Position numbers and translations under genes: made by a program
Part shown: piece after piece, positions 1-64,000 of the stretch
Layout of the letters: each line of letters starts with the position of its first letter
How positions within the stretch are numbered: the first letter of the stretch is position 1
The notes under the pieces: model-generated
What the model saw: only the letters and a program-made list of their open reading frames with translations
Databases searched by the model: none
Told to the model about the DNA's origin: nothing
Source of the DNA: Bispira polyomma
Lineage: Eukaryota
Direction: 5' to 3'
Assembly: GCA_965649765.1 (NCBI GenBank)
Contig: OZ287752.1
Location: 17,484,001 to 17,548,000, forward strand
DNA: 64,000 nucleotides

Positions 1-3000
1 CACAGGACTTAACAGGTAGATTTAAGTCACAAAGGGGGGGTTCCATCGAGGTCCTTTGTAAAAAACAAGTAAAATGGCCAAACCACAAAATATTGGGAGG
101 GTCTCAGAGAGATAGAGTTTCGTGTAACAATTTGACTGTTTTCCAATGGGTGGCTGGCTTTGTCCAAGCGGCCCAGGAGGAGTCTGATCCTAAGATCAGA
201 AACATTATGTATGAATATTTAGGCGATCTCATGAAGGACACTCAAGACTTCTCCTGGCTCGCCGCCAAAGCCAGCCATGCTGTTCTACTCTGTAGAATGG
301 AGGAAGGTCGGGTAACATGGACAGAGTCCAAATAATTAGACAGAAGTAGGAGGGCTAATGCCCAGAGGGTGGGAGTTAAGAAAAGTAGTCAAGATAGTAG
401 TACCAAAACTAAAGATTTGCCTTGCAAATTCCACCAAAATGTCGGAAGTTCAAGGACCATGAGCACAATGACCAGCTTTATAGATACATCTGTGCCAGCT
501 TTTATACTCAGAATAAGGAACATAACCACCCTAGTAAAGAATGTAGGTCGAAAAACAATCAATGGCATTCACAAAACGAGTAAGGCACTGCTTGGCAGTG
601 CCTACACAGTATAAACAGTCCTTCAAAAAGGCAGACACACCTGTGTGGGGGGTAACTTTTGTTAATTCAAAATTTCATACTCAAACCCCAAAATCAGGGC
701 AATGTAACACTGTCTTTAGTAAAAACACTAAACCCAAGATCTGGGATAAAGTTGGTACCATAAATGGCAGTACACGGTTTGGTAGTGCTAGGTATTGGTC
801 CCAAGTGAAAAAAGTTGCAACATGTGTATCACATTGTGCACCTACGTTAGAACATAATAAAAACTTTCAAACAAGAGAGGTGGGCAAACATGAAAAATGT
901 TTAGCTCCATATTATGCAAAAGATACTTCACTGGTTCACAGAACTAACAGGACCCTTTGCCCAATTAACTTTAATCAGGTGAACAGTGCCATTGTTGAAT
1001 CTAGTGAAATCACCCCAAGTATTGATGGCAAAACCCCAGTAGTTTACACAAGTCTCAGCAATACTGAATCACATATTAAATGCTTTGCCAGTGACAGCTG
1101 TGATATTACGCAGCATAAACAGGTGGATAACAACACAGGTATTGGTCATAATAGACAAAACAAGGGGGATTAAAAACAGAAGGTAAGCATTTCTGTCCAA
1201 AATAGCAACAGAAAAACTACAAACCTTACAGATAATACTCCCCTTAAAAACACGTGTTCCTTTGAAAATACAAGTGAATCATCCTGTACCCTTGATTTGG
1301 TCTTACCAAATGTAGAAACACAAATGGGTAAAACAAGAAAAAGATCAGTATGACAATAGTACAGATCCAAACACCATTTGGGATGTGAATTGGCATTCAA
1401 AATACAGTGGAAATTTGTTTCTAAAAAATAAACAAAAACAAAGGCTGGAACGAGCCAAGGGAGTTGTGAATTTGAATTATTCAAAAAACAACAAAATTTC
1501 ATGTTTGGGTTTATACCACTGTAAAATTAAGCACAAACCAAGTGGTGGTGAATCATATACCACCATATGTCATGATCCACTACTGGCTCACAAGATAGTC
1601 AAAGCGTCAGGTAAGCCCAACTTTATGGGGCTCGACTACCTGTGGCAAGTCAGCTGCACGTCACTGAGTGGCAAAAACGTTTAGTGGGTTATTGGGATTG
1701 GCAGCTCCTTGAATTTCTCAAATATGGGTTTCCATTAGATTTTTCAACAAATATTGACTTCGTCAGTGAAAGGGTTAACCACCCCTCTGCAGTACAATAT
1801 AAGGACCATGCAGAAGCATACTTGAAAGAAGAACTTAGTTTTGGTGCCATAATAGGCCCATTTGATGACTGTCCCATGCAAAACCTACAATTTTCACCCT
1901 TCCTTACTAGGACTAAACCTGACTCAGAAAAAATGTCACGTTATTATTGACCTGAGTTGGCCGGAAGGTCATTCAGTAAACGCTGGTGTTAGTAAAGATG
2001 AATATTAGGCAGAGACTTTATACTCTCCTTTCCCTCTGTTGACGACATTGTCAGCCAGGTTAAAACATTGGGTAGAGGTTGTCATCTATACAAGTTGGAC
2101 ATTAGTCGTGCATTCAGGCATATAAAACTAGACCCTTTCCACTATAATTTGCTAGGGCTTCACCTAGACCAGGTGTACATTGATACTTGCCTGCCCTTTG
2201 GTTATAGGCAAGGGAGTTCATTGCTTCAGAGAATCTCGGACAGTATAAGATACATGATGTCTACAGAGGGCTTCCCTATCATAAACCACTGTGATGATCT
2301 GATAGGTTTTGGTGTCCCTAGTCAAGCAAAAATTGCATTTAACACATTGTACAATCTCCTGGGCAAGTTAAGTTTCAATATCAGCGCAAAAAAGATCATA
2401 AAACCTGATACAAAAGTCACCTGCCTAGGTATTGACATAGACACCATTCAAAGTGCCACTTCCATTCCAATAGAGAAGCTCCAAAAAATCAAAGCTTTGT
2501 GTGCAAATTGGGGTTCTCCTACTACAAAAACTATGTCACAAAAACAAGTTGCAGTCCCTGCTCGGATCTCTCCTCTATGTTTCGAAGTGCGTAAAATCAT
2601 CTAGATTTTTTCTGAACCGCATGCTAGATGTCCTAAGGTCAGCTTCCGGCAGTAAAAGAATTTCCCTCACTGCTGAGTTCCAGGACCTCTCATGGTTTAG
2701 GCAATTTCTTCACAAATTCAACGGGGTAACTTTCTATGACCAGAGACCCATTGATCATGAAATGGCCTTGGATGCTTGTCTCACGGGGATGGGGGGCCAC
2801 TGGGGAAATAGTTTTTATCATATGGGAGTTTCTGGGGTGGATAGTGATCTCGGAATCGTGCATCTTGAGATGCTAAACATCTTGGTGGCTCTGAGATTAT
2901 GGGGTAAATCATGGGGAAACAAGAAGGTACTTATCAGGTGCGATAATCAGGCGGTGGTTAGCGTTCTATCCACAGGGAAAACGAGGGACAGTTACCTTGC

Positions 3001-3230
3001 GGCTTGTGCCAAAAATATAGCCATGGAACTAGCTCTAAACAACATAGAGGCCAAGTTCATTCACATCTTTGGCAAACTGAATTGCATAGCTGACCTGCTT
3101 TCGCATTGGCATGGCTCTACTGCCCAGTATATGAGAAACTGTATGCTAGCATTCAACAACCAATTTGGTCACCTGTACACAGAAACCTTTTATATGTAAA
3201 TTGGGATATTTAATATAGGTTCAGCTTTGG
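1..3230 (+). mobile_element. Degenerate tyrosine-recombinase (DIRS-order, Ngaro-like) retrotransposon 1: gag-like, ORF2, RT, RNase H; runs off the window start, no YR seen
   Basis: Gag-like KSQRGG..KWPN..QWVAGF (1-335); RT N-term WDWQLLEFLKYGFPLDF and GPF..SPFLTR (1642-1950); LYKLDISRAFRH, LPFG and NHCDD in place of YxDD (2068-2604); RNase H ALDAC..IVHLEMLN..IRCDNQAVV..N.IADLLS (2501-3199); several frameshifts and stops. Confidence 0.9.
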
Positions 3231-3383
3231 GTACTATGGTGGCTGCCACAGCTACCAGTGTATCTGCCTGGGGAACACTGTCTGTACTGCCACAGAGTGC
3301 ACCACGTCAATTTCTCGTTTCCACCCGCTGGCGGCACTAATATGGAGTCAGTTGTAAACATGGTGGATCATGTATAATATCAT

Positions 3384-3575
3384 TGTGTCGGGTCAGTAGT
3401 CCTGGGCAAGCTGCTGCACTCTGGTCACCTTTGCTCTCATCACCAGGTGCCAGTGGGATGTCACCTGTTAGCTAGAAAGCTGGGAATGTGTCGGGTCAGC
3501 AGTTATGGGCAAAACTGCTGCACTCATTGTCCGTTGCTCTCATCACCAGGTGTCAGTAGGATGACACCTGTTGGC
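3384..3575. repeat. Two-copy tandem duplication, about 103 bp period
   Basis: tgtgtcgggtcag...ctgctgcactc...ttgctctcatcaccaggtg.cagt.ggatg.cacctgtt.gc at 3384 and 3487. Confidence 0.85.
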
Positions 3576-3782
3576 AAACAGAATGGGAACATCAACAAGG
3601 AAATTCCTCAACAGAAACACACTCCAGTCTACGAGACGGGCAAAGAGACCAGGGAAGCCAGGACCAGAGTAAAGAGAGAAATAATGATGAACCAGCTTTT
3701 ATAAATTTGCACATTTGGGCATTTATTCTTAAAATTATATATGTTAATATATTAGTAATGTTGCACATCAACTACACTATCT

Positions 3783-4022
3783 ACAATTTAAGTTTAATCT
3801 TAAACAGTTTTAAGGTCACTTCAACCTGGTCTGAGGCGAGCATAACATTTTGAAGTAAGGTGGCCTTAACTTGACTTTAAGGTCACCCCTAAAGTTAAAA
3901 CATTTTACACCAGTTTAAGGTTGAGGGTAGTTGACCTGTTTTAAGGTCACCCTTGTACATTAAGTTTAATTAATAAAAGGTTACCTTAAGGGCAACTTAA
4001 TTAAAGGTAAACTTAAGGTTTG
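3783..4022. repeat. Array of degenerate TTAAGGTNACCTTAA palindromes
   Basis: ttaaggtcac x3, taaggtggcctta, aaggttacctt, ttaaggtt within 240 bp. Confidence 0.75.
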
Positions 4023-4113
4023 ATATGAATGGACAATTCAACAATACTGTTAAACTGTGTGTAAAAGTAAGTACAAGATTTACATATAAAATGCCCAAAC
4101 GCCAAGCTGGTAG

Positions 4114-5085
4114 CTAAGTAGTGATGATATGTTGTAGGGAACGGGCCACTATAGCAAAGGCATTAGGGGTGGACTGGAGGTTGGCCCACACAGCTGATGA
4201 TCTCCAGCCCCCATGGGCCATTATTGATTGTAACTCCACATTGTTGTCAAACGCCAATGTGGCCCCTGACCTACGAAATGAAGGAAATGTAAATGAGGCA
4301 GGGTTCAATGCAAGTTTTACAATAATTTTCCTTAGAGTACGTCTTACTTTGTAAGCATTTAAAGGTAACAACTGCTTACCAACTCTACACAGAAATACCT
4401 GCATGCTGCTATCATTTTTATTAATTTTAAACATTTTCCTTAAGGCTGCCACAGGACATAGGTTAAAGTTTCCCAGAGAAGGGAGCTGCACAACATGATA
4501 CTGATTGTATCTTTGTAGGTTTTTTGCCCATCGGACTATTACGTGGACCCCAGGGGGACCCCACACAAAGTTCTCACAGGTGAGATGCCTCTCTGGATTA
4601 AAACTAGAAACACTCGTGGGGACCAAATTCGATAACCTAAAAAATCCAAAAAAGGCCGTTAAGAACAGAGCCTTATAGACATAAGAATGAGATATATATT
4701 TACAGTTGTAAATAATAGCCCTCAATATAGGCACAGTAATTATTCCTTTCAGCTGTGGAGTGTAAGGAGTAGAGAGTGTGAGAGACTTTAAAAACAGTCT
4801 AATCTGAGGGTGAGAAAAAACGCCCATGGGATAATCCCACAAGTGGAATTGATGCTTAATGGCAGATATGTAGTTCTGAATTGAAGGGAGCTTCAGACCC
4901 TGTTGAGCTAAATACTCCATGAATTGGAGGATAAATGCAAGAGAATGAATGTTTTTGGTGTTCATAAATATAGAAAAGGCAATCAAAAGCCGAACACACT
5001 TGCTGTAGGCTTGGTTTGTTTTTGGAGTCAATGCAGTTTGCAATTGGTGAGGTAATTTTGCAAGGGGGTACCTGTAATAACACAA
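4114..5085 (-). pseudogene. Tyrosine recombinase ORF of element 2, catalytically dead
   Basis: FFGFFRLSNL (R), RWAKN (K), HxxR altered to FPSFRR, HGGWRS, catalytic Tyr altered (AVWAN vs AVWSY in the related fragment at 54757-55032). Confidence 0.85.
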
Positions 5086-8000
5086 ATCTATAGTTCAGCA
5101 TTAAGGTGATAATGTTCTTTTTTGACAATACACCACTGTTTATCCCTGAGTCGGCTTTTCAAACTTTCATTTTGGAAACCAGGAATAAAGACACGGGACA
5201 GGTAGTCGGCATAGACGTTTCTTACTCCTGCAATATGTACAAGCTCCAACTTTATATTGAAGTTTCCAGCCACACACATCTAGCCATGGTTGCTAAATCC
5301 TGAACCCTGAAACAACTTGAATTGAGCGAGGCCACTACTGCCCTATTATCACACCAGACTTTTAGCTTTGTGTTTTCAAACTGTTTACCCCACATGCGCA
5401 GCAGCGTGACCGACACATTCCACATCTCAAAGTGGACAATGCCATAAGTCGAGGGAGTGTCAGCAGGGAGGGAGGCCGCATACACATAATTACCCCACAT
5501 AGCCCCAATACCTTGTAATGAGGCATCCACATACAGTTCATGCGTGTCACCACCCTTAAGATGCATCTCAACTACTCCATTGAATTGGCACAAAAAGGCG
5601 TTGAACCAATTAAGGTCCAATCTGAAAACATTAGTGAGTGTTATTGCCCTATTTGGATAGGTATCCCTCAACAGTTTCAACATTCTATTTAAAGACAATC
5701 TGTCAGGGTGGACACACCTAAGAACGTACAAAAGCTTTCCCAATAAAGACTGGAGCTGCCTACGTGTACACCGATCTCTACCCACCCATTGTTTACATTC
5801 AGCCTGTATAGACCCCAATTTCTCAGCGGGTATTGTTAGCGTGCCAGCACGAGCGTCAACAAGTATTCCCATGCAAACCACAGCCTCAGCTGGCTCACAC
5901 ACCTTATTTGGGTTAATTGGGAGGCCAAGATGTTCAATCAGTTTATAAAGATGTTAAAATGAGGAACTAGCCTTTCCACAAGGCTCTACTGCTACTAGAT
6001 CATCAATATAATTCCATATTTGGAAAGAATTTTGCTTCATTAGTCGACGTATATTGTCAGTGACAGGCTCACAAATGGCTGTGCCGTGCTTATAACCCAT
6101 CATAACTGCAAGGTCCACATAAGTCTTTCCCTTCCATTGTAAGCCTGCATATTGGTAACAATAAGGATCAATCCTTAAGTTCCTAAACGCGTGGGACAAG
6201 TCGATCTTATATAGTTTAGCAGTGGGTCCAATTTCATTAATTCAGTCAACCATCATGTCAATGTTCGGGAGAGTCAGGGTAAAGTCAAGGCCATCATAGA
6301 CCCCATCACACACTGCACTATTGACTGAGGGGGCATCATGAAGCCACGACAGGTCGACTATTATACGTCTACTTTTATCATCCTTTGACCGGGTCATGAC
6401 AGGGGAACAATGTAACTTTTTATAGGGCTTTCTGTCAAAAGGACCCGCAATAGCCTTATGCAGGCGCTCGATTACAAAATACTTGTCCACCTCATCGGGG
6501 TATTCAAGGGCACTGTCATGATTTTTTACACTTTCATTAAACACAAAATCAGCAGTGTCAATGTCAAGGGGAAAACCAAATTCTAAGTATTCAGGGAGGA
6601 AAACGTCCCCGTCTCCTTTTAACACTGTCCTCCAATTATTTATATTAAGTTCTGAAGGGACAGGGACCCTTGCCCTCAAATAATTTTGGCACTCGAATGA
6701 CTTCACTTTTTGGTGAGCTTTAATAGCCCAATCCTTCAATGAACTATACTCAATGGACAACTTTCACCCTTGACACTTAGCACTGGACTGTACAAACACA
6801 TGAAACCACAGTTATCACTTAATTTTTTCCCCACAGGCAGGACGTCAGGATTATCATTAGCAATCAATGCGCTGGGGTTTTCACTGCAGGCCATGGCTTC
6901 ACAATGGGGGTCACTTTGAATTGGATTTTTCACAGAATTGGAAAGAATGGTGCTGACACCTGAATGAGAAACCACTACTGGAGTGGGAATAAGGGGTTCG
7001 CCCTTAGAACAATGAACGACAGAACTGGGGGACAATTCCGTTTTCCCCAGAATACACACAGGCTGGCTATTCTCACCAGCCCTGACACCTTTACTCACAA
7101 CAACATCACTTGCTGTCGAGTGACACATTATATTTACATTAGGTTCAGTCTTTTTAACACACTGTTTTTCACACACCATTTTTACAAAATTTTTGTCTTG
7201 TGAATTTTTAATAACCTTTTCATATTTACACACTTCATCACATTCTTGGGAATACAGGGTTTTAGAGGCACAATATGCTTTATTCCAAAAAACCCGAGTT
7301 TTGTATTTAAGTCAATTTTGACCTCCCTTGTTCAAATCTTTGCTATGAACCTTATTTTTATCACAGTGAATTTCTCTATGATACTGATTGCGTTTCCCTT
7401 GATTGTGACATTTTGAACAAGCGTGCTTGAGAATCATATTCCCATAAATGTGATCCTCAGTTTGAGAACATGTGCCCTTGTTAAAAGTACTGCACATCAC
7501 CGTGGTAGTTTTCCCTTTACTTTTTCACTACCCCCAGCCCCTTTGTTTTCATGAGAAGAGTTTTCCCTTAGAGTGCGCTGCGTTAATCGAGCACGCAAAT
7601 CATGTACATCCCTGATGTCTTCCCAATTTATTTTACCCTTCTCCATTTCTAATAACAATTGGCAATGGGCCATTTTCACAGTGTGCCAGGATGTTTCAAG
7701 GGCATCACGTATCAACTGCATGCCATATTTCAGCATGCTATTTCGGATATGATTACTTTTTTCTTCATAAATACAACCCAAATACCCTTGAAACCACATG
7801 ATGGGCGACAACTCATCATATGAGGGCTGTTTTTAGTAGAGGTAATATAACACAACTCATGTGGCCAGTTTACAACATGTTGTACATATGCAGCCCAGAT
7901 TTAAGCTTAAGCTTACCAGGCTCGGGAGATTCTAGGTACTGACATCTGTGCCTCTGTAACCGTCTGTCAACCTGAGCTTGTATTTCCTCATTGCTCCTCA

Positions 8001-9120
8001 GATATCTCTGGCTGAGAAGTATGTCATCATCACGGTCGTGTACATCATCATGATAGAAATCTTGGTCATAATGTGATTCTCGCAGCCGCCTATGCACAGG
8101 GTTTAAATCTTAATGTTCTTCAATGTCCTGGTCTGGATCCTGTGCATAACCCTGATGCACTGGCGAGCTGTGAGAGGGGAAAAACTACTTTACCACTAGA
8201 GTCCGATTTTTTCTGTTGCAATTCCTGTTTTACCTCAGTCATATCATTCTCAAATTGTTGTAACTTATTGAGGATGATATCCAGTTTATTAACAGCAGGG
8301 GGATCCTCCATGTCTTCCTGTTGTACATCTGACTGCTTCTTCCTCGTCTTCCTGGGGGCAGCTACACCACTTGCAGGTCCAGATCCGCTTCCTTTCTGAG
8401 ACTGATTTCGCTTTCTGCCCCTAGTAGCTGGAGCACTAAGCACAGTCAAATCCAGGTTACAATCCCTCCCCACCGGCCGGTGGTGCACGATGTTACATCT
8501 TTTACAGAAAGCAGTCTTGGTAGCCATTCGCACACATGAGATATCCAACACTAGTCTACAAATAGTCCACTTTTATATTGTTTTAGTTTTTCTGAAAGCA
8601 CAAAGTGAGAAGTCTGCAGTCCACGCTTGTTGTTTATTTGGTTAATGTGAATTTGAAATATTTTAAAATTCCACAGATTAAAATAATTAAAGGAAATTTA
8701 AAAATTATAAAACCACACTAAAAGCGCGGGAAAAGTGATCACGTCCCCAAATAAGTAGGCATAAAAAGCCAAAACAAGCATGAATGGCAGAGCACAAATC
8801 CAGCAGCACTTCTCCCAGCAGATGAAGTTTTATGCTGAAAAGCTTAGAAACATGAGCTTTTATGCCCAAGTGTGTGACACTTGAGAAGTGCCTGACATCA
8901 CATAGCTAATTAATAAAGGGGGAAAGGAGGGGGAATGTTAGGTATATGTTTTACTTACATGGCCCTTACTCAGACTGACACCAAGTGCTTAAGCCCCTTG
9001 TACACATGACCAGCCACCTTTAAGGGTCATACTTCTGCTTAGGGTAAGGGGCTGTATTGCACAGGTCGTATTCTTATTTAGCTAGAATGTGGGTGGTCCC
9101 CTGATTTTGCATAACATCAG
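4114..9120 (-). mobile_element. Degenerate Ngaro-like DIRS retrotransposon 2 (gag - ORF2 - RT - RNase H - YR, no methyltransferase domain seen)
   Basis: Gag with CxxC..H..RPVG..C (8120-8551) and WFQGYL/CCHC-like segments (7312-7811); RT FGFPLD..SPVMTR..RRIIVDLS, NYIDD (5954-6760); RNase H YVDAS..HFEMWN..WCDN (5088-5902); YR 4114-5085; the 5' boundary near 9120 is approximate. Confidence 0.9.
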
Positions 9121-9364
9121 GGAAATATATATAAATAAATGTTTTTATGATGTCATGTTATAATGAGGTATGCTAACCACTGTTGTATCAGCTATTTTGG
9201 TATTAATTGTTTTTAATGATTTTACTTTGTAACTTTTAAAGGGGTGCTGAACTACTTCTCAATTAATTGCATATCTGCAATAACTTATAAAAAACTAAGT
9301 AATTAACTCTTTTCCATAATGTACTCAGGTATCCCATCAGGACCTGAGCACTCATCAAAAATTT

Positions 9365-9598
9365 AGTTGCCCTAACCTGGAGTTAAGGCTACCTCTAGAA
9401 AAATTTAATTTAAAGTCAATCTTAAATTTAGAATTTATTGTTTTCACTTTAAGTTCAAACTTTAGATAACCTTAAACCTTAACCTCAGCTTAAACTTAAA
9501 TTGTGGTTGCCACTTAAGTTAAGTTTTTTCGTAATGATAAAGTCACTTTAGGCAACCTTAAACTGTTTTTAACTCCCACCTCAAACTCAGTTGAGGTC
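9365..9598. repeat. Array of degenerate TTAAGGTNACCTTAA palindromes, related to 3783-4022
   Basis: ttaaggctacct, ataaccttaa, ggcaaccttaa; ttaaacttaaattgt (9490-9504) is the reverse complement of acaatttaagtttaa (3783-3797). Confidence 0.65.
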
Positions 9599-12143
9599 AT
9601 AGTGATGTATAATGTTCATGTAAATGATTATTTATTATTATAGTAAAACGTTCATACAGTAGTAGTATAATCTGGATGTGTATATATTTAATAGTAGTTT
9701 TAATCGATGTGCTTTGTAAATAAACTCGTATTCGACATATATGTTTTTCCCTGCGTCCTCTAGGGCTTACCTTCTTTGACCTAGAACTGATGTCCAAACA
9801 AGTTTTTGTACTTTTATATTGTAAACAAAGAACCTGGTCTTGTATAATTTAGCAATAATAATAATAGCAACAGATTGCTTGAAATGTTTACATATGTGAA
9901 CACTCACCTTTAAGAGTCTTGACAATAAATAAAAAGGGCACTATTAGAAAACATTTTATTTGTTATCTATTTAATTATTGTATTTGTAGAAAATAAATAC
10001 ATTGATACATATCTGAGATGACTAATTTGATTTATCATAAACATTTCATCACATTGAAATCTCCTCTCTTTAACATCACACATTCTTAACATTACCTGTG
10101 TTTATCAAGTCTTCATGGGAATATAGATCTGCCATGATACTGTCTATTAATGTATTGAATTTGGTGTCATACCTAATGATAAAGAATGTTCAGTGACTGA
10201 GTAACAATATTTAATATTCTACATAAGTCAGAGTTACTACTCCTTTCCATATGTTTCACACACAGTTTTATACATGGATATTAAATGTTTATCATATTCC
10301 CTATAAATTTATTCATTCATTTAAAAAATTATATTAAATAGGAATGACGTTACATAGCAAGGGAATATATCTAGAATGAGTCATATTTGAAAAACCCAAC
10401 AACCTTAGTAAATATTGTTACTACCTAGTTCTCAGAACATGGTAGCATACAAATGCATAGAACATGTAAGTAATTTATTCTTAACATACAGGCCTTTTGC
10501 AAACATATAAATGGTGAAAGTGTTTGAAAGAACATGATAATGTAAACAATGTTATTGAGTGTACAAGTGACACGAAAATAAAATAACATAAAAAGAGACT
10601 TATAACATTTAAAACAAATTTACGCATGCATTGAGCCAATGATACCCTTTTGTTTGCAGTTTACATGCAAACTGTCCTTATCTTGGAAATGCATGTAAGT
10701 TACTAGTGGCAATTGCAGTTCAGTCAAGAGTGAACCAGTCCAAATACAATGTACTACACTCATGCCTAACACCCAATCATATTTTACCTCGGGTAAAAAA
10801 GCACACACAGCACTCATTCACCCTCAGTTACTAGAGCAAAGAAGGTCGAAGCCACCTTGGATGCAGCTGTATTCTGATTGAATAATTTTATAATCAAACA
10901 TTGTGAAATGACATCTTGTTAAAATCTTTCAGCATTTGTAATATTTCAACAACTCAAGTACCTAATACAAATTTGTAGATCCGGCCCCCCTCATCTCTTT
11001 ATTACACAGATCAACGAGATTGACTGTGCATACCATTAATAATATACGTTAAAACCCATAATACAATACAATGTTGATTGGACTTTCAATACACTACAAT
11101 AATAATAATACAAGATCATAATGTAATACCAACCATCAAATGAAGTTTTATCAGATATACATGAGAATATTATGAATCTCCAAAATTAGTAAATTTAGTA
11201 CAAAAGTACATTTTGTGTCAAGATAACAAATCAGGTAACAGGGAAAAGTGAAATACAAGAGAAAATAACTAAGTGAACGAAGGAAATGTCAGAAATGCTG
11301 GAGACAGGATTATAATGGAATCTGTGGGACAAACAAATTATTGCTAATTTCTTGTATAATTCACATTCTACAATAATCCCAGTTGATTTAATCCTGTAGG
11401 TTTAGCACCAGCCAGAAATAGCATAACCATTTAAATGGACATATCCAATCGAGCCCTCATATCACAAAAGCCCACTATCTTATTTATGTCTGTAGAAGAA
11501 GAAGCTCATGAAACTTATTTCAGGTTTATCTGTACTGTATGTATGGACTGTTGTATTTGAGTTTTATTTTAAGTTACATTCCTATGAGGATAGTTTTAAA
11601 CGCAGAGAATTTAGGATCAGTGTGACTTATGCCAAGGTCAAACAGTGGCAATTTTTTATCACTAATGCCGAAAGACCTGAAATTGGAAACAAATTTTCCC
11701 CCTGATTATTTGCCATTCCTTCCTATTTTCCTTCCTTGTGGTGGTGCCTCAAGATATAAACTGTTTGAAATTATTTAGCCATTCACCTTTACAATGGTTT
11801 GTATCAGCTTCTTTGGAGTGGTAAAATCCTCTTAGCTTCCTCATACAGACATTTACCTACATGTCGCCATTCCTTGTCTATCGTCTCCCTAATATACCAT
11901 AATATTGGACCCTTGTGGATTCGGCTTTGAAATTGTAATATATTAGTCGATATAAAATAAATTCCCGCTCTTTCCAGCAGAAATGATGAAGAATCAATAT
12001 TCTCCAATATTCCCACACTCACCCTCTTCTATATGTGACCTGGGCACAAGGCTTTGTGAGTGATAAGTAAACGCATATACTTTGTAAACAGTTTGTCCTG
12101 CATAATATCTAAATATCTAGTTATTTATATAATGTATTGTGCA

Positions 12144-12167
12144 AACCACAACAAGGAAGTTATTTAC
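12144..12167 (+). promoter_or_regulatory. Candidate RUNX-ETS-FOX motif cluster upstream of gene A
   Basis: AACCACA 12144-12150, AGGAAGT 12154-12160, TATTTAC 12161-12167; the same order occurs upstream of gene B. Confidence 0.35.
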
Positions 12168-12249
12168 ACATATTTATTTCAGAGAATAGCAATAATAAAG
12201 TACTGACGAAATAACTTTTTAATATCTCAAATGTTCAGATTTGTTTCAT

Positions 12250-12322
12250 ATGGGCATGTTTTTAGTCATGGGATTCTACGTTAATATCCATCTATCTATT
12301 ATCTGGATTTTTACCCTATTTT
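12250..12322 (+). CDS. Gene A exon 1, signal peptide MGMFLVMGFYVNIHLSIIWIFTLF (start may be 12268)
   Basis: Hydrophobic ORF ending T|gtaagt, phase 1, in frame with exon 2. Confidence 0.7.
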
Positions 12323-15300
12323 GTAAGTATTTTTAATTTGTCTTTTGGATACTGAGATGGTGGACCCTTGAATATATATACAAAATGTGCATTACATATA
12401 GTTATCAAAATCTCAAACGTTTTTGTATTGCGTTTTCTTAATCGTTGAGTGACAAAGACAACAAAACGTGTCTTATAATTATAAAATATGAATCTTAAAA
12501 TATTTTTAGTATATCAACTTTTATATTTTCGTATTTCAATTAAATGTTAATTTTCTTTCCACCCTTGAAAACATTTCACTCTGATTTTACCATGTTCTAA
12601 ATTGTAACAAATAATAACTTTCTTCACTTGTTTGAGTTGCTAAAATAGATGAATATTTTAAAGTTAGACTCGGGCAATAAAAGTAAAAAACAGTTGTTCT
12701 ACAAATGTCTTAAGAAGACAAATTACATAAAGGTGTCTTCTCTCGTGATAATATTTTAAAATATGCACCACTAGGGTAATATCCTTGTTGTGTATCCTTC
12801 CATTGCTGTGAAATATGAAAAAATGTGTTTTAAATGTTACAATAATTACGAAAATAATTTATTCAATGTGTAAGTCTATGTAACCTGTTTCTACAACTTC
12901 GCATTCTTCTGTTAACATATTATAGATTTCTAAGTTGTTTTATTATTTTAGGGTTTATTTACAATTGTTTATGGCATGAGGAAAACGTAAAAGAACAATC
13001 TTGCTACATATTTTAGGACCATACCAAACATTGCTAACCTTGTATTATTGGTATTGCCCTGTACACTGGTCAGGTATTTTTTTATATTACGTAAATATAT
13101 ATTCATGTATTTTATTTAGCCTATATCCGAAATAACATAAAAATGGTAACATGTATAAAATGTTCATTCAGATGTACTTGATGTTGGTAATTCAAAAGTT
13201 ACACAAGTGTCCTACACCACACCCTACTCAGCTAACAGTGGTTACTACATACTGGATGGAGAACAGCTGACACTGGAGTGTGTGTTTACAGAAACTCTGA
13301 CCTCACTGGTATGGTGGACACTAAAGGGAAGTAATGAGCAAATCATACTAGTGTCTCCTAACACAGAGGATAACATACCTGAAAGTGAGTATAAATCCAG
13401 GATAGAAGACTCAACACTAACATCAACATCTCACCAGTTGGTGATTAGAGTCAACAAACAACAGGATGAGGAGCAAGAGTTCAGGTGTTATGTTGTCACT
13501 GAGGAGAACCCTTTTGGATCTGACATAGATATACGACTGGGGAATAATTTAGGCAAGTTGTGTATGGGTTACCTTTTGTAACACTCAAATTTGGCGAAGT
13601 AAAACAAGTTATAGTGTTATAGGAACTACAATATATATTTAATATACCAGTATCTATATTTCTACAATATTTATTATTACATAATTTTAGTGGTCGTGAC
13701 AATTTGTTACTCTAATGTCAAATACTGTAAGACCTAGTTATCAAAATATTATGCAGGTATGGTTTGTTCCGAATTCTGGAATATAATGGTCATATTCCAA
13801 ATAGTTCTCAGAATATTTTATGTAATAACACATTGAGTATTGTTTAATTAGGGTAGAGTTCTCAGATCTACCATCACATCAAGAGGGTTAAGTGTTATTT
13901 TTTTATGTATAGTCTTAATAATTTGATCTTAATTCATTTATACATTATCACCTCATTTTCCAGTCCGCCCATCATCTGTGACACTAGAAGGTCTAGATGT
14001 TGTAATAGAAGGAGTACAACAGATCATAGAGTGTGATGTGAACTCAGTGTACAGAGGTCAGGAGGTCACAGAGTTTGGTGTAAAGGTAGGAGAGTCTACA
14101 CTGATATCTGGTACTAAAACACAGACTACAGGGTCAGTGAGTGGGACTTATACTGTAAAGCATAGACAGACTGCAACATTTACCTACAGTGAACACCAGG
14201 GTCAACAGGTACAGTGCAAGGTCACATGGATGGAAGGGACAAGTGTTGAGACAGTGAAATCATCTACAATCAAGACACTTGATATTTATGGTATTTAAAT
14301 TATATTTAAAATTATCATTATAATAGTATTTATATAAAAGAGGTAGTATTAAATTAGCATATATAACATTTCTAATAATACATGAACATGAGGAAATTTT
14401 GTCAAATATTGCAAATTTTAAGTTGAAATTTCTCGGTTTTACACGTTTTTCAATATTTTGTACATATTGTTATGTTTGCCCTTAGTTCCAGCCACAGATG
14501 TAACTTTAGAGATATCTGACAGTTTAATACCAGAGGACACTCCTGTAACCTTCATCTGCACCACCTCTAGTAACCCCTTACCCAGACTAAGACTGTACAG
14601 ACAGAGGGAGGGTCAGTCTACCACTTTGGTCAAGTCTGTTAATGATGTGACACTGAGCTGGACTGACAGTGTCGACTCAGCTGACAACAAGGCTGAGATT
14701 TACTGTAGAGTAGATGACAATAAGAACATTGCAGGCTGGGAGTTTGATGTACAGTCAGGGAGACAGGAGATTATTGTATGGTGTGAGCAATATTGTATTA
14801 TGTTTTATTTCTGAATCATTTCTCTCTTATAGATAACAAACGGATGTGTATAGCAACAATAGTCCAATTGTCTACGAACTGTCTACAATTGCCATTGGAA
14901 ATGCACTATGATTTTAACAACTTTGTCATTGATGTTGCGCTTTAAAAGATGCCTGGCATCAATCAAAAACAAAAATAAGCGTGTTCAAAATCTATCTAAT
15001 CATATCATACAAGTCTACTATTTACATTATCTGGGTTATGTTGTGACCACATATTTACATTGTATTGGACCGTTTACTCCCGATTTAAAGGACCTTGATA
15101 AAACGTCCAACATCTGGGCATAAACTGAGCATTAACTGGTGACATCTGTAAGAACAGGAGGCAGAGTCGTAAATTTTGAACTGCTCTGAAAGCACATCTT
15201 CAGATAACTGGAGAAAAGGGGTGTGGTTGGTACTTAAACAAGGGATAAATGGGCCTTAAACTACTTAGAACGTGTGCAAACTGGACAGAACTGGTGTAAT

Positions 15301-18300
15301 CTGGTGTAATCTTGAGCAAACGTTAAATGGACGTGCGATGAACTTCCTAGATCTGATCAACTGGTTATAAGCTGGTGAGACCTGGTCAAAACTGGGAATA
15401 TCCTTGGCATAAACAGGGTATAGGGCATGCAAATATATGCAAATGAGCATTTCCCTCCAGTTATAATGGTCAGGAGTAAAAACTGGTATTAACGTGGCGA
15501 GATTTTGGACAGTGTGACTTCCACATTGTATTAGTAGTAGTAATATTTTCACATTAATGGGTTTGTGAAGGAAAGGGTATTTGTATTCTATGTTTACTAT
15601 TAGCTGTCGTAACTATTAGTGTCCAAATGCTATCAGGGTGCTAATATATACATCCGTGCCAGTGTACCAACTGAGAAAATATGTTAACATCACAAGCAGG
15701 TGATGTAAAAAAATACCTCTAATTGAATTCACATTTTTGCTAAATTTAATTCCTCTCTTGTAAAGGATGCTTATTTGTTTTGCTGCCTGACTTCCGCACC
15801 ACTGTTGCAGGTCACTATAATGTCCCTTAAATGTGTTCATCAATATTATCTTGATCAAAATTATTTTTGTTGGTATTGTTTTTCTTTCAGTCAAACCTTC
15901 CTTGACATTTAATGCTAACACAAGTCCCAATTCCAAAGAAGGAGATACCAGACAGATAGAGTGTACCTCCACATCAGCCAACCCAGAACCTGTACTGACT
16001 CTGTACAGAGAAGATGTGGAGGTGAATTCAGAGACAGGGAGAGAACTCAGTTATAGTGTGGAGATAACAAGAGAGATCAATGGTGTGACATATAAGTGTG
16101 CAGCTACTTCATCTGATCCGGGGAGTTATGGCTATGAGGTGTTGTCTGAAGGCAACTATTACACTGTTTTATGTGAGTTGTAGTTAGAATATCGTTATTG
16201 GATACTCATTTTGCATGTAATCATCCATTATGTTTTTAAATCTTATTTATTTTACTGGCAAAAAGGGAACAGAGAAGGCTGTCTAAAGCATTTCAACATT
16301 AATATCATGCAAACTAAAAAGGAAACTTTTTGAATCTACGAAAAAATGTTAGTGATTATTTCTTGCTTGTGTACTCTAAATATGTGTGGTGTCGTATATT
16401 TGTGTAAGAGTCATATAAAACTTAAAGCTCTCAATGATAGCTTATGATATCAGAAAATGCTTAAACCAGTGTTCAGAATTAAATAGATAATGGATACAGT
16501 CTTTATTTCCACCTGCACACTGCATTTTGAATAATACAAGACTACATATAATGTAAAGCACAGTAACAAATGGTTCCTGATATAGCAATGGCAGTTTATT
16601 TTAATTATATTTTCACCCAAAACCTGGATCGATGTGTAAATGTTTTGATTGTCATTAGATTAGTTTGTCACTTTGTGAAGCAAAAATTATGCGAATGGTC
16701 ATTGTGTGTTCATTTTAGTTGAGGCCTCCGAATTGACAATGACCGATGCTCCCTCAGAGTTGTTAGAAGAGAACACAGATATAACAGTGGTGTGTAGAAC
16801 AGATGAAGGTATTCCTACACCAACAGTGAGGTGGTACAGAGATGGTGAGACTGTACCTGTAGATACTGACCTAGAGACAGTGACTGATGAGGAGACTGAT
16901 GGTCAGTACAATGCTAAATATGTGGAGAGTACACTGAAGATACAGACTGATCGTACACTAAATGGAAGAGAATATAGTTGTGTGGTGGGAGATACCAGTC
17001 TGGAAAGGCAATTTACCCTGGGAGTGATTTGTAAGTTATAATTTGGTATATGTTGATGTTTTTAAATGACAATTTTAGTATTTGTAAAAGGAATACAAAT
17101 CAATTTCATCAAAAATAGAAATGACATTAAATTGATTTAATTTTAAAGAGGAAATTCATCTTCACTTGAGGTAATCAAAATAATTAATCCAGATGACCGC
17201 TCACTTAAAAATAATAAAAAAAAAAATTCAAGTCAAATTTACACCCATATTCATTGTTATGCAACATAATTTTGAAATTATACTTTAAGATATTTTAAAT
17301 TCATTTTCCCCTTTCATAGTAATTTTCATATATATGAATTGGGATGTAGTACGCCACACATAAATCTTCAACAGGTGACCTTGATTATGGATTGGCATTT
17401 GTATATATTTGCAAAAATATAGATTTCCAGATCCCTGTTTCTGTAGATTCAGAACTGTGGTAAGATATACACATAACTACTACTTCAATCTTGAGTTTAT
17501 TAAATAAGCATGACGGTTTTGTGAGCATGACGGAATTGACTTATTCACTTTTAAAAAACACGATTGAAGTGATGAAACTTGATAAGATTGATACAAATTT
17601 CTTCCCATTAATAGCTAAATTAAAAAAAGGAAATATCCAAGAAATATTGAACTAGATCATCATCTACAGACCAATCTTCTTGGTTGTCGTTCATCATTCT
17701 ATTATTAAAGCTGTAGCAGGATTATATTATATGCGCTTTAACACATTATTTGACTTATATAATGAATCTTGTTGGTCACCATTTATGCTAGTTTGAATTG
17801 GCTGCAGACGAGACTGTATTTTTTACAGATGTCTTTATTGATTTTATTTTGATCTTGTTTACCTGTAGCCATTATCATGTTTTTACTAAAGTTTAGACTA
17901 CTTGTTAAAAAGAAAACTCAGCTCTTGTTTCAATTTACACCCGTAATTCAGACTATGATCTTGCAATTGCATGTATTTTGTTGACATATGCTCAAAATAT
18001 CAAAATTGTATCTAATAAAAATATGTTAAGTTACATTACTCGACATACATACAACACACTTGTACATAAAACCTCAAAATATCCACCCCCAAACAAGGAG
18101 ACAAGTTTGCATTGATATTCACACCATAGGTTCTTACATTACAAAGGTTAAGTCCTCTGTATGTTAAATATTAAGTTATTCAAACTTGTCATGTGATGTC
18201 AATTTACCTGTTCACCATTATATGAATCTTGTTCAGATATCCTCTTATATATCTGTGTCATTCGAGGCTATGATTGATTCCCATTGTAATTATGTGCCTG

Positions 18301-21300
18301 GGTGTTTTTCCTATATTACCCCAATACTGCGCCTTAGAGTCCCCTTTGTTAAGGGGAGATTAAGCGCAATAAAAGTCTAATTACAATTACAATTACAATA
18401 CCATGGTAATACTCTTTGGTACAAAAGGAATAAATAAGTTCAAGCTTTGATGTTTTTTGGCTGTATTCCCTGAGTGATTAACTTATTGATCATTGATGCC
18501 TATGTTCACATAGTTTGCATAGCGACAAATACCAGTAATCATCAATATATGACTCATTTGATTATATGTCTTACATGCTTCTTTATTTTAAGTACAATGA
18601 ACAGTTGTCTCAAGCAGTGAGTTTGTTGGTAATTAACTCGCGGTAAATAACAACCAACTAGCAATCATATACTGACTCACTCACTTTTGCTAACATGGTT
18701 TTGTGAACAAAACAGCTGGTCAGCAAAGCATACAAAAGCCAGGTTGATACACAAACCTTAAAGAAGCACGTTTCTGTCTGTGTCATCAGTGGGGAAAGAT
18801 CACCAGTGAGTGATATGTGTACCAGAGTTACACTGGCTACTGATCACATTTCATAGAAGACATATAACTGATTCAGTTACAGAGAACACAGAGTTAACAT
18901 TAACCAGTACCTCTGATGAGTCCAACCCTATATCTGATCTAGATTACTGTTTACTACTTTCTGTCACCTCAGTCAAACTCAGGTCCTGACCAACTGATCC
19001 TATTTTTGAGAACACTAAGTACGATGTCTCAAAGTACAGTGTTAGAAGTTTAATCTATAATATTAAAATACATCAAATTAGTTCATGTTGTATCTATTGT
19101 AACAATATCTCCCTCACGTTCCAATTACAAGTGCATGTAATACTACTACAATAATTAGAAAAAAATTGAGTTCCACTTTGCATCGATGTTTTCTATCAAA
19201 TGCATCAATTTTAGTTGTAGTTAAACTATTTGTGGTCCTACTGAATGAAAAAATACTGCAGATCACTGCATACATATCATATTGTGTAATATATGAATGT
19301 AAATCGATTAAACATCAGTTTTAATTATTTTACTATGTTACAAGATCCTCCAGTAGTATTGGTTCAAAGTGCATCACTGACAATAGAGGAAGAGTCACTG
19401 TTGCTTATTAGCTGTTACATCGAGGTCGGCAACCCTAGGAACATCACCATTCAATATTGGGAGTTTGAACCCAAGTACCCCGACCGTCAGACCCAGGCTC
19501 TGCCAGACCAGAGAGAGAACAAAGAGCTGACTATAGAGAGTACAGTGTACACTGATGCCGGGACTTATAGATGTACTGCAAGAAATGCAGTAGGAAGTGA
19601 TACAGGAGAGATACATATTGTTGTACATTGTAAGTAATTAGGTAGATGTACTACAGGGAATACAGGTGGGAATGATATAGGTACATACAGATGTTTTACA
19701 TTGTAAGTAATTACGTAGATGTACCATAGACTTGTTACTGGATTTAATTTATCAATTACATCCATAACATATATGTAACAGTTATTGATACAATCTGTTA
19801 TTTAGTATTTACAGTATGCTATTCATGAAAATGATATGTTGAATGCACATTTTTAATAATCTATTAATGTAATATAATAATATTACAGATGTTCCACAGT
19901 TATTGACCGTGGGTACATCAATCTTCTATGCTGCCATAAATGTGTCTACAACTTTAAATATCAGTGTGAGAGCTTTTCCAGGGTTTACTCATGTTAGCTC
20001 AGCATTTATTTGGACTTTTAAGGGAGATTCTGTCACCAATGGGTTTGTTACTTCCTTTGAAGTACAAGATGAGGTCTTCTATTCTCAGCTGGAGATAGAT
20101 TCTGTTATGATAGACGATTATGGAGACTACATTGTGACTGTTAATAATGGGGTCAAGCAAGATGTTTCCTTTATGCTCACCTTAAAGCTAAAGGGTAAAT
20201 ATTCTAATCAAGTGTAATAATGAAATTAGCCAATAATAGTTCCTACATGATTGACAAAATTGGCTTTGGTGCACTGCAGAACATGTGAAACCACTCTTAG
20301 AAATGTTTCCATCCATTATTAAACTAAAGGCTATTACACATTGACAAGATAAGTATACTCTGTATACATTTCAAATAAATACAAAAAGTATTTTTATTGC
20401 AAAAAGGCCCACCACAAGCCCCCCAGACGGTATATATTGAAGCTGTGGCTGCTGAACAAGCCAACATATCCTGGGTTGTTGGATTATCTGGAGGATTTCA
20501 GCAAACATTCAGAGTGTTAGTAAGAGAGCTTATGTCAACTGAAGAGATGTTTTACAGTACTGACCGTGCCAATCCAGAACAAGGAGATATAGTCTACTTT
20601 GTAATTGTGGGCCTAAAACCAGAAGTAGAATATGAAGTGATTGTTCTAGGTATGACTGAATATAATGGAGGAAGTCAATCAAGTAGTGATGCAGTCATGC
20701 TGGTAACTAGAGGTAAGATATTTTACAATGAATTTTAGTTCATTGAAAATAATATACATAATACTTTACAGTTCAGTATTGGACTTGCTTCATATGACAC
20801 AAACTACTTTATTCAATATAGCAAAACCCATTTTAAATGAAGATGATGTGGTTGTTGTACAGCTTGAATCCTATGTTGTTGTAACCTGGAAGTATACACC
20901 ACTTGATGTGAACTATACAAGTGTTACAGTAGAACAATGTAAAGCAGAGGGGGGCTGTACAGAACACAGAGTGACTAATATTCTAAATCAAATCCTGACC
21001 ATTCCTTTGGAAGCCGGAGATACTTTCTACCTGGTAATCTATCTTGATGGATTGGAAGCTTACAGGAGTGGCGAGTTGACAGCCAGTAGGTCTCTGGACG
21101 CATCGACACAAAGTATGTTTTTCAACACTCGTATCTTTACTTGAAATGATTTCAGAAATTGCAGAACAAGCTTTTAGGAAGACCGAGATTGATTTTCATA
21201 AATATTCTATTTTATCTATGTATAAGATTTTAGTCAATATGGAAATACTCTGAGAATATATGAGTTTTACTTGTGATGGTTAAACCTAGATAATACTTTT

Positions 21301-22492
21301 GGAATTGGAGATACACCTCAACTTATGATTTAGTTTGTGATATATTTCATAACATGTTAATATTTGGTTCAAACTATTTCAACTTTGATTATGATCTGAC
21401 ACAACTGTACCATTACTTTACATATGGGTTAGCGTTAATGGCTCATGATTGTATAGGAATAAGTGGGTATAGGGTGTACAGAGAATAAGTAATGGTCGTC
21501 AACTTACATATATGTATTTACATTATTTCATAGGTATGACTGAATATCAAAAGACATCTGGCAAAGGTAACTATTTTGTAAAATTACTTTTATTCAATCG
21601 TCCTCAAAGAGTACAATGTCAAATTATTTATGCTGTGAAATAATACACTAAGTTGTATAATATAGTTTGTTGTTTTGTCAGATGTTGCATGGATTGTTAT
21701 TGCAGGAATATTCATCACAACCACATTTATTCTGTTATTGCTTGTGGCTCTGTATATAATCAGGAGAATCCAGTCACAGAAAAACAAGGTTATTCTTTTA
21801 AAATGTATAAAGATATAACAAGATTTTAAAGGTTAAGGTAATCCATGGGAATGTGTATTCATCATGTTAAAAATTCGGAAAATTAAGGAATTAGTATGAT
21901 AAACAACACAGACTTATATTTCAATTTCATTTAATATAATTATTGATTTATGATTTTGTCTGAGATAGGCACAGAATGCGATTGATGAAGATAAAGAGAC
22001 ATGGACTTACGAAAATACAGGACCAATATTAACATATGAAACTCTGAAGCAAAGAGAACAAGACGTGGATGTGGCCACATATGCTGACTTAACAAATACT
22101 GCTGTAAGAACGTTTAAAACACATTGTGGAACACTAATTGTGGCAATAATTTATCAAACCAAATATAATAATGATAAAACATGGTCAATTTAATAATATT
22201 TTTCGTTTTGCGGTGTTTGTTAGTAATTGTGTGACATTACCATACATGTGTTATGCAAAAATATAGATGACCCTAATTTTGTAAAATTTTGTACACCTTT
22301 TGACATTAAAGAAGATATTTTATGACTTTAATACGGAGAACCTGTAACTTGCAATTACAGTGTTAAAGAATTAAAAGTTACTTTACCATTACTGATGGTA
22401 AATAGATGGAATCATTTAAATACAAAATCAACATTACCAAATTTCTGTTTATATTGTAGGCAGATACATATCAGAATGTATCCTCACAGTGA
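12250..22492 (+). CDS. Gene A: multi-exon IgSF type-I receptor (SP, V-like Ig + 6 Ig, FN3, FN3-like, TM, Tyr-motif tail); nephrin/sialoadhesin-like architecture
   Basis: 14 in-frame exons: 12250-12322, 13172-13552, 13964-14290, 14486-14782, 15891-16172, 16719-17030, 19345-19629, 19889-20194, 20407-20712, 20822-21112, 21534-21566, 21682-21788, 21969-22103, 22460-22492(TGA); all extracellular introns phase 1. Confidence 0.85.
13172..13552 (+). CDS. Gene A Ig1 (V-like)
   Basis: ttcattcag| YVLDVGNSKVTQ..LTLEC..VWW..DEEQEFRC; donor G|gcaagt (GC). Confidence 0.85.
13964..14290 (+). CDS. Gene A Ig2
   Basis: ttttccag| VRPSSV..IECDV..VQCKVTW..; G|gtattt. Confidence 0.85.
14486..14782 (+). CDS. Gene A Ig3
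   Basis: ccttag| VPATDV..FICTTSSNP..DNKAEIYC; T|gtgagc. Confidence 0.88.
15891..16172 (+). CDS. Gene A Ig4
   Basis: tctttcag| KPSL..IECTSTSANPEP..NGVTYKC; T|gtgagt. Confidence 0.88.
16719..17030 (+). CDS. Gene A Ig5 (C2-like)
   Basis: ttttag| EASEL..VVCRTDEGIPTPTVRW..DRTLNGREYSC; T|gtaagt. Confidence 0.9.
18328..18395 (+). mobile_element. Extremely 5'-truncated L2/CR1-group LINE 3' end with (ATTACA)n tail
   Basis: Identical to the reverse complement of 43181-43244; hairpin CCCCTT-TGTT-AAGGGG; possible TSD caatac. Confidence 0.85.
18743..18990 (+). pseudogene. Relic Ig exon fragment(s) in a gene A intron
   Basis: 18864 onward reads ITDSVTENTELTLT-S-TSDESNP, with the canonical B-strand Cys as AGT (18906-18908); upstream VCVISG..RVTL resembles an Ig F/G strand. 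Confidence 0.55.
19345..19629 (+). CDS. Gene A Ig6 (I-set-like)
   Basis: ttacaag| PPVV..ISCYIEVGNP..YW..DAGTYRCTARNAVG; T|gtaagt. Confidence 0.9.
19889..20194 (+). CDS. Gene A Ig7 (Cys-less I-set-like)
   Basis: attacag| VPQ..LNISVRAFP..FIW..SQLEI..DDYGDYIVTVNNGV; G|gtaaat. Confidence 0.85.
20407..20712 (+). CDS. Gene A FN3 domain
   Basis: GPPQAP..ISW..GGFQQTF..GLKPEVEYEV; G|gtaaga. Confidence 0.88.
20822..21112 (+). CDS. Gene A divergent FN3-like domain with Cx5C
   Basis: aatatag| AKP..VVVTW..NYTSV..QCKAEGGC..FYLVIYLDG; donor A|gtatgt (alternative at 21086). Confidence 0.75.
21534..21566 (+). CDS. Gene A 33-nt stalk micro-exon (SMTEYQKTSGK)
   Basis: tttcatag|...aaag|gtaact, phase 1-1, open frame. 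Confidence 0.6.
21682..21788 (+). CDS. Gene A transmembrane exon
   Basis: ttttgtcag| DVAWIVIAGIFITTTFILLLLVALYIIRRIQSQKNK |gttatt. Confidence 0.85.
21969..22103 (+). CDS. Gene A cytoplasmic exon
   Basis: AQNAIDEDKETWTYENTGPILTYETLKQREQDVDVATYADLTNTA |gtaaga. Confidence 0.8.
22460..22492 (+). CDS. Gene A last coding exon ADTYQNVSSQ*
   Basis: attgtag| phase 0; parallels the short Tyr-bearing last exon of gene B. Confidence 0.75.
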   Translation, partial: ADTYQNVSSQ

Positions 22493-22899
22493 ACAAGCTA
22501 CTCAGTATCCATCAACACAGCAATGTGGAGCAAATTATCTGTAGTGACCTTTCGAGTAACCATTACACAGTGTTATGTTATGAATTGTGCCAAATATAAT
22601 AATCAGAATTGATATCAGCAACTACGTGACATGAAAAATCTTTGTTACAGCTGTAGATATTTTGTTAACCTTATCAATTGTATCTATTAATTTAACAACT
22701 CTTCATATCTTTTATTATACAATAATTAATTTTGTAATTAGTTAAACATATTAATCCGTTCTATGTGACGTCACACACTTAACTAACAAGAAAGTTTTTG
22801 GGACAATAATTCTATATAAACCCATAGCAGTAAATGCTTACGTATATTGTACCTATATTTGTAACAAGTGTATTTATGTAGAATTAAATATATTATAAT

Positions 22900-23400
22900 G
22901 TACTTATTCTTATTCTTCTTATTGTGTCCACACATACACATGCTATAAGTTGTGTTGCAACCATAGTTGAACACAGTCTTTAGCTCTGCATTGTTAGCTC
23001 CACTGGGTTCAACTTTGTTGAGGAGGTTTGTGCTAGGCTTGAGCCGACTATTTGCTGGTTCATGGCCAAATATGGGGGTGGTGCTCATCTGTGATCTGAC
23101 CCTCGTGTTCTCTACTACTTGCAGTACTACATTGTATCGTTGGTGGTGCTATACCTGCTAGGATGTATAGACTGTCTGTTGGTGTTGATCTGAGGCATCC
23201 GGGTAGTGTTTATTACTGGATCAATTTTCTTAGCATGCGCTGATCTTTCCCACACTAGACAAGCAAACTCAGCAGCTGAGTAGCACAAGGTTAAGAAGGG
23301 GATCATAGAGTAAGTGGGCAAGCTCACCAGCTTGTTCCAGATTGCTACCAATATTGTGTCTGGCACAGACTTTTGCTTTCGTCTTCTTAACATAACTTTT
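22900..23400 (-). mobile_element. Non-LTR retrotransposon RT C-terminal relic
   Basis: LCYSAAEFACLVWERSAHAKKIDPVIN and PIFGHEPANSRLK match the typical post-RT region of jockey/RTE-type LINE ORF2; frameshifted. Confidence 0.7.
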
Positions 23401-26049
23401 TTTTAAGGTAATGAACATTTAGCATGTTCACAAAGTGGTCTAACAAAGGTGTTTTCTTACATTTCACTTAATAAGCAAGAAAACTGCAGTATTGTGTTTT
23501 GTTTATTTAATAGTGTTGTTAAATTGGTCTAAAACATTTTGTATTATTATTATGTTAAATTTGCATCAGTTCATTGAAATTTTAATTATTTGTAAAATAT
23601 ATTATGGATTTTTTATATAGAACAATTTCACAAACCACATACAGTTTTGAAAGCTGGTAACCTTAAGTAACAGTAAATAATCAAATATTATTGATTTTAT
23701 TGTGTGAAAAGGCAAACTGCTCACACACCTAAAAATTAAAAAAAAAACTGTTTACAAATTAGTTTATTTTTGGTGGCAAAATTCACTGATCGTAGGCAAA
23801 AATCACTGGCTGAGCAGTAGGATTGTAGTAACTTAAAAATGTAAGTAGTAATCTTATGATTAAGAAAATTTCTATTCCAACTAAAAATATCAATGCTTTG
23901 CATGTTACCGATACACTGACCTTGACTAGTATAAACAGCATAATGTAACAGTGTGGTACAGACAAATTAAATTAAACAACATTGAATGTTATTCGAATTA
24001 TCAACATATTGCTCACTGCCAATGCAGTATATTACCTTCAGTGCTACAGTGCCCATCACGTTACTTTAAATATAAAATGCTTTAGATAAAAACGTGAAAA
24101 AAATTTCTTATCAAGATATATGGATCAGTAAAAACCAAGCTCAAACAATACCTACAGATGAAGAAAATATCTTCTCGGGGGAAAACTATATTATTTGTGC
24201 CCAGGATAAATATCCCAGGCAAAGATCATAAATAACATTACAGCAGCTGTCAAGTACTAAAAACCTGTTATGCTATCAAGAATAAACTTCAAAATATCAA
24301 GGTGAGCTAAAAGATTTAAACCAAAAGGGAAAACTTGTTTTTTAAAATGAAAACTATCCTATATATATTTATGAAAAATTATATTTATGAATGTTACCTT
24401 AATCACTGACTAAAATCAGCAGAAGGTTTACCTGGCTTTAATCCAACTACTTAAGTTTGGTATAGTAACGCTACTTTAGGAAAACATTACCTTCGTGGGA
24501 TAATAATGAAAATACATTTCAAAGGAAACATAATTGGGTTTGTTCAGGAACAAGCTCCTGAAGCCAGAGGTATTGAGAACCTAACTGGTTGGAAATTCAA
24601 TTTTATCAGTACATTTTACCATTACAAAAAAATACAAGTTTTTGTATTAGCAAAACAATAAAAACACAATAAAAGCACTAAGTATGGACATAACAGCGCT
24701 TAGTTATGACTGATATAAGTCACATACTATACTATATTATATACTACTATATACTATATTGAATAGGTTACATAAGAATAAGGTAAGTTAACTACCAATC
24801 CACATGATTATATTGCAATACATTACTGACAATTAGGCCATGTAGGCTAATATCTTCTTTATCAATATGTAAATACGTAATCCCCGGTAACAGCAAATGG
24901 ATTACCACCTGCATAAATGTGATTAAAACAGAAGTATAACAATCATGTCAAAACACAGGCATAATATGTTGTTTTTTCACACTATAATTGTCCTATATAA
25001 TATGAAAGAGCTGTTTTCTGTTGCCGTCAGCAGTAGATAAACAGATTTGTGTAAGCAAAGCTTTTCACACAAAACACATACCATGATAGACTGGGCTCTA
25101 GGCTCACTAGTTATTGTATTAAAATGTATAAATACGAAAAAGCACACTACAACACTAGCTTATGGTAAATATTAAATAGTAATAACCATGAAAAAATCAA
25201 TATGGCTTCTCAAATTTTCCCCAAGCATATGTGACCAAAGGGGGCAAAAACCAATCATGTGAATCATTAATTAAGTGAATTAATTAGGCAACACGAAAAA
25301 CAAGTAGAAAAATTAAAGAATGTGAAAATGGTCTGTCTATCTGACCAAACCTGAATTCCTTATCACTGATGATGAAAAGAAGGCCTACTCACCTTAATCA
25401 ACTATTGCAACCTGTCTTTATGTTGCTAATGTTGACGAGCCACATATTTTGTAAGTAACTAGCAAGCAATATTCTGCTGTAATGTAGTATACATATACTA
25501 GTATGCCTCAGTGACAAAGAATTAGTCACATAGTTTGGTGTAATGATTCCACAATTTCTATCAATCCTGCCATTGGTACTGTTAATTCTAATGCTGCAAC
25601 TACATACGGCCTATATTTGAAATCAGGTGAACTGTCAAGCAGGTGAACTAGAGTAGTAGCTCAACTACACATTTCCATTGGTCTTAAAGGTCACTGATTG
25701 TATTTGAATAGCTTGATAAATAATATATTTTCAGTAACTACAACTGAAGCCCCCAACCCAGTTCTCCGGTATTATTATAACGATTGTGATTAATTCATAT
25801 ACAAATCAACTTTTTATAACTTTTCAGTGGGTTTAGTTATTTTAGGTTATAGAGCTAGATAATAAAGTTCCAGTTTAGGTTAATTTCGTTTTTCATTTTA
25901 AGAAATGTAAGCAAATGGTAATAAATGAAGCGAAATTGGGGAAACGTATCCAAAATATTTATGTATGAGACGTTTATATACACAGTCTACAACTGAGCTC
26001 AAAGTCAGTAAGAATGGATGGCAAGTACCACCTAAGATAGAAGTTTCAC

Positions 26050-27400
26050 CAGCAAGTAGGCGCCTCAAGCAGAAGTGAAGTTTTGGTGAGTGAGATAGTC
26101 AACAATGCCTGTAAGCGACTCGTCAACATAAAGTTGGATCTGGGGTTTGACATGCTTGAATAATTGTAGTAATTAGGAACCCCAGTGTCAACCACTGTTT
26201 TACGCGCTAATGTAACCCAATCATGTAATGATTCTGCCTGTATTTGATTGCTGCTAACAGCTGACAGTTGTCTTTCAATAGGTTGTGAAATGAAGCCTAC
26301 ATTTTATGAATTTTGAAGTATTGACTGGTGAAAATTCATTACTATCAAAGTTTTTCAAATAACCATCCTGCTGTTGCTGTGTAGTTTCAAGTATTTTATT
26401 GTCTGGATTTTGCTGCAAGAGCCCAGAGGTACGAGTACCTCTTCTAGTGTAAGTGACTACCATGGGTGAAGACCCATTAATATTGAAGTGGGTGGGGTGC
26501 CAATCATCCTAGCACGTGTGTACTGAATTAAAATGTTGACGCCGTTCCCCACTAGTGCACATGAGTTTGAATTTGAATTTGGATATTTAATGTCCACTCT
26601 AGTATCTTTCAGTAGGTTATATTGGGATGGGTAGTTGGAAACACTGGAGGAAACACTGCATACAGTTGGTCAAGGTTCTGCAGTGAAACCAGCGGCCCAC
26701 AGTAAGGAACTACCACCTTTCCCACATAGGCATGGACCTGGGCCTGAATAGCATCATTACCACACAGGAACTGTGCATCAGGTAACAGACTTTCATCATC
26801 AGGCACATGTGACTGCAGATTAATATATTTGTCCCTTTTTGCACGACACGCCTGAGCACACTGATGAGATCTTTTTGGTGAACTATGAAAAATCACTCCC
26901 AAGGACTGATCTAGCGATTGATTGTCTATTTTCTGTTCTAGTCTTTTGTTGTTCTGTCCTAGATCCTGAATCTTGGCCAAGATCACTGGCAGAGCTCCAT
27001 CTGATGTGGATTCAACAACGGGTGTAGAAGCCACTCCCCCCACAGCACCACAAAGTTGTTGATCTTGAGGCTGGTCTTCTTCTTCACCATCTGGTTGTGG
27101 AGAAAATGTGTTTAGACGACAATTTCTCCCCACAGGTCTCGCGTGTTTTGCAGGTTTTCCCATATGGTCACACGTCTTGCAGAAGAATGCCATCCTATAA
27201 CACAATTATTCCTTCGCCCCCAGCAGAACCTGGCTTGTAATGCAGTATCAAGTACTTTACTGGAAACAAATTTTTTCACCCATGTGTTTGAATTTAATAC
27301 TTGATTTTCTACTAATATTATCAAGCTTTACTAAGACCTACAAGCCGCGCCCTGCTGATGACAGAATATTAACAGGTCTATCTTCTAGCTGACAAAATTC
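26050..27400 (-). mobile_element. Relic of Ngaro-like DIRS element (gag N-terminus, start of RT), interrupted by a SINE
   Basis: MAFFCKTC..HARPVGRNC resembles KTAFCKRC..HRPVGRDC of element 2; VDTGVPNY near 26170-26200 resembles the RT N-terminus. Confidence 0.7.
26565..26733 (-). mobile_element. tRNA-derived SINE family 1, 5'-truncated copy
   Basis: Matches the body and tail of 46434-46686; tRNA head absent. Confidence 0.9.
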
Positions 27401-27619
27401 CACACTGACCCAAAAGCCAGGAGTTTGCCAGCAGGAAATTTCACAAGGCCACCCCTGACCAATCATAAACTGCCACCTCCAACATTTCACATCACCTCAT
27501 GTCTCTAGACCAATGGTTCAACTAAAAGGCCATCACACCACAATTTTTCACTATTTCAATAGGCCACACGAACCAAATAACCACCACAAGGCCACACACT
27601 TGTAAACCTCTGTTTCTAC

Positions 27620-28077
27620 TGAATAGTGGTCACAACCACAAACATTTTGTACATGCAATCAAGATGTTTTGATATGACGTTTCAACTATGTCTATTATGT
27701 TAGTCAGATTTTTAGATACGCTCCATAAGATTCCTTTTCAAATTTCATAATGTTTCGATCTTGTTACCCACGTCTAAAATAGGTTGCATTCTCTTCATTT
27801 ACATCTTTGACCTTTCTGGTTATTATTTGGATGTATCGTACATCTTATTTCTGTCATATATGCATTAAAGATGTGTCAGACATTTCATACATTTCCCACG
27901 AACACACCTACTGTTTTAGTGGAGATTGTAGAAAACAGCTTCATTTCGTGCACTTCAAAATGATAGATTTTCACGTAGTTTCTCTTTTGTTTTACTTACG
28001 CAAGCATACATCTATATACGTTCAATAAGCAAAATTGGGCCTTATCGAAACGTAAGCCCAGTGTGACCACGGCTTAA
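27620..28077. mobile_element. Probable MITE copy (same end as 39544-40113)
   Basis: cgaaac..aagcccagtgtgaccacggcttaa at 28046-28077 is shared with 40086-40110; the left end is uncertain. Confidence 0.5.
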
Positions 28078-28832
28078 ACCAAGTAGAGTTGAAACACAAA
28101 GAATGACGTTTATATGCCCAGTGGTAACATTGACCACACATGTAGATATCAAATATACTGTCAATATAAACCATGTATGTAACTATATGAAATTTAGGTT
28201 ATGTTTGAATTTGGCCTCGACCTTAATGTGACCTTAGTTTTGACCGTTACAGTAAAACACTGAGGTTGGAGATATTAGTATAATTTTGCTATATTAATAT
28301 ATACTATATGTATATATAGACTAACTAAAATAAATTAAGAGGCACCTTAAGGCTACCTTGTGCTTGTATGTCTTGTAAGGGGGCATTATTGTTAAACGAT
28401 ATGGTGGCAATAATAATCAAAATGTGTTAAAAAACATTTATTCTTACTTTTTGAGAATATGTCAAACAATTTTATTGTAAAAGAGCCAAATACTCAATTT
28501 TTATGTTATCATATTGAATAGTTAAAATCACATCCCCAAGCTGCTTGTATCTTAGTTTTGGTATTGAAACTTCAGAATTAGTTATATTAAATAGAATATT
28601 GTTTTAAAGTACTCTGACTTTTCCAAATCGTATGCTATTGTTGGAAAGCTTAAGTTAGAGAAAGTATTATACTTAAAATGGATAATGGCAATGTAACAGA
28701 CTAATAATACTTATTATTTCAACAATACTTGAGTTTTACACGGTGTATTTATTTTGTTATTACATTTACATAATACCGCCTCTATGTATAACAACAAACT
28801 CTAAAGTGTCAAAGACCCATATAATACCTGAG

Positions 28833-28914
28833 TGTGGTTGAATGAGGAAGTATTATGTAAACAAGTAACCAAGGGATATAAAATGTCTCTTTATTAATAC
28901 AGACATATATAAAA
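28833..28914 (+). promoter_or_regulatory. Candidate promoter of gene B: RUNX, ETS, FOX and TATA-like motifs
   Basis: TGTGGTT 28833, GAGGAAGT 28844, GTAAACA 28857, TATAAAA near 28877 and 28908; alignable with 49250-49370 upstream of gene C. Confidence 0.4.
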
Positions 28915-28968
28915 CAAATGATATTCAGATATCAGAAAATACTGATGGGTTATATTCTGTGAACTAAT

Positions 28969-29020
28969 ATGGAAGGGATACTTATTCTAATAATAATGTG
29001 TGTATTACACCTGTGTGTGT
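28969..29020 (+). CDS. Gene B signal peptide exon [17 protein letters not shown]
   Basis: T|gtgagt; homologous to 49373-49424. Confidence 0.85.
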
Positions 29021-32000
29021 GTGAGTACTAAATATGTTTATACTGTATGTAAATGTTCTAAGATTAAGACTAAATATTGCAGGTTAAATAGTTACTGTCT
29101 AAGTGTATAACGGTATAAATTCCACTTTGTTTTATAATTTATTATTGAAACCCATTTGAATGACAGTACGTTTCATTTGGTATGGGTTGCTTGTTTCAAT
29201 AGTATTGTCAATTTTTGTTTGAAAAACAAAACAACTTAGTAAACAACATCTATCTACCTGTAGTCTGCACTTTTGTTTCAGCCATCACATGTCCGAATTC
29301 AGGCAATGAATACAACAAAGAAGTGTATGTAGAGGCTGGAGGTTCAGCAAGTTTGCAGTGCGGGTCATTGGGTCAGGATACCGCAGTATTTTGGTATTAT
29401 GGGCCAACGTTACAAATCATTGTTATCCACAACCTTGATGGTATTAATGATCCTGTTTACGCAGACAAAGACAACTTCCCCAGGACAAAGTACAGCTATA
29501 GTGAAGTGGATCTATCACTGACTGTGAACAATGTGGGACTAAGTGATCAAGATTGTTTTAGATGTACGACAACTCCATCTGACAGCCAAACTACAAGTCT
29601 TGTCACTGTTATAGGTATGTGTCTATTGATATCTTCAGTAGTTATTTTATGTATTTATTATTTTAATTTCATACAATGATCAAGCTGATGATGTTTTACC
29701 TCTGCAAAGAGGATTTAATTATTTTCCATTTTACATATGTGACGTACATTTGGTGGCCCAAGGGATTAACTGCTTTTAAACACTTCAACAGCCAGTAAAA
29801 TTGTTAAAGTATGAAATTCAGACAAGCATAAAAATGTAATTGACTTTTTAAATGTTTTTAACATGATAGTGTGTGTCCTTGATTCTGATTTCCTATAGTG
29901 AAAATGTAAATATTCATGACTAGCTACTTACTATTTATTACCCACTGAACACCAGACCATAATCCAGAATTTAAAGCTCATACATTTATGTTTAACGGCT
30001 GTCGAGATTTCAATGTTATTTTTATAATGATGCAGGCAAGGCTTATCAAGTAGTGTCTATATCCAACAAATTTATTAAGTATTTAAAGAATGGAGGATTT
30101 ATCTAAAATAAAATTACTGCGAAACACACCAGTACCCGTCTGAAATTATTCAAACATTATTCATTGAATAATAAATGCAACTTATTTTATGACATTCTTT
30201 GTTTTCCATATGTTACTGACTGTGTGATGCTATAAAGCTACACATTCCAACTTATTTAAGTATTTTGTGTTGTATATCTAACATTTAAAAAATATGAGGA
30301 TATTTGAGTATGATCATAGATCAATATATATGATAAAACATACAGTAATATCAATGTAAAATTACCCGACTGAAGCCTGGTTTTGTATGTTATCACAGAA
30401 GTGGTTAAAAAATTAACAAAATTAACTAAAATTAACAAAAAATGATACACCATTTAATAACAAAAGTTTTATTCTTAACTTACATATATTTCAGCAAATT
30501 CCACTTTGATATTGGATTTTGTAAATGTAATACCCAATCAACAATATTTTTTGACCCAAATAAGGATTTTTTTTGACAATTGTGTCATAGGTTGACATAC
30601 GGTTAATTGATGTTGCTGCTATTGTCAAGGATATATTTTATGTTTAGTGAGACCAGAAGCACCAAGCTATACAGTATTTCCCACTTTTCAAGAGAACACA
30701 GATACTTCTGTCCAGTGTAAAGTGTCATCTGTGAAACCAGGGATTGGAAGTCTCCAGTTTACTGTCAGAGTAGATCCAGACTTCAGTGTTGAGAGTTCAG
30801 ACAGTGAGTTGTCAGAGGTAGAGGTAGACTCCAGTACAGGGACTGTATCAGTGAGTTACACAACAGAGATCAGACTACAGAGAAAACACAATGGACAGGA
30901 TACGGTGTGTGAAATAGAGTGGAGAGGAGAAACCTTTATTTCTAATACACAACAGGCTGATGTGGAATGTAGGTGGTAGATACTAGATTACATTATGTAG
31001 CTAGTTCTTTAAAGTAGTAAATATTATTAGGTAATTAGGTTGTAACCTTTACTCAACAATTACAGATTGTACTTTAACATTATGACGTCACTGTTCCACA
31101 ATCATATTTTATATATATTTCAGTCAAAGCCTCACAGCTGACTATGGAAAACTTATAGCACTACAACATTATTACTGTTGTTTCTGAAAAATGTTGCATT
31201 GGTTTATTAAAATTGACAAATCTTTTATTTTAGTCAAAGCCTCCCAGCTAACTATAGATGGTGCCCCAACAGACTTAGTAGAAGAAAACACAGATACAAC
31301 AGTGCTGTGTACAACAGATGGGGGTAATCCTACACCTGTAGCGAGGTGGTACAGAAATAGTCAGACTGTACCTGTAGATACTGACCTAGAGACTGTGACT
31401 GATACACAAACTAGTGGTGGTCTGTACAATGGTAAAGTGAGAGTGAGTACACTGAATATACAGGCTGATAGGACTCTACATGGACATGTATACAGATGTG
31501 AAGTGGAAGACACTAGTTTGGAGGAATCATTTGAACTAGAAGTGCGATGTGAGTTGATGCAATTATATTTAATCAGTTACTGTGCTAACCTATTAGTAGG
31601 AGTTAACTTTAGTTAACTATAATTTTGGCTACTGAGGCATATTTCATAATATTATTGAGGTATATTCATAGATTGCAGTATAAAATGACAGATAAAATAT
31701 TTTGTATTGACTAATAAACAAGGCTTGGAACCTGTTGAGTATAAATTTCTGAAAGCCTACTACCAGAGGGAATTAATATATCCTAATATACTATTATTAC
31801 AAAACAGTATCAAGGGAACTGTTACATGCATAGTTATAATCATATCAACAGAACATTTTGTTTTTATCTACCACTGTGGTTTAATGGGTAACAAACTTAG
31901 ATGGGTCAGCTTCATTCTAAATTGATTTAATGTGGTTTCAAATTTGTGGTTTTGATTACCCACATGCGGTTTAAAGAAGTAGATTAATTTTGTTTAAAGT

Positions 32001-35000
32001 GGTTATTTCAAATAATTAGTATTAATTATTTTGTATTGTAAAGGAATTACCCATTTTAGATGTTAACCCTCCTCTGAGTCTGTCTGGAAATCCCTCTACT
32101 AGTTCACCTGTCAGTGAGGGAGACTCTGTACAGTTTACATGTTCACTGGATGCAAACCCCTCACCAAGTTATTCTATCTGGACAAATGATGATGGTATAC
32201 AACAGAAGTGGGCAGACCTGGGTAAAGCTCAGCACATCATTACACTGACACTAGAAATACAACACAACAAAGTGGGACTGTTCTGTAGAGCTGAGGGAAA
32301 TCTGGATGGGTATCCATTGGTGTCAGACCTGAAAACATATACTGTTCAATGTAAGTAATATTTATATTTATAAAAGATTGGAGTTTTAGTGCTGGGGGGA
32401 ACAATGTATACTACTTGGTCAAAATTCTGCACTATAAACCACCAGGCAGGGGCAATGAAGTACCAACTTTTTGACATAAAGCTGTGGCCGAGATTCGACC
32501 CCACCACTACAGAGGTGGGTGGCTAGTCCTTTAAACACTACAAGATAGAACCCCAGTAGTAATACCTATAGCAATTTGTTTTGGATGTAATGATATTATA
32601 TCTGATATTAAGGTTTCAGTGCAATAAGATACTGTCATTAAATGTAAGTATTATTTTTACTCAATGTGAGATAGAGTGGATTTTATTATTTTTAGCATGT
32701 TGATATATAATCTGAAAATCTATTTGTTGTATCACTGAAGCAGTGGCTTTATATGTACTATGGCTAAGTTTGTCACTTGTTTGTCACAGAAATACGGAAG
32801 AGTATCAGGGCCAATTGAGAATAGCAATTTTACTTAATATTTTCCCAAGAACATGCTACACAAACGGTACACAATTTACATACAGAAAAACACATAAATA
32901 CTGACTTAATGTACATCACCAGAAACAGTAAGAAGTCAGTATGATTTTGTATGATTTATATTTTTAATTAAAACACAAAATCTAAGATAATTTTAGACAA
33001 GCCAATTGGTTACTCTTTTCTAAACAGAAAGCTTGAAATACATCACAAAAATCATATACACATTGGGTTGTGCACATAATGTCTTAATATATATTGGTTC
33101 AATACCCGCATTATGTCAATAGAAATGCCTTTCTCTAAGATTTAGATTAATCTGAGCTAAATTGAGAAAAATGGTCAATTCCAGATGTTAAATATGATGT
33201 TTAGTATAAGAAGGTAATAAAAGATTGGTTTGAAAGTTTATTTGTTACATATTGGTATGTATTTACAATCTGTTATTTTAAAGGTTAAAATATAATGCTT
33301 AAAATTTTTGATATTATGTCTGTTGTGCATTATGTCACAATAGAAATGCCTTTCTCTTGGATTTGCTCATAACATGAAGTTTTGTGTTGATTTGAAATTG
33401 TGTGACGCCACAAAACAATATCATTATACTACCGTGTTAAACACTGTGTTACAAAGTATTAAGGTTTCTAAGTTGTGTTTGCATATAAAACCTGATTGTC
33501 TTCATAATTTTCCGATGTACCTTTGTCAGTGTTAATGCCATGCTATAGTGGTCTGTTCAGGTAAACCAGAACCACTTAATGTACAGACATGTTGTTTTCT
33601 ATGTCTCAAGTTTCAGCTTCTAGTATCACAATGACTCAGTTTCCCTCCAGTCCAGTCTCTGAGTACACAAAAGTGACCTTTATCTGTGTAACTGATGAGG
33701 CTCAACCTACTGCTGATGTGGAGTGGAGTGTAGGAGGGAACAGTGTCAATTCTACTAGTGACACTACAGAGGAAGGGATGTATAATACAGAGAGGAGGAG
33801 AAGTATGTTAGAGCTGACAATGGACAGAACACTGAATGGCAAGGAGGTGGTGTGTTATGTTAGTGGGAAGTCAGCAATGAGAGACCAAGTAACACTGGAT
33901 GTTAGATGTAAGTAATAGATTTAGGTCAAGTATTAGCCGGGATACATACAGTCACATGTGATCTTAGATGTAAGTAATAAATCTTATTGGTGTTTTATGT
34001 CAGTGGAATTATATTATTGAGAGATACTTTGATGATGGATAAAAGATTTAAGTAATAGATTCAGGTGGAGTTTATGTTAGTAAAAGTTAGAAAATACATT
34101 ACTATTGGATGTTATATCCACTATCTTTCTTGTAATTCTTGGTTCTGTCAGACTTCGTTCTTTAATAGATTGAATGTTATCTCATCCACCGTGACCAAAT
34201 CATGAAGGTCAGTGGAGCCAAGTCATGTTCTTTTGATTTCCCATTTGATGTACCACAAGGTCCTTGGGACCCTTCTGTTTTCTTTGTACAAAACTCCACT
34301 TGGAAAAGTATTATCCTGGCACCACAAAATATAAACTATCACTTTTCTGCAGACGGTAAACAAATCGACTGCTCCATCATCCTATAAAAGTATTAACAGG
34401 TCTTGGAACAGCTTTCTAGCTGCCTTACATTGATTAAATCTTGACTTCGTTATTCAAAATTGAACCATGAAAAACGTTTTAAAGTTCTTTCCAACAACTT
34501 TCCTTGGTAACAGCACAAAAACCTGAAAATTACTTTTGACTTTGTTGGCTACTTACAAAAAATGTTTTAAACATCTGTTGATCCTGCTACTGCAACATCC
34601 GTGACTTTAGAAGAATTTATTGGCACCTAACTCTGGAAAATGTTGAGGTTGCAAATGCTCTGTTGTTAAGTAAATTCGATTACTGCAACTCACAACTTTA
34701 TTGAATTGGACAAGGACAAATAAACAACCTGCAAAAAAATTCAAAACCTCTGCATAATTGTGTCACATACAACACCTCTGCTTAAAAAAATGCACTGGCT
34801 GTATTGAGTTCCGTGTTATATACAAGGTAAATGTCCTCATTTATAACACTATCCATATGCAGCAACCTGCCTACATCTCATCTATGTTATCTGGCAATAA
34901 TCTTACAAGAGAAAATCATCTCTCCACCTCCGGTTTCTTACCCATAAAAAACTGGCTGGTTAGAAATTATTCAAAATTGCAGCACCTGCTAATCTTGACA

Positions 35001-38000
35001 CTAAGACAAGGATTATAGGCTTCAGGAAAAAGCTCAAAACACATCTCTGTCAACTTGTTTTTCTGCCTGAACATGCATCTGCTGGTCAGGACTGCATACT
35101 GATTGGGATGTGCACTACAGAGGATGCCTCATCATCGATTTTGGCACTATATAAGTAAAATAGAATTAGTACAGACTCAACAATTAATAGCATTTTACTT
35201 TTAGACTAGACTGACAGAACGGGGTCTGACAGAACAGAGAATTATGAGAAAAGAGTGGATATAACATCCAATTATTACTAAATTTGTTAAATATAGTCCA
35301 CATTCTTTTAATTTTTTAAGATTTGAGGTCTTAAAATAAATTGTCAGCATATATGATACCAACGGCTTATAATTTAATTGGCATATTGTATTGTATTGTA
35401 TTATGCATTTTTAATGAGCCTTATTGATGCTAGGCATCTTCTTAGGCGCAACATCAGAATTAATCACCCAATAGAAAAATGAAAAACATAGCCAGGTCGT
35501 AAGGATGGATGCGTCAGCACCCAGGAAAAGGACTACGGCGGATAGGCGAGTCTGAAGAGATAGGTTTTAAGCTTTTTGGTAAAACCCAAAAGTGTTTTAA
35601 GCAGTCTAAGTTCAGCTGGAAGAATGTTCCATAAAGTAGGTGCGGCCACCGAGAAGGCTCTTGATCCTACCCTCTTGGTGGTTTTTTTTTAGGAAACAGT
35701 CTTTTTTCCCTTTCAAGGCTGCTGAGGGAGAGTTTAGTAGCGAGGTAGTGAGGCTGTTGAGAGACAACAGCATTAAAAATGGTTAGGTACATTTTAAACA
35801 GGATTCGATAGTGAATAAAGAAGCCAGTGAAGTTTCTTAAGGTATGGAGTGACATCAGTATGGATGCTGTTAATGTGAGGAAAAAATGAAAAAACAGGGT
35901 CGATAGTGACACCTAGGTTTTTGACCTGGTCTAAAGGTTGAATCTCATTACCCAGCAGTGTGATCGGGAAAAGTGATCTGAAGTATTCACTGTGTTTCTT
36001 ATTTCCAATTAGGATGAATTCAGTTTTGTCAGGGTTTAGTTTTAGTTTGGAGTAGTTCATCCACGTCTGGAATGAGGAGAGACAGTCGGCAAGTAAATCC
36101 AGGTTGTATCCGGCATTATGTGTGTTAAGAGAAAGATAGATTTGAGTGTCATCAGCATACATGTGATGTTTAACATTGTTATTATTGATGACTGCACTGA
36201 GAGGATGGGTGTAGAGGGTAAACAGTAAAGGGCCGAGAACCAACCCCAAATGGTAGGTTAAAAGAGGATTAAATGTGGTCGCCCAATTTGAGTTTTTTTG
36301 GTTCTAAGAGCAAGGTACGATTTGATCCAATCACGGACAGTACCATTAAGACCAAACCACTATCTGATGTATGACCTTAGATGTAATTTAAGTAGTTGCA
36401 ATGAAGGTCTATTTTGAGTTATAGTTTGAAAAATAGAGTCAATGAATTGACTGATCTGGTCAGATTTAATATTTGTGTCATCTTTCAAAATACATAATTT
36501 CTTATTTTATTCATCGTTATTACTTCTGTAAGACTATTTAGTGTAAAGTTTATGACATATATTGTTGCTTACTTCATGCTGATATCTGAAGAAGCTAATT
36601 TTTTCTCATTTATAATTGTGTTTGTTTCATATTGTAGTTCCACACAATGTTGCAGTTGTTCAGAATCCTTCAGATTCTGTGTCAGAAGGTGTCAGGCTGA
36701 CATTGTCCTGTGAAGCTACAGGAGGGAACCCATCTGAAGTGTTGTCTTATAGCTGGAGTTTTGTACCTCGGTATGAAGAGAGCAGTAATCCGAGTAGTGA
36801 CACAGACAGAGAGTTACAGTTTGACAGTGTAGAGTACCGACAGGCTGGAGTGTACAGTTGTGAGGCTAGAAATGACGGAGGTGTGAACAGTGATCGCAGA
36901 ACAGTACTTGTACAGTGTGAGTATTGTAGTGTTGTATTGCATTTGGGATTAACATTGCATTGACATGTTTAATGTCAAATCTGGATGGACAGTTAGCTGG
37001 TAAATGAAATTACAGCAGGTAAGCGAGTGTGCCATCACTACTACAATCTAGTCTGGTTAGGTGTGAGAAGATGCATTGCGAAAATGGGAGTTTCAAAAGC
37101 CCAATAAATTGTAAAGTTGTATTTTAATGATAGATATAATAGAAATACAGAGTTTTTCCATGAATATAAATATCTCAATTTAGGCTTCCCTCGGTATTTC
37201 AGTCCTTGCTCACTCCCGATACAACGCTATACAAGGCATAGTAGGCCTCAAAATGCTTTCCTAAGTATCCCTACCTTTGAACGATCAGTTTACAAGTCAA
37301 AAAGACATTTTAACAAATATTTCTCGCATGATGCTCTTAAATGGTGGAATGATCTGCCTCATGGTATTTGCACTGCTTCCTCACAGCCTGTTTTAAAAAA
37401 GCTGAAAACCTACCTATTTAGCAAGGCTTTTCCACCTTAGCCTCCTTATCTTTTTTCGCTTCTCCATAGTCACAAACCCTGTACGTCCAATGGCTTTATG
37501 AAATTGTCAAAATTATTTTCTGTCACCTTAGAATCTGCTGGCACAGAGATAAGCGCTATAAAAGTTAGATTAGATAAGGTGAATGTTTCTGTTTACTCAT
37601 TATGTATTATTTAAACCTATTTTAGGTTTATCAATACAATACTTTTTACTACTTCCAGTAGGTATTGTAAATGTTTAAAATTGAACAAAATATAATTAGT
37701 GTATTATAAGCCGTGCATAGAGTAATATTAAGTTACACATATAGAAACAGCATTGCAATGTTCATTAAGCAGAACGTTTTTGTAATGACCTATTTAATAC
37801 TACATACATGTATTGCTATTTCATTCATTGTATGCATACATTAAATATATATAACAAGATTAGTTAATCAATAAATTGTAAAAAATAAGTTGATATAGTC
37901 ACCGGTAAAAAGTTGTATAGTGTTAACATTTTAGCAAGTACATCTACACTCTTTACCTTTTTAACAATATTTTTAAAGTGTCATCGCAGCCAAAATTAAA

Positions 38001-41000
38001 TTTACAGAATGTACAGAATACCAAACTAAAACAATTGTAGTTGTAAAAGGTGTACCAGTTGGGATATTGGAAAAGTAGACACTTGTTCAAGTTGCTATTG
38101 TATACCACATACAATACCTGTTAATCACTTACTAGTGATATTATTCTATGTACTTTGTCTCTAAGTTGAGAAAGGGTTATATTAAATCTAGATTGATTTG
38201 ATCAATTGTTTGTATTCTGTTTTAGTTTCCCCAGTAGATGTAAGTTCCCCCATACAGAAGATCTTATATACAGAAGTAAACAAAAAGGCTTTACTAAACT
38301 GTACAGTGAGGGCTTATCCATCAGTCACTGCTGATCATGTGAATGTCAAGTTTGAAGATTCTGAAATACCTGCTAACAGAATACATGTGGAAGCAGTGGA
38401 GGATAAAGTGGATGAGACTCTGATAGAATTGACATTTGACCCTGTAACATCTGAGACATTTGGTCTGTATCAGGTTGTACTAAATAATGGTGTTGGAGAT
38501 GAAGTTGTTGAACTGAACTTGAGTGAACAAGGCTAGTATTCTTCTGTGTTTTGATTTTTTTGATAAAGAGAAAATGTTGCAATAAGTTAAAAAGCAGGCA
38601 CATGTTAAGATTTCACATATTTAACAAATATAACTACACCTTTCCCACATAGGCATCGACGGGATTCGAACTCATGCCGCCCAGAGGTGAGAGACCAGTG
38701 ATTGTGAAGCGCAATGCTTGCTAACCACTAGGCCACCGCGGCCCCCATAGTCATGAGGAGTCATGAATTTAAATGTTATACAGTTATATTATGTTGATGT
38801 TTTATCCAAAGGGGCAAAGCTTGACATGAATATACAATTATAGTATAGCTCATCATAATAGTTAATAACTGAACATTGTGATTAACTATTCAAATACATG
38901 TATTAATATTATTCAGGTGTACCAGAATCACCACATTCTTTGGTATTTGAGTCAGTAACTGCCATATCAGTGACCCTCTCTTGGATTTCTGGTCAGAGTC
39001 GTGGTGCAGAACAAACATTTACAGTGTATTACAGACATCAAGGGGACATCAAAATACTGTATTATGATGGAATCCAGACCAGTGAAAATAGCCAAAGAAC
39101 TGTGCACAAAGTGTCAAGTTTATTACCTGATACAGAATACTTCTTTAGGGTTAAAGCACAAAACCAATATGGAGAAAGTGATCATCAGCCAGAGATATCA
39201 GTTATTACTTCAGGTACCAGCGTCTGCCTAGTTGTGCCATCATTATTATTCAATAAATATGTATTTGCATCCAATTGCATAGACACTAATTGGAACTTCT
39301 AAAGTAGGCGGAGTTTTCTATTAAGATAAATGAAATAAATTTGCCCTGAGGCAAAGTGGGTAAGACATTCACTTAGGTACACAGAGGATTGGGGGTTTGA
39401 TCAGAGTTTTGGGACTGTCAGGTACAGACAAATACATACTGACTCAGATGTACTGCTTACAGTGACAGCCATTTCCCATAAGGTGATATTCTTTGTGGCT
39501 AAGGAACCTTGGTAAAATTGATAAATACCCTGGGTATACATTAATGCCGTGGTTACATTGAGCACATTCGTGTTATGTTTAAAATTCCGTAAATGTAAGA
39601 AAACGGAAATAAACGAAATGAAAATTTGGTGAAATGTAACAAAAAATGTATGGGCTATTTTGTACACGTTTTTTACATATCTGTACAGTCATTTAACATG
39701 TTTTAATAGCTGTTTCAATTATGTTTGGATGATTAGCAACGTTTTAAAATACGTTAGCCACGTTTCTAAACATGTTTCAATCTCGTACTCTTCGTTTCAA
39801 ATATTATTTGAATTCTATTTGAATGTATAGTACGTTTCACTGTCGTCCTTTAAGTGATATACGCATTGAATATGTGTCATATGTTGTCCGCAAATATACC
39901 AACTGTTAGGGAAAATGGCAGTAGACATAAAAAAATTTGTGCAGCACAAAATTTAAGACATTCACAGCGATTTTCTTTATTAAGGCATCATCTTACTCAT
40001 GCATGCTTACATTTACTTAAGTATACTACGTTCACTACGCAAATACATATGTTTTACCTTACATTAGCCATTTTTTGTGTGTAATCGAAACAAAAGCCCA
40101 GTGTGACCACAGAATAAATAGCATTCATTTACATTTGGCTAATAATCTTTAAGAGTGATATTTTTACTTTATCAAAGGTCTACCATCAGTGAGAGGGATA
40201 TTGGAGGCAAAAATATATGAAAATGTTGTAGTCTTCCACTGGGATCACATAGATGGAAACTACACTAGAGTGGCTTTATTAAAGTGTTATTTTGGAAGAC
40301 AAAAATGTATTTCAACTTACAAGATTATTGATGTCAATGTTACAATTTATGCACTGGACACAGTATATGATGGAGAGGAGTATTACCTTGTAATATATCA
40401 GGATACTGATGAAGTAACAGCCCAGAAATTTACGACTGACAAAAGTAAGTTTGCCTGTGAAAGACAACTTGTCTCTCACATTGGATAAGAAAACTTTCAT
40501 ACTATATTCATACTATAAAAGTAAACACTAATATAAATTTGACCTACAACAGATTAGAATTGCAAAATAATTTTTAAGTTTCCCTTTTCAACACATTCTA
40601 CAGAAATTGCTAATGATAAAGAAACTGGACTAATAGCAGGGATAGCAGTTCTCTCTGCCATGGTTGGTTTACTTGCAGTTTCCCAAATTATACTGATTGT
40701 TTTGTTCAAAAGAAGACAGAACAAAAATTGTGACAGTACCCAATGCACTTCAGTAAGTAATAATAACATCACATTCTATTTAGCAGACTTATGTCACTGA
40801 CAACATAATTTGTGTAATGTGTGTTCTTTTATTTTAGAGAGGTCCTCAGTGGCCGAGTGGTTAGCAAGTTTGGCATCTAATCACAGGCTGTCACCTGTCC
40901 CAATATGACCCTGGCTGTTAAACGGGACCTAAAACCCTAAACTTTGACATTGTCTTTTATTTTAGTGAACAATAAGATTAACTTTTGGTAAAATGTTTTT

Positions 41001-41866
41001 ATTGAATTGTTACATGTATATTTTAAAGAATGACGGTCCAACAACATATGAAAATGTACCATCTACAAATGAAATTAGCAACTATGAAATGACAAAACCG
41101 GAGGAACCAACACTACCAGCTGAGTATACAGATTTGAAGGTTTGGCCACTGCATAATTGATACAACTCAAATAATCACAACAAGTATTATAACTGACATA
41201 GGAAATATTTGTTTGCATTATTTCCAAGTAACTATTTAGAAATATTATTTTTCATACAGATATTTGCTTTAAATATGAACTTTATTATCCACTCTAATGT
41301 AAGTGTGATGTTTTCATACAATGTACCGTATCAACTGGTTTTTAGTGTCAATTCTGGATAATTTATCAAACACAAAGTTGTATAGTAATGTGGCTAATAT
41401 AAAATATCAACCTTAAACAACATAATGGTATATTAAACTCGATTTTTAGAGCTTCATAAATACGCATTTGAGACTAATTTGTGTAATAACTGTTTCGAAA
41501 GTAGTGAACCTTTGTATCTTTTAAGTAGTTTTAATATTGCCATATTAAACAAATCAATTCATAAAGTTATAAAACCTGTTGATCAAAATCAAAAGTAAGC
41601 AAGTTTGTATTTGATGTTACTTTTTTAAGGTTACAACTCTGTACTGTTTTGGTTTGTGTTATATAACCCCCGTGAGATTTCAAATATTTTAGGACTTTTT
41701 CTGACTGTTTTGTGTTATATTTTGACCTATATAAGCACAATAATTATATCTTATCAGTGGACTCGAGAAGATATTGTTTGATTCATATATTTTTAATATA
41801 CACTACTCTGGTAGTTTTATTATTATATTATTATTCCAGCAAGTGACATATGAAACCATCAACTGA
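28969..41866 (+). CDS. Gene B: multi-exon IgSF type-I receptor (SP, V + 6 Ig, FN3, FN3-like, TM, ITSM/ITIM-like tail)
   Basis: 13 in-frame exons: 28969-29020, 29282-29614, 30648-30968, 31234-31548, 32060-32350, 33611-33907, 36638-36916, 38226-38531, 38917-39213, 40178-40444, 40604-40752, 41029-41139, 41840-41866(TGA). Confidence 0.87.
29282..29614 (+). CDS. Gene B Ig1 (V-set-like, 4 Cys)
   Basis: [30 protein letters not shown]; 333 nt, same as gene C exon 2 (alternative acceptor 29264). Confidence 0.88.
30648..30968 (+). CDS. Gene B Ig2
   Basis: [28 protein letters not shown]; T|gtaggt. Confidence 0.9.
31234..31548 (+). CDS. Gene B Ig3
   Basis: [32 protein letters not shown]; T|gtgagt. Confidence 0.9.
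32060..32350 (+). CDS. Gene B Ig4 (absent from the supplied ORF track)
   Basis: cattttag| [58 protein letters not shown]|gtaagt; 291 nt open. Confidence 0.9.
32383..32554 (-). mobile_element. Old degenerate tRNA-derived SINE related to family 1
   Basis: ttggtcaaaattctgcact.taaacc..taccaacttt..cata..gattcga..cagaggtg..cacta parallels the family-1 minus-strand sequence. Confidence 0.6.
33611..33907 (+). CDS. Gene B Ig5
   Basis: tctcaag| [32 protein letters not shown]; T|gtaagt. Confidence 0.9.
34150..35170 (+). mobile_element. Degenerate L2/CR1-group LINE 3' portion
   Basis: [14 protein letters not shown] (degenerate YADD), [31 protein letters not shown] fragments. Confidence 0.75.
35385..36360 (-). 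mobile_element. L2/CR1-group LINE 3' portion, internally deleted
   Basis: [44 protein letters not shown]; (attgt)n tail at 35385-35402. Confidence 0.9.
36638..36916 (+). CDS. Gene B Ig6 (I-set-like)
   Basis: [30 protein letters not shown]; T|gtgagt. Confidence 0.9.
37170..37577 (+). mobile_element. L2/CR1-group LINE 3' fragment
   Basis: [19 protein letters not shown] followed by ccttagaatc..agataagcgctata(ttaga)n tail. Confidence 0.85.
38226..38531 (+). CDS. Gene B Ig7 (single Cys)
   Basis: [28 protein letters not shown]; donor G|gctagt (GC), vs G|gtcagt in gene C. Confidence 0.85.
38638..38746 (-). mobile_element. SINE family 1, tRNA-like head only
   Basis: Minus strand ggggccgcggtggcctagtggttagc (A box)..gagttcgaatccc (B box)..tatgtgggaaagg, then ends. 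Confidence 0.9.
38917..39213 (+). CDS. Gene B FN3
   Basis: [36 protein letters not shown]; G|gtacca. Confidence 0.92.
39544..40113. mobile_element. MITE with imperfect TIRs (Harbinger/PIF-like ends) in a gene B intron
   Basis: Left gccgtggttacattgagc vs right gcccagtgtgaccacag; TAA-like flanks; CpG-rich relative to surroundings; not seen in the equivalent gene C intron. Confidence 0.6.
40178..40444 (+). CDS. Gene B divergent FN3-like domain with Cx5C
   Basis: [30 protein letters not shown]; A|gtaagt. Confidence 0.82.
40604..40752 (+). CDS. Gene B transmembrane exon
   Basis: [50 protein letters not shown] |gtaagt. Confidence 0.88.
40838..40952 (+). mobile_element. Internally deleted tRNA-SINE (family 2) with 13-bp TSD
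   Basis: gtggccgagtggttag A box joined directly to the tail cccaatatgaccctggctgtt..aaactttgac; TSD tcttttattttag at 40825-40837 and 40953-40965. Confidence 0.8.
41029..41139 (+). CDS. Gene B cytoplasmic exon
   Basis: [37 protein letters not shown]; collinear with gene C 58865-58975. Confidence 0.85.
41840..41866 (+). CDS. Gene B last coding exon QVTYETIN*
   Basis: ttattccag|caagtgacatatgaaaccatcaactga; paralogous to 59114 onward. Confidence 0.82.
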   Translation, partial: QVTYETIN

Positions 41867-43180
41867 AGAATTGCAGCATCAAACCTTCAGATCTACCAAA
41901 GCATAGAGCATAACAGAGACACAAATAGTAATGATAACAACTGTGTATATACTTAGACATAAGAGACAGTTTGGTGATAACAAAATGCATAAACAAACTA
42001 ATAATTTTACTTGTCTATTGTGTATCCTTCCTATATAACAATATGCAAATATATACTTTACTAATTTTTATTAAATCTTAATTTCAGTAATATGAAATTT
42101 GCATACCTTTTTTAATCTTGATATAAAATAATTTGATGTAAGGACTGAACTTGTATTGTTTAAGTATCAAAATATGTAGGCAGGCCAGAGTAAAAATAAC
42201 ATGTTACAATTTTAGCAGTCTTAAATTCACGCCGGTGTCTAACAAGGAGCCATTTGAGAGACTGCAGAATGTAAGAAAGATGCAATAGCCAACAACAACT
42301 AACCAGTTATGCTAATGAGGTTTTCATGCATTGTAATTTGTTAGTAATCTGTTTGTTAACTCAATTAAGGACTATATTAATCCAATTGTCAACTCTAATA
42401 CAGGGAATTGCAGTAAATATACTAATAATCAAACAAATATGTTTGTATATTAGATGTATTGTATAAAAACATTAATAATTATAAAAGTAAGGCAATCTTT
42501 GGAGTTTGGGGGCAAACCTAAATAAAAGTATAAGCCAAAGATACTTGATCAGAGGCTATATTATTTTGTCTTATGTACGTCTATGCACATTTACCTTGGC
42601 TATGGATATCTTGATTTGGTACATGTGAATTAAAAGGTAGGGTTGCTCATTGTCTACGAAACAAATAAAAAGTGATATGTAATTCTTTTATACTTAACCT
42701 GCCTAGTATTGTCTGTAAGTTTTTAAGTGGTCTGCTATGTGTGAGTGGGAGCCAGTTGAAATGGACTTTCACTTAAAACGAGGGTTTATTCGTTGATTCT
42801 GGAGTGATGGCAAGCAAAACTTGTAATGCACAAACTGAACCTATTTGTGTGTTCCCTAATGTGGGAACCTAAATGACTTTTATAGTCAAGTTTGTAGAGT
42901 TTTTGTCCACCTTATGATTATGTGAGCACCAGGAGGGGCGAAAATTCTGTCAGCCCTTGTTAGGCGGTAGAGAAGAGAGAATAAGGAGTAAAATTAAGGG
43001 ACCAGGTTAGAAAAAGCCCAGTAAGTAGGCTGCTCTGTATACCTGGCCCATATACATTGAGTCACATACTAATAAAATCTTGTTAGGAGGTCTATGTCCT
43101 TAAATGGTTTTTGTAGTACCAGCGCCTCATGAAACTAGCTGAGTCGCTAATCACAGAAGGCAGAAGTATCCAGTCCATAT

Positions 43181-44040
43181 TGTAATTGTAATTAGACTTT
43201 TATTGCGCTTAATCTCCCCTTAACAAAGGGGACTCTAAGGCGCACCAGCACAAAAGACAGTTATCCAATTTCCAAAATCAAGGGACAGAAAAAGGGTCAG
43301 CAACATAGAGCGCGCCGGGGGATGATTGAGACTAAGGTGGATATGCTTTAGTGTACAAGTGGGTTTTAAGCTTCTTTCTAAAACAGGCTAGTGAGGGGGA
43401 AGCACGAATCACATCAGGAAGACCATTCCAAACAATGGCAGCATCAAAAGCAAAGCTGTGACCAAACTGTTTAACCGACTTTTGAGTAGATGGGTGGAAC
43501 TTTGGAACAACAAGGAAATTACTACCACTCTGACTACGTCTGGTATTGTAGGAACTACTGTAAGTGGAAAGATATGGGACAAAATACTTTGGAAACCCAG
43601 TGTGGAGAAACTTATAAACAAGTGTAGCTGTCTTAAACACTGAACGCTGTTCAACAGGGAGCCAATGCAATTTCTTAAGAACAGGAGTTATACTAGTGTA
43701 TCGACTGGTGTTTGACACAATTCTAGCTGCACTATTTTGAATGCGTTGTAATTTGCGTAAATTAAACTTTGAGAGACTCCTGAAAAGTGAATTGCAGTAA
43801 TCCAGTCTACTACTGACAAAGGCATTGGCCACAAGTATAGAAGCATCATAAGTGAGAAACCGTCTGACACGTCTAAAGTCACGAAGTTGCATAAAACAGC
43901 TTTTGCAGACACTCTGAACGTGTTTAGAGAAAGAAAAGTCAGAGTCAAAGCATACACCCAGGTTCTTGACAGAATCAGCTGGACTGAAAGGGCTACCCAG
44001 GATGTCAACTGGAAACAATGCTTTCAACTTATCCCTATGT
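43181..44040 (-). mobile_element. Young 5'-truncated L2/CR1-group LINE
   Basis: Uninterrupted 231-aa ORF2 C-terminus (KNLGV..SRLDYCNSL..LQRIQNSAAR..LHWLPV..WNGLP..KAYPP*), 3' hairpin and (ATTACA)n tail; possible TSD catattgt 43176/44041. Confidence 0.93.
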
Positions 44041-44957
44041 CATATTGTGACATATTGTGAATTTATGGCTGCTATTTAGTGTGCTATTGAAATATGTGTG
44101 GTGTCAGGTGTTGTTGACCACTAGACATTCAACAATGATAGTAATGTGGGGCGTGATGTGAGTGATAAGTTAGCAAAATATCAATAAGCTAATAATAACC
44201 TTAATATTGCAGTGTATGATTTTTGGGTGGACAGCCTAAATGCCTGATGGGCTCTATGTGCTGCTCTAACTGCAACTGCAACTACCTTGTAAACCTGAAT
44301 CGTCTATTACTTCTCCAAGTTTATTGTTGCTATTTTGAGTCATGTCCAATCTAAAAAGCAAATCCTCAGTATAGTTATTTTTCCAAGAATATGGACAACT
44401 CTAAGTTCAATATCTGGCTTTGCTATTTCGATAGAGATATTTCTAGCCATAGCACAAGTGTGAAGTCTTTCAGATTTCTGGATAGAACCTGATTGTCACA
44501 ATGGACGAGTAATTTTTTGCCTGTCCATTGCCGTTACCATACTCTTATGGCTACCAATATGCTTATCATTTCAAATGTACTATGGTGTACTTTTGAAAGC
44601 CCAAAAAAAGGCTTTTGTATATACTTGATCATTACATCTGGCCCCTAGGCCTTGAAGGCGAAAGTCTAATTGTTCCTGCTCTGTTATTGGTGCATGATTT
44701 AAAATGCCATCCATTGAATGTGCGTAAAAATGTCCAGCATTCGGTTTAAGAAAGAATGCTCTGGAGTCCTTAATTCACTTTGAGATAGTAGTAGTGAGCC
44801 TAATAGAGACTGTAATTGCCGTTTAGAGCATGATTTCCTATTCTGTATTTCAGCTTTTTTGTTATCTCGATTGGAGACTTATACTCTTCTGTATTTATAC
44901 AGACGCCTAAACATACCATTTTTGTGGTTGTTTTTACTATTATCTTTTCACTTAGTG

Positions 44958-45205
44958 TGAATTGAATTGAATTTGGATATTTAACGTCCACTCTAGTACC
45001 TTTTTAGGTTATATTGGGATGGGTAGTTGAAAACGCTGAAGGAAACACTGCATACAGTTGATCAAGGTTCTGCACTGAAACCAGCGGCCCACAGTAAGAA
45101 ACTACCACCTTTCCCACATAGGCATCGACAGGATTCAAACTCACAACCCCCAGAGGTGAGAGAGCAGTGATTGTGAAGCGCAATGCTTGCTAACCACTAG
45201 ACCAC
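44958..45205 (-). mobile_element. SINE family 1, near full length
   Basis: Reverse complement of 46434-46686; (tgaat)n tail. Confidence 0.92.
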
Positions 45206-46433
45206 AAATTGTCAGAGAAGGCACATTTAGGGCCATTGTATATCCTAATAATTGGCAAAATTCACAGTACAATATATAACCAGACCTAGTGCATCGCAGA
45301 ACCGACGCATATTTGTATCCACCAGAAAGACAAAGCTCCCTAGGTAGCAAGCACCCTAGCTAGCACCTAGGCTAGAAGCCTATGATTTCCTATAGGGCGT
45401 TTATACAAAAGCCTTAAATGGCACAAGCGGGTTTCACATTGAAATCTGTGGGACCTAGTGTGAAACCCACTCTTTCAAAAACTATTGTTGTGTTTGAAAT
45501 GATTGATAAATTGTGGTGCTAAGGCCAAAGCTGATAATGTCATCAATGTAGTTTATGACGTTGTATTTGTGTGATGTCATGAAAAACATTATTGCGTCAC
45601 TTAAGCGCTGAAAATTGAGCAGCCATAGCAATACCCAAATGGGAGAAATGTGTCTATATAAACATTGTCTGGTTTTAATCCTAGTAATTTCAGGTTAATG
45701 TAAACGAGTGACTTATGTCATTGTATATTTTTAATAGCTAAATAACTAAATGCCCCTGTGGATAATTTTAGTCTATATTAACCTTATGTGCACCTCTTCC
45801 GGTTTTGGACAGGTCATGAAAGGAGGTGATTGGTTTTGATTGGAGGTGTCCTAAAGGGACCTATAATGGCACCAACATCTTTATCATCCTTAAAATCGAA
45901 GGGAAGGCCATAGCGTAAAAGATTAAAAAGTTGTTTATCCCAATAATAATCCAGCAATTTTTGCCAATTGTTCACATGCAATTCTGATTTAACCAGGGTT
46001 TATCTTTTACTACATTATGCAACTTCAAGTGATCCGGAATGTGTGCATTTTGGTCATCAGTTACGGCCATTTGCATGTCCCAAGTAGAATGAAACCAATT
46101 TTTTCTTTAATTTGTTTGTTTAAAGCATGAAACATATTGTTATCTTTTACTAGTGCTATTGCGATTCTGTGCTTCTTTTTAACCTGGAGTTTTAGTTGAT
46201 ATTTGTCTTTCGTTTTTTGCGTTAACTTTGAACTAAGTATAAAAACCGTATCTGTTTTTACCTGTGACTTTTATTGTTTGCTCGCATAAAGTATTATCAG
46301 CCTGATTTGTACACGTTCCATTTTCATATTGATTTTATAGTATGTCATGATCCCTCAGCGTCATCAAAGGGTTTAACAATGCCAATAATCTTTCTTTGGC
46401 TGAATTTAGTATTTTGGTTTTTAACTACATCAG

Positions 46434-46686
46434 GGGGCGGAGGTGGCCTAGTGGTTAGCAAGCATTGCGCTTCACAATCACTGGTCTCTCATCTCTGGGT
46501 GGCGTGAGTTTGAATCCTGTCGATGCCTATGTGGGAAAGATGGTAGTTCCTTACTGTGGGCCACTGGTTTCAGTGCAGAATCTTGATCAACTGTATACAG
46601 TGTTTCCTCCAGCGTTTCCAACTACCTGTCCCAATATAACCTGAACAGGTACTAGAGTGGACGTTAAATATCCAAATTCAATTCAA
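46434..46686 (+). mobile_element. SINE family 1, full length, 15-bp TSD
   Basis: A box gtggcctagtggttag, B box gagtttgaatcc, (attca)n tail; TSD ttttaactacatcag at 46419-46433 and 46687-46701. Confidence 0.95.
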
Positions 46687-49372
46687 TTTTAACTACATCA
46701 GAATATGACTTGTTTTTGAACCTAACCCAATGAGCCCTCTAGGTAGTGTGGCCCCTGTTTTCATACACATTACTATACAGACAAGTTCATTTGTTTGCGC
46801 ACGCAACTATAAATGCAAAAAGCCTCTCATGTATTTGTTTACTCTGCGGATTCAGTACTGTTCTATCACCAATTTCTTTCTTGATAGTTGATCTTTCATA
46901 TTGAGAATCCAAATTTCCACAGTTTTTCCTTTAATATTGCTTTCATCTTAAAAATTGTTTAAGTTAGGATCCCAGTATTTAAAGAGACATTTAAAACTAT
47001 TTAAATTTAGGGGGTTTCTAAATTTCAACTTAACATGTGATAAGGTTCAAAATAGAAAACAGAAGTAAAGTGGGATCCACATAGATTTTCTCTTTAAAAG
47101 ATGACCAAAGAATTTAACTGTAGGCCGGATTTTATATTTACAACTTGTACTTGTATCTTTGAAATTAATGCTTTGTGCTTTATAAATTTGTATACAAACT
47201 ATTTAACTGACTGATAATGGCTATTGAATTTACCTATTCAGAATTTACCTGTTAAGCACAGATTATCAATTTGGATGTAGTCAAAGTAAACTAAAGTTCT
47301 TTAAAGTTTCAGCTCGGGATTATTTTACAAAGCAAAGTGTAAATATGGCTCTCAGAAATGCATAATTGGATTGAGGTAATTGTGAATTAGATTGAAGGGA
47401 TTTGGCCGACTAAATGATCAAGTAACTGTAGTAATTGATGAATCAGATCTTCAATATTTGATCTCAATACAATATGTTACATATATTTTGTTAACCAAAA
47501 AATATTAATTTAATTTGAAAGAAAATTTACTTTGATATGTAGCAAATCACTTTCTTTGATTAGGTTGGTCAGCAGTCACCGTTCAGCAGTTGTAATTATT
47601 GTGGTTGTGGGATAATCTTTAATTATTGTTTAGTTGTCGAAATGTAGCTATAGGAATGAGGCCTTTGAGAATAAGACTACTGTTTGAACATCTTAGTTGA
47701 TTTTTGACCTTTATCTTCTTTGATTTTTGACGGTACATGTCTCGCTAAAATCATAACTTAATCTCTCCCTTATTAGTTTGCAATAACTCCATCTGATTAT
47801 TCTGATATATATCAATTTCTCACTACCTAACATTTTGATTGTAATTGATGAATGATTGTGTGACCAACAATTTGATCCTAACTAGCTCTACCCCAACAAC
47901 TAAACTAAACAGCAAATGAAAGATTATCTCAATTTTATGAAGATAAAAATATGTTTCGATGTTTTGACAAAACAGCCAAGGCTCCATACGTCTGAGGAAA
48001 TCTATTTATATACTTCTACTTTTACAGGTGGTGTGCCTTTCACCATTTTTACTTTCAAAGCCTTGTTGGGCTTTAACCGCTTGAAACTCTTGACCAACTT
48101 GGAAAAGCATTATTGCATCGCCTTATTTATTTTTGAATTCACAGGTTTTATTTATGTTGCAGTCATATGGGTACTAACTTCCAATGGCCAGACAAGAGGC
48201 ACATACGTATGCCTTGGTTCCATGGTCACTTGGGGCCAATAAATTTGCTGTTTAGCCCAAACTGCTTCTCGACCACCCCTTTATGATTTGTGGATACCTG
48301 TTTCGTTGAGTTGAGCTAACTCTTTCAGCCGAGAGTCCACGTGTGGCTTTCTTTACAAAAGTTATACTTAAAGGTTTTTTAGTGGAGGCTTTGAGATATA
48401 CGTATTCAATGACTGTTAAGGATTTGAGTCGAATTACACTTGAATGTCTTCAGAATTAGAATAAAATACAGCCTTTAAATAAAGCTCCACCAAGAGAGAA
48501 TGAGCATATGTATTTTTCTCAGAGACAATTTAGGTAATAATAATTTTAACTTCATAAACTGAATAAACTTTTAGAATTTTTTTGTATCTATTTGTGTATT
48601 TTGTTTCTTTTCAATTTATTCTTTTTCAAACGTAATGAAAACATATATTTGTATTTTGATGTGCTAAGAGTATAAACAAAGATATATAACTATCATAGAT
48701 TAAAATTTTGGCTGGGAGTTTTTGTTTCATTAGCAGCACATAACTACACTGTACCATAAAATAATACAACAATGAAGTAATATAATACCAGCCATCCAGT
48801 GAATGTCTATAAGATCTGCACAATAACATTATGAATCTCTTGACATAGTAAATTTGATAGGGAAGTATATTATGGAGGAGGAGATAAGATATCTAGTGCC
48901 AGGTGAAAGAGAAAGATAAGAGAAAGGACGTGGGGGCAAGGAAATGGCAGAAATACTACAGTATTACGAATAGATAAGGGGAAAAAGAAATTGTTTATAA
49001 ATTTTAGTATAATTCATATTTCACAAAAGGAAAAATGTCTTTCAATGAGTGACATCGTAATTAATTTAATCGCTCTTAAAAGTGGATAATGCCAACGTGT
49101 TACGTGTAATTTGCTACTAATTGCAATAGTAGATCAATTTTACATTACAGTCTATTTATTTCAATCTTATGTCGCTTTTATACTTCCTTTATATGTTAAA
49201 ACAAACTATATATATATATATAGATATATATATATATATCCATATTACTTGAGTTTGTGTGGATGAGAAAATGTATTGGTAAACAGAAAGTAAAACGTCA
49301 TTCTGTAAATACATAAGGCAAAACATATGTTACTATCAGAATATACTACTAGGATATATTCTTTGAACCAAT

Positions 49373-49424
49373 ATGGAAGGGATTATTATTATAATAATAA
49401 TGTATGGTCTACACCTGTGTTTGT
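49373..49424 (+). CDS. Gene C signal peptide exon MEGIIIIIIMYGLHLCL
   Basis: T|gtaagt; 52 nt as in gene B. Confidence 0.85.
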
Positions 49425-52400
49425 GTAAGTACTAACTAATCTAATTCTTTATATTCCGTATTTATAAAAGTTAATGTTAAAGTATATATTGAACTAACTA
49501 TTATGATTTATGCATAAAACTTTTAATAAATAATTACACTCACGACTTAAAATATGTGTGTAAAGATCTATAGAATTTAGATCATTTTCTTGAGATTTCT
49601 TTGTCTTTAATCAAATATCAATCCAGAGTTAGAGATTTTAGCAAATTGATTAGAACTTACATTTATGCTTTTATTATTGCTTCTTCAAAAATATTTGCCG
49701 TTAGGCTTCAGTTCCTTCTTTAAATATTATTTTCAATTGTTTGTGTGGAAAGCAAAACAACTTAGTGAACAACATATATGCAACTACTAAGTAATCATAT
49801 CATACATGTACATTAGTCAGGACAGCAAATTAGTAGTGTTTTATTTTCAGCTGCCAGTTGTCCTCATTCAAGCTATGAATATGACAGTGAAGAGTTTGCA
49901 GAGGCAGGAGGTTCATTTAATTTACAGTGTGGATCATTGGGTGAGGACACAGTAGTAATTTGGTCCTACCAATCTGGAACACTTCTGGTAAAACACAGCC
50001 TTCAGGGTGGTGACACTGGCGTTGTGTATACTAATGAAAGCATCTACCCCAGGACAAAGTACATTTACAGTGAGGTGGATTACTCACTGACTATACACGA
50101 TGTGGGACTAGAGGACCAGAATTGTTTTAGGTGTGCAACAAGTCCATCTAACAGACAAACTACAACTCTTGTTACACTTATAGGTATGTATGCAGCAACA
50201 AACTCTCTAATAATTACTTAATTCAATATATTTATTTGATTATGTATGTTCTAAGGAGATTTGGAGTGTATTAACATTTGAATATGTGGTTATTGTCCAC
50301 GTCTATATTTTTCTTTCAGTTACTCTCAGGGTGCCTGCATTTTTCAACTGACTTTGTAGTCTCATGTATTCTTAGCTGTATGGTTTTGATGTTATATTAC
50401 AGGTGAAGAAAGAAGAAAATTACCAATCATTCAATTATTACTATGGTTTATTATGATGTGCCTTAAGTATACTACTGTACAACTGGTTTCTGATATATTA
50501 TATATTGTGAATCCAGTATGAGTACAAAGGTTATATTTGGTCATTGTTGTGAATGTTTTTAAGTTTAAGCCAAGAAAAGAAAAAGAAAAACATCTCAAAA
50601 CTTAAGTAAATTTGACAATCTAGTTAATGCATTCACACCATTATCTGCCTCAGGCCTGTATAGGTACCTAATATGTCTAACAGGCAAACTATTTTGCCCT
50701 GTATATTCACTTAATATATCAGTGATAATTTGATATCACAAATAGATATAAAAAAGTGAGACAATATCAATAATGAGTAAGAAGAATCAAATCAGTGTCT
50801 GATATATGCACAAGTGGTGATATTAGTGATATCCTTGTATCCAACTGTAAATCGTTTTAAATCATTGGTAAAATTTCCATGTGTAGTTGTTGGTGCTTCT
50901 TTGTGCAGACTGGAAATCACTATTAAATTTTTTATGTGTAATTTGAGACACTTTTTTCAACCTGCCCATCCATATTAAATTTTACATCAATAACACAGTC
51001 ACAAAAGATTTCAATGGCCTCTAAGGCAAATTTACACAGTTTGTCTACTGTCCTACCCACAATAATATCTTTCACCTCATCATTGCTCAAGTCCAAACTG
51101 ATAAATGTTGTCTGGGGACTCTGACCAGCGACATACCTTCCACTCTCCAACCCCCAAACACAATTCTAATAAAGTGAAACTTTAAAAGAGTATGATAAGA
51201 ACAAGAACAACTGAAGTTCTGAAGGCTGCACACTATTGGCATTATAATATACCAGTGATACCTTGCTCACAGTCATATTCGATTTTATGCTATTTTTCAT
51301 TCATGACACTTACGCCATTTTCAACAAATTTGTTTTTGTTGTTTTTAGCCCATTTTGTCATACAGTTTAATCCCAAAAAATTGTTGTTAGAGACCATTGA
51401 TATCATCATTGTATTTTAATAATTATAGAATATGGGAAACAATTACACCCTTCCTAAACGCATGAATACTATATTGTCTGTTTAAATGTTAATATATATA
51501 TATATTATGAATCCCCAGCAGTCTGTCATTGTGACCTAGTGGGTAATCCACTCACTTGGGAATACAGTGCTTTAGTGCCAATCTGGGTCCAGCAGGTACA
51601 GGCAGATAAATAGTTGCTGGTGTATACCATGCAATTGGTCACTTGATCCAACTAAAATAGTTTCAGTGGGTTTTTTTATAATATCAACAAAATGTTCAGT
51701 TTATTGCATTGATGTTTTCATTTTGTGTTTAGTAAGACCAGACACACCCAGCTTCACAGTATTTACCACTTTTCAAGAAGGCACAATGGAATCTATCCAG
51801 TGTAAAGTATCATCTATCAAACCAGGGAAGGGAAGTATCCAGTTTACTGTCAGAGTAGATCCAGACTTCAGTGTTGAGAGTTCAGACAGTGAGTTGTCAG
51901 AGGTAGAGGTAGACTCTAATACAGGAGCTGTGTCAGTGAGTTACACAACAGAGATCAGACTACAGAGAAAACACAATGGACAGGATACAGTGTGTGAAAT
52001 AGAGTGGAGAGGAGAAACTTTTATTTCTAATACACAACAGGCTGATGTTGAATGTAAGTAGTATATACATATGGTAGGTTACATTATGTAGCTAATCCTT
52101 TGAAATAGTAAATATTGCTAATTAATTAAGTAACCTTTGTTCAACAGTAATATATGGTATTGTAGCATTATAATGTAGCTAATTCTTTGAAATAGTAAAT
52201 ATTACTAATTAATTAAGTAACCTTTGTTCAACAGTCATATATGGTATTGTAGCATTATAATGTAGCTAATTCTTTGAAATAGTAAATATTGCTAATTAAT
52301 TAAGTAACCTTTGTTCAACAGTCATATATGGTATTGTAGCATTATAATGTCATTATTCTACAGTCATTTATTAAAATGAAATGTTACTGGTAGCTGTATT

Positions 52401-55400
52401 AATACAATCACGAAAATGTAAAATATGTATGCTGGATTCAAAACATATATTATCCCTTGAATCAAAAGGATACTGGAGAACCTTGTTTTCAATGATAACA
52501 TATATTCCCGCCCAAAGGAATCTCTACTTACAAGCACCCTAGGTACTGTATTTAGAGTACACAGTTTTGGGATTTAAATTTAATAAAACGGCCAAAATGG
52601 GTTACAATATATATATACACACAATATCTTAGGGTGACAAGTCAGTTTTCAGTATATATCCTCCCACAGAAAACCACTCACACACATAGACAAATATATG
52701 TGATGACTAAAAAGCCTGATCACAAGGGTATCCTGATGTTTATTTGGTGAAATTATCAATACTTTCTTAACTAAATAATAAATAAACAAAAATAATCATG
52801 AGCACATGGGGATGTTTGGGTGTTTAGATAATACTGAATGATTTCAAGTGCGAAACAAACAAGAACAGTTCATGAAAAAAAAACAGAGAAGAGCCGTGGG
52901 GCAAGGCTACTGAATGAAGTAGTCCTATATCCTGGTGGTTTTTATCTTTGAAAATGTAAACATATAGCCAGCACAACAAATGGGGGGCAGAGGGGAGGGC
53001 ACAGCTGTGATTCTGGCATGACTTTTTGAAGCGTCTCCCCCAAATGGACATTTTAAAACTAAACAATTGAAAACTGCATGAAAATGTTCAAATAATTATA
53101 TATCAAAACATTTCATTGTTGTAAAGTACTTGCCACCAAAACAAAATGTGACATCAGTACTTACAGCTCTTGCATTATAATATATCCCGTAGATATTTAT
53201 CATTGTATTTCCAAAGACAAGCAACACACATTAAAGGCTAGATCTTATCAATTTATCTTGACAGATATTTGTAACACATTTCTTCCGGGTGTGATTAGAA
53301 CTGGGTATCTTGTTTTGCTGCTCCCTTGCACCAGTCTTACTGTGGGCTTTTTAGACTGATGCTGGGCTAGAAAATATAGGGAATATTTATGGGTTTTGGC
53401 TTAGAGAAAGACGGATTGCATGTAGGGACACTAAAAGACAACTTATGTGGCATTTAAAGATGTGCCAGTCCCATTCTATTATGAGAGCCTTTAGGGCCTG
53501 CATCCTAATAGTATATTTATCAGTTTTCCTTATATTAGAATAACACATGTTGACAATAAGTATATTCCTACACCTTTATATGCTAATATGAGGGTGGGGT
53601 TTCCACTAGCTGAGAAGTGTTCAAACTGTAAGGGACGTGTGTAAAGTGGGCAGTGGCCTTTACGTGACTGTGTTATACACTGTGGGAATATTCTGGCAGT
53701 TGTTTTTTTAAAGATACAGCCACGGTGAATTAGCTGACCCTATTACACGCTGGTCTGCTAATTTAATATATAGTCCATCACCATTTAAAATTTGATGTTT
53801 GTGGTTTCAGTAGCTAAACCTTGCCTTAATTAAAATTAGATTGCATAGGTTTCCATTCAGTTATGGGGACTCATTATTTGATGTTCAATGTTGGATAACT
53901 ACATGCATTCCCACCAAATTTAAACACCATATTTATATAGTTCTCACTACCTCAACGACTGTCATGTCCTTACCTACTGGTACAGCTGTGTTTGTGTGGA
54001 GTAAAGATAATGATCCAGTAACACCACATGTATCCCATCTAATTTAAGCACCACATTTTGTAGTTTCTGCAACCTCAGTCACCATTACTTCCCCCTACGA
54101 TGGGCCAGTGTCTGAGAACACATATGTGTATTATAAATACTTTGTGTTAATTATTTTAATAAAAAAAGTAAGACAGTTTATATATATCAGTCAGAATCTC
54201 GTCCAGAAATGAATAAGAATTAAAAGATGAGAGTTAACGACTTGGGAATCTATTTTATTATTCTCTAAAGGTTAGTGATAACATAGGTTTACAAACATGA
54301 GGAATTTAAAGCCCCAACATGGTATACTAATAAGATACTAAAACACATAAAACATCTTATAAAACAAGTTAGTGGTACAACACCAACATCAACTGCTAGT
54401 TCAATACTAAAACCCATAAAACATGTAAACAAGGGTTGGTGATGCAACACCAAGCAAGGGTGGGTGGGATTCAAATCATTTAACATAAAAGTTCAATATA
54501 ATGAGGTGGAGGAGCGATGCAGCTACTTATATAGTGGGTGGTCAGCCCCTATTGGTCAAGAGTGGACGAGTCCAAATTTGGACCAGGCGATTTTGACTGA
54601 AGGTAATAAGCTTTGCGTTTATTACCCCCACAGTCAGAATAAGAATTAAAAGATGAGAGTTAACGACTTGGGAATCTATTATATTATTCTCTAAAGGTTA
54701 GTGATAACATAGGTTTACAAACATGGGGAATTTAAAGCCCAAGCCCAAAACAGCATTTATGTAGAGGAATTTACCAAATGTTGGAAGGTGAGAGGGACAG
54801 TGTTAGTTTGAGAGGTATTGGAGCTAATGTAAGACCAGACTGCATCACTCCTCCATGTACCATGCATACGGATGCTGTCCATATCTACATTCGCATCGTA
54901 TGCCAACGTCGCTGCAGAACGACGAAACGTGTGGAAGCCATGCCCTAACAGAGGCACTTCCATGATTCTTAAAATTGAAGCTAACCTGCGTCTAAGCATA
55001 GACTGCGTCAATATTTCATAGTGATCAGTCAAGAATAGAGAATAAGCTTTGCGTTTATTACCCCCATATACATCATTATGTATGTATAATACATTTCATA
55101 TATTGTTACTTCTGAATAAATTGTTAGATTCATTAAACTAAGAAGGGAACTTAATATCAGTGCAACAAATATATGTACATGTAATATAAAATTTCAAAAC
55201 ATTTGTAAGAAAACAAAAGTATCGAAGACTGTTGCCTTATGTCTGAAAACAGTTACCTTTGTACGATCAGTTCACAAGTCAAAAAGACATTCTAGCAACA
55301 GTTTATCATATGATTCTCCTTAGCTGTGAAAGATCTGGCTCATGAGATTTGCTGCCTCCGCACTTGCCTGTTTTAGGAACAAGCTCAAACCTACCAATTG

Positions 55401-58400
55401 AGGAAGGCTTTTCCACCTTAGGCGACTCAACTTTTTCCTCCATCTCCGCGGTCATGACCTCTGTATGTTCAATGGCTACATGAAATTGACAAATGATTTT
55501 CTGTCTCATGCACCTTAGAATCTTCTAGATCAGAGATAAGCACTATACATTAGATTAGACGAGATTTATAATGCGAAACAATTGATACTGATACTTATAA
55601 TATGTCTATGTTTTTATATTCATTTTGTTTCATGTTTAAACATGGTGACTTTGCAAATTTAATTGTGTGACTCTCACAAATCAGGTCTACAAACTATCAC
55701 AATGGTTAATATAACATATATATTTATTTATTGCCTCTTTATTTTTTCAGTTCCGCTTAATGTTGCAGTCATTCAAAATTCGTCACATTTTGTGTCAGAA
55801 GCCTCAAGTCTGACCTTGACCTGTGAAGCTACAGGAGGTAACCCACCTGTAGTGCTGTCTTATAGCTGGAGTTTTGTAGCTCGGTATGAGGATAGCAGTG
55901 AGCTGAGTAGTGACACAGAGAAAGTGTTGGAGCTTGACGGTGTAGATTACAGACAGGCTGGAGTGTACAAATGTGAGGTGACTAATGGGCGAGGTGTGAA
56001 CAGTGGGAGTAAAGAAGTACTTGTACAATGTGAGTAATCAAGTATTGTAATAGTAAATATAGTAGAGTTTGACATGGTACACACGGGTCCAAATTGATAT
56101 TATATTATAACAAATGATACATACGGCATGATATTCATCAAATAAACAATAATAACATATAAACTTGTCTCATGTAACAGTTGTTATATTGCAAAGGCGG
56201 TAAATTGTTCCACTTTGTGTTTACATAACATACAATACATGATGGTCATTTACGTTTCCTATTTATTGGTACATAATGTTAATGTATGTACTTTGTCTCT
56301 CAATTTAGAAAGTTTATGGTAGACCATAAATTTTTTGTTAAAATTATTTCTGGTCATTTATCTCACAGTTTCCCCAATAGATGTGAGTTCACCCATACAG
56401 AAGGTCACATACACAAAAGTAAATAATAAGGCTTTACTAAACTGTACAGTGAAAGCTTATCCACTAGTCACTACTGATCATGTGGATGTCGTGTTTAATG
56501 GTTCTAAAATACCTAGTAACACTACCCATGTTCAGCCAGTGGAAGACAAAGTGGATGAAACTCTGATAGAGCTGACATTTGACCATGTTACAGTTGAGGA
56601 CTTTGGTCTGTATCAAGTTGTACTGAATAATGGTATAGGAGATGAAGTGGTGGTTGAACTACACTTGATTGAACAAGGTCAGTAATTGCTTTACAGCTAC
56701 AAAAAGTGTTTAGATTTGGAGCAATTATTAGTATAACAGGCACTTTTTATGAATATTTAACTACACAAAAAACAAAACTCTAATCGATAAAGGAAAAAAA
56801 AAGTTATATTAAACAACACTTTTAAGAAAGCCTAGGTGTCCAGTAATTCAGGCATATCCTCAGTTATAATATTTTACAGTCCAAGTGTTGTTTTATTTTT
56901 TAAATATATAGCAGTACATAGATTAAACATTCGAAAATCTTAAACCTCAAATATTCCATTGTTAGTAACTGCAAATATTCTTTGTTCTGTGTTTCTTTTT
57001 TATAGTTTAAAGTTATAACCTATAACTTAAGAATATTGTTAGAACTAAATATGAGTAAACATTAGTCAGGAGAGTTCACTTTTAGTTAACATATTCATGA
57101 TGAATCAAGTAGAGAAATATTGTAGGGTTATAGTATTTTGATACTTCACCTTTGGATTAGGTGGCAATTTTGCAGACAATGTTCAGACTATATCTCAAGA
57201 AGTACCAGATGTTTGTGATACCAAAAATCTCAAATATGTTATAGCTTAAAATCAGAAAGTGCATCACTGTTACCCATAATGTTAGTTACTTTACATTTAT
57301 TGATTATCTATTCATTTGCATATGTAATTTTTCCAGCTGTTCCAAAACCACCACATTCTTTGGTCTTTGAGTCAGTAACTGCCATATCAGTGACCCTCTC
57401 TTGGATTTCTGGTCAGAGTCGTGGTGCAGAACGAACCTTTACAGTGTATTACAGACATCAAGGGGACACCAAAATACTGTATCATGCTGGAATCCAGACC
57501 AGTGAAAATAGCAAAATAACTGTGTACAAAGTGTCCAGTTTATTACCTGATACAGAGTACTTTTTTAGAGTTAAAGCACAAAACCAATTTGGAGAGAGTG
57601 AACATCAGCCAGAGATATCAGTTACAACTTTAGGTACCTGCATATCTTTAGTTATGCCACCATTAATAATTAATAAGTGCATATTTTTGTCCAATGAGGT
57701 GTAAAATTTAAATATATTCTCCATATTGTTTGTATACAGTCAATATGCAACAATTGGAACTTCTAAAGCAAGGAGGCTGTCATATCTATGTATATTAAAG
57801 TTTGTAAATGCATATGTGGCATAGCAGCGAACACACATGCAGGAATGCAGATGTTTTGGGTTGAACCCCAGCTTGGGTGTCCCAGGTACAATTAATACCA
57901 CTTAAAATCGTGGTGCTCTGTTGTTTGGTTTATACCCAATGACTTTTAAAGAACCTTGGATATGTTGATATTGTCATTCTTAAGCTTTTGTCTTCAGTTA
58001 GTAGGATGACATGTACTGATGCTGGTTGGCTGTAGTTGAACAGTCATAAAAAATTGTTTGTTACACACTTTGAATACCAAACAATGGCAAATAAATGTAT
58101 TGGGTATACATATGAATCTAATACATATGACAATTCGAGATATTATATACCTTTTACTCATAATTTAGAGTCATATTTTCTACTTTATCTTAGGTCTACC
58201 ATCAGTGAAAGGGATATTAGAGGCAAAAATATATGGAGATGCTGTGATCTTGTACTGGGGATACATAGATGGAAACTACACAAGAGCTGCTCTATTGCAG
58301 TGTTACAATGGAAGAGAAAATTGTGTGTCCATATACCACATTACTGGTGTCAGTGTTGCAAGATATGCAGGAGACACTGCATATGATGGAGAGGAGTATT

Positions 58401-58921
58401 ACCTTGTGATATATCAGGATAATGATGAAGTAACAGCCCAGCAGTTTACTATGATTAACAAAAGTATGTTTACCTGTGAAAAAAACCCAGATCTTATAAA
58501 GTTTGTGTTCTGTTTGACATACCAGATTGTTATTTAGATCTGTAAGAATGTGGTCTGCTTTTCAGTTGTTAAAGTAACTGGACTGATAGCGGGACTAGTA
58601 ATCACATCCACCATGGTTAGTTTACTTACAGTTGCCCTAATTGCACTGATTGTGTACTACAGAAGGAGACAGAACCAACATGGTGACACTACTAAATGTT
58701 CTCCCGTAAGTAATAATATGGACAATTACTATATTTACCAGACTTAGATCAATGACAGTATGATTTGTGTGATATGTGTTTTCTTCTCTTTTAGAGAGTT
58801 TTCATTAGTTCCATTTAGTTTTTTTGTGACATGTTTTTATTTAAAGACATGTATATTTTTTAAGAATCAAGGTCCACGTACATCAAGAAATGTACCATCT
58901 AAACATGAAATCAACAACTAG
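49373..58921 (+). CDS. Gene C: paralog of gene B with 4 Ig, FN3, FN3-like, TM and a truncated Tyr-motif-free tail (candidate decoy receptor or young pseudogene)
   Basis: Exons 49373-49424, 49851-50183, 51733-52053, 55751-56029, 56369-56677, 57337-57633, 58194-58463, 58566-58705, 58865-58921(TAG); ancestral last exon at 59114. Confidence 0.83.
49851..50183 (+). CDS. Gene C Ig1 (V-set-like, 4 Cys)
   Basis: ttttcag| ASCPH..GGSFNLQC..VIWSY..DQNCFRC; G|gtatgt. Confidence 0.9.
51733..52053 (+). CDS. Gene C Ig2
   Basis: 321 nt, collinear with 30648-30968. Confidence 0.9.
52087..52347. repeat. 87-bp tandem repeat x3 in a gene C intron
   Basis: tgtagctaa..gaaatagtaaatatt..aacctttgttcaacag..gcattataa at 52087, 52174 and 52261; single copy in gene B (~30996-31085). 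Confidence 0.92.
54188..55066 (-). mobile_element. Miniature non-autonomous Ngaro-like element with split direct repeats (A1-YR fragment-B1-A2-B2)
   Basis: aataagctttgcgtttattaccccca at 55042-55066 and 54606-54630; ~105-bp repeat at 54637-54741 and 54211-54315; YR C-terminus FHTFRRSAAT..HGTWRSDAVWSY (54757-55032). Confidence 0.85.
55230..55560 (+). mobile_element. L2/CR1-group LINE 3' fragment (same family as 37170-37577)
   Basis: acgatcagtt.acaagtcaaaaagacatt, aggcttttccaccttag and ccttagaatc..agagataagc..(ttaga)n are shared. Confidence 0.8.
55751..56029 (+). CDS. Gene C Ig3 (equivalent to gene B Ig6)
   Basis: 279 nt; [19 protein letters not shown]. Confidence 0.9.
56369..56677 (+). CDS. 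Gene C Ig4 (equivalent to gene B Ig7)
   Basis: [24 protein letters not shown]; G|gtcagt. Confidence 0.9.
57337..57633 (+). CDS. Gene C FN3
   Basis: 297 nt, collinear with 38917-39213. Confidence 0.92.
58194..58463 (+). CDS. Gene C FN3-like domain with Cx5C
   Basis: [25 protein letters not shown]; A|gtatgt. Confidence 0.85.
58566..58705 (+). CDS. Gene C transmembrane exon
   Basis: VKVTGLIAGLVITSTMVSLLTVALIALIVYYRRRQNQHGDTTKCSP |gtaagt. Confidence 0.88.
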
Positions 58922-58975
58922 GAGATGACAAAACCGAAAGAACCAACACCACCAGCAGACTATACAGATTCGAGG
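58865..58975 (+). CDS. Gene C cytoplasmic exon with premature TAG (58919-58921)
   Basis: NQGPRTSRNVPSKHEINN*; the remainder EMTKPKEPTPPADYTDSR is collinear with gene B. Confidence 0.82.
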
Positions 58976-60488
58976 GTATGATCACTGTATAATTGATACT
59001 TATTCAAATGTAATAACTTAATGAGCAAAGATTTTTTAAATTGCTTTTAATATTTACAGATATTAATTTTATTCCGATACTTGATTTAAATCTGTACTAT
59101 ATTGTCATTGTAGCAAGTGACATATGAACTGAAGAATTGCTGCTTAAAACTTACAAATATACAGAAGAAGAAGTTTAACTGACATATACATAACAATGAT
59201 AGCAACTGTACATACTCAGATGTTAGAACATTTTTATAATATTGCATATTGCATGCACTTAAGTAATAACTGGACTTGAGTCTACTGTGTACCCCGCTCA
59301 TAGATTACAATATGTCTTCCATATACTTTACTAATTTTTGTTTAATCTTAATCTTAAAAAGTAATAATTTGCATGTATTGTTGTATAATCTTGATATTAA
59401 ACACTATTTTTGTCATTTTTATCCTGAAATATCCAGCACTCATATTTTAATATTTGTTGTACCAATTATTTGAATGTATTCATGAAAATATTTAGCAATG
59501 TATATAACCATAGTTATTGATGCTTCCGATTCTGGCTTCTGACAAATCATTAATTTAAATCATTAATTTAAAATCATTGGTAAACTGTGGTAGCAAGGAT
59601 TTATTTCAAAGTAAATATTGTAGTGTTCCAGTGTTACTTTTAACTGACACAAAACGACTTGAGTGAACTAATCATAGTACAACCCACAGAGAATCAAGTG
59701 GGCCATTTCACACCCAAAAGTCTATGAGATATAGGAGCATAGTGTTTGCAGTGGTTCAGATAAAACTTTAGAATTACCACCTAATCTCAGAATGGTTTAC
59801 ATGGAACATATAAAGTTGAAAGTATTGGTAAAAGCTTATTGCTCTTTTATACTTGCAACTTTGGTAACTCTGTCCAAGTTTGTAACCGCCCAGTGTATCG
59901 ATAATAGTTTTTGGTGATAACGTGTTATTGTAAGAAAAATTTGGTATTTACTGATATCGGTGAATCATTTTCAGAAACCCACTGAGTAAATTATTGGGCT
60001 TCTTATTGACGATTTATTGACCCATACATCATGCTGACTCCTTGTCCGTCTGAGGTTGTTTATTGCTGATATTATAAACCAAATTGTGACTGTACATTAG
60101 GCAAAATTGCAAGGAAAAAAACTTTGGGTAAAATTATCCATGAAAGATATCAGGAATACCAAATTATTGCTTGTGGATATGGAAGATATTAACTGCATGG
60201 CTATATTTCCCGGTCAAGTATGTTTATTTTTAAGCTTTGAGCTATATTAAATAATTTCTGGGTTTTGTTTTAATTAGATGGGGTGACCAATAATAGTCTT
60301 CGCTTAACATTTGATTTTACACTTTCAATATGTTAGGCCACTTCTAAGTATATTGGAGTATTTATTTACATTCATATGACATAAAAACAATATATACTAT
60401 ATACTATGTTAAAGATAAATATATATACTTAGGGCCACGCTAGCTTCATTCTTATATAATTTTACATTTACATTAAAAACTTTCTTAT

Positions 60489-60712
60489 ATGGTACCCTTA
60501 CAAAAAGTTAAGGTCACCTTAAACTTTCCCATTTGTTAAACTTACAAAAAGTTAAGGTCACCTTAAAATAATTTCTTCGGTAGCCTTTCTTAATCAGGTT
60601 GACCTTAAAATAAAAACACTTCATTTATGGTAACCTTAACTTGCATTGCAACTTAAGATCACCTTTTCTTCTAATATTTTTTACCAAATTTCTAAGCTAT
60701 GGTGGCCCTAAA
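60489..60712. repeat. Array of TTAAGGTNACCTTAA palindromes
   Basis: Perfect ttaaggtcaccttaa at 60508-60522 and 60552-60566, plus degenerate copies. Confidence 0.8.
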
Positions 60713-60994
60713 CTCAGTTCTTAAATATATGTAGACCCTAACATAGAATAAAAATACTATCCCAAACACTGCTTGTTATACAATGTGTTAACCAATTGTC
60801 AAGGTTAGACTGCAAGGTCACAATGTTCTCATATATGAGAGAAAATATTATCTATTGAATCACTAAGTTGTCATATATAAAAAAGCATAATGGTCTGGTA
60901 TTTGTTTTTTTGAATCATAATGGTCTCTTACAAATAAAACTCTTGATAAACCATAATGTTATCATATACGTGTTAATAACTTTTTATGATAATC

Positions 60995-61150
60995 ATTATT
61001 TAAAAGCTGCCCAGCAGCCCATCGTGGCAAGGATAGTTCATCAAATGTTGGCCGTTTGCACGATGATCCCCCGGTCCGCCCCTCATTCGCCCATCTTAAC
61101 CTTTGATCATTTGATGCAATGTCTGTGTGGTTAAATTGACCAGATTTATG
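60995..61150 (-). mobile_element. Gag fragment of another DIRS/Ngaro-like element
   Basis: KSGQFNHTDIASNDQRLRWANEGRTGGSSCKRPTFDELSLPRWAAGQL aligns with KWPNHKILGG..LTVFQWVAGF (element 1) and PSYDELSPIMWFQGYL (element 2). Confidence 0.7.
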
Positions 61151-62701
61151 TCGTACACTGTTCTAACCTTGTGTAAAGATGGTTTGAGCTTGCAGCTTGC
61201 ACAGTAATCAGCTGCCTGGTTAAATGGAAGGTGTAAGTCGGTGACAAGACTGTCAATATTATGTGTATCTACTGTTTTAAGAACTGATTCACCCTTCCCT
61301 GTGTTTTTCTTTCCAGGCTGTTTCTTGGCCTTTGTCCCATCCATAGTGGGTGTTTTCTTAGTTCTTCCCATAACATTGTAGAACTGAAAGTATAATAGTA
61401 TATGTAAATATGTAAAAACAGACAAAGTAAAATAATAAAATAGAAGTTTGTGGTAAGAAAAATTTCATATATGTACACTGCCAAATTTCCATTGTGTTGA
61501 TTGGTGTACTGCCAATTCCAATGTAAAGAACCCTAATGCAGATCAGTGAATTCAGGGTGTGGAGCATTGTGATTGGCTAGGAGACATGGATTGACAGCAT
61601 GAAGTAGTATTCAATACTGCCAATGCGGATTAAGGTGTATTACAAGAACTGAAGCATTAGACCCCTTTGGGGTCGTGCTGTATAAACGTTATACACTTGC
61701 CCAAATTACACCATAGTCAGCCATAAAACTGACCACTAACACTAATAATTGAGCATTGTTGAATATGCTGCCTGCAAGTAGGCCCATGTTAGCCAGACTT
61801 AAGCAAGGGGAGGGAAGGCTCCTGAAAGACAAACAATGTGATTTGTAATCACATGCTATGGACACAATCACGGGGGAGCCCAGTGAATCACTTGGGCTAG
61901 ACTTAAATTCCTAATAGCCTAATTGCCACTACCTAAAAATAAAGGAAGAAAAAGTGAGAGAGACCACTGGTGCAGTCTGGGATATTTGCTGGAGATCAGT
62001 CCAGACTGATGATGATCTCCAAAGACCACATCACATTATGTTTTGTAGCAAAACATTATTGTTAAAAGCAAAGGTTACACCCAAACTACGAAAAGTATGG
62101 AAGCTGTGTCGAATTTCCAAATGAGTTATATGTTGTTTTTTTAGTGGTGCATGTGTGTGTGATATTCATTGATCATGACTATTAAAACTGCCATACAATT
62201 GGATATGGCCCCACGAGATAATTGGAACTAGGTACTCAAGAAATGTAATGACTGTATGTGTTGTAATATAAGCAATTCCTGCAAATTTTGTGAAAGCTAT
62301 GAAAATGTTGAACTGGTTGACATATGCAGTTGTGGTACAAGGTATAAGTGCAGATCACATTCTACCCCAGGCCGAATGCATAAACGGCTGGTTGATTGGA
62401 GTAGAACTTAGAATCACACAGATAGATCAAGGTTAAACAAGTCATTAGGGACCCTGTTCCACAAGTACTCCTTACTAATGTAACCAATCATTACACTGGC
62501 GGGTGGGGTATCTGAATGAATTAGTACAAGAAATTACTAAATCATAATGGTCTCGTACAGATAAATACTTACTAAACATGATGGTCTTGTAAAGATACAG
62601 AAGCATAAATATTCTTAAGATGTATCCAACTTTTCAATAATCGTTTATGGAAATTAGTTTGCATTTGTGGACCACGCAACATAGTACTTAAAGTTACACA
62701 C

Positions 62702-62956
62702 TTGAATTTGAATTTGGATATTTAACGTCCACTCTGGTACCTGTTTAGGTTATATTGGGACGGGTAGTTGGAAACGCTGAAGAAAACACTGCATACAGTG
62801 ATTAAGGTTCTGCACTGAAACCAGTGGCCCACAGTAAGGAACTATCACCTTTCCCACATAGGCATCGACGGGAGTCAAACTCACGCCGCCCAGAGGTGAG
62901 AGACCAGTGATTGTGAAGCGCAATGCTTGCTAACCACTAGGCCACCACGGCCGTCT
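62702..62956 (-). mobile_element. SINE family 1, full length, 10-bp TSD
   Basis: Reverse complement of 46434-46686; TSD agttacacac at 62692-62701 and 62957-62966. Confidence 0.95.
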
Positions 62957-64000
62957 AGTTACACACATGATTATCAATATTAAAATGTATTATATACGAT
63001 TATAGATTAACATTAATTATTTTGCTCTAAATAAAAATAAACAAACATTACAACAAAATTAAGTTGAATGCGTACAGTATGAGCAGCATCAAGTTTCAGT
63101 TACCCAAGCTGACTTAATGTCATAAACAGCCTATATGGGGCCATTATAATTAACAAAGTGTCAGCTTCAAAGGGGGGACAAACCCCCTCTTTCCTCATTA
63201 AAATATAACTAAGTCAACACAATGGTTTGCCGCCAAAAGTGCATAATTCTTGTAAACAAGTACCCAAAGGTTTCATATGAATTCAGCATTGGTGGGTGTA
63301 GGACAAAAAAATGATGGTATCAACAAGATTTTACGGACCATTAACAAATATTTTAAAAAAGGAATTTTACTTATTTACGTTCACAAATCTTTTTTTTTTT
63401 TTGCAATCTTTCATTGAACAGTACCTCGGTGATCAACTCCGGCAGTTAGGTATACAACTAAAATTTTGTTTCATGTTGATTTAAAAAAGCCCATATAAAG
63501 AAATGGACACCATAGGTGACAATTTAAAATTTTACAAACAGACATATTACATCAATACATAGACAATGTAACAAAACAAAACAAAAAAACAAAAAACATG
63601 TTACATTAAAAATGCTACCACAAATTTGTTCTCGAGAGTATATTATGGACTAAATGTAAAAAATGTAATGTCCTATTACTGCAAGAATGGTTATAATGTT
63701 ACAAACTTACTAGAAGTTTTAAAAATGCCTCATGTATTTCATTTGACACATTCAAATCTATCCAGGTATTCAATGCGGATGGAGGTTCGCCATTTTCACT
63801 ACTAAATTCGCAATACAAATCCTGACTCCCAAGTTTGTGAATAGGTCTTAACTTTTTATTTATTGCAAGCATGATGTAGTTTTCCCTCTATATTTCATTT
63901 AGATTATTCTTGAATCTTAGAGCTTTTAGCTATTCTGTAGGTAGAGCATTAATCAAACCGTAATATTCTAACCATGACATTCTAAAGGGAAATTTATTCA

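Follow-up and report, generated by a model that had tools for sequence, protein, structure and literature searches.

A lineage-expanded array of Ig-FN3 receptors with ITIM-type tails in Bispira polyomma, possibly derived from a receptor kinase

Introduction

Expanded clusters of V-Ig/FN3 receptors with ITIM/ITAM tails are already known from Hydractinia. Nephrin, Sns and SYG-2, in turn, are low-copy, conserved receptors with about 8–9 Ig domains and one FN3 domain. ITIM and ITAM motifs occur in the tails of the Hydractinia Alr proteins (PMC9546547), and both ITIM/phosphatase and ITAM/Syk signalling occur in flies (PMC4503800, PMC8092387). Among vertebrate paired receptors, a charged transmembrane (TM) residue is the usual mark of the activating partner (PMC13358205). 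In the literature covered here, which is an incomplete selection, no described annelid family of such Ig-FN3 ITIM-type receptors was found.

The locus studied here lies in a 64,000-nt stretch of the Bispira polyomma genome (contig OZ287752.1, positions 17,484,001 to 17,548,000; hereafter the window). The contig is 88 Mb long and the genome 1.035 Gb in size; matches to the erythrocruorin linker are in line with an annelid. A first, sequence-only reading had described three same-strand genes in it, A, B and C, as an invertebrate paired-receptor locus with signalling and decoy members. Our analysis indicates that these genes form part of an array of about 100 single-pass receptors that has expanded in this lineage.

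Results and discussion

Gene models and domain identity

The gene models are predicted and were spliced by hand from the genomic sequence. All frames are closed and the splice sites are canonical except for two GC donors, one in the V exon of A and one in the Ig7 exon of B; the latter is common to an upstream paralog and is therefore inherited rather than an error. Gene A (12250..22492, + strand) consists of 14 exons encoding 1055 aa: a signal peptide, a V domain, six more Ig domains, an FN3 domain, a Cys-containing FN3-like domain (Cys-FN3), a linker, a TM segment and a tail with four tyrosines (A-type). Gene B (28969..41866, +) has 13 exons and encodes 1014 aa, with a signal peptide, a V domain, six more Ig domains, FN3, Cys-FN3, TM and a tail with four tyrosines of its own type (B-type). 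Gene C (49373..58921, +) encodes 685 aa up to a TAG codon, comprising a signal peptide, a V domain, three more Ig domains, FN3, Cys-FN3, TM and a short tail devoid of Tyr motifs. The shared plan with 7, 7 and 4 Ig domains, as read earlier, is thus borne out by the predicted in-frame models and by the Pfam and fold matches. Each ectodomain exon encodes one domain and all are in phase 1-1; together with remnant exons and chimeric paralogs, this agrees with the proposal that the exons are symmetric modules that have been gained, lost and exchanged.

Most exons tested matched Ig, V-set, C2-set_2 (CD80-like C2), I-set or fn3 in Pfam. The V-set exon of B (29282..29614, +) yields a predicted V-set fold, with 2B4, nectin-1 and CAR as nearest structures and matches to the V domains of the CD2 family. 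The last Ig domain contains at most one Cys. For the last extracellular domain, the Cys domain, no Pfam match was obtained; it has a seven-stranded predicted structure that matches those of FN3 domains, with two invariant Cys located at the C-C' hairpin. This C-x5/6-C hairpin is invariant and family-diagnostic. The domain is encoded at 20822..21112 (+) in A and at 40178..40444 (+) in B.

At the exon level, the V-type exon of A (13172..13552, +, with the GC donor) shows 84% and 76% aa identity to the V exons of two upstream paralogs with B-type tails. The Ig5 exon of A (16719..17030, +) is 62% identical in aa to Ig3 of B (31234-31548), compared to mostly 15–32% for the other A/B domain pairs, and to judge by this identity it is a module that was either shared or exchanged. 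A degenerate Ig5-type pseudo-exon in intron 6 of A, at approximately 18850..18960 (+), is a weak match. Tandem repeats of 73 and 87 nt are located at 19568-19724 and 52086-52350 and are copied from the end of an exon or from the intron next to it; three upstream paralogs carry similar exon-end repeats after Ig6.

Family size and turnover

A genome search for family size and clustering, as the sequence-only reading had proposed, was performed with the Cys-FN3 exon and retrieved about 98 distinct sites, 92 of them on the contig of the window and 87 within 11–28 Mb. Searches with the V exon and the B-like tail exon gave 101 and 72 matches in the genome, respectively, both of which are lower bounds. 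About 60 family members were counted by position alone, and the sequence-level statements made here cover the remainder, read in 200 kb of sequence and at 30 loci. With these numbers and many broken copies, the description of the locus as part of a lineage-expanded, clustered and fast-evolving IgSF family stands.

In the 200 kb upstream of the window, eight further paralogs are present. Besides C, the resulting 11 local genes include five that look intact and five that are broken. Several local paralogs are chimeric, having A-type Ig blocks joined to a B-type FN3/TM/tail, and A itself shares 76–89% identity over V-Ig5 with an upstream paralog that carries a B-type tail. By coordinates, all four combinations of V type and tail type are present. 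Both subtypes were also found in the assembly of a related species, again in mixed combinations. A, B and C therefore belong to a birth-and-death family that swaps ectodomain and tail halves.

Some further features of the region were observed. The upstream paralogs L031-L032 and L036-L037 each have one stop codon ahead of the TM, in the exon for Cys-FN3 or for FN3, and would produce secreted ectodomains if they are expressed. In paralog L035 (5564-5896), the first tail exon is duplicated, giving seven tail Tyr motifs. Positions 1-8600 of the window hold two copies of a tyrosine-recombinase (DIRS/Ngaro-like) retroelement on opposite strands, with reverse transcriptase and integrase matches, and more retroelement fragments lie near 26000-27200 and 61100-61500. 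An interspersed repeat of about 250 nt with 90–96% identity, which looks like a young SINE, occurs at 26567-26737, 38632-38746, 44960-45205, 46436-46688 and 62702-62952.

Neural wiring is another process in which large, variable IgSF arrays are used. By analogy with Sidestep/Beat, Dpr/DIP or nephrin-Neph, the family could in principle be a cell-recognition or adhesion code that guides wiring or patterns tissues, its Tyr tails feeding Nck/Grb2-type adaptors. The combination of CD80-like C2, V and FN3 domains recalls nephrin and SYG-2, the V fold resembles the adhesion domains of nectin and CAR, and variation between two samples is low near C. However, the solved-structure matches of the searched exon, SYG-2 among them, are generic and not nephrin-specific. 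Moreover, wiring families are stable, unlike the copies found here, about half of which are broken locally and which exchange exon blocks. We consider a wiring code unlikely. The narrower idea of a one-to-one orthologue of a nephrin or sidestep gene does not fit about 98 copies with two FN3-fold domains.

Cytoplasmic tails and transmembrane segments

Most members that were read have a tyrosine signalling tail, and one has lost it. The TM exon and two tail exons of A (21682..22492, +) encode the motifs YENT, LTYETL, YADL and YQNV, in which the ITIM LTYETL is part of a YxxL-x11-YxxL pair. The TM and tail exons of B (40604..41866, +) encode TTYENV (an ITSM), YEMT, YTDL and the C-terminal ITIM VTYETI, without ITAM spacing. 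The earlier count of four Tyr motifs each in A and B is therefore correct, as are the ITIMs in both and the ITSM in B; the ITAM-like spacing is limited to A and is not conserved.

Three tyrosines are invariant across nine B-type tail exons, including those of the second species, and the terminal YE[TA]I is present in seven of seven intact local B-type tails as well as in the second species. The ITIM-type site thus matches the consensus, is kept among paralogs and nearly so in the second species, from which the ITSM threonine of the B-type tail is absent. The A-type tail has three copies in the genome, two of them in broken genes, so that A is its only intact carrier. Its LTYETL is retained in the second species. 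The third tyrosine, the partner in the ITAM-like pair, is lost in both copies there, which weakens A as a candidate ITAM receptor. Other subfamilies have tails with YxN followed by YxxL/I-x10-YxxL, an arrangement that may represent either extended ITAMs or phosphatase sites in tandem. The YxxL and YxN sites are generic SH2 sites. None of the 36 TM segments read in this family of about 98 members contains a charged residue.

Gene C

In C, a TAG replaces the second tail Tyr codon (58919..58921, +), 54 nt before the last exon junction, a position borderline for nonsense-mediated decay. An assembly error was rejected as its cause, since contigs from each of the two samples contain the TAG. In the second sample, a 4-nt deletion just after the TM is seen in addition. 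Downstream, the rest of a B-type tail is recognizable in decayed form (58922..59182, +), where an 8-nt deletion in the last exon removes the ITIM. The tail exon of C has accumulated 13 private changes, versus 1–7 in its paralogs. Based on these remains, the tail of C is B-type and truncated by a nonsense codon, and does not constitute a distinct short-tail class. Only two of the 72 B-like tail exons bear a stop, and among about 31 close tails that of C is the sole one killed in this way, so C does not represent a receptor class.

The ectodomain of C had been called intact, without tail motifs. The second part holds, as no Tyr motif precedes the stop; the first does not, given the 5' remnant of a lost Ig5-type exon in intron 3 (54064..54167, +). 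Its acceptor is intact and a cryptic donor follows at 54168; if used, the 104 nt would cause a frameshift. Beside this broken exon lies a fragment resembling a tyrosine-recombinase retroelement (54200..55100, - strand), identified by eye from the ORF text and without a Pfam match.

Whether C is a retained tail-less, non-signalling receptor acting as decoy or in adhesion is, on present evidence, evenly balanced. Both fixed frame-breaking lesions and one polymorphic lesion fall within the cytoplasmic 8% of the coding sequence (p ~0.007 for two lesions after the stop), while the remaining ectodomain exons are open; in simulated decay, a neutral ectodomain would stay open in just 1–3% of cases at 4–6% divergence. 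On the other hand, the private ectodomain changes have a pseudogene-like dN/dS of 0.81, compared to 0.74 in a pseudogene neighbour. The broken Ig exon with its live acceptor and the proximity of the stop to the last junction also count against retention, and an old dead tail may have been grafted on recently.

These observations bear on the paired-receptor proposal, in which inhibitory B-type members would be opposed by members with almost identical binding domains that either activate (A-type, ITAM-like) or act as decoys (C). The V-Ig5 block that A shares with a B-tailed paralog, the occurrence of all four V/tail pairings, the confinement of the C lesions to the cytoplasmic part with an ectodomain open beyond neutral expectation and the YxxL/I-x10-YxxL tails of other subfamilies are in its favour. 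Against it, the A-type tail is rare, mostly in broken genes and short of its third tyrosine in the related species, and C combines a pseudogene-like dN/dS with a broken Ig exon and a stop borderline for decay. As no charged TM residue was seen in the 36 segments and C is the sole stop-killed tail among its close relatives, with stops in just two of 72 B-like tails, the paired system is weakly supported and we regard it as distinctly unlikely. The signalling-versus-decoy interpretation of the locus is therefore not upheld.

V-domain variation

As read earlier, V is the most divergent Ig domain between B and C, with 55% identity versus 66–88% elsewhere, yet its dS is also the highest among the B/C domains. 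The divergence thus points to mosaic histories as much as to selection. Across all B/C domains, dN/dS ranges from 0.39 to 0.57. In V, replacements are concentrated on the predicted CC'C''/FG face, with p ~0.0004 for each of the two V subtypes, in an analysis of three sequences per subtype that has little power. In terms of the modelled fold, V variability is focused on the predicted binding face. The per-domain dN/dS comparison suggested by the sequence-only reading gave about 0.5 over the whole V domain and 0.6–1.0 on the face, with no value above 1. Consequently, neither diversifying selection nor V-specific positive selection is demonstrated. Between the two samples, few differences were found near C, over its 3' part, a stretch without the V exon.

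Relationship to Lingula receptor kinases

A search for homologues with a single exon returned only fragments from a related assembly. A profile of the Cys-FN3 domain was run against 1.84 billion proteins. The matches consisted of exon fragments from other assemblies and two fused models of another animal, and led to Lingula anatina. Its protein P0070 has an Ig-FN3-CysFN3-TM series, a Tyr-rich juxtamembrane region and a complete FGFR/Ret-like kinase, and P0071 has the same ectodomain (57% identity in the proximal part) without a kinase. Their automatic NCBI names are 'tyrosine-protein kinase receptor TYRO3' and 'hemicentin-1-like', respectively. Conversely, when the proximal ectodomain of P0070 was compared to the Bispira polyomma genome, the Ig-FN3-CysFN3 family gave the top matches. 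As far as these searches, run exon by exon for this family, reach, the closest annotated relatives appear to be an FGFR/Ret-like kinase of Lingula and its kinase-less twin, not nephrins.

Like the family described here, P0070 and P0071 combine an Ig stalk, a Cys-poor last Ig domain, FN3, Cys-FN3, TM and a Tyr-rich juxtamembrane region. They also occur in tandem, the kinase-less P0071 carries a V-like domain at its N-terminus, and the match is reciprocal at the family level. Identity per exon is just ~25–38%, and P0070 differs by its full kinase, none being seen on members here: in A and B the Tyr tail is the final segment, and no kinase domain was found beside cluster members among the candidates scored. 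The tyrosine spacing of a related kinase-bearing model (13, 14) resembles that of the B tail (12, 14), which is only a hint. A Cys-FN3 tree has too few columns to place the Lingula kinase or to order events. Taken together, these findings make it probable that the family either descends from an FGFR/Ret-like receptor kinase or has a common ancestor with one; direct derivation of the array from such a kinase is possible.

An outlying family member at 69.9 Mb of contig C5 has kinase exons on either side, with 42–74% identity to the Lingula kinase. These exons belong to two receptor-kinase-like genes (69.89-69.99 Mb, one exon being 74% identical) on the strand opposite to that member. A family-type FN3 exon was sought on the kinase strand and none was found. 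Elsewhere, about 15 intronless kinase ORFs, almost identical to each other, form an array at 97.6-99.1 Mb of contig C4, and many kinase ORFs of ~411-418 aa are scattered across the genome like mobile elements.

The coexistence in Lingula of kinase-bearing and kinase-less versions of one ectodomain, and the kinase exons beside the outlying member, would suit a role in growth or wound signalling in which kinase-less members trap the ligand of an FGFR/Ret-like kinase or act as its co-receptors. Yet the opposite orientation of those kinases and the absence of a family-type FN3 exon on their strand speak against such a role, and about 100 variable copies would exceed the need of a fixed growth-factor ligand. 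A co-receptor function is thus very unlikely in our view.

Proposed function

The explanation we favour, at roughly an even chance, is a diversified repertoire of recognition receptors, with V tips that would bind variable ligands and tails that would restrain the response. The V domain may be presented at the end of a stalk, the length of which would be set by the number of Ig exons, and may bind a self marker, a microbe or a symbiont. A Src-family kinase would phosphorylate the tail tyrosines; the phosphorylated ITIM/ITSM could then recruit a SHP2-type phosphatase and YxN a Grb2-type adaptor. Most members would in this way damp or tune the response of the cell, as Draper-II/Corkscrew does in flies. 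The binding, the signalling and the tissue concerned are what we infer. The tail itself might be the retained juxtamembrane segment of the ancestral receptor kinase.

A more specific version, which we find unlikely, is a locus resembling the leukocyte receptor complex (LRC) built from a receptor tyrosine kinase. Kinase loss would have left behind a juxtamembrane region rich in Tyr, which then turned into an ITIM tail. By exchange of exon blocks, binding tips would now be combined anew with tails that are inhibitory, differently coded or dead (as in C), serving self/non-self recognition. An ITIM-type array of about 100 genes offers concrete candidates for how annelids and lophotrochozoans tell self from non-self, and the Lingula link suggests a route from receptor kinases to such receptors.

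Comparison with known systems

According to Huene et al. (2022, PMC9546547), the Hydractinia Alr genes are, like those described here, clustered and accompanied by pseudogenes, with one domain per exon and a V-set, Ig, FN3-like, TM and ITAM/ITIM tail arrangement. The Alr family comprises 41 models, compared to about 100 here (PMC9546547). Alr proteins have six invariant Cys across the last Ig and FN3-like domain, whereas a single C-x5/6-C hairpin is found here, and the 4–7 Ig and two FN3 domains of this family are also unlike Alr. For Alr1/2, allelic hypervariability and function have been demonstrated.

Nephrin, Sns and SYG-2 share with this family a V-like first domain, CD80-like C2 domains, FN3 and a Tyr tail; here, in contrast, there are about 98 copies, two FN3-fold domains and many pseudogenes. 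Vertebrate paired receptors (Siglec-5/14, Siglec-11/16 and PILR; PMC13358205) resemble it in having linked paralogs, shared ectodomains with different tails, ITIM/ITSM motifs and exchange between copies. Linked paralogs with similar ectodomains but different tails are represented here by A and its upstream counterpart (76–89%) and by B and C (55–88%). The vertebrate systems differ in possessing a short-tailed member with a charged TM, none of which was seen among the 36 TM segments, and the FN3 domains present here set the family apart from them, so the likeness is one of analogy only. Overall, the locus would work like an Alr- or LRC-type array, yet it departs from Alr, nephrin and the classical paired receptors in defining features of each.

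What the first reader, a model, noticed from the sequence alone, without database searches (positions are those of the whole stretch)
29282..50183. Divergence between B and C is concentrated in the V domain C-C'-C'' region
By-eye counts give about 55-60% aa identity for Ig1 versus about 88% for Ig2, with the FN3 similarly conserved. Within Ig1 the framework is kept ([29 protein letters not shown]), but [29 protein letters not shown] vs WSYQSGTLLVKHSLQGGDTGVVYTNESIY is nearly unalignable at identical exon length (333 nt). This is the usual ligand-binding face of V-set receptors, consistent with diversifying selection.
Basis: partly seen in the sequence, partly recalled or inferred. Interest (0 to 1): 0.7.

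Follow-up and report, generated by a model that had tools for sequence, protein, structure and literature searches.

The report
Old V head, homogenised receptor stalk
Two neighbouring cell-surface receptor genes of an invertebrate differ most in their outermost domain mainly because one gene carries a much older version of that exon on a stalk that is likely kept uniform by DNA exchange between copies, while across this roughly hundred-gene family one face of that domain, likely the binding surface, shows an excess of amino-acid changes.

Summary
The coordinates, identities and V-set fold are right. Ig2 and FN3 are, however, the two best-conserved exons (Ig6 66%, FN3-2 67%, TM 55%), and the equal exon length hides two compensating indels. 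B-C silent divergence is about four times higher in V (dS 0.72 vs 0.19 and 0.16). dN/dS is 0.45 as elsewhere, and 0.34 in C-C'-C''. B's V is the outlier: its branch has dS 0.47 and dN/dS 0.34 (p=0.001), and the intron behind it has no homologue found in the genome. So B bears an old V on a stalk homogenised by conversion or shuffling. The family-level intuition survives. Without B, V shows sites with dN/dS near 2 (p=0.018, post hoc). A test written down in advance replicated in three sister V subfamilies (M2a/M1a p=1e-13, 8e-5, 7e-5; outward C/F-strand residues dN/dS 1.65-3.7), while 11 of 12 non-V sets showed nothing. These are nephrin-like ITIM/ITSM receptors, about 100 V-exon hits mostly on one contig, evolving like Hydractinia Alr or CEACAM. 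Ligand, expression and alleles are untested.

The parts
28969..41866 (+). Gene B: 13-exon model, 1012 aa, no internal stop: leader, V, six further Ig domains (C2, C2, I, C2, I, I-like), FN3, FN3-like, TM, two tail exons
   Evidence: model from splice sites; no RNA; Pfam
28969..29020 (+). B leader exon; it and the upstream DNA are typical of the neighbouring paralogues (median 80% vs 82%)
29282..29614 (+). B V-set exon (C26, W37, C94; extra C3/C91 pair); the old outlier, branch dS 0.47, dN/dS 0.34
29392..29478 (+). B C-C'-C'' span (W37-F65); 22 of 30 columns differ from C; pairwise dS 2.05 (saturated), dN 0.71
29560..29589 (+). B F strand to FG/G (R93, T95, T97, Q102): the other half of the front face; its positions carry dN/dS >1 in the family
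   Evidence: face assignment by W/C-anchored alternation, recalled V-set register
29615..30647 (+). B intron V-Ig2: no alignment to the same intron of 9 paralogues and no second hit in the genome
30648..30968 (+). B Ig2 exon, homogenised (82-91% aa to 16 paralogues, including four whose V is only 33-37% identical)
31234..38531 (+). B Ig3-Ig7 exons (31234-31548, 32060-32350, 33617-33907, 36638-36916, 38226-38531); family-typical dS; GC donor after Ig7
38917..40752 (+). B FN3 (38917-39213), FN3-like (40178-40444, no Pfam hit) and TM (40604-40752) exons
41029..41866 (+). B tail exons with four tyrosine motifs: TTYENV (ITSM-like), SNYEMT, AEYTDL, VTYETI (ITIM-like)
   Evidence: motif consensus recalled
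49373..58921 (+). Gene C: 685-aa model; leader, V, Ig2, Ig6, Ig7, FN3, FN3-like, TM; lacks Ig3-5; tail stops at TAG 58919 before any tyrosine motif
49851..50183 (+). C V-set exon; family-typical age (branch dS 0.14, dN/dS 0.76, n.s.)
49961..50047 (+). C C-C'-C'' span (W37-Y65)
13159..22103 (+). Gene A, same architecture with an A-type V exon (about 13192-13551) and a tail with WTYENT, LTYETL, ATYADL; its V subfamily is one of the three replicates

Best explanation
B and C are two copies in a large tandem family of nephrin-like cell-surface receptors with predicted inhibitory (ITIM/ITSM) tails, and they differ most in the V exon because B's V exon and the intron behind it are several times older than the rest of gene B, likely because gene conversion and exon shuffling keep the stalks alike while V heads escape; across the family the outward face of V's C-C'-F-G sheet shows dN/dS above 1 and is likely the ligand-binding surface under diversifying selection. 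Shown: gene anatomy; dS excess in B's V; purifying dN/dS on B's branch; orphan intron; discordant exon trees; mix-and-match heads, stalks and tails; dN/dS above 1 in V of three sister subfamilies. Inferred: conversion or unequal crossover as the homogeniser; selection keeping B's V from being overwritten (a divergence peak, as in the opsin case of PMC3924837); binding through the GFCC' face; phosphatase recruitment by the tail; and a role as variable inhibitory recognition receptors (self or pathogen ligands), with C as a tail-less decoy or dying copy.
For: B-C ML dS: V 0.72, Ig2 0.19, Ig6 0.37, Ig7 0.36, FN3 0.16, FN3-like 0.34, with dN/dS 0.39-0.56 in all. B is an outlier only in V (dS to paralogues 0.68 vs 0.26 among others; its nine other exons 0.16-0.35, within or below the family range). 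B terminal dS is V 0.47 vs 0.03-0.12 in five other exons. Upstream DNA is typical, but the V-Ig2 intron matches 0 of 9 paralogues, whereas 18 other pairs share theirs at median 83%, and it is unique in the genome search. V and Ig2 trees reject each other (AU 3e-9, 0.015). PHI p: V 0.014, Ig2 0.0008, Ig3 0.0004. Four genes carry a 33-37% V on an 84-91% Ig2, and A-type fronts sit on B-type backs and the reverse. Selection: T4 (16 seqs) 2dL 59.7, TA (12) 18.9, T3 (6) 19.3; M8 vs M8a 58.0, 17.8, 19.5. The six pre-specified outward positions give 1.65, 2.34, 3.67 (p=0.008, 0.00025, 4e-5) and inward alternates 0.47, 0.06, 1.11 (prediction noted). The same six positions in 7 stalk-domain sets give 0.22-1.05. 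TA shows no recombination signal (PHI p=0.52). The first two tail tyrosines are kept in 20 of 21 B-type tails.
Against: The B-type signal appears only after removing B (post hoc). It is modest (p=0.018), falls to p=0.078 with segment-specific trees, and stays below 0.05 in only 3 of 8 leave-one-out sets. The face result depends on the C'/G register (dN/dS 1.16-2.01; 3 of 7 front-face sets n.s.). Recombination inflates the LRT: for T4, 7 of 17 null simulations passed 5.99 (max 28.8 vs observed 59.7), and segment trees cut it to 14.8 (p=0.0006). T3 has a gappy alignment and 6 sequences. In TA one of the six columns fell on a gap. One stalk domain, Ig5, also gave p=0.009. The dS peak inside B's C-C'-C'' (0.83 vs 0.37) is not significant (p=0.12). 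Synonymous-rate variation across sites was not modelled. Many paralogues carry stops or frameshifts in other exons. Whether B's V was imported or merely spared cannot be told: no donor was found and the root of the B-type V tree is unsupported.
Confidence: 0.7

Rival explanations
1. One reading: diversifying selection on C-C'-C'' directly drove B and C apart since their duplication.
For: 22 of 30 columns differ (p=0.007) and dN is 0.71 there vs 0.22 in the rest of V. Family dN/dS is 0.82 in the span vs 0.46 outside (p=0.058).
Against: dS rises more than dN (2.05; dN/dS 0.34). B's branch in the span has dN/dS 0.34 (p=0.046 vs 1). All-9 site tests give p=0.80-0.83, where simulations with uniform selection were detected in 20/20, 19/20 and 15/20.
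Confidence: 0.1
2. B's V plus intron is a cassette imported by a double crossover or long conversion from an older paralogue that is now lost or lies on another haplotype; no selection is needed to keep it.
For: The old segment is bounded: typical upstream, foreign V-Ig2 intron, typical Ig2. Whole-V swaps exist in the cluster (type-2 V on B-type Ig2).
Against: No donor in the assembly (best other V 67%; intron unique). B's V stayed under purifying selection throughout. Monophyly of the Ig2 exons of type-2-V genes is not rejected (AU 0.108), so one swap suffices there.
Confidence: 0.3
3. The family-wide dN/dS above 1 is an artefact of recombination and relaxed or pseudogene copies; V's front face is merely unconstrained surface.
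For: PHI significant in B-type V, T3 and T4. Null simulations inflate the LRT. Many copies are damaged. M0 dN/dS of 0.55-0.76 in V is near Ig4-Ig7 (0.60-0.68).
Against: TA has no PHI signal yet 2dL 18-19. The T4 value exceeds 17 of 17 nulls and B-type 30 of 31. Equally recombining Ig2/Ig3 sets give p of about 1. The excess sits on one sheet while back-sheet strands are 0.11-0.70.
Confidence: 0.12

Closest known systems
Hydractinia Alr family (bioRxiv 10.1101/2022.03.04.482883; Alr2 domain 1, PMC8282982)
   Same: Clustered invertebrate IgSF genes, one domain per exon, N-terminal V, FN3-like membrane-proximal part, ITIM/ITAM tails, many pseudogenes. Exon shuffling is reported: Alr12A/B are >90% identical except domain 1 at 64%. 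Positively selected sites lie on the C/C' side.
   Different: Here there are up to 7 Ig domains plus two FN3(-like) against 1-3 Ig; canonical C/W framework; no sequence hit to Alr in my searches; no allorecognition, homophilic binding or allelic data.
Primate CEACAM N domains (PMC11646289)
   Same: V-type N exon with nonsynonymous excess in CC'C'' and FG; conversion among paralogues; ITIM receptor beside tail-less decoys.
   Different: In CEACAMs conversion equalises the N exon between receptor and decoy. Here B's V is the part that escaped. No ITAM or charged-TM activating partner was seen in the tails and TM exons examined.
Nephrin / Sticks-and-stones-like proteins
   Same: Best named sequence hits (8 of 10 rows, 24-27% identity); V followed by C2/I domains and FN3; tyrosine-bearing tail.
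   Different: Those are low-copy conserved adhesion genes (recalled); this is a lineage-specific expansion of about 100 loci with shuffled modules. Orthology was not tested.
Divergence peak under gene conversion (opsin exon 5; review PMC3924837)
   Same: A locally high divergence, silent sites included, inside otherwise homogenised duplicates.
   Different: Here the peak spans an exon and a whole non-homologous intron in a many-copy family, and selection against conversion is inferred, not shown.
CD2/SLAM, nectin, TIGIT, CAR V domains
   Same: Top Foldseek matches of the B model (TM 0.65-0.77); these bind through the GFCC'C'' face (recalled).
   Different: 10-24% identity; fold likeness only.

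Membership tests
V-set Ig domain | Pfam V-set above curated cut-off | tested here: met
   B 32.8 bits vs cut-off 26; C 21.7, below cut-off but best family
V-set Ig domain | B-F cysteines, C-strand Trp, C' and C'' strands | tested here: met
   C26, W37, C94 invariant in 11 of 11; strands in model; V-domain fold matches
Positive selection between B and C | dN/dS >1 in C-C'-C'' or on either branch | tested here: not met
   0.34 pairwise in the span; B branch 0.34, C branch 0.76
Diversifying selection on V in the gene family | Significant site class with dN/dS >1, V-specific, on one face | tested here: met
   T4, TA, T3 p=1e-13, 8e-5, 7e-5; B-type without B p=0.018, with B p=0.8; 1 of 12 non-V sets significant
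Concerted evolution / exon shuffling | Discordant exon trees, within-exon recombination, chimeric genes | tested here: met
   AU 3e-9 and 0.015; PHI <0.05 in 5 of 9 exon sets; chimeras
ITIM/ITSM inhibitory receptors | I/V/L/S-x-Y-x-x-I/V/L and T-x-Y-x-x-V/I motifs in the tail (consensus recalled) | tested here: met
   B: VTYETI, TTYENV; first two tyrosines in 20 of 21 tails; C lacks them
ITIM/ITSM inhibitory receptors | Phosphorylation and SHP/SHIP recruitment, inhibition | not testable with these tools
   needs cells
Alr allorecognition proteins | 1-3 Ig domains with non-canonical V motifs; sequence homology to Alr1/2 | tested here: not met
   7 Ig domains, canonical C/W; no Alr among named hits; no direct pairwise comparison run
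Alr allorecognition proteins | Extreme allelic polymorphism and allele-specific homophilic binding | not testable with these tools
   only contigs of one study, probably the source DNA
Siglecs | Essential F-strand Arg after the usual Cys position and B-E instead of B-F disulfide (recalled) | tested here: not met
   B-F cysteines present; residue after F-Cys is T/A/L in B-type V
Nephrin/Sns orthologues | Orthology by phylogeny and conserved low copy number | tested here: inconclusive
   24-27% hits for the Ig3 profile only; no tree with nephrins

The most novel reading that the evidence does not exclude
This is an undescribed invertebrate counterpart of vertebrate inhibitory-receptor complexes, or of an allorecognition complex: about 100 receptors in which ancient, separately diversifying V heads are recombined onto a shared pool of stalks and ITIM tails, so that specificity, reach (4 to 9 Ig domains) and signalling are shuffled independently, with tail-less copies such as C acting as decoys.
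Probability: 0.25. Interest if true: 0.8.

Novelty: new member of a known kind. Interest (0 to 1): 0.5.

Why it matters
Variable V-domain inhibitory receptor clusters are well known in vertebrates and in Hydractinia but thinly documented in other invertebrates. My searches for such a family found no description (open-access library only). This cluster gives named residues on one face to mutate, natural head/stalk chimeras and a natural tail-less variant, which makes 'what do invertebrate ITIM receptors recognise' testable. It also shows that a low-identity V exon between neighbours can be age rather than a burst of selection, even in a family whose V domains really are diversifying.

Tried and rejected
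Allele survey: 3 runs, 1 study, contigs only; B's V is identical over 28900-30699 in all three and may be the source DNA. No divergent B allele was seen at 80%, but contigs drop variants, so nothing follows. No RNA holder was listed. Homodimer prediction of B's V: no answer (score 0.01, alignment not used). Homologue searches with B's V and FN3 among longer proteins: 0 and 1 weak hit. The profile search gave unnamed single-exon relatives at 27-49% identity. The Atlas look-up gave no result. Rooting B-type V with those relatives had support of 19-51 and the constrained AU test crashed, so 'B is basal' is not claimed. My first face classes (dN/dS 2.01) were drawn after seeing the variable columns; I rely instead on the W/C-anchored six positions and the pre-noted replication. 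C as a neutrally decaying pseudogene: its branch dN/dS is 0.26-0.76, different from background in 0 of 6 exons, so unresolved. Siglec and Alr membership were rejected as listed. Rows dropped: B-type V used 9 of 15 hits (1 near-duplicate, 2 frameshifted, 3 partial; 4 of these added back with breaks as missing gave p=0.018). T4 used 16 of 17 (1 partial). T3 used 6 of 10 (1 stop, 3 near-duplicates). TA used 12 of 15 (3 partial or stop). Stalk sets excluded copies with stops and 8 truncated or distant rows.
Full report
What is there. The window is G000:C5:17484001-17548000 in a 1.04-Gb animal genome; I did not name the species. It holds three tandem + strand genes of one architecture. B models to 1012 aa with no internal stop: leader, V, six more Ig domains, FN3, an FN3-like exon, TM and a tail with TTYENV, SNYEMT, AEYTDL and VTYETI. 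C models to 685 aa, lacks Ig3-Ig5 and stops before any tail tyrosine; it is the only one of 21 B-type tails without the first two tyrosines. Genome searches give 112 Ig2-like and 86 FN3 matches and about 100 V-exon hits including fragments (15 + 34 + 56), mostly on C5 between 10.6 and 27.4 Mb. The closest named proteins are nephrin-like at 24-27% (8 of 10 rows).

The observation. Coordinates, phase and peptides are correct. The span W37-F65 is C-C'-C'' in an AF2 model of pLDDT 85.6, which matches CAR, TIGIT, 2B4 and nectin V domains. There 22 of 30 columns differ (p=0.007). The equal 333 nt hides one extra codon in B's CC' loop and one in C's C'C'' loop.

ML dS and dN/dS for B vs C: V 0.72 and 0.45; Ig2 0.19 and 0.42; Ig6 0.37 and 0.56; Ig7 0.36 and 0.45; FN3 0.16 and 0.39; FN3-like 0.34 and 0.56. 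In the span dS is 2.05 (saturated) and dN/dS 0.34 (NG86 agrees). Synonymous differences are 40% in V vs 19% in the other five exons (p=1e-4), and the replacement share is 65% in both.

Which gene moved. B's V has median dS 0.68 to its paralogues, against 0.26 among them; B's nine other exons are ordinary. B's terminal branch in V has dS 0.47, dN 0.16, dN/dS 0.34 (p=0.001 vs 1); in five other exons its dS is 0.03-0.12. Non-coding DNA agrees. B's upstream region is family-typical (median 80% vs 82%), but its V-Ig2 intron aligns to 0 of 9 paralogous introns, while 18 other pairs share theirs at 83%, and it has no second genomic hit. B thus carries an island of old sequence (V plus intron) between homogenised flanks. 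Exchange is general here. V and Ig2 trees reject each other. PHI is significant in 5 of 9 exon sets. Four genes carry a 33-37% identical V on an 84-91% identical Ig2, several join A-type fronts to B-type backs or the reverse, and the Ig count varies. V types T1, T2 and T3 each group with unnamed proteins from other records (support 95 and 99 for T2 and T3, weak for T1), so the heads look older than the stalks they sit on. Whether B's V was spared by selection against conversion (the divergence peak of PMC3924837, passages read) or imported from a lost copy is open. The extra dS peak inside C-C'-C'' is not significant (p=0.12).

Selection in the family. With all 9 B-type V exons there is no signal (M2a/M1a p=0.83, M8/M8a p=0.20), though simulated uniform selection was detected in 20/20, 19/20 and 15/20 runs. 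B's long purifying branch breaks that uniformity. Without B, 27% of sites have dN/dS 1.96 (p=0.018); 1 of 31 recombination-null simulations reached this, and segment trees give p=0.078. This was post hoc and is fragile, significant in only 3 of 8 leave-one-out sets. I therefore wrote down a prediction and tested three independent V subfamilies. T4 (16 sequences) gave 2dL 59.7, TA (12) 18.9 and T3 (6) 19.3, with M8/M8a alike. The six outward positions anchored on the C-strand Trp and F-strand Cys gave dN/dS 1.65, 2.34 and 3.67, the inward alternates 0.47, 0.06 and 1.11, and A'-B and D-E 0.11-0.70. B-type without B gave 1.73 (p=0.034), with B 1.42 (n.s.). The same positions in seven stalk sets gave 0.22-1.05. 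Of 12 non-V exon sets only Ig5 was significant (p=0.009); the 5-sequence A-type V set was not (p=0.51) until enlarged to 12. Recombination inflates the T4 statistic (7 of 17 nulls above 5.99, max 28.8; segment trees 14.8, p=0.0006), but TA has no PHI signal (p=0.52). The target is better described as the outward GFCC' face and its loops. Face assignment rests on the recalled V-set register, not on computed exposure.

How it likely works (inferred). Each gene presents one V head on a stalk of variable length. The GFCC' face would bind a variable ligand, and the tyrosine motifs would recruit phosphatases and damp a response. Duplication, exon-limited conversion and unequal crossover reshuffle heads, stalks and tails. 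Selection diversifies the face among recently expanded heads, while a long-separated head such as B's is conserved in its own specificity. C would be a short, non-signalling decoy or a dying copy. Ligand class (self, homophilic or microbial) is unknown.

Comparison. It works like Hydractinia Alr (abstract, outline and Results part 1 of 4 read; Alr2 selection passages) and like CEACAM N domains (passages). It is not a member of Alr or Siglec by the features tested, and nephrin orthology is untested. A review of invertebrate IgSF has no mention of nephrin (passages). Five searches found no description of such a family; other papers were seen as listings only and no supplements were read.

Verdict. 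Observation partly confirmed; interpretation wrong for the pair and right in spirit for the family. New member of a known kind; interest 0.5.

Noticed in passing
window 58865-58921, 59114: C's tail has three lesions at tyrosine motifs (TYENV changed, TAT to TAG at the second tyrosine, 8-nt deletion in the last exon) while all its ectodomain exons are open; assembly only, not checked in reads.
   Followed up: partly
window 52054-55750: C lacks Ig3-Ig5 with no remnant; the intron holds a tandem repeat of about 87 bp (52083-52350) and a recombinase-like fragment (54760-55095).
   Followed up: partly
G000:C5 17.01-17.39 Mb (L079-L112): Chimeric genes: A-type V-Ig5 on B-type Ig6-tail (e.g. 17.079, 17.160, 17.264, 17.377 Mb) and B-type fronts on A-type backs (17.063, 17.130 Mb); the switch falls at the Ig5/Ig6 intron.
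   Followed up: partly
G000:C5 17053125, 17104832, 18622034, 18778155: A second V type (33-37% to B) sits on B-type Ig2 (84-91%); close unnamed relatives P0010 and P0014 exist in other records.
   Followed up: partly
window 38531-38533 and paralogues: A GC splice donor after Ig7 is shared by 6 of 17 copies, including B.
   Followed up: partly
window 29290 and 29554: An extra Cys pair (C3, C91) is kept in 10 of 10 intact B-type V exons; likely a second disulfide tying the N-terminus to the F strand.
   Followed up: no
window 16709-17004 vs 31224-31522: Gene A's fifth Ig exon is 77% identical in DNA to B's third Ig exon, a shared exon at a different position.
   Followed up: no
B-type Ig5 and TM exons: Ig5 gives M2a/M1a p=0.009 (one G/N/D site) and the TM exon has dN/dS 0.72.
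   Followed up: no
G000:C5 18.66/18.71, 18.62/18.78, 18.54/19.16, 17.06/17.18 Mb: Near-identical gene pairs (97-100% in the parts compared): recent segmental duplications or uncollapsed haplotypes.
   Followed up: no
window 1-3200 (+), 4117-8572 (-), 26049-27205 (-): RT and tyrosine-recombinase ORF pieces, by motif (recalled) YR retrotransposons; earlier scan notes call such elements Ngaro-like in this genome.
   Followed up: no
window 35797-36303, 43335-44039 (-); 26567, 38632, 44960, 46436, 62702: LINE-type RT fragments (label recalled) and a 170-250-nt high-copy repeat in both orientations.
   Followed up: no

What the first reader, a model, noticed from the sequence alone, without database searches (positions are those of the whole stretch)
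58865..59140. Gene C lost all four cytoplasmic Tyr motifs by four separate lesions while ectodomain and TM stay open
Against gene B: TTYENV became RTSRNV; SNYEM became NN*EM (TAT>TAG at the Tyr, 58919-58921); EYTDL became DYTDS; VTYETI is hit by an 8-nt deletion in the last exon (gaaaccatcaactga > gaactga). The upstream coding exons (about 2 kb) show no stop or frameshift and keep their splice sites. The first lesion lies upstream of the stop, so it is not just post-stop decay. The TM has no charged residue, arguing for a decoy or adhesion role rather than a DAP12/FcR-gamma-type activating partner. The stop is 54 nt from the last exon junction, at the edge of the 50-55 nt NMD rule.
Basis: partly seen in the sequence, partly recalled or inferred. 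Interest (0 to 1): 0.85.

Follow-up and report, generated by a model that had tools for sequence, protein, structure and literature searches.

The report
Receptor gene with an eroded signalling tail
One member of a large invertebrate family of immune-type surface receptors has lost every tyrosine signalling motif in its inner tail while its outer binding part still reads open, so it is either a signalling-dead decoy receptor or a gene caught early in decay.

Summary
Gene C (window 49373-59182, + strand) has 2043 open coding bases with all splice sites and the start codon intact. Then come RTSRNV, a TAG at 58919-58921, DYTDS, and an 8-nt deletion in the last exon.

Gene B is not C's nearest relative. 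That is a broken partial copy 29 Mb away, which keeps all four motifs, as do about 19 other paralogues. All four lesions are therefore C-specific.

The family is large: at least 27 close copies and over 130 related Ig exons. It turns over by birth and death, and 9 of 22 copies examined carry stops or frameshifts in the outer exons. C alone shows the reverse pattern.

On C's own branch the tail exon changed at or above the intron rate (10 of 111 nt, 7N:2S). FN3-to-TM shows 8N:8S (omega 0.29, p=0.015). A model that releases the tail first fits 20-96 times better than releasing the whole gene at once.

Reads could not be obtained, so expression and TAG polymorphism are untested. My odds are about 0.55 for a tail-less, non-signalling receptor kept for a time and 0.35 for a plain young pseudogene.

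The scan had already noted this family elsewhere in this genome.

The parts
49373..49424 (+). Gene C exon 1: ATG and signal peptide (MEGIIIIIIMYGLHLCL), donor GT, phase 1
49851..50183 (+). Gene C V-type Ig exon. Open, Cys/Trp/Cys kept. It is the most divergent exon in the family (55-68% aa identity to paralogues).
51733..52053 (+). Gene C second Ig exon, open
55751..56029 (+). Gene C Ig exon (Pfam Ig_3, E 4.7e-11), open. The three Ig exons that B carries between this exon and the previous one are absent in C.
56381..56677 (+). Gene C Ig exon (weak Ig_3/I-set match), open
57337..57633 (+). Gene C FN3 exon (Pfam fn3, E 1.2e-12), open. 91-96% nt identity to C-like paralogues.
58194..58463 (+). 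Gene C juxtamembrane FN3-like exon. No Pfam match; family-specific; open.
58566..58705 (+). Gene C transmembrane exon: uncharged TM followed by YYRRRQNQHGDTTKCSP; ends in phase 0
58865..58975 (+). Gene C first tail exon. It carries RTSRNV (58877-58894; Tyr lost through a 3-nt cluster at 58884-58886), TAG (58919-58921, at the second Tyr) and DYTDS (58958-58972; Tyr kept, Leu at +3 changed to Ser).
59114..59182 (+). Gene C last exon. An 8-nt deletion after 59126 destroys the QVTYETIN-stop ending that all 18 other copies aligned keep. The end coordinate is the stop that would be reached if the TAG were read through.
41029..41139 (+). Gene B first tail exon, the comparator: TTYENV, SNYEM, EYTDL
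41840..41866 (+). Gene B last coding exon, the comparator: QVTYETIN-stop

Best explanation
Gene C descends from an inhibitory-type Ig/FN3 single-pass receptor. Its cytoplasmic signalling tail was released from selection early on its own lineage. The reading frame of the signal peptide, six extracellular domains and the TM was still kept.

As it stands, the gene would encode a membrane-anchored receptor with a cytoplasmic stub of about 35 residues. The stub has no tyrosine docking motif and the TM has no charged residue. Such a protein could bind ligand or partner receptors but could not recruit SH2-domain phosphatases or adaptors. That makes it a non-signalling competitor (decoy) or a purely adhesive form.

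Shown here: the lesions, their polarity, their restriction to C, the open ectodomain, and the rate contrast. Inferred: that selection kept the ectodomain after the tail was released. Not shown: that the gene is transcribed, escapes mRNA decay, reaches the surface, or is still under selection today.
For: 1. Polarity. About 19 paralogues keep the Tyr of T/x-Y-E-N-V and of N-Y-E-M, and all but one (L012, Tyr to Cys) keep the Tyr of E-Y-T-D-L. All 18 other copies aligned for the last exon keep an intact ITIM-type V-T-Y-x-x-I-N-stop ending. The broken sister copy L014 keeps the motifs, and a related gene in another species (L041) keeps the first three; its last exon was not examined.

2. Rarity of a tail stop. 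Of 51 tail-exon matches in the genome, only C and one distant copy have an in-frame stop.

3. Rates on the C branch, polarised with L014 and 7 outgroups. The tail exon has 9 substitutions plus the TAG change in 111 nt, split 7N:2S. Flanking introns run at 4.4-5.1%. FN3+FN3-like+TM show 8N:8S, omega 0.29, p=0.015. The broken sister shows 10N:5S, omega 0.59, not significant.

4. Open frame. If the whole gene had been neutral for the whole branch, 3.2-4.5 new stops are expected in the 2043 nt upstream (P of none 0.01-0.04). None is seen, and all 18 splice dinucleotides and the ATG are intact.

5. Model comparison. A two-phase model (tail released first) beats the best one-phase model 20-96 fold, with frameshifts ignored.

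6. Conserved positions. C has 1 singleton replacement at family-invariant positions in 285 ectodomain codons, against 3 in the 37 tail codons.

7. Whole ectodomain on the long C lineage: 81N:38S, omega about 0.6. This differs from neutral (p=0.009) and not from intact paralogues (p=0.19).
Against:
- The family is full of broken copies: 9 of 22 examined have stops or frameshifts in FN3, FN3-like or TM. One copy whose first lesions fell in the tail is not very unlikely; my rough family-wise estimate is about 0.06.
- C's absolute non-synonymous count in FN3-TM (8) is close to that of the broken sister (10). The omega contrast rests on a few synonymous changes.
- Substitution rates vary 2-4 fold along the locus. 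The FN3 exon is slow even in the pseudogene, so intron-based neutral rates are shaky.
- With the 3-nt cluster counted as one event, the tail's excess over introns is not significant (p=0.12).
- A stricter count, limited to sites invariant in all other copies, gives 32N:8S for C's distal Ig exons (V, Ig2, Ig3). This is higher than the paralogues (p=0.04) and could mean relaxation. That count is biased towards N.
- The TAG lies 54 nt from the last junction, so the transcript may be degraded.
Confidence: 0.55

Rival explanations
1. Plain young pseudogene. C stopped being useful as a whole, and by chance its first visible lesions fell in the last 8% of the coding sequence. The ectodomain is open only because too little time has passed.
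For: - High pseudogene fraction in the family.
- C's nearest relative is itself a broken fragment.
- C has lost three Ig exons relative to B and to its C-like relatives.
- The non-synonymous rate in FN3-TM equals that of the broken sister.
- The distal Ig exons have an elevated N:S under the strict count.
- The premature stop sits at the edge of the mammalian NMD window.
Against: - The tail exon shows a full branch length of neutral change, yet the 2043 nt upstream show no stop, no frameshift and no splice-site hit. The one-phase model is 20-96 fold worse.
- 8N:8S in FN3-TM.
- Nine other broken copies all show the opposite pattern: ectodomain hit, tail motifs intact.
Confidence: 0.35
2. The gene still signals through something other than the known tail. 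Possibilities are an alternative 3' exon, stop-codon read-through, or a full-length allele (TAG polymorphic or an assembly error).
For: None directly. The TAG rests on a single assembly and could not be checked in reads.
Against: - Even without the TAG, motif 1 has no Tyr, motif 3 has lost its +3 Leu, and motif 4 is frameshifted. A TAG-free allele would still lack the family's motifs.
- No open frame with a plausible tail motif and family similarity lies between 58976 and 64000.
- Four separate differences cannot all be assembly errors.
Confidence: 0.05
3. Adaptive loss: selection actively removed the inhibitory motifs, for example to escape a pathogen or a ligand that exploits the inhibitory signal. 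This would explain a tail rate above neutral.
For: - On the C branch the tail exon has 10 changes in 111 nt against 41 in 1090 intron nt (p=0.02).
- 13N:3S on the whole lineage, the highest count among 20 copies.
- A precedent exists in the vertebrate CEACAM family, where derivatives of an ITIM/ITSM receptor arise by stop codons and serve as decoys (PMC2832619, PMC11646289).
Against: - The excess vanishes when the 3-nt cluster counts as one event (p=0.12).
- Local intron and 3'UTR rates are also high, 4.4-7.9%.
- Changes downstream of a stop cannot be selected at the protein level.
Confidence: 0.05

Closest known systems
CEACAM1 and its derived paralogues in vertebrates (PMC2832619, PMC11646289)
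   Same: Both are fast-evolving, tandemly expanded IgSF families founded on an ITIM/ITSM-bearing receptor. In both, members with similar binding domains and altered or missing tails arise through stop codons and other small lesions. Many copies are pseudogenes, and decoy roles have been proposed.
   Different: There is no sequence relationship beyond generic Ig domains. The family here has two membrane-proximal FN3-type domains. C has neither an ITAM-like tail nor a GPI signal. No function has been shown.
Paired receptors with a non-signalling member, e.g. SIRP-alpha versus SIRP-gamma (from my own knowledge; paired-receptor review PMC3533184 listed, abstract only)
   Same: An inhibitory member with several cytoplasmic tyrosine motifs has a paralogue with a very short tail and no charged TM residue. 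That paralogue can bind ligand but cannot signal on its own.
   Different: These are vertebrate proteins, unrelated in sequence. The SIRP-gamma tail is a clean truncation in an expressed gene. C's tail exons are still present and decaying, and its expression is unknown.
Activating KIR/Ly49/Siglec-type partners that couple to DAP12 or FcR-gamma (from my own knowledge)
   Same: They derive from an inhibitory receptor by loss of the ITIM-bearing tail.
   Different: Their defining charged TM residue is absent in C, so C does not work in this way.
Unprocessed pseudogenes of birth-and-death immune gene families
   Same: C is a tandem duplicate with a premature stop and a frameshift. It sits in a family where 9 of 22 examined copies are broken.
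   Different: The lesions are confined to the last 8% of the coding sequence. The rest is open and shows signs of constraint.

Membership tests
ITIM/ITSM-bearing inhibitory IgSF receptor (functional class) | Extracellular Ig-type domains and a single uncharged TM | tested here: met
   Pfam Ig_3/ig/I-set and fn3 on the exons. TM without charged residue.
ITIM/ITSM-bearing inhibitory IgSF receptor (functional class) | At least one cytoplasmic (S/I/V/L)xYxx(I/V/L) or TxYxx(V/I) motif in the translated protein | tested here: not met
   In C, motif 1 reads RTSRNV (no Tyr), the stop replaces the second Tyr, and motifs 3 and 4 lie beyond the stop and are themselves damaged. Gene B and about 19 paralogues meet this feature.
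ITIM/ITSM-bearing inhibitory IgSF receptor (functional class) | Phosphotyrosine-dependent recruitment of SH2 phosphatases or adaptors | not testable with these tools
   Needs biochemistry.
Activating paired receptor coupled to DAP12/FcR-gamma-type adaptors | Charged residue (K/R/D/E) within the TM helix | tested here: not met
   The TM reads GLIAGLVITSTMVSLLTVALIALIV.
Tail-less decoy or adhesion receptor | Ectodomain kept under selection after loss of signalling | tested here: inconclusive
   - omega 0.29 (p=0.015) on FN3-TM.
- No lesion in 2043 nt.
- The two-phase model is favoured 20-96 fold.
- Against this: few events, rate heterogeneity, and a non-synonymous count equal to the broken sister's.
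Tail-less decoy or adhesion receptor | Transcribed, translated and present at the cell surface | not testable with these tools
The protein libraries hold no near relative of this genome.
Unprocessed pseudogene | Disabling lesion in the coding sequence | tested here: met
   TAG at 58919-58921 and an 8-nt deletion after 59126. Both lie in the last two exons only.
Unprocessed pseudogene | Neutral evolution over the whole coding sequence | tested here: inconclusive
   The tail looks neutral (7N:2S; 13N:3S on the whole lineage). The ectodomain does not: 81N:38S (p=0.009 vs neutral) and 8N:8S on the terminal branch. Recent relaxation cannot be excluded.
Named vertebrate IgSF families (CEACAM, Siglec, PECAM, SIRP, nephrin) | Sequence homology beyond generic Ig/FN3 domains | tested here: not met
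   - PDB sequence searches with the V, Ig2 and FN3-like exons gave nothing below E=0.003, and no match to these families.
- The 1.84-billion-protein library gave at best 42% identity, to unnamed exon-sized ORFs.

The most novel reading that the evidence does not exclude
An invertebrate has independently evolved the logic of vertebrate paired receptors. Within a large inhibitory Ig/FN3 receptor family whose tail is the most conserved part, selection keeps a member that binds but cannot signal. This member was made by stepwise erosion of all four tyrosine motifs rather than by acquiring a charged TM. It would be a decoy in a host-pathogen or self-recognition arms race.
Probability: 0.3. Interest if true: 0.6.

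Novelty: new member of a known kind. Interest (0 to 1): 0.35.

Why it matters
If C is expressed and maintained, it would be a clean invertebrate example of how an inhibitory immune-type receptor turns into a non-signalling decoy. The intermediate steps would still be readable in the DNA. It would also show that the paired-receptor logic known from vertebrate KIR, SIRP and CEACAM families arises convergently.

If C is only a young pseudogene, it is one more casualty in a birth-and-death family. Its main value would then be to show, by contrast, how strongly the tail motifs are conserved in the other copies. Either way, the family rather than this single gene is the more interesting object.

Tried and rejected
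TAG confirmation, polymorphism, expression and splicing are therefore untested.

2. Protein libraries. The search of protein representatives with C's FN3-like exon gave only 10 hits, the best at 42% identity, all unnamed ENA ORFs. No annotated orthologue or transcript-derived protein was found.

3. Spliced model. Full-length relatives in the search for homologous proteins could therefore not be reached, and that tool was not used.

4. PDB sequence searches and Rfam on 48000-64000 found nothing relevant.

5. Alternative tail exon downstream of C: none found. The minus strand at the finding holds only a 71-aa ORF of no note.

6. Remnants of B's three middle Ig exons in C's 3.7-kb intron: none found.

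7. The N:S count limited to sites invariant in all other copies is biased towards N. I replaced it with a 75% majority rule.

8. Species identity: only the invertebrate-type mitochondrial code could be inferred, from COX1 with 9 in-frame TGA on contig C75.

9. A literature search for an invertebrate ITIM/ITSM Ig-FN3 family found nothing on it.

Full report
**What is there**

The window is G000:C5:17484001-17548000 of a 1.04-Gb, intron-bearing, AT-rich genome. Its mitochondrial COX1 has nine in-frame TGA codons, so the organism uses an invertebrate-type code.

Gene C is a ten-exon gene on the + strand:

| Exon | Coordinates |
|---|---|
| Signal peptide | 49373-49424 |
| V-type Ig | 49851-50183 |
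| Ig | 51733-52053 |
| Ig | 55751-56029 |
| Ig | 56381-56677 |
| FN3 | 57337-57633 |
| FN3-like (no Pfam match) | 58194-58463 |
| TM | 58566-58705 |
| Tail exon 1 | 58865-58975 |
| Tail exon 2 | from 59114 |

Pfam confirms the Ig and fn3 exons. All introns are AG/GT. The Ig/FN3 exons are phase 1 and the tail exons phase 0.

I translated exon by exon with the carried bases inside a script only.

**Check of the observation**

Every item is right:
- RTSRNV lies at 58877-58894, the TAG at 58919-58921, and DYTDS at 58958-58972.
- An 8-nt deletion follows 59126.
- 2043 nt are open before the TAG.
- The TM has no charged residue.
- The stop lies 54 nt from the last junction.

- The FN3-like exon has at least 27 close copies. 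Most lie in two clusters on C5, at 12.96-13.1 Mb and 17.0-17.55 Mb.
- One middle Ig exon alone has more than 130 relatives.
- B is only 67% identical to C in the FN3-like exon.
- C's nearest relative is a rearranged partial copy at C5:46.62 Mb (L014). It is 88% identical including introns and covers FN3 to the 3'UTR.
- L014 is broken: a TAG in the FN3-like exon, -6 nt in FN3 and -4 nt in TM.
- L014 still reads STYGNV, NNYEM, EYADL and QVTYEDIN-stop.
- About 19 further paralogues keep the Tyr of TYENV and of NYEM, and all but one (L012, Tyr to Cys) that of EYTDL. All 18 other copies aligned for the last exon keep an intact ITIM-type VTYxxIN-stop ending.
- A gene of the same architecture in another species reads IYENV, QYEM and EYTDLK. 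It sits on an ENA contig (L041) and is 42% identical in the FN3-like exon.

All four lesions are therefore derived and specific to C. The tail is the best-conserved part of the family: omega is about 0.35 for the tail exon in the other copies.

Of 51 tail-exon matches in the genome, only C and one distant copy carry a stop.

**Birth and death**

Nine of 22 copies examined have stops or frameshifts in FN3, FN3-like or TM. All nine still have open tail exons with their motifs. C shows the mirror image.

This cuts both ways. It makes C stand out. It also means that among about ten broken copies, one whose first two disabling lesions both fell in the last 8% of the coding sequence is not wildly improbable. 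The chance is about 0.006 per copy, so about 0.06 family-wise (my arithmetic from the lengths).

**Rates on C's own branch**

I polarised C-versus-L014 differences with seven outgroup paralogues.

| Region | C-branch changes | Notes |
|---|---|---|
| All introns | 41 of 1090 nt | 4.4-5.1% in the three introns next to the tail |
| Tail exon 1 | 9, plus the TAG change, of 111 nt | 7N:2S |
| FN3+FN3-like+TM | 8N:8S | omega 0.29, one-sided p=0.015 |
| Same exons, L014 branch | 10N:5S | omega 0.59, not significant |

- If the whole coding sequence had been neutral for the whole branch, 3.2-4.5 new stops would be expected in the 2043 nt upstream (P of none 0.01-0.04). None is seen, and no splice site or start codon is hit.
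- A rough likelihood comparison favours releasing the tail first and keeping the ectodomain frame. It beats the best single-release model 20-96 fold, with frameshifts ignored.
- At positions invariant in all other copies, C has one replacement in 285 ectodomain codons and three in 37 tail codons.
- Over the long C lineage the whole ectodomain shows 81N:38S, omega about 0.6. This differs from neutral (p=0.009) but not from intact paralogues (p=0.19).

**Cautions**

- C's non-synonymous count in FN3-TM is about the same as that of the broken sister.
- Substitution rates vary several-fold along the locus. The FN3 exon is slow even in the pseudogene, which hints at gene conversion or a cold spot.
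- With the three adjacent changes at the first Tyr counted as one event, the tail's excess over introns is not significant (p=0.12).
- A stricter but N-biased count gives 32N:8S for C's three distal Ig exons, against 95N:58S for the paralogues (p=0.04).
- C has also lost the three middle Ig exons that B and C's closer relatives have.
- The stem shared by C and L014 already carried four replacements in the tail exon.

**What could not be done**

The TAG is therefore unconfirmed in reads, its frequency is unknown, and transcription, splicing and mRNA decay are untested. The protein libraries hold nothing close to this genome. Whether it holds in this animal is unknown.

**Reading**

The most likely account (about 0.55) has three parts:
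- The tail of C lost its constraint early on C's own branch.
- The frame of the extracellular part and the TM was still kept.
- The gene therefore encoded, and perhaps still encodes, a membrane-anchored receptor that cannot dock SH2 proteins, which would act as a decoy or adhesion form.

A plain young pseudogene remains a strong rival (about 0.35).

The uncharged TM speaks against a DAP12-type activating partner.

No alternative tail exon is visible downstream. Removing the TAG would not restore the motifs.

**Comparison with known systems**

C works like tail-less or decoy members of vertebrate paired-receptor families. In the CEACAM family, derivatives of the ITIM/ITSM receptor CEACAM1 arise by stop codons and small lesions, and many copies are pseudogenes (PMC2832619; PMC11646289).

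There is no sequence membership in any named vertebrate family.

Earlier notes of this scan had already described this family elsewhere on the same chromosome. They reported a conserved inhibitory-type tail and a fast-evolving tip (s1-627045), and described this cluster as a possible signalling/decoy pair (s1-688774).

**Verdict**

It is a new member of a known kind. Interest is moderate.

Noticed in passing
G000:C5:46622532-46626836 (L014 and upstream): A rearranged partial copy of a C-like gene lies 29 Mb from the cluster. It lacks the V and the three Ig exons. It has a TAG in the FN3-like exon, -6 nt in FN3 and -4 nt in TM, yet keeps all four tail motifs.
   Followed up: partly
G000:C5:17085552-17092531 (L040, minus strand): In this paralogue the acceptor of the last exon is CAA instead of CAG. 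Ig3, Ig4, FN3, FN3-like, TM and the first tail exon are open. It may be a second case of partial tail loss (last ITIM only).
   Followed up: no
G000:C5:12997087-13007086 (L034/L015, minus strand): This paralogue has a strongly diverged tail exon (TKYDNL, GHSDM, EYTDF). The first codon of the last exon is TAA, and there is a stop in FN3. It looks like an older pseudogene.
   Followed up: partly
window 57337-57633 and its counterparts in paralogues: The FN3 exon is 91-96% nt identical among C-like copies, even in the broken copy L014. The flanking introns differ by 7-17% between C and L014. This may be gene conversion or a mutational cold spot.
   Followed up: no
window 52054-55750: C lacks the three Ig exons that B has at 31224-33912, with no remnant in this 3.7-kb intron. 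C's closer relatives (the L013, L017, L018 and L040 genes) carry at least the third of them.
   Followed up: partly
window 26567-26737, 38632-38746, 44960-45205, 46436-46688 (inverted), 62702-62952: A short interspersed repeat family, 90-95% identical between copies. A second element sits in a B intron (37272-37574) and a C intron (55254-55559).
   Followed up: no
window 52083-52350 and 54211-54740: Local tandem duplications, 97-98% identical, inside C's long intron.
   Followed up: no
L041 (ENA ERZ22147071, contig ctg31279l): Another, unnamed species carries a gene of the same Ig/FN3/FN3-like/TM architecture. Its tail exon reads IYENV, QYEM, EYTDLK. The motifs are conserved although the FN3-like exon is only 42% identical.
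   Followed up: partly
window 58884-58886: The first Tyr of C was lost through three adjacent substitutions (ATG to CAA relative to the sister copy). This suggests a single complex mutational event.
   Followed up: partly
G000:C75:4864-6204: Contig 75 is the mitochondrial genome. Its COX1 has nine in-frame TGA codons, and AGA/AGG sit at positions where Ser is expected.
   Followed up: no
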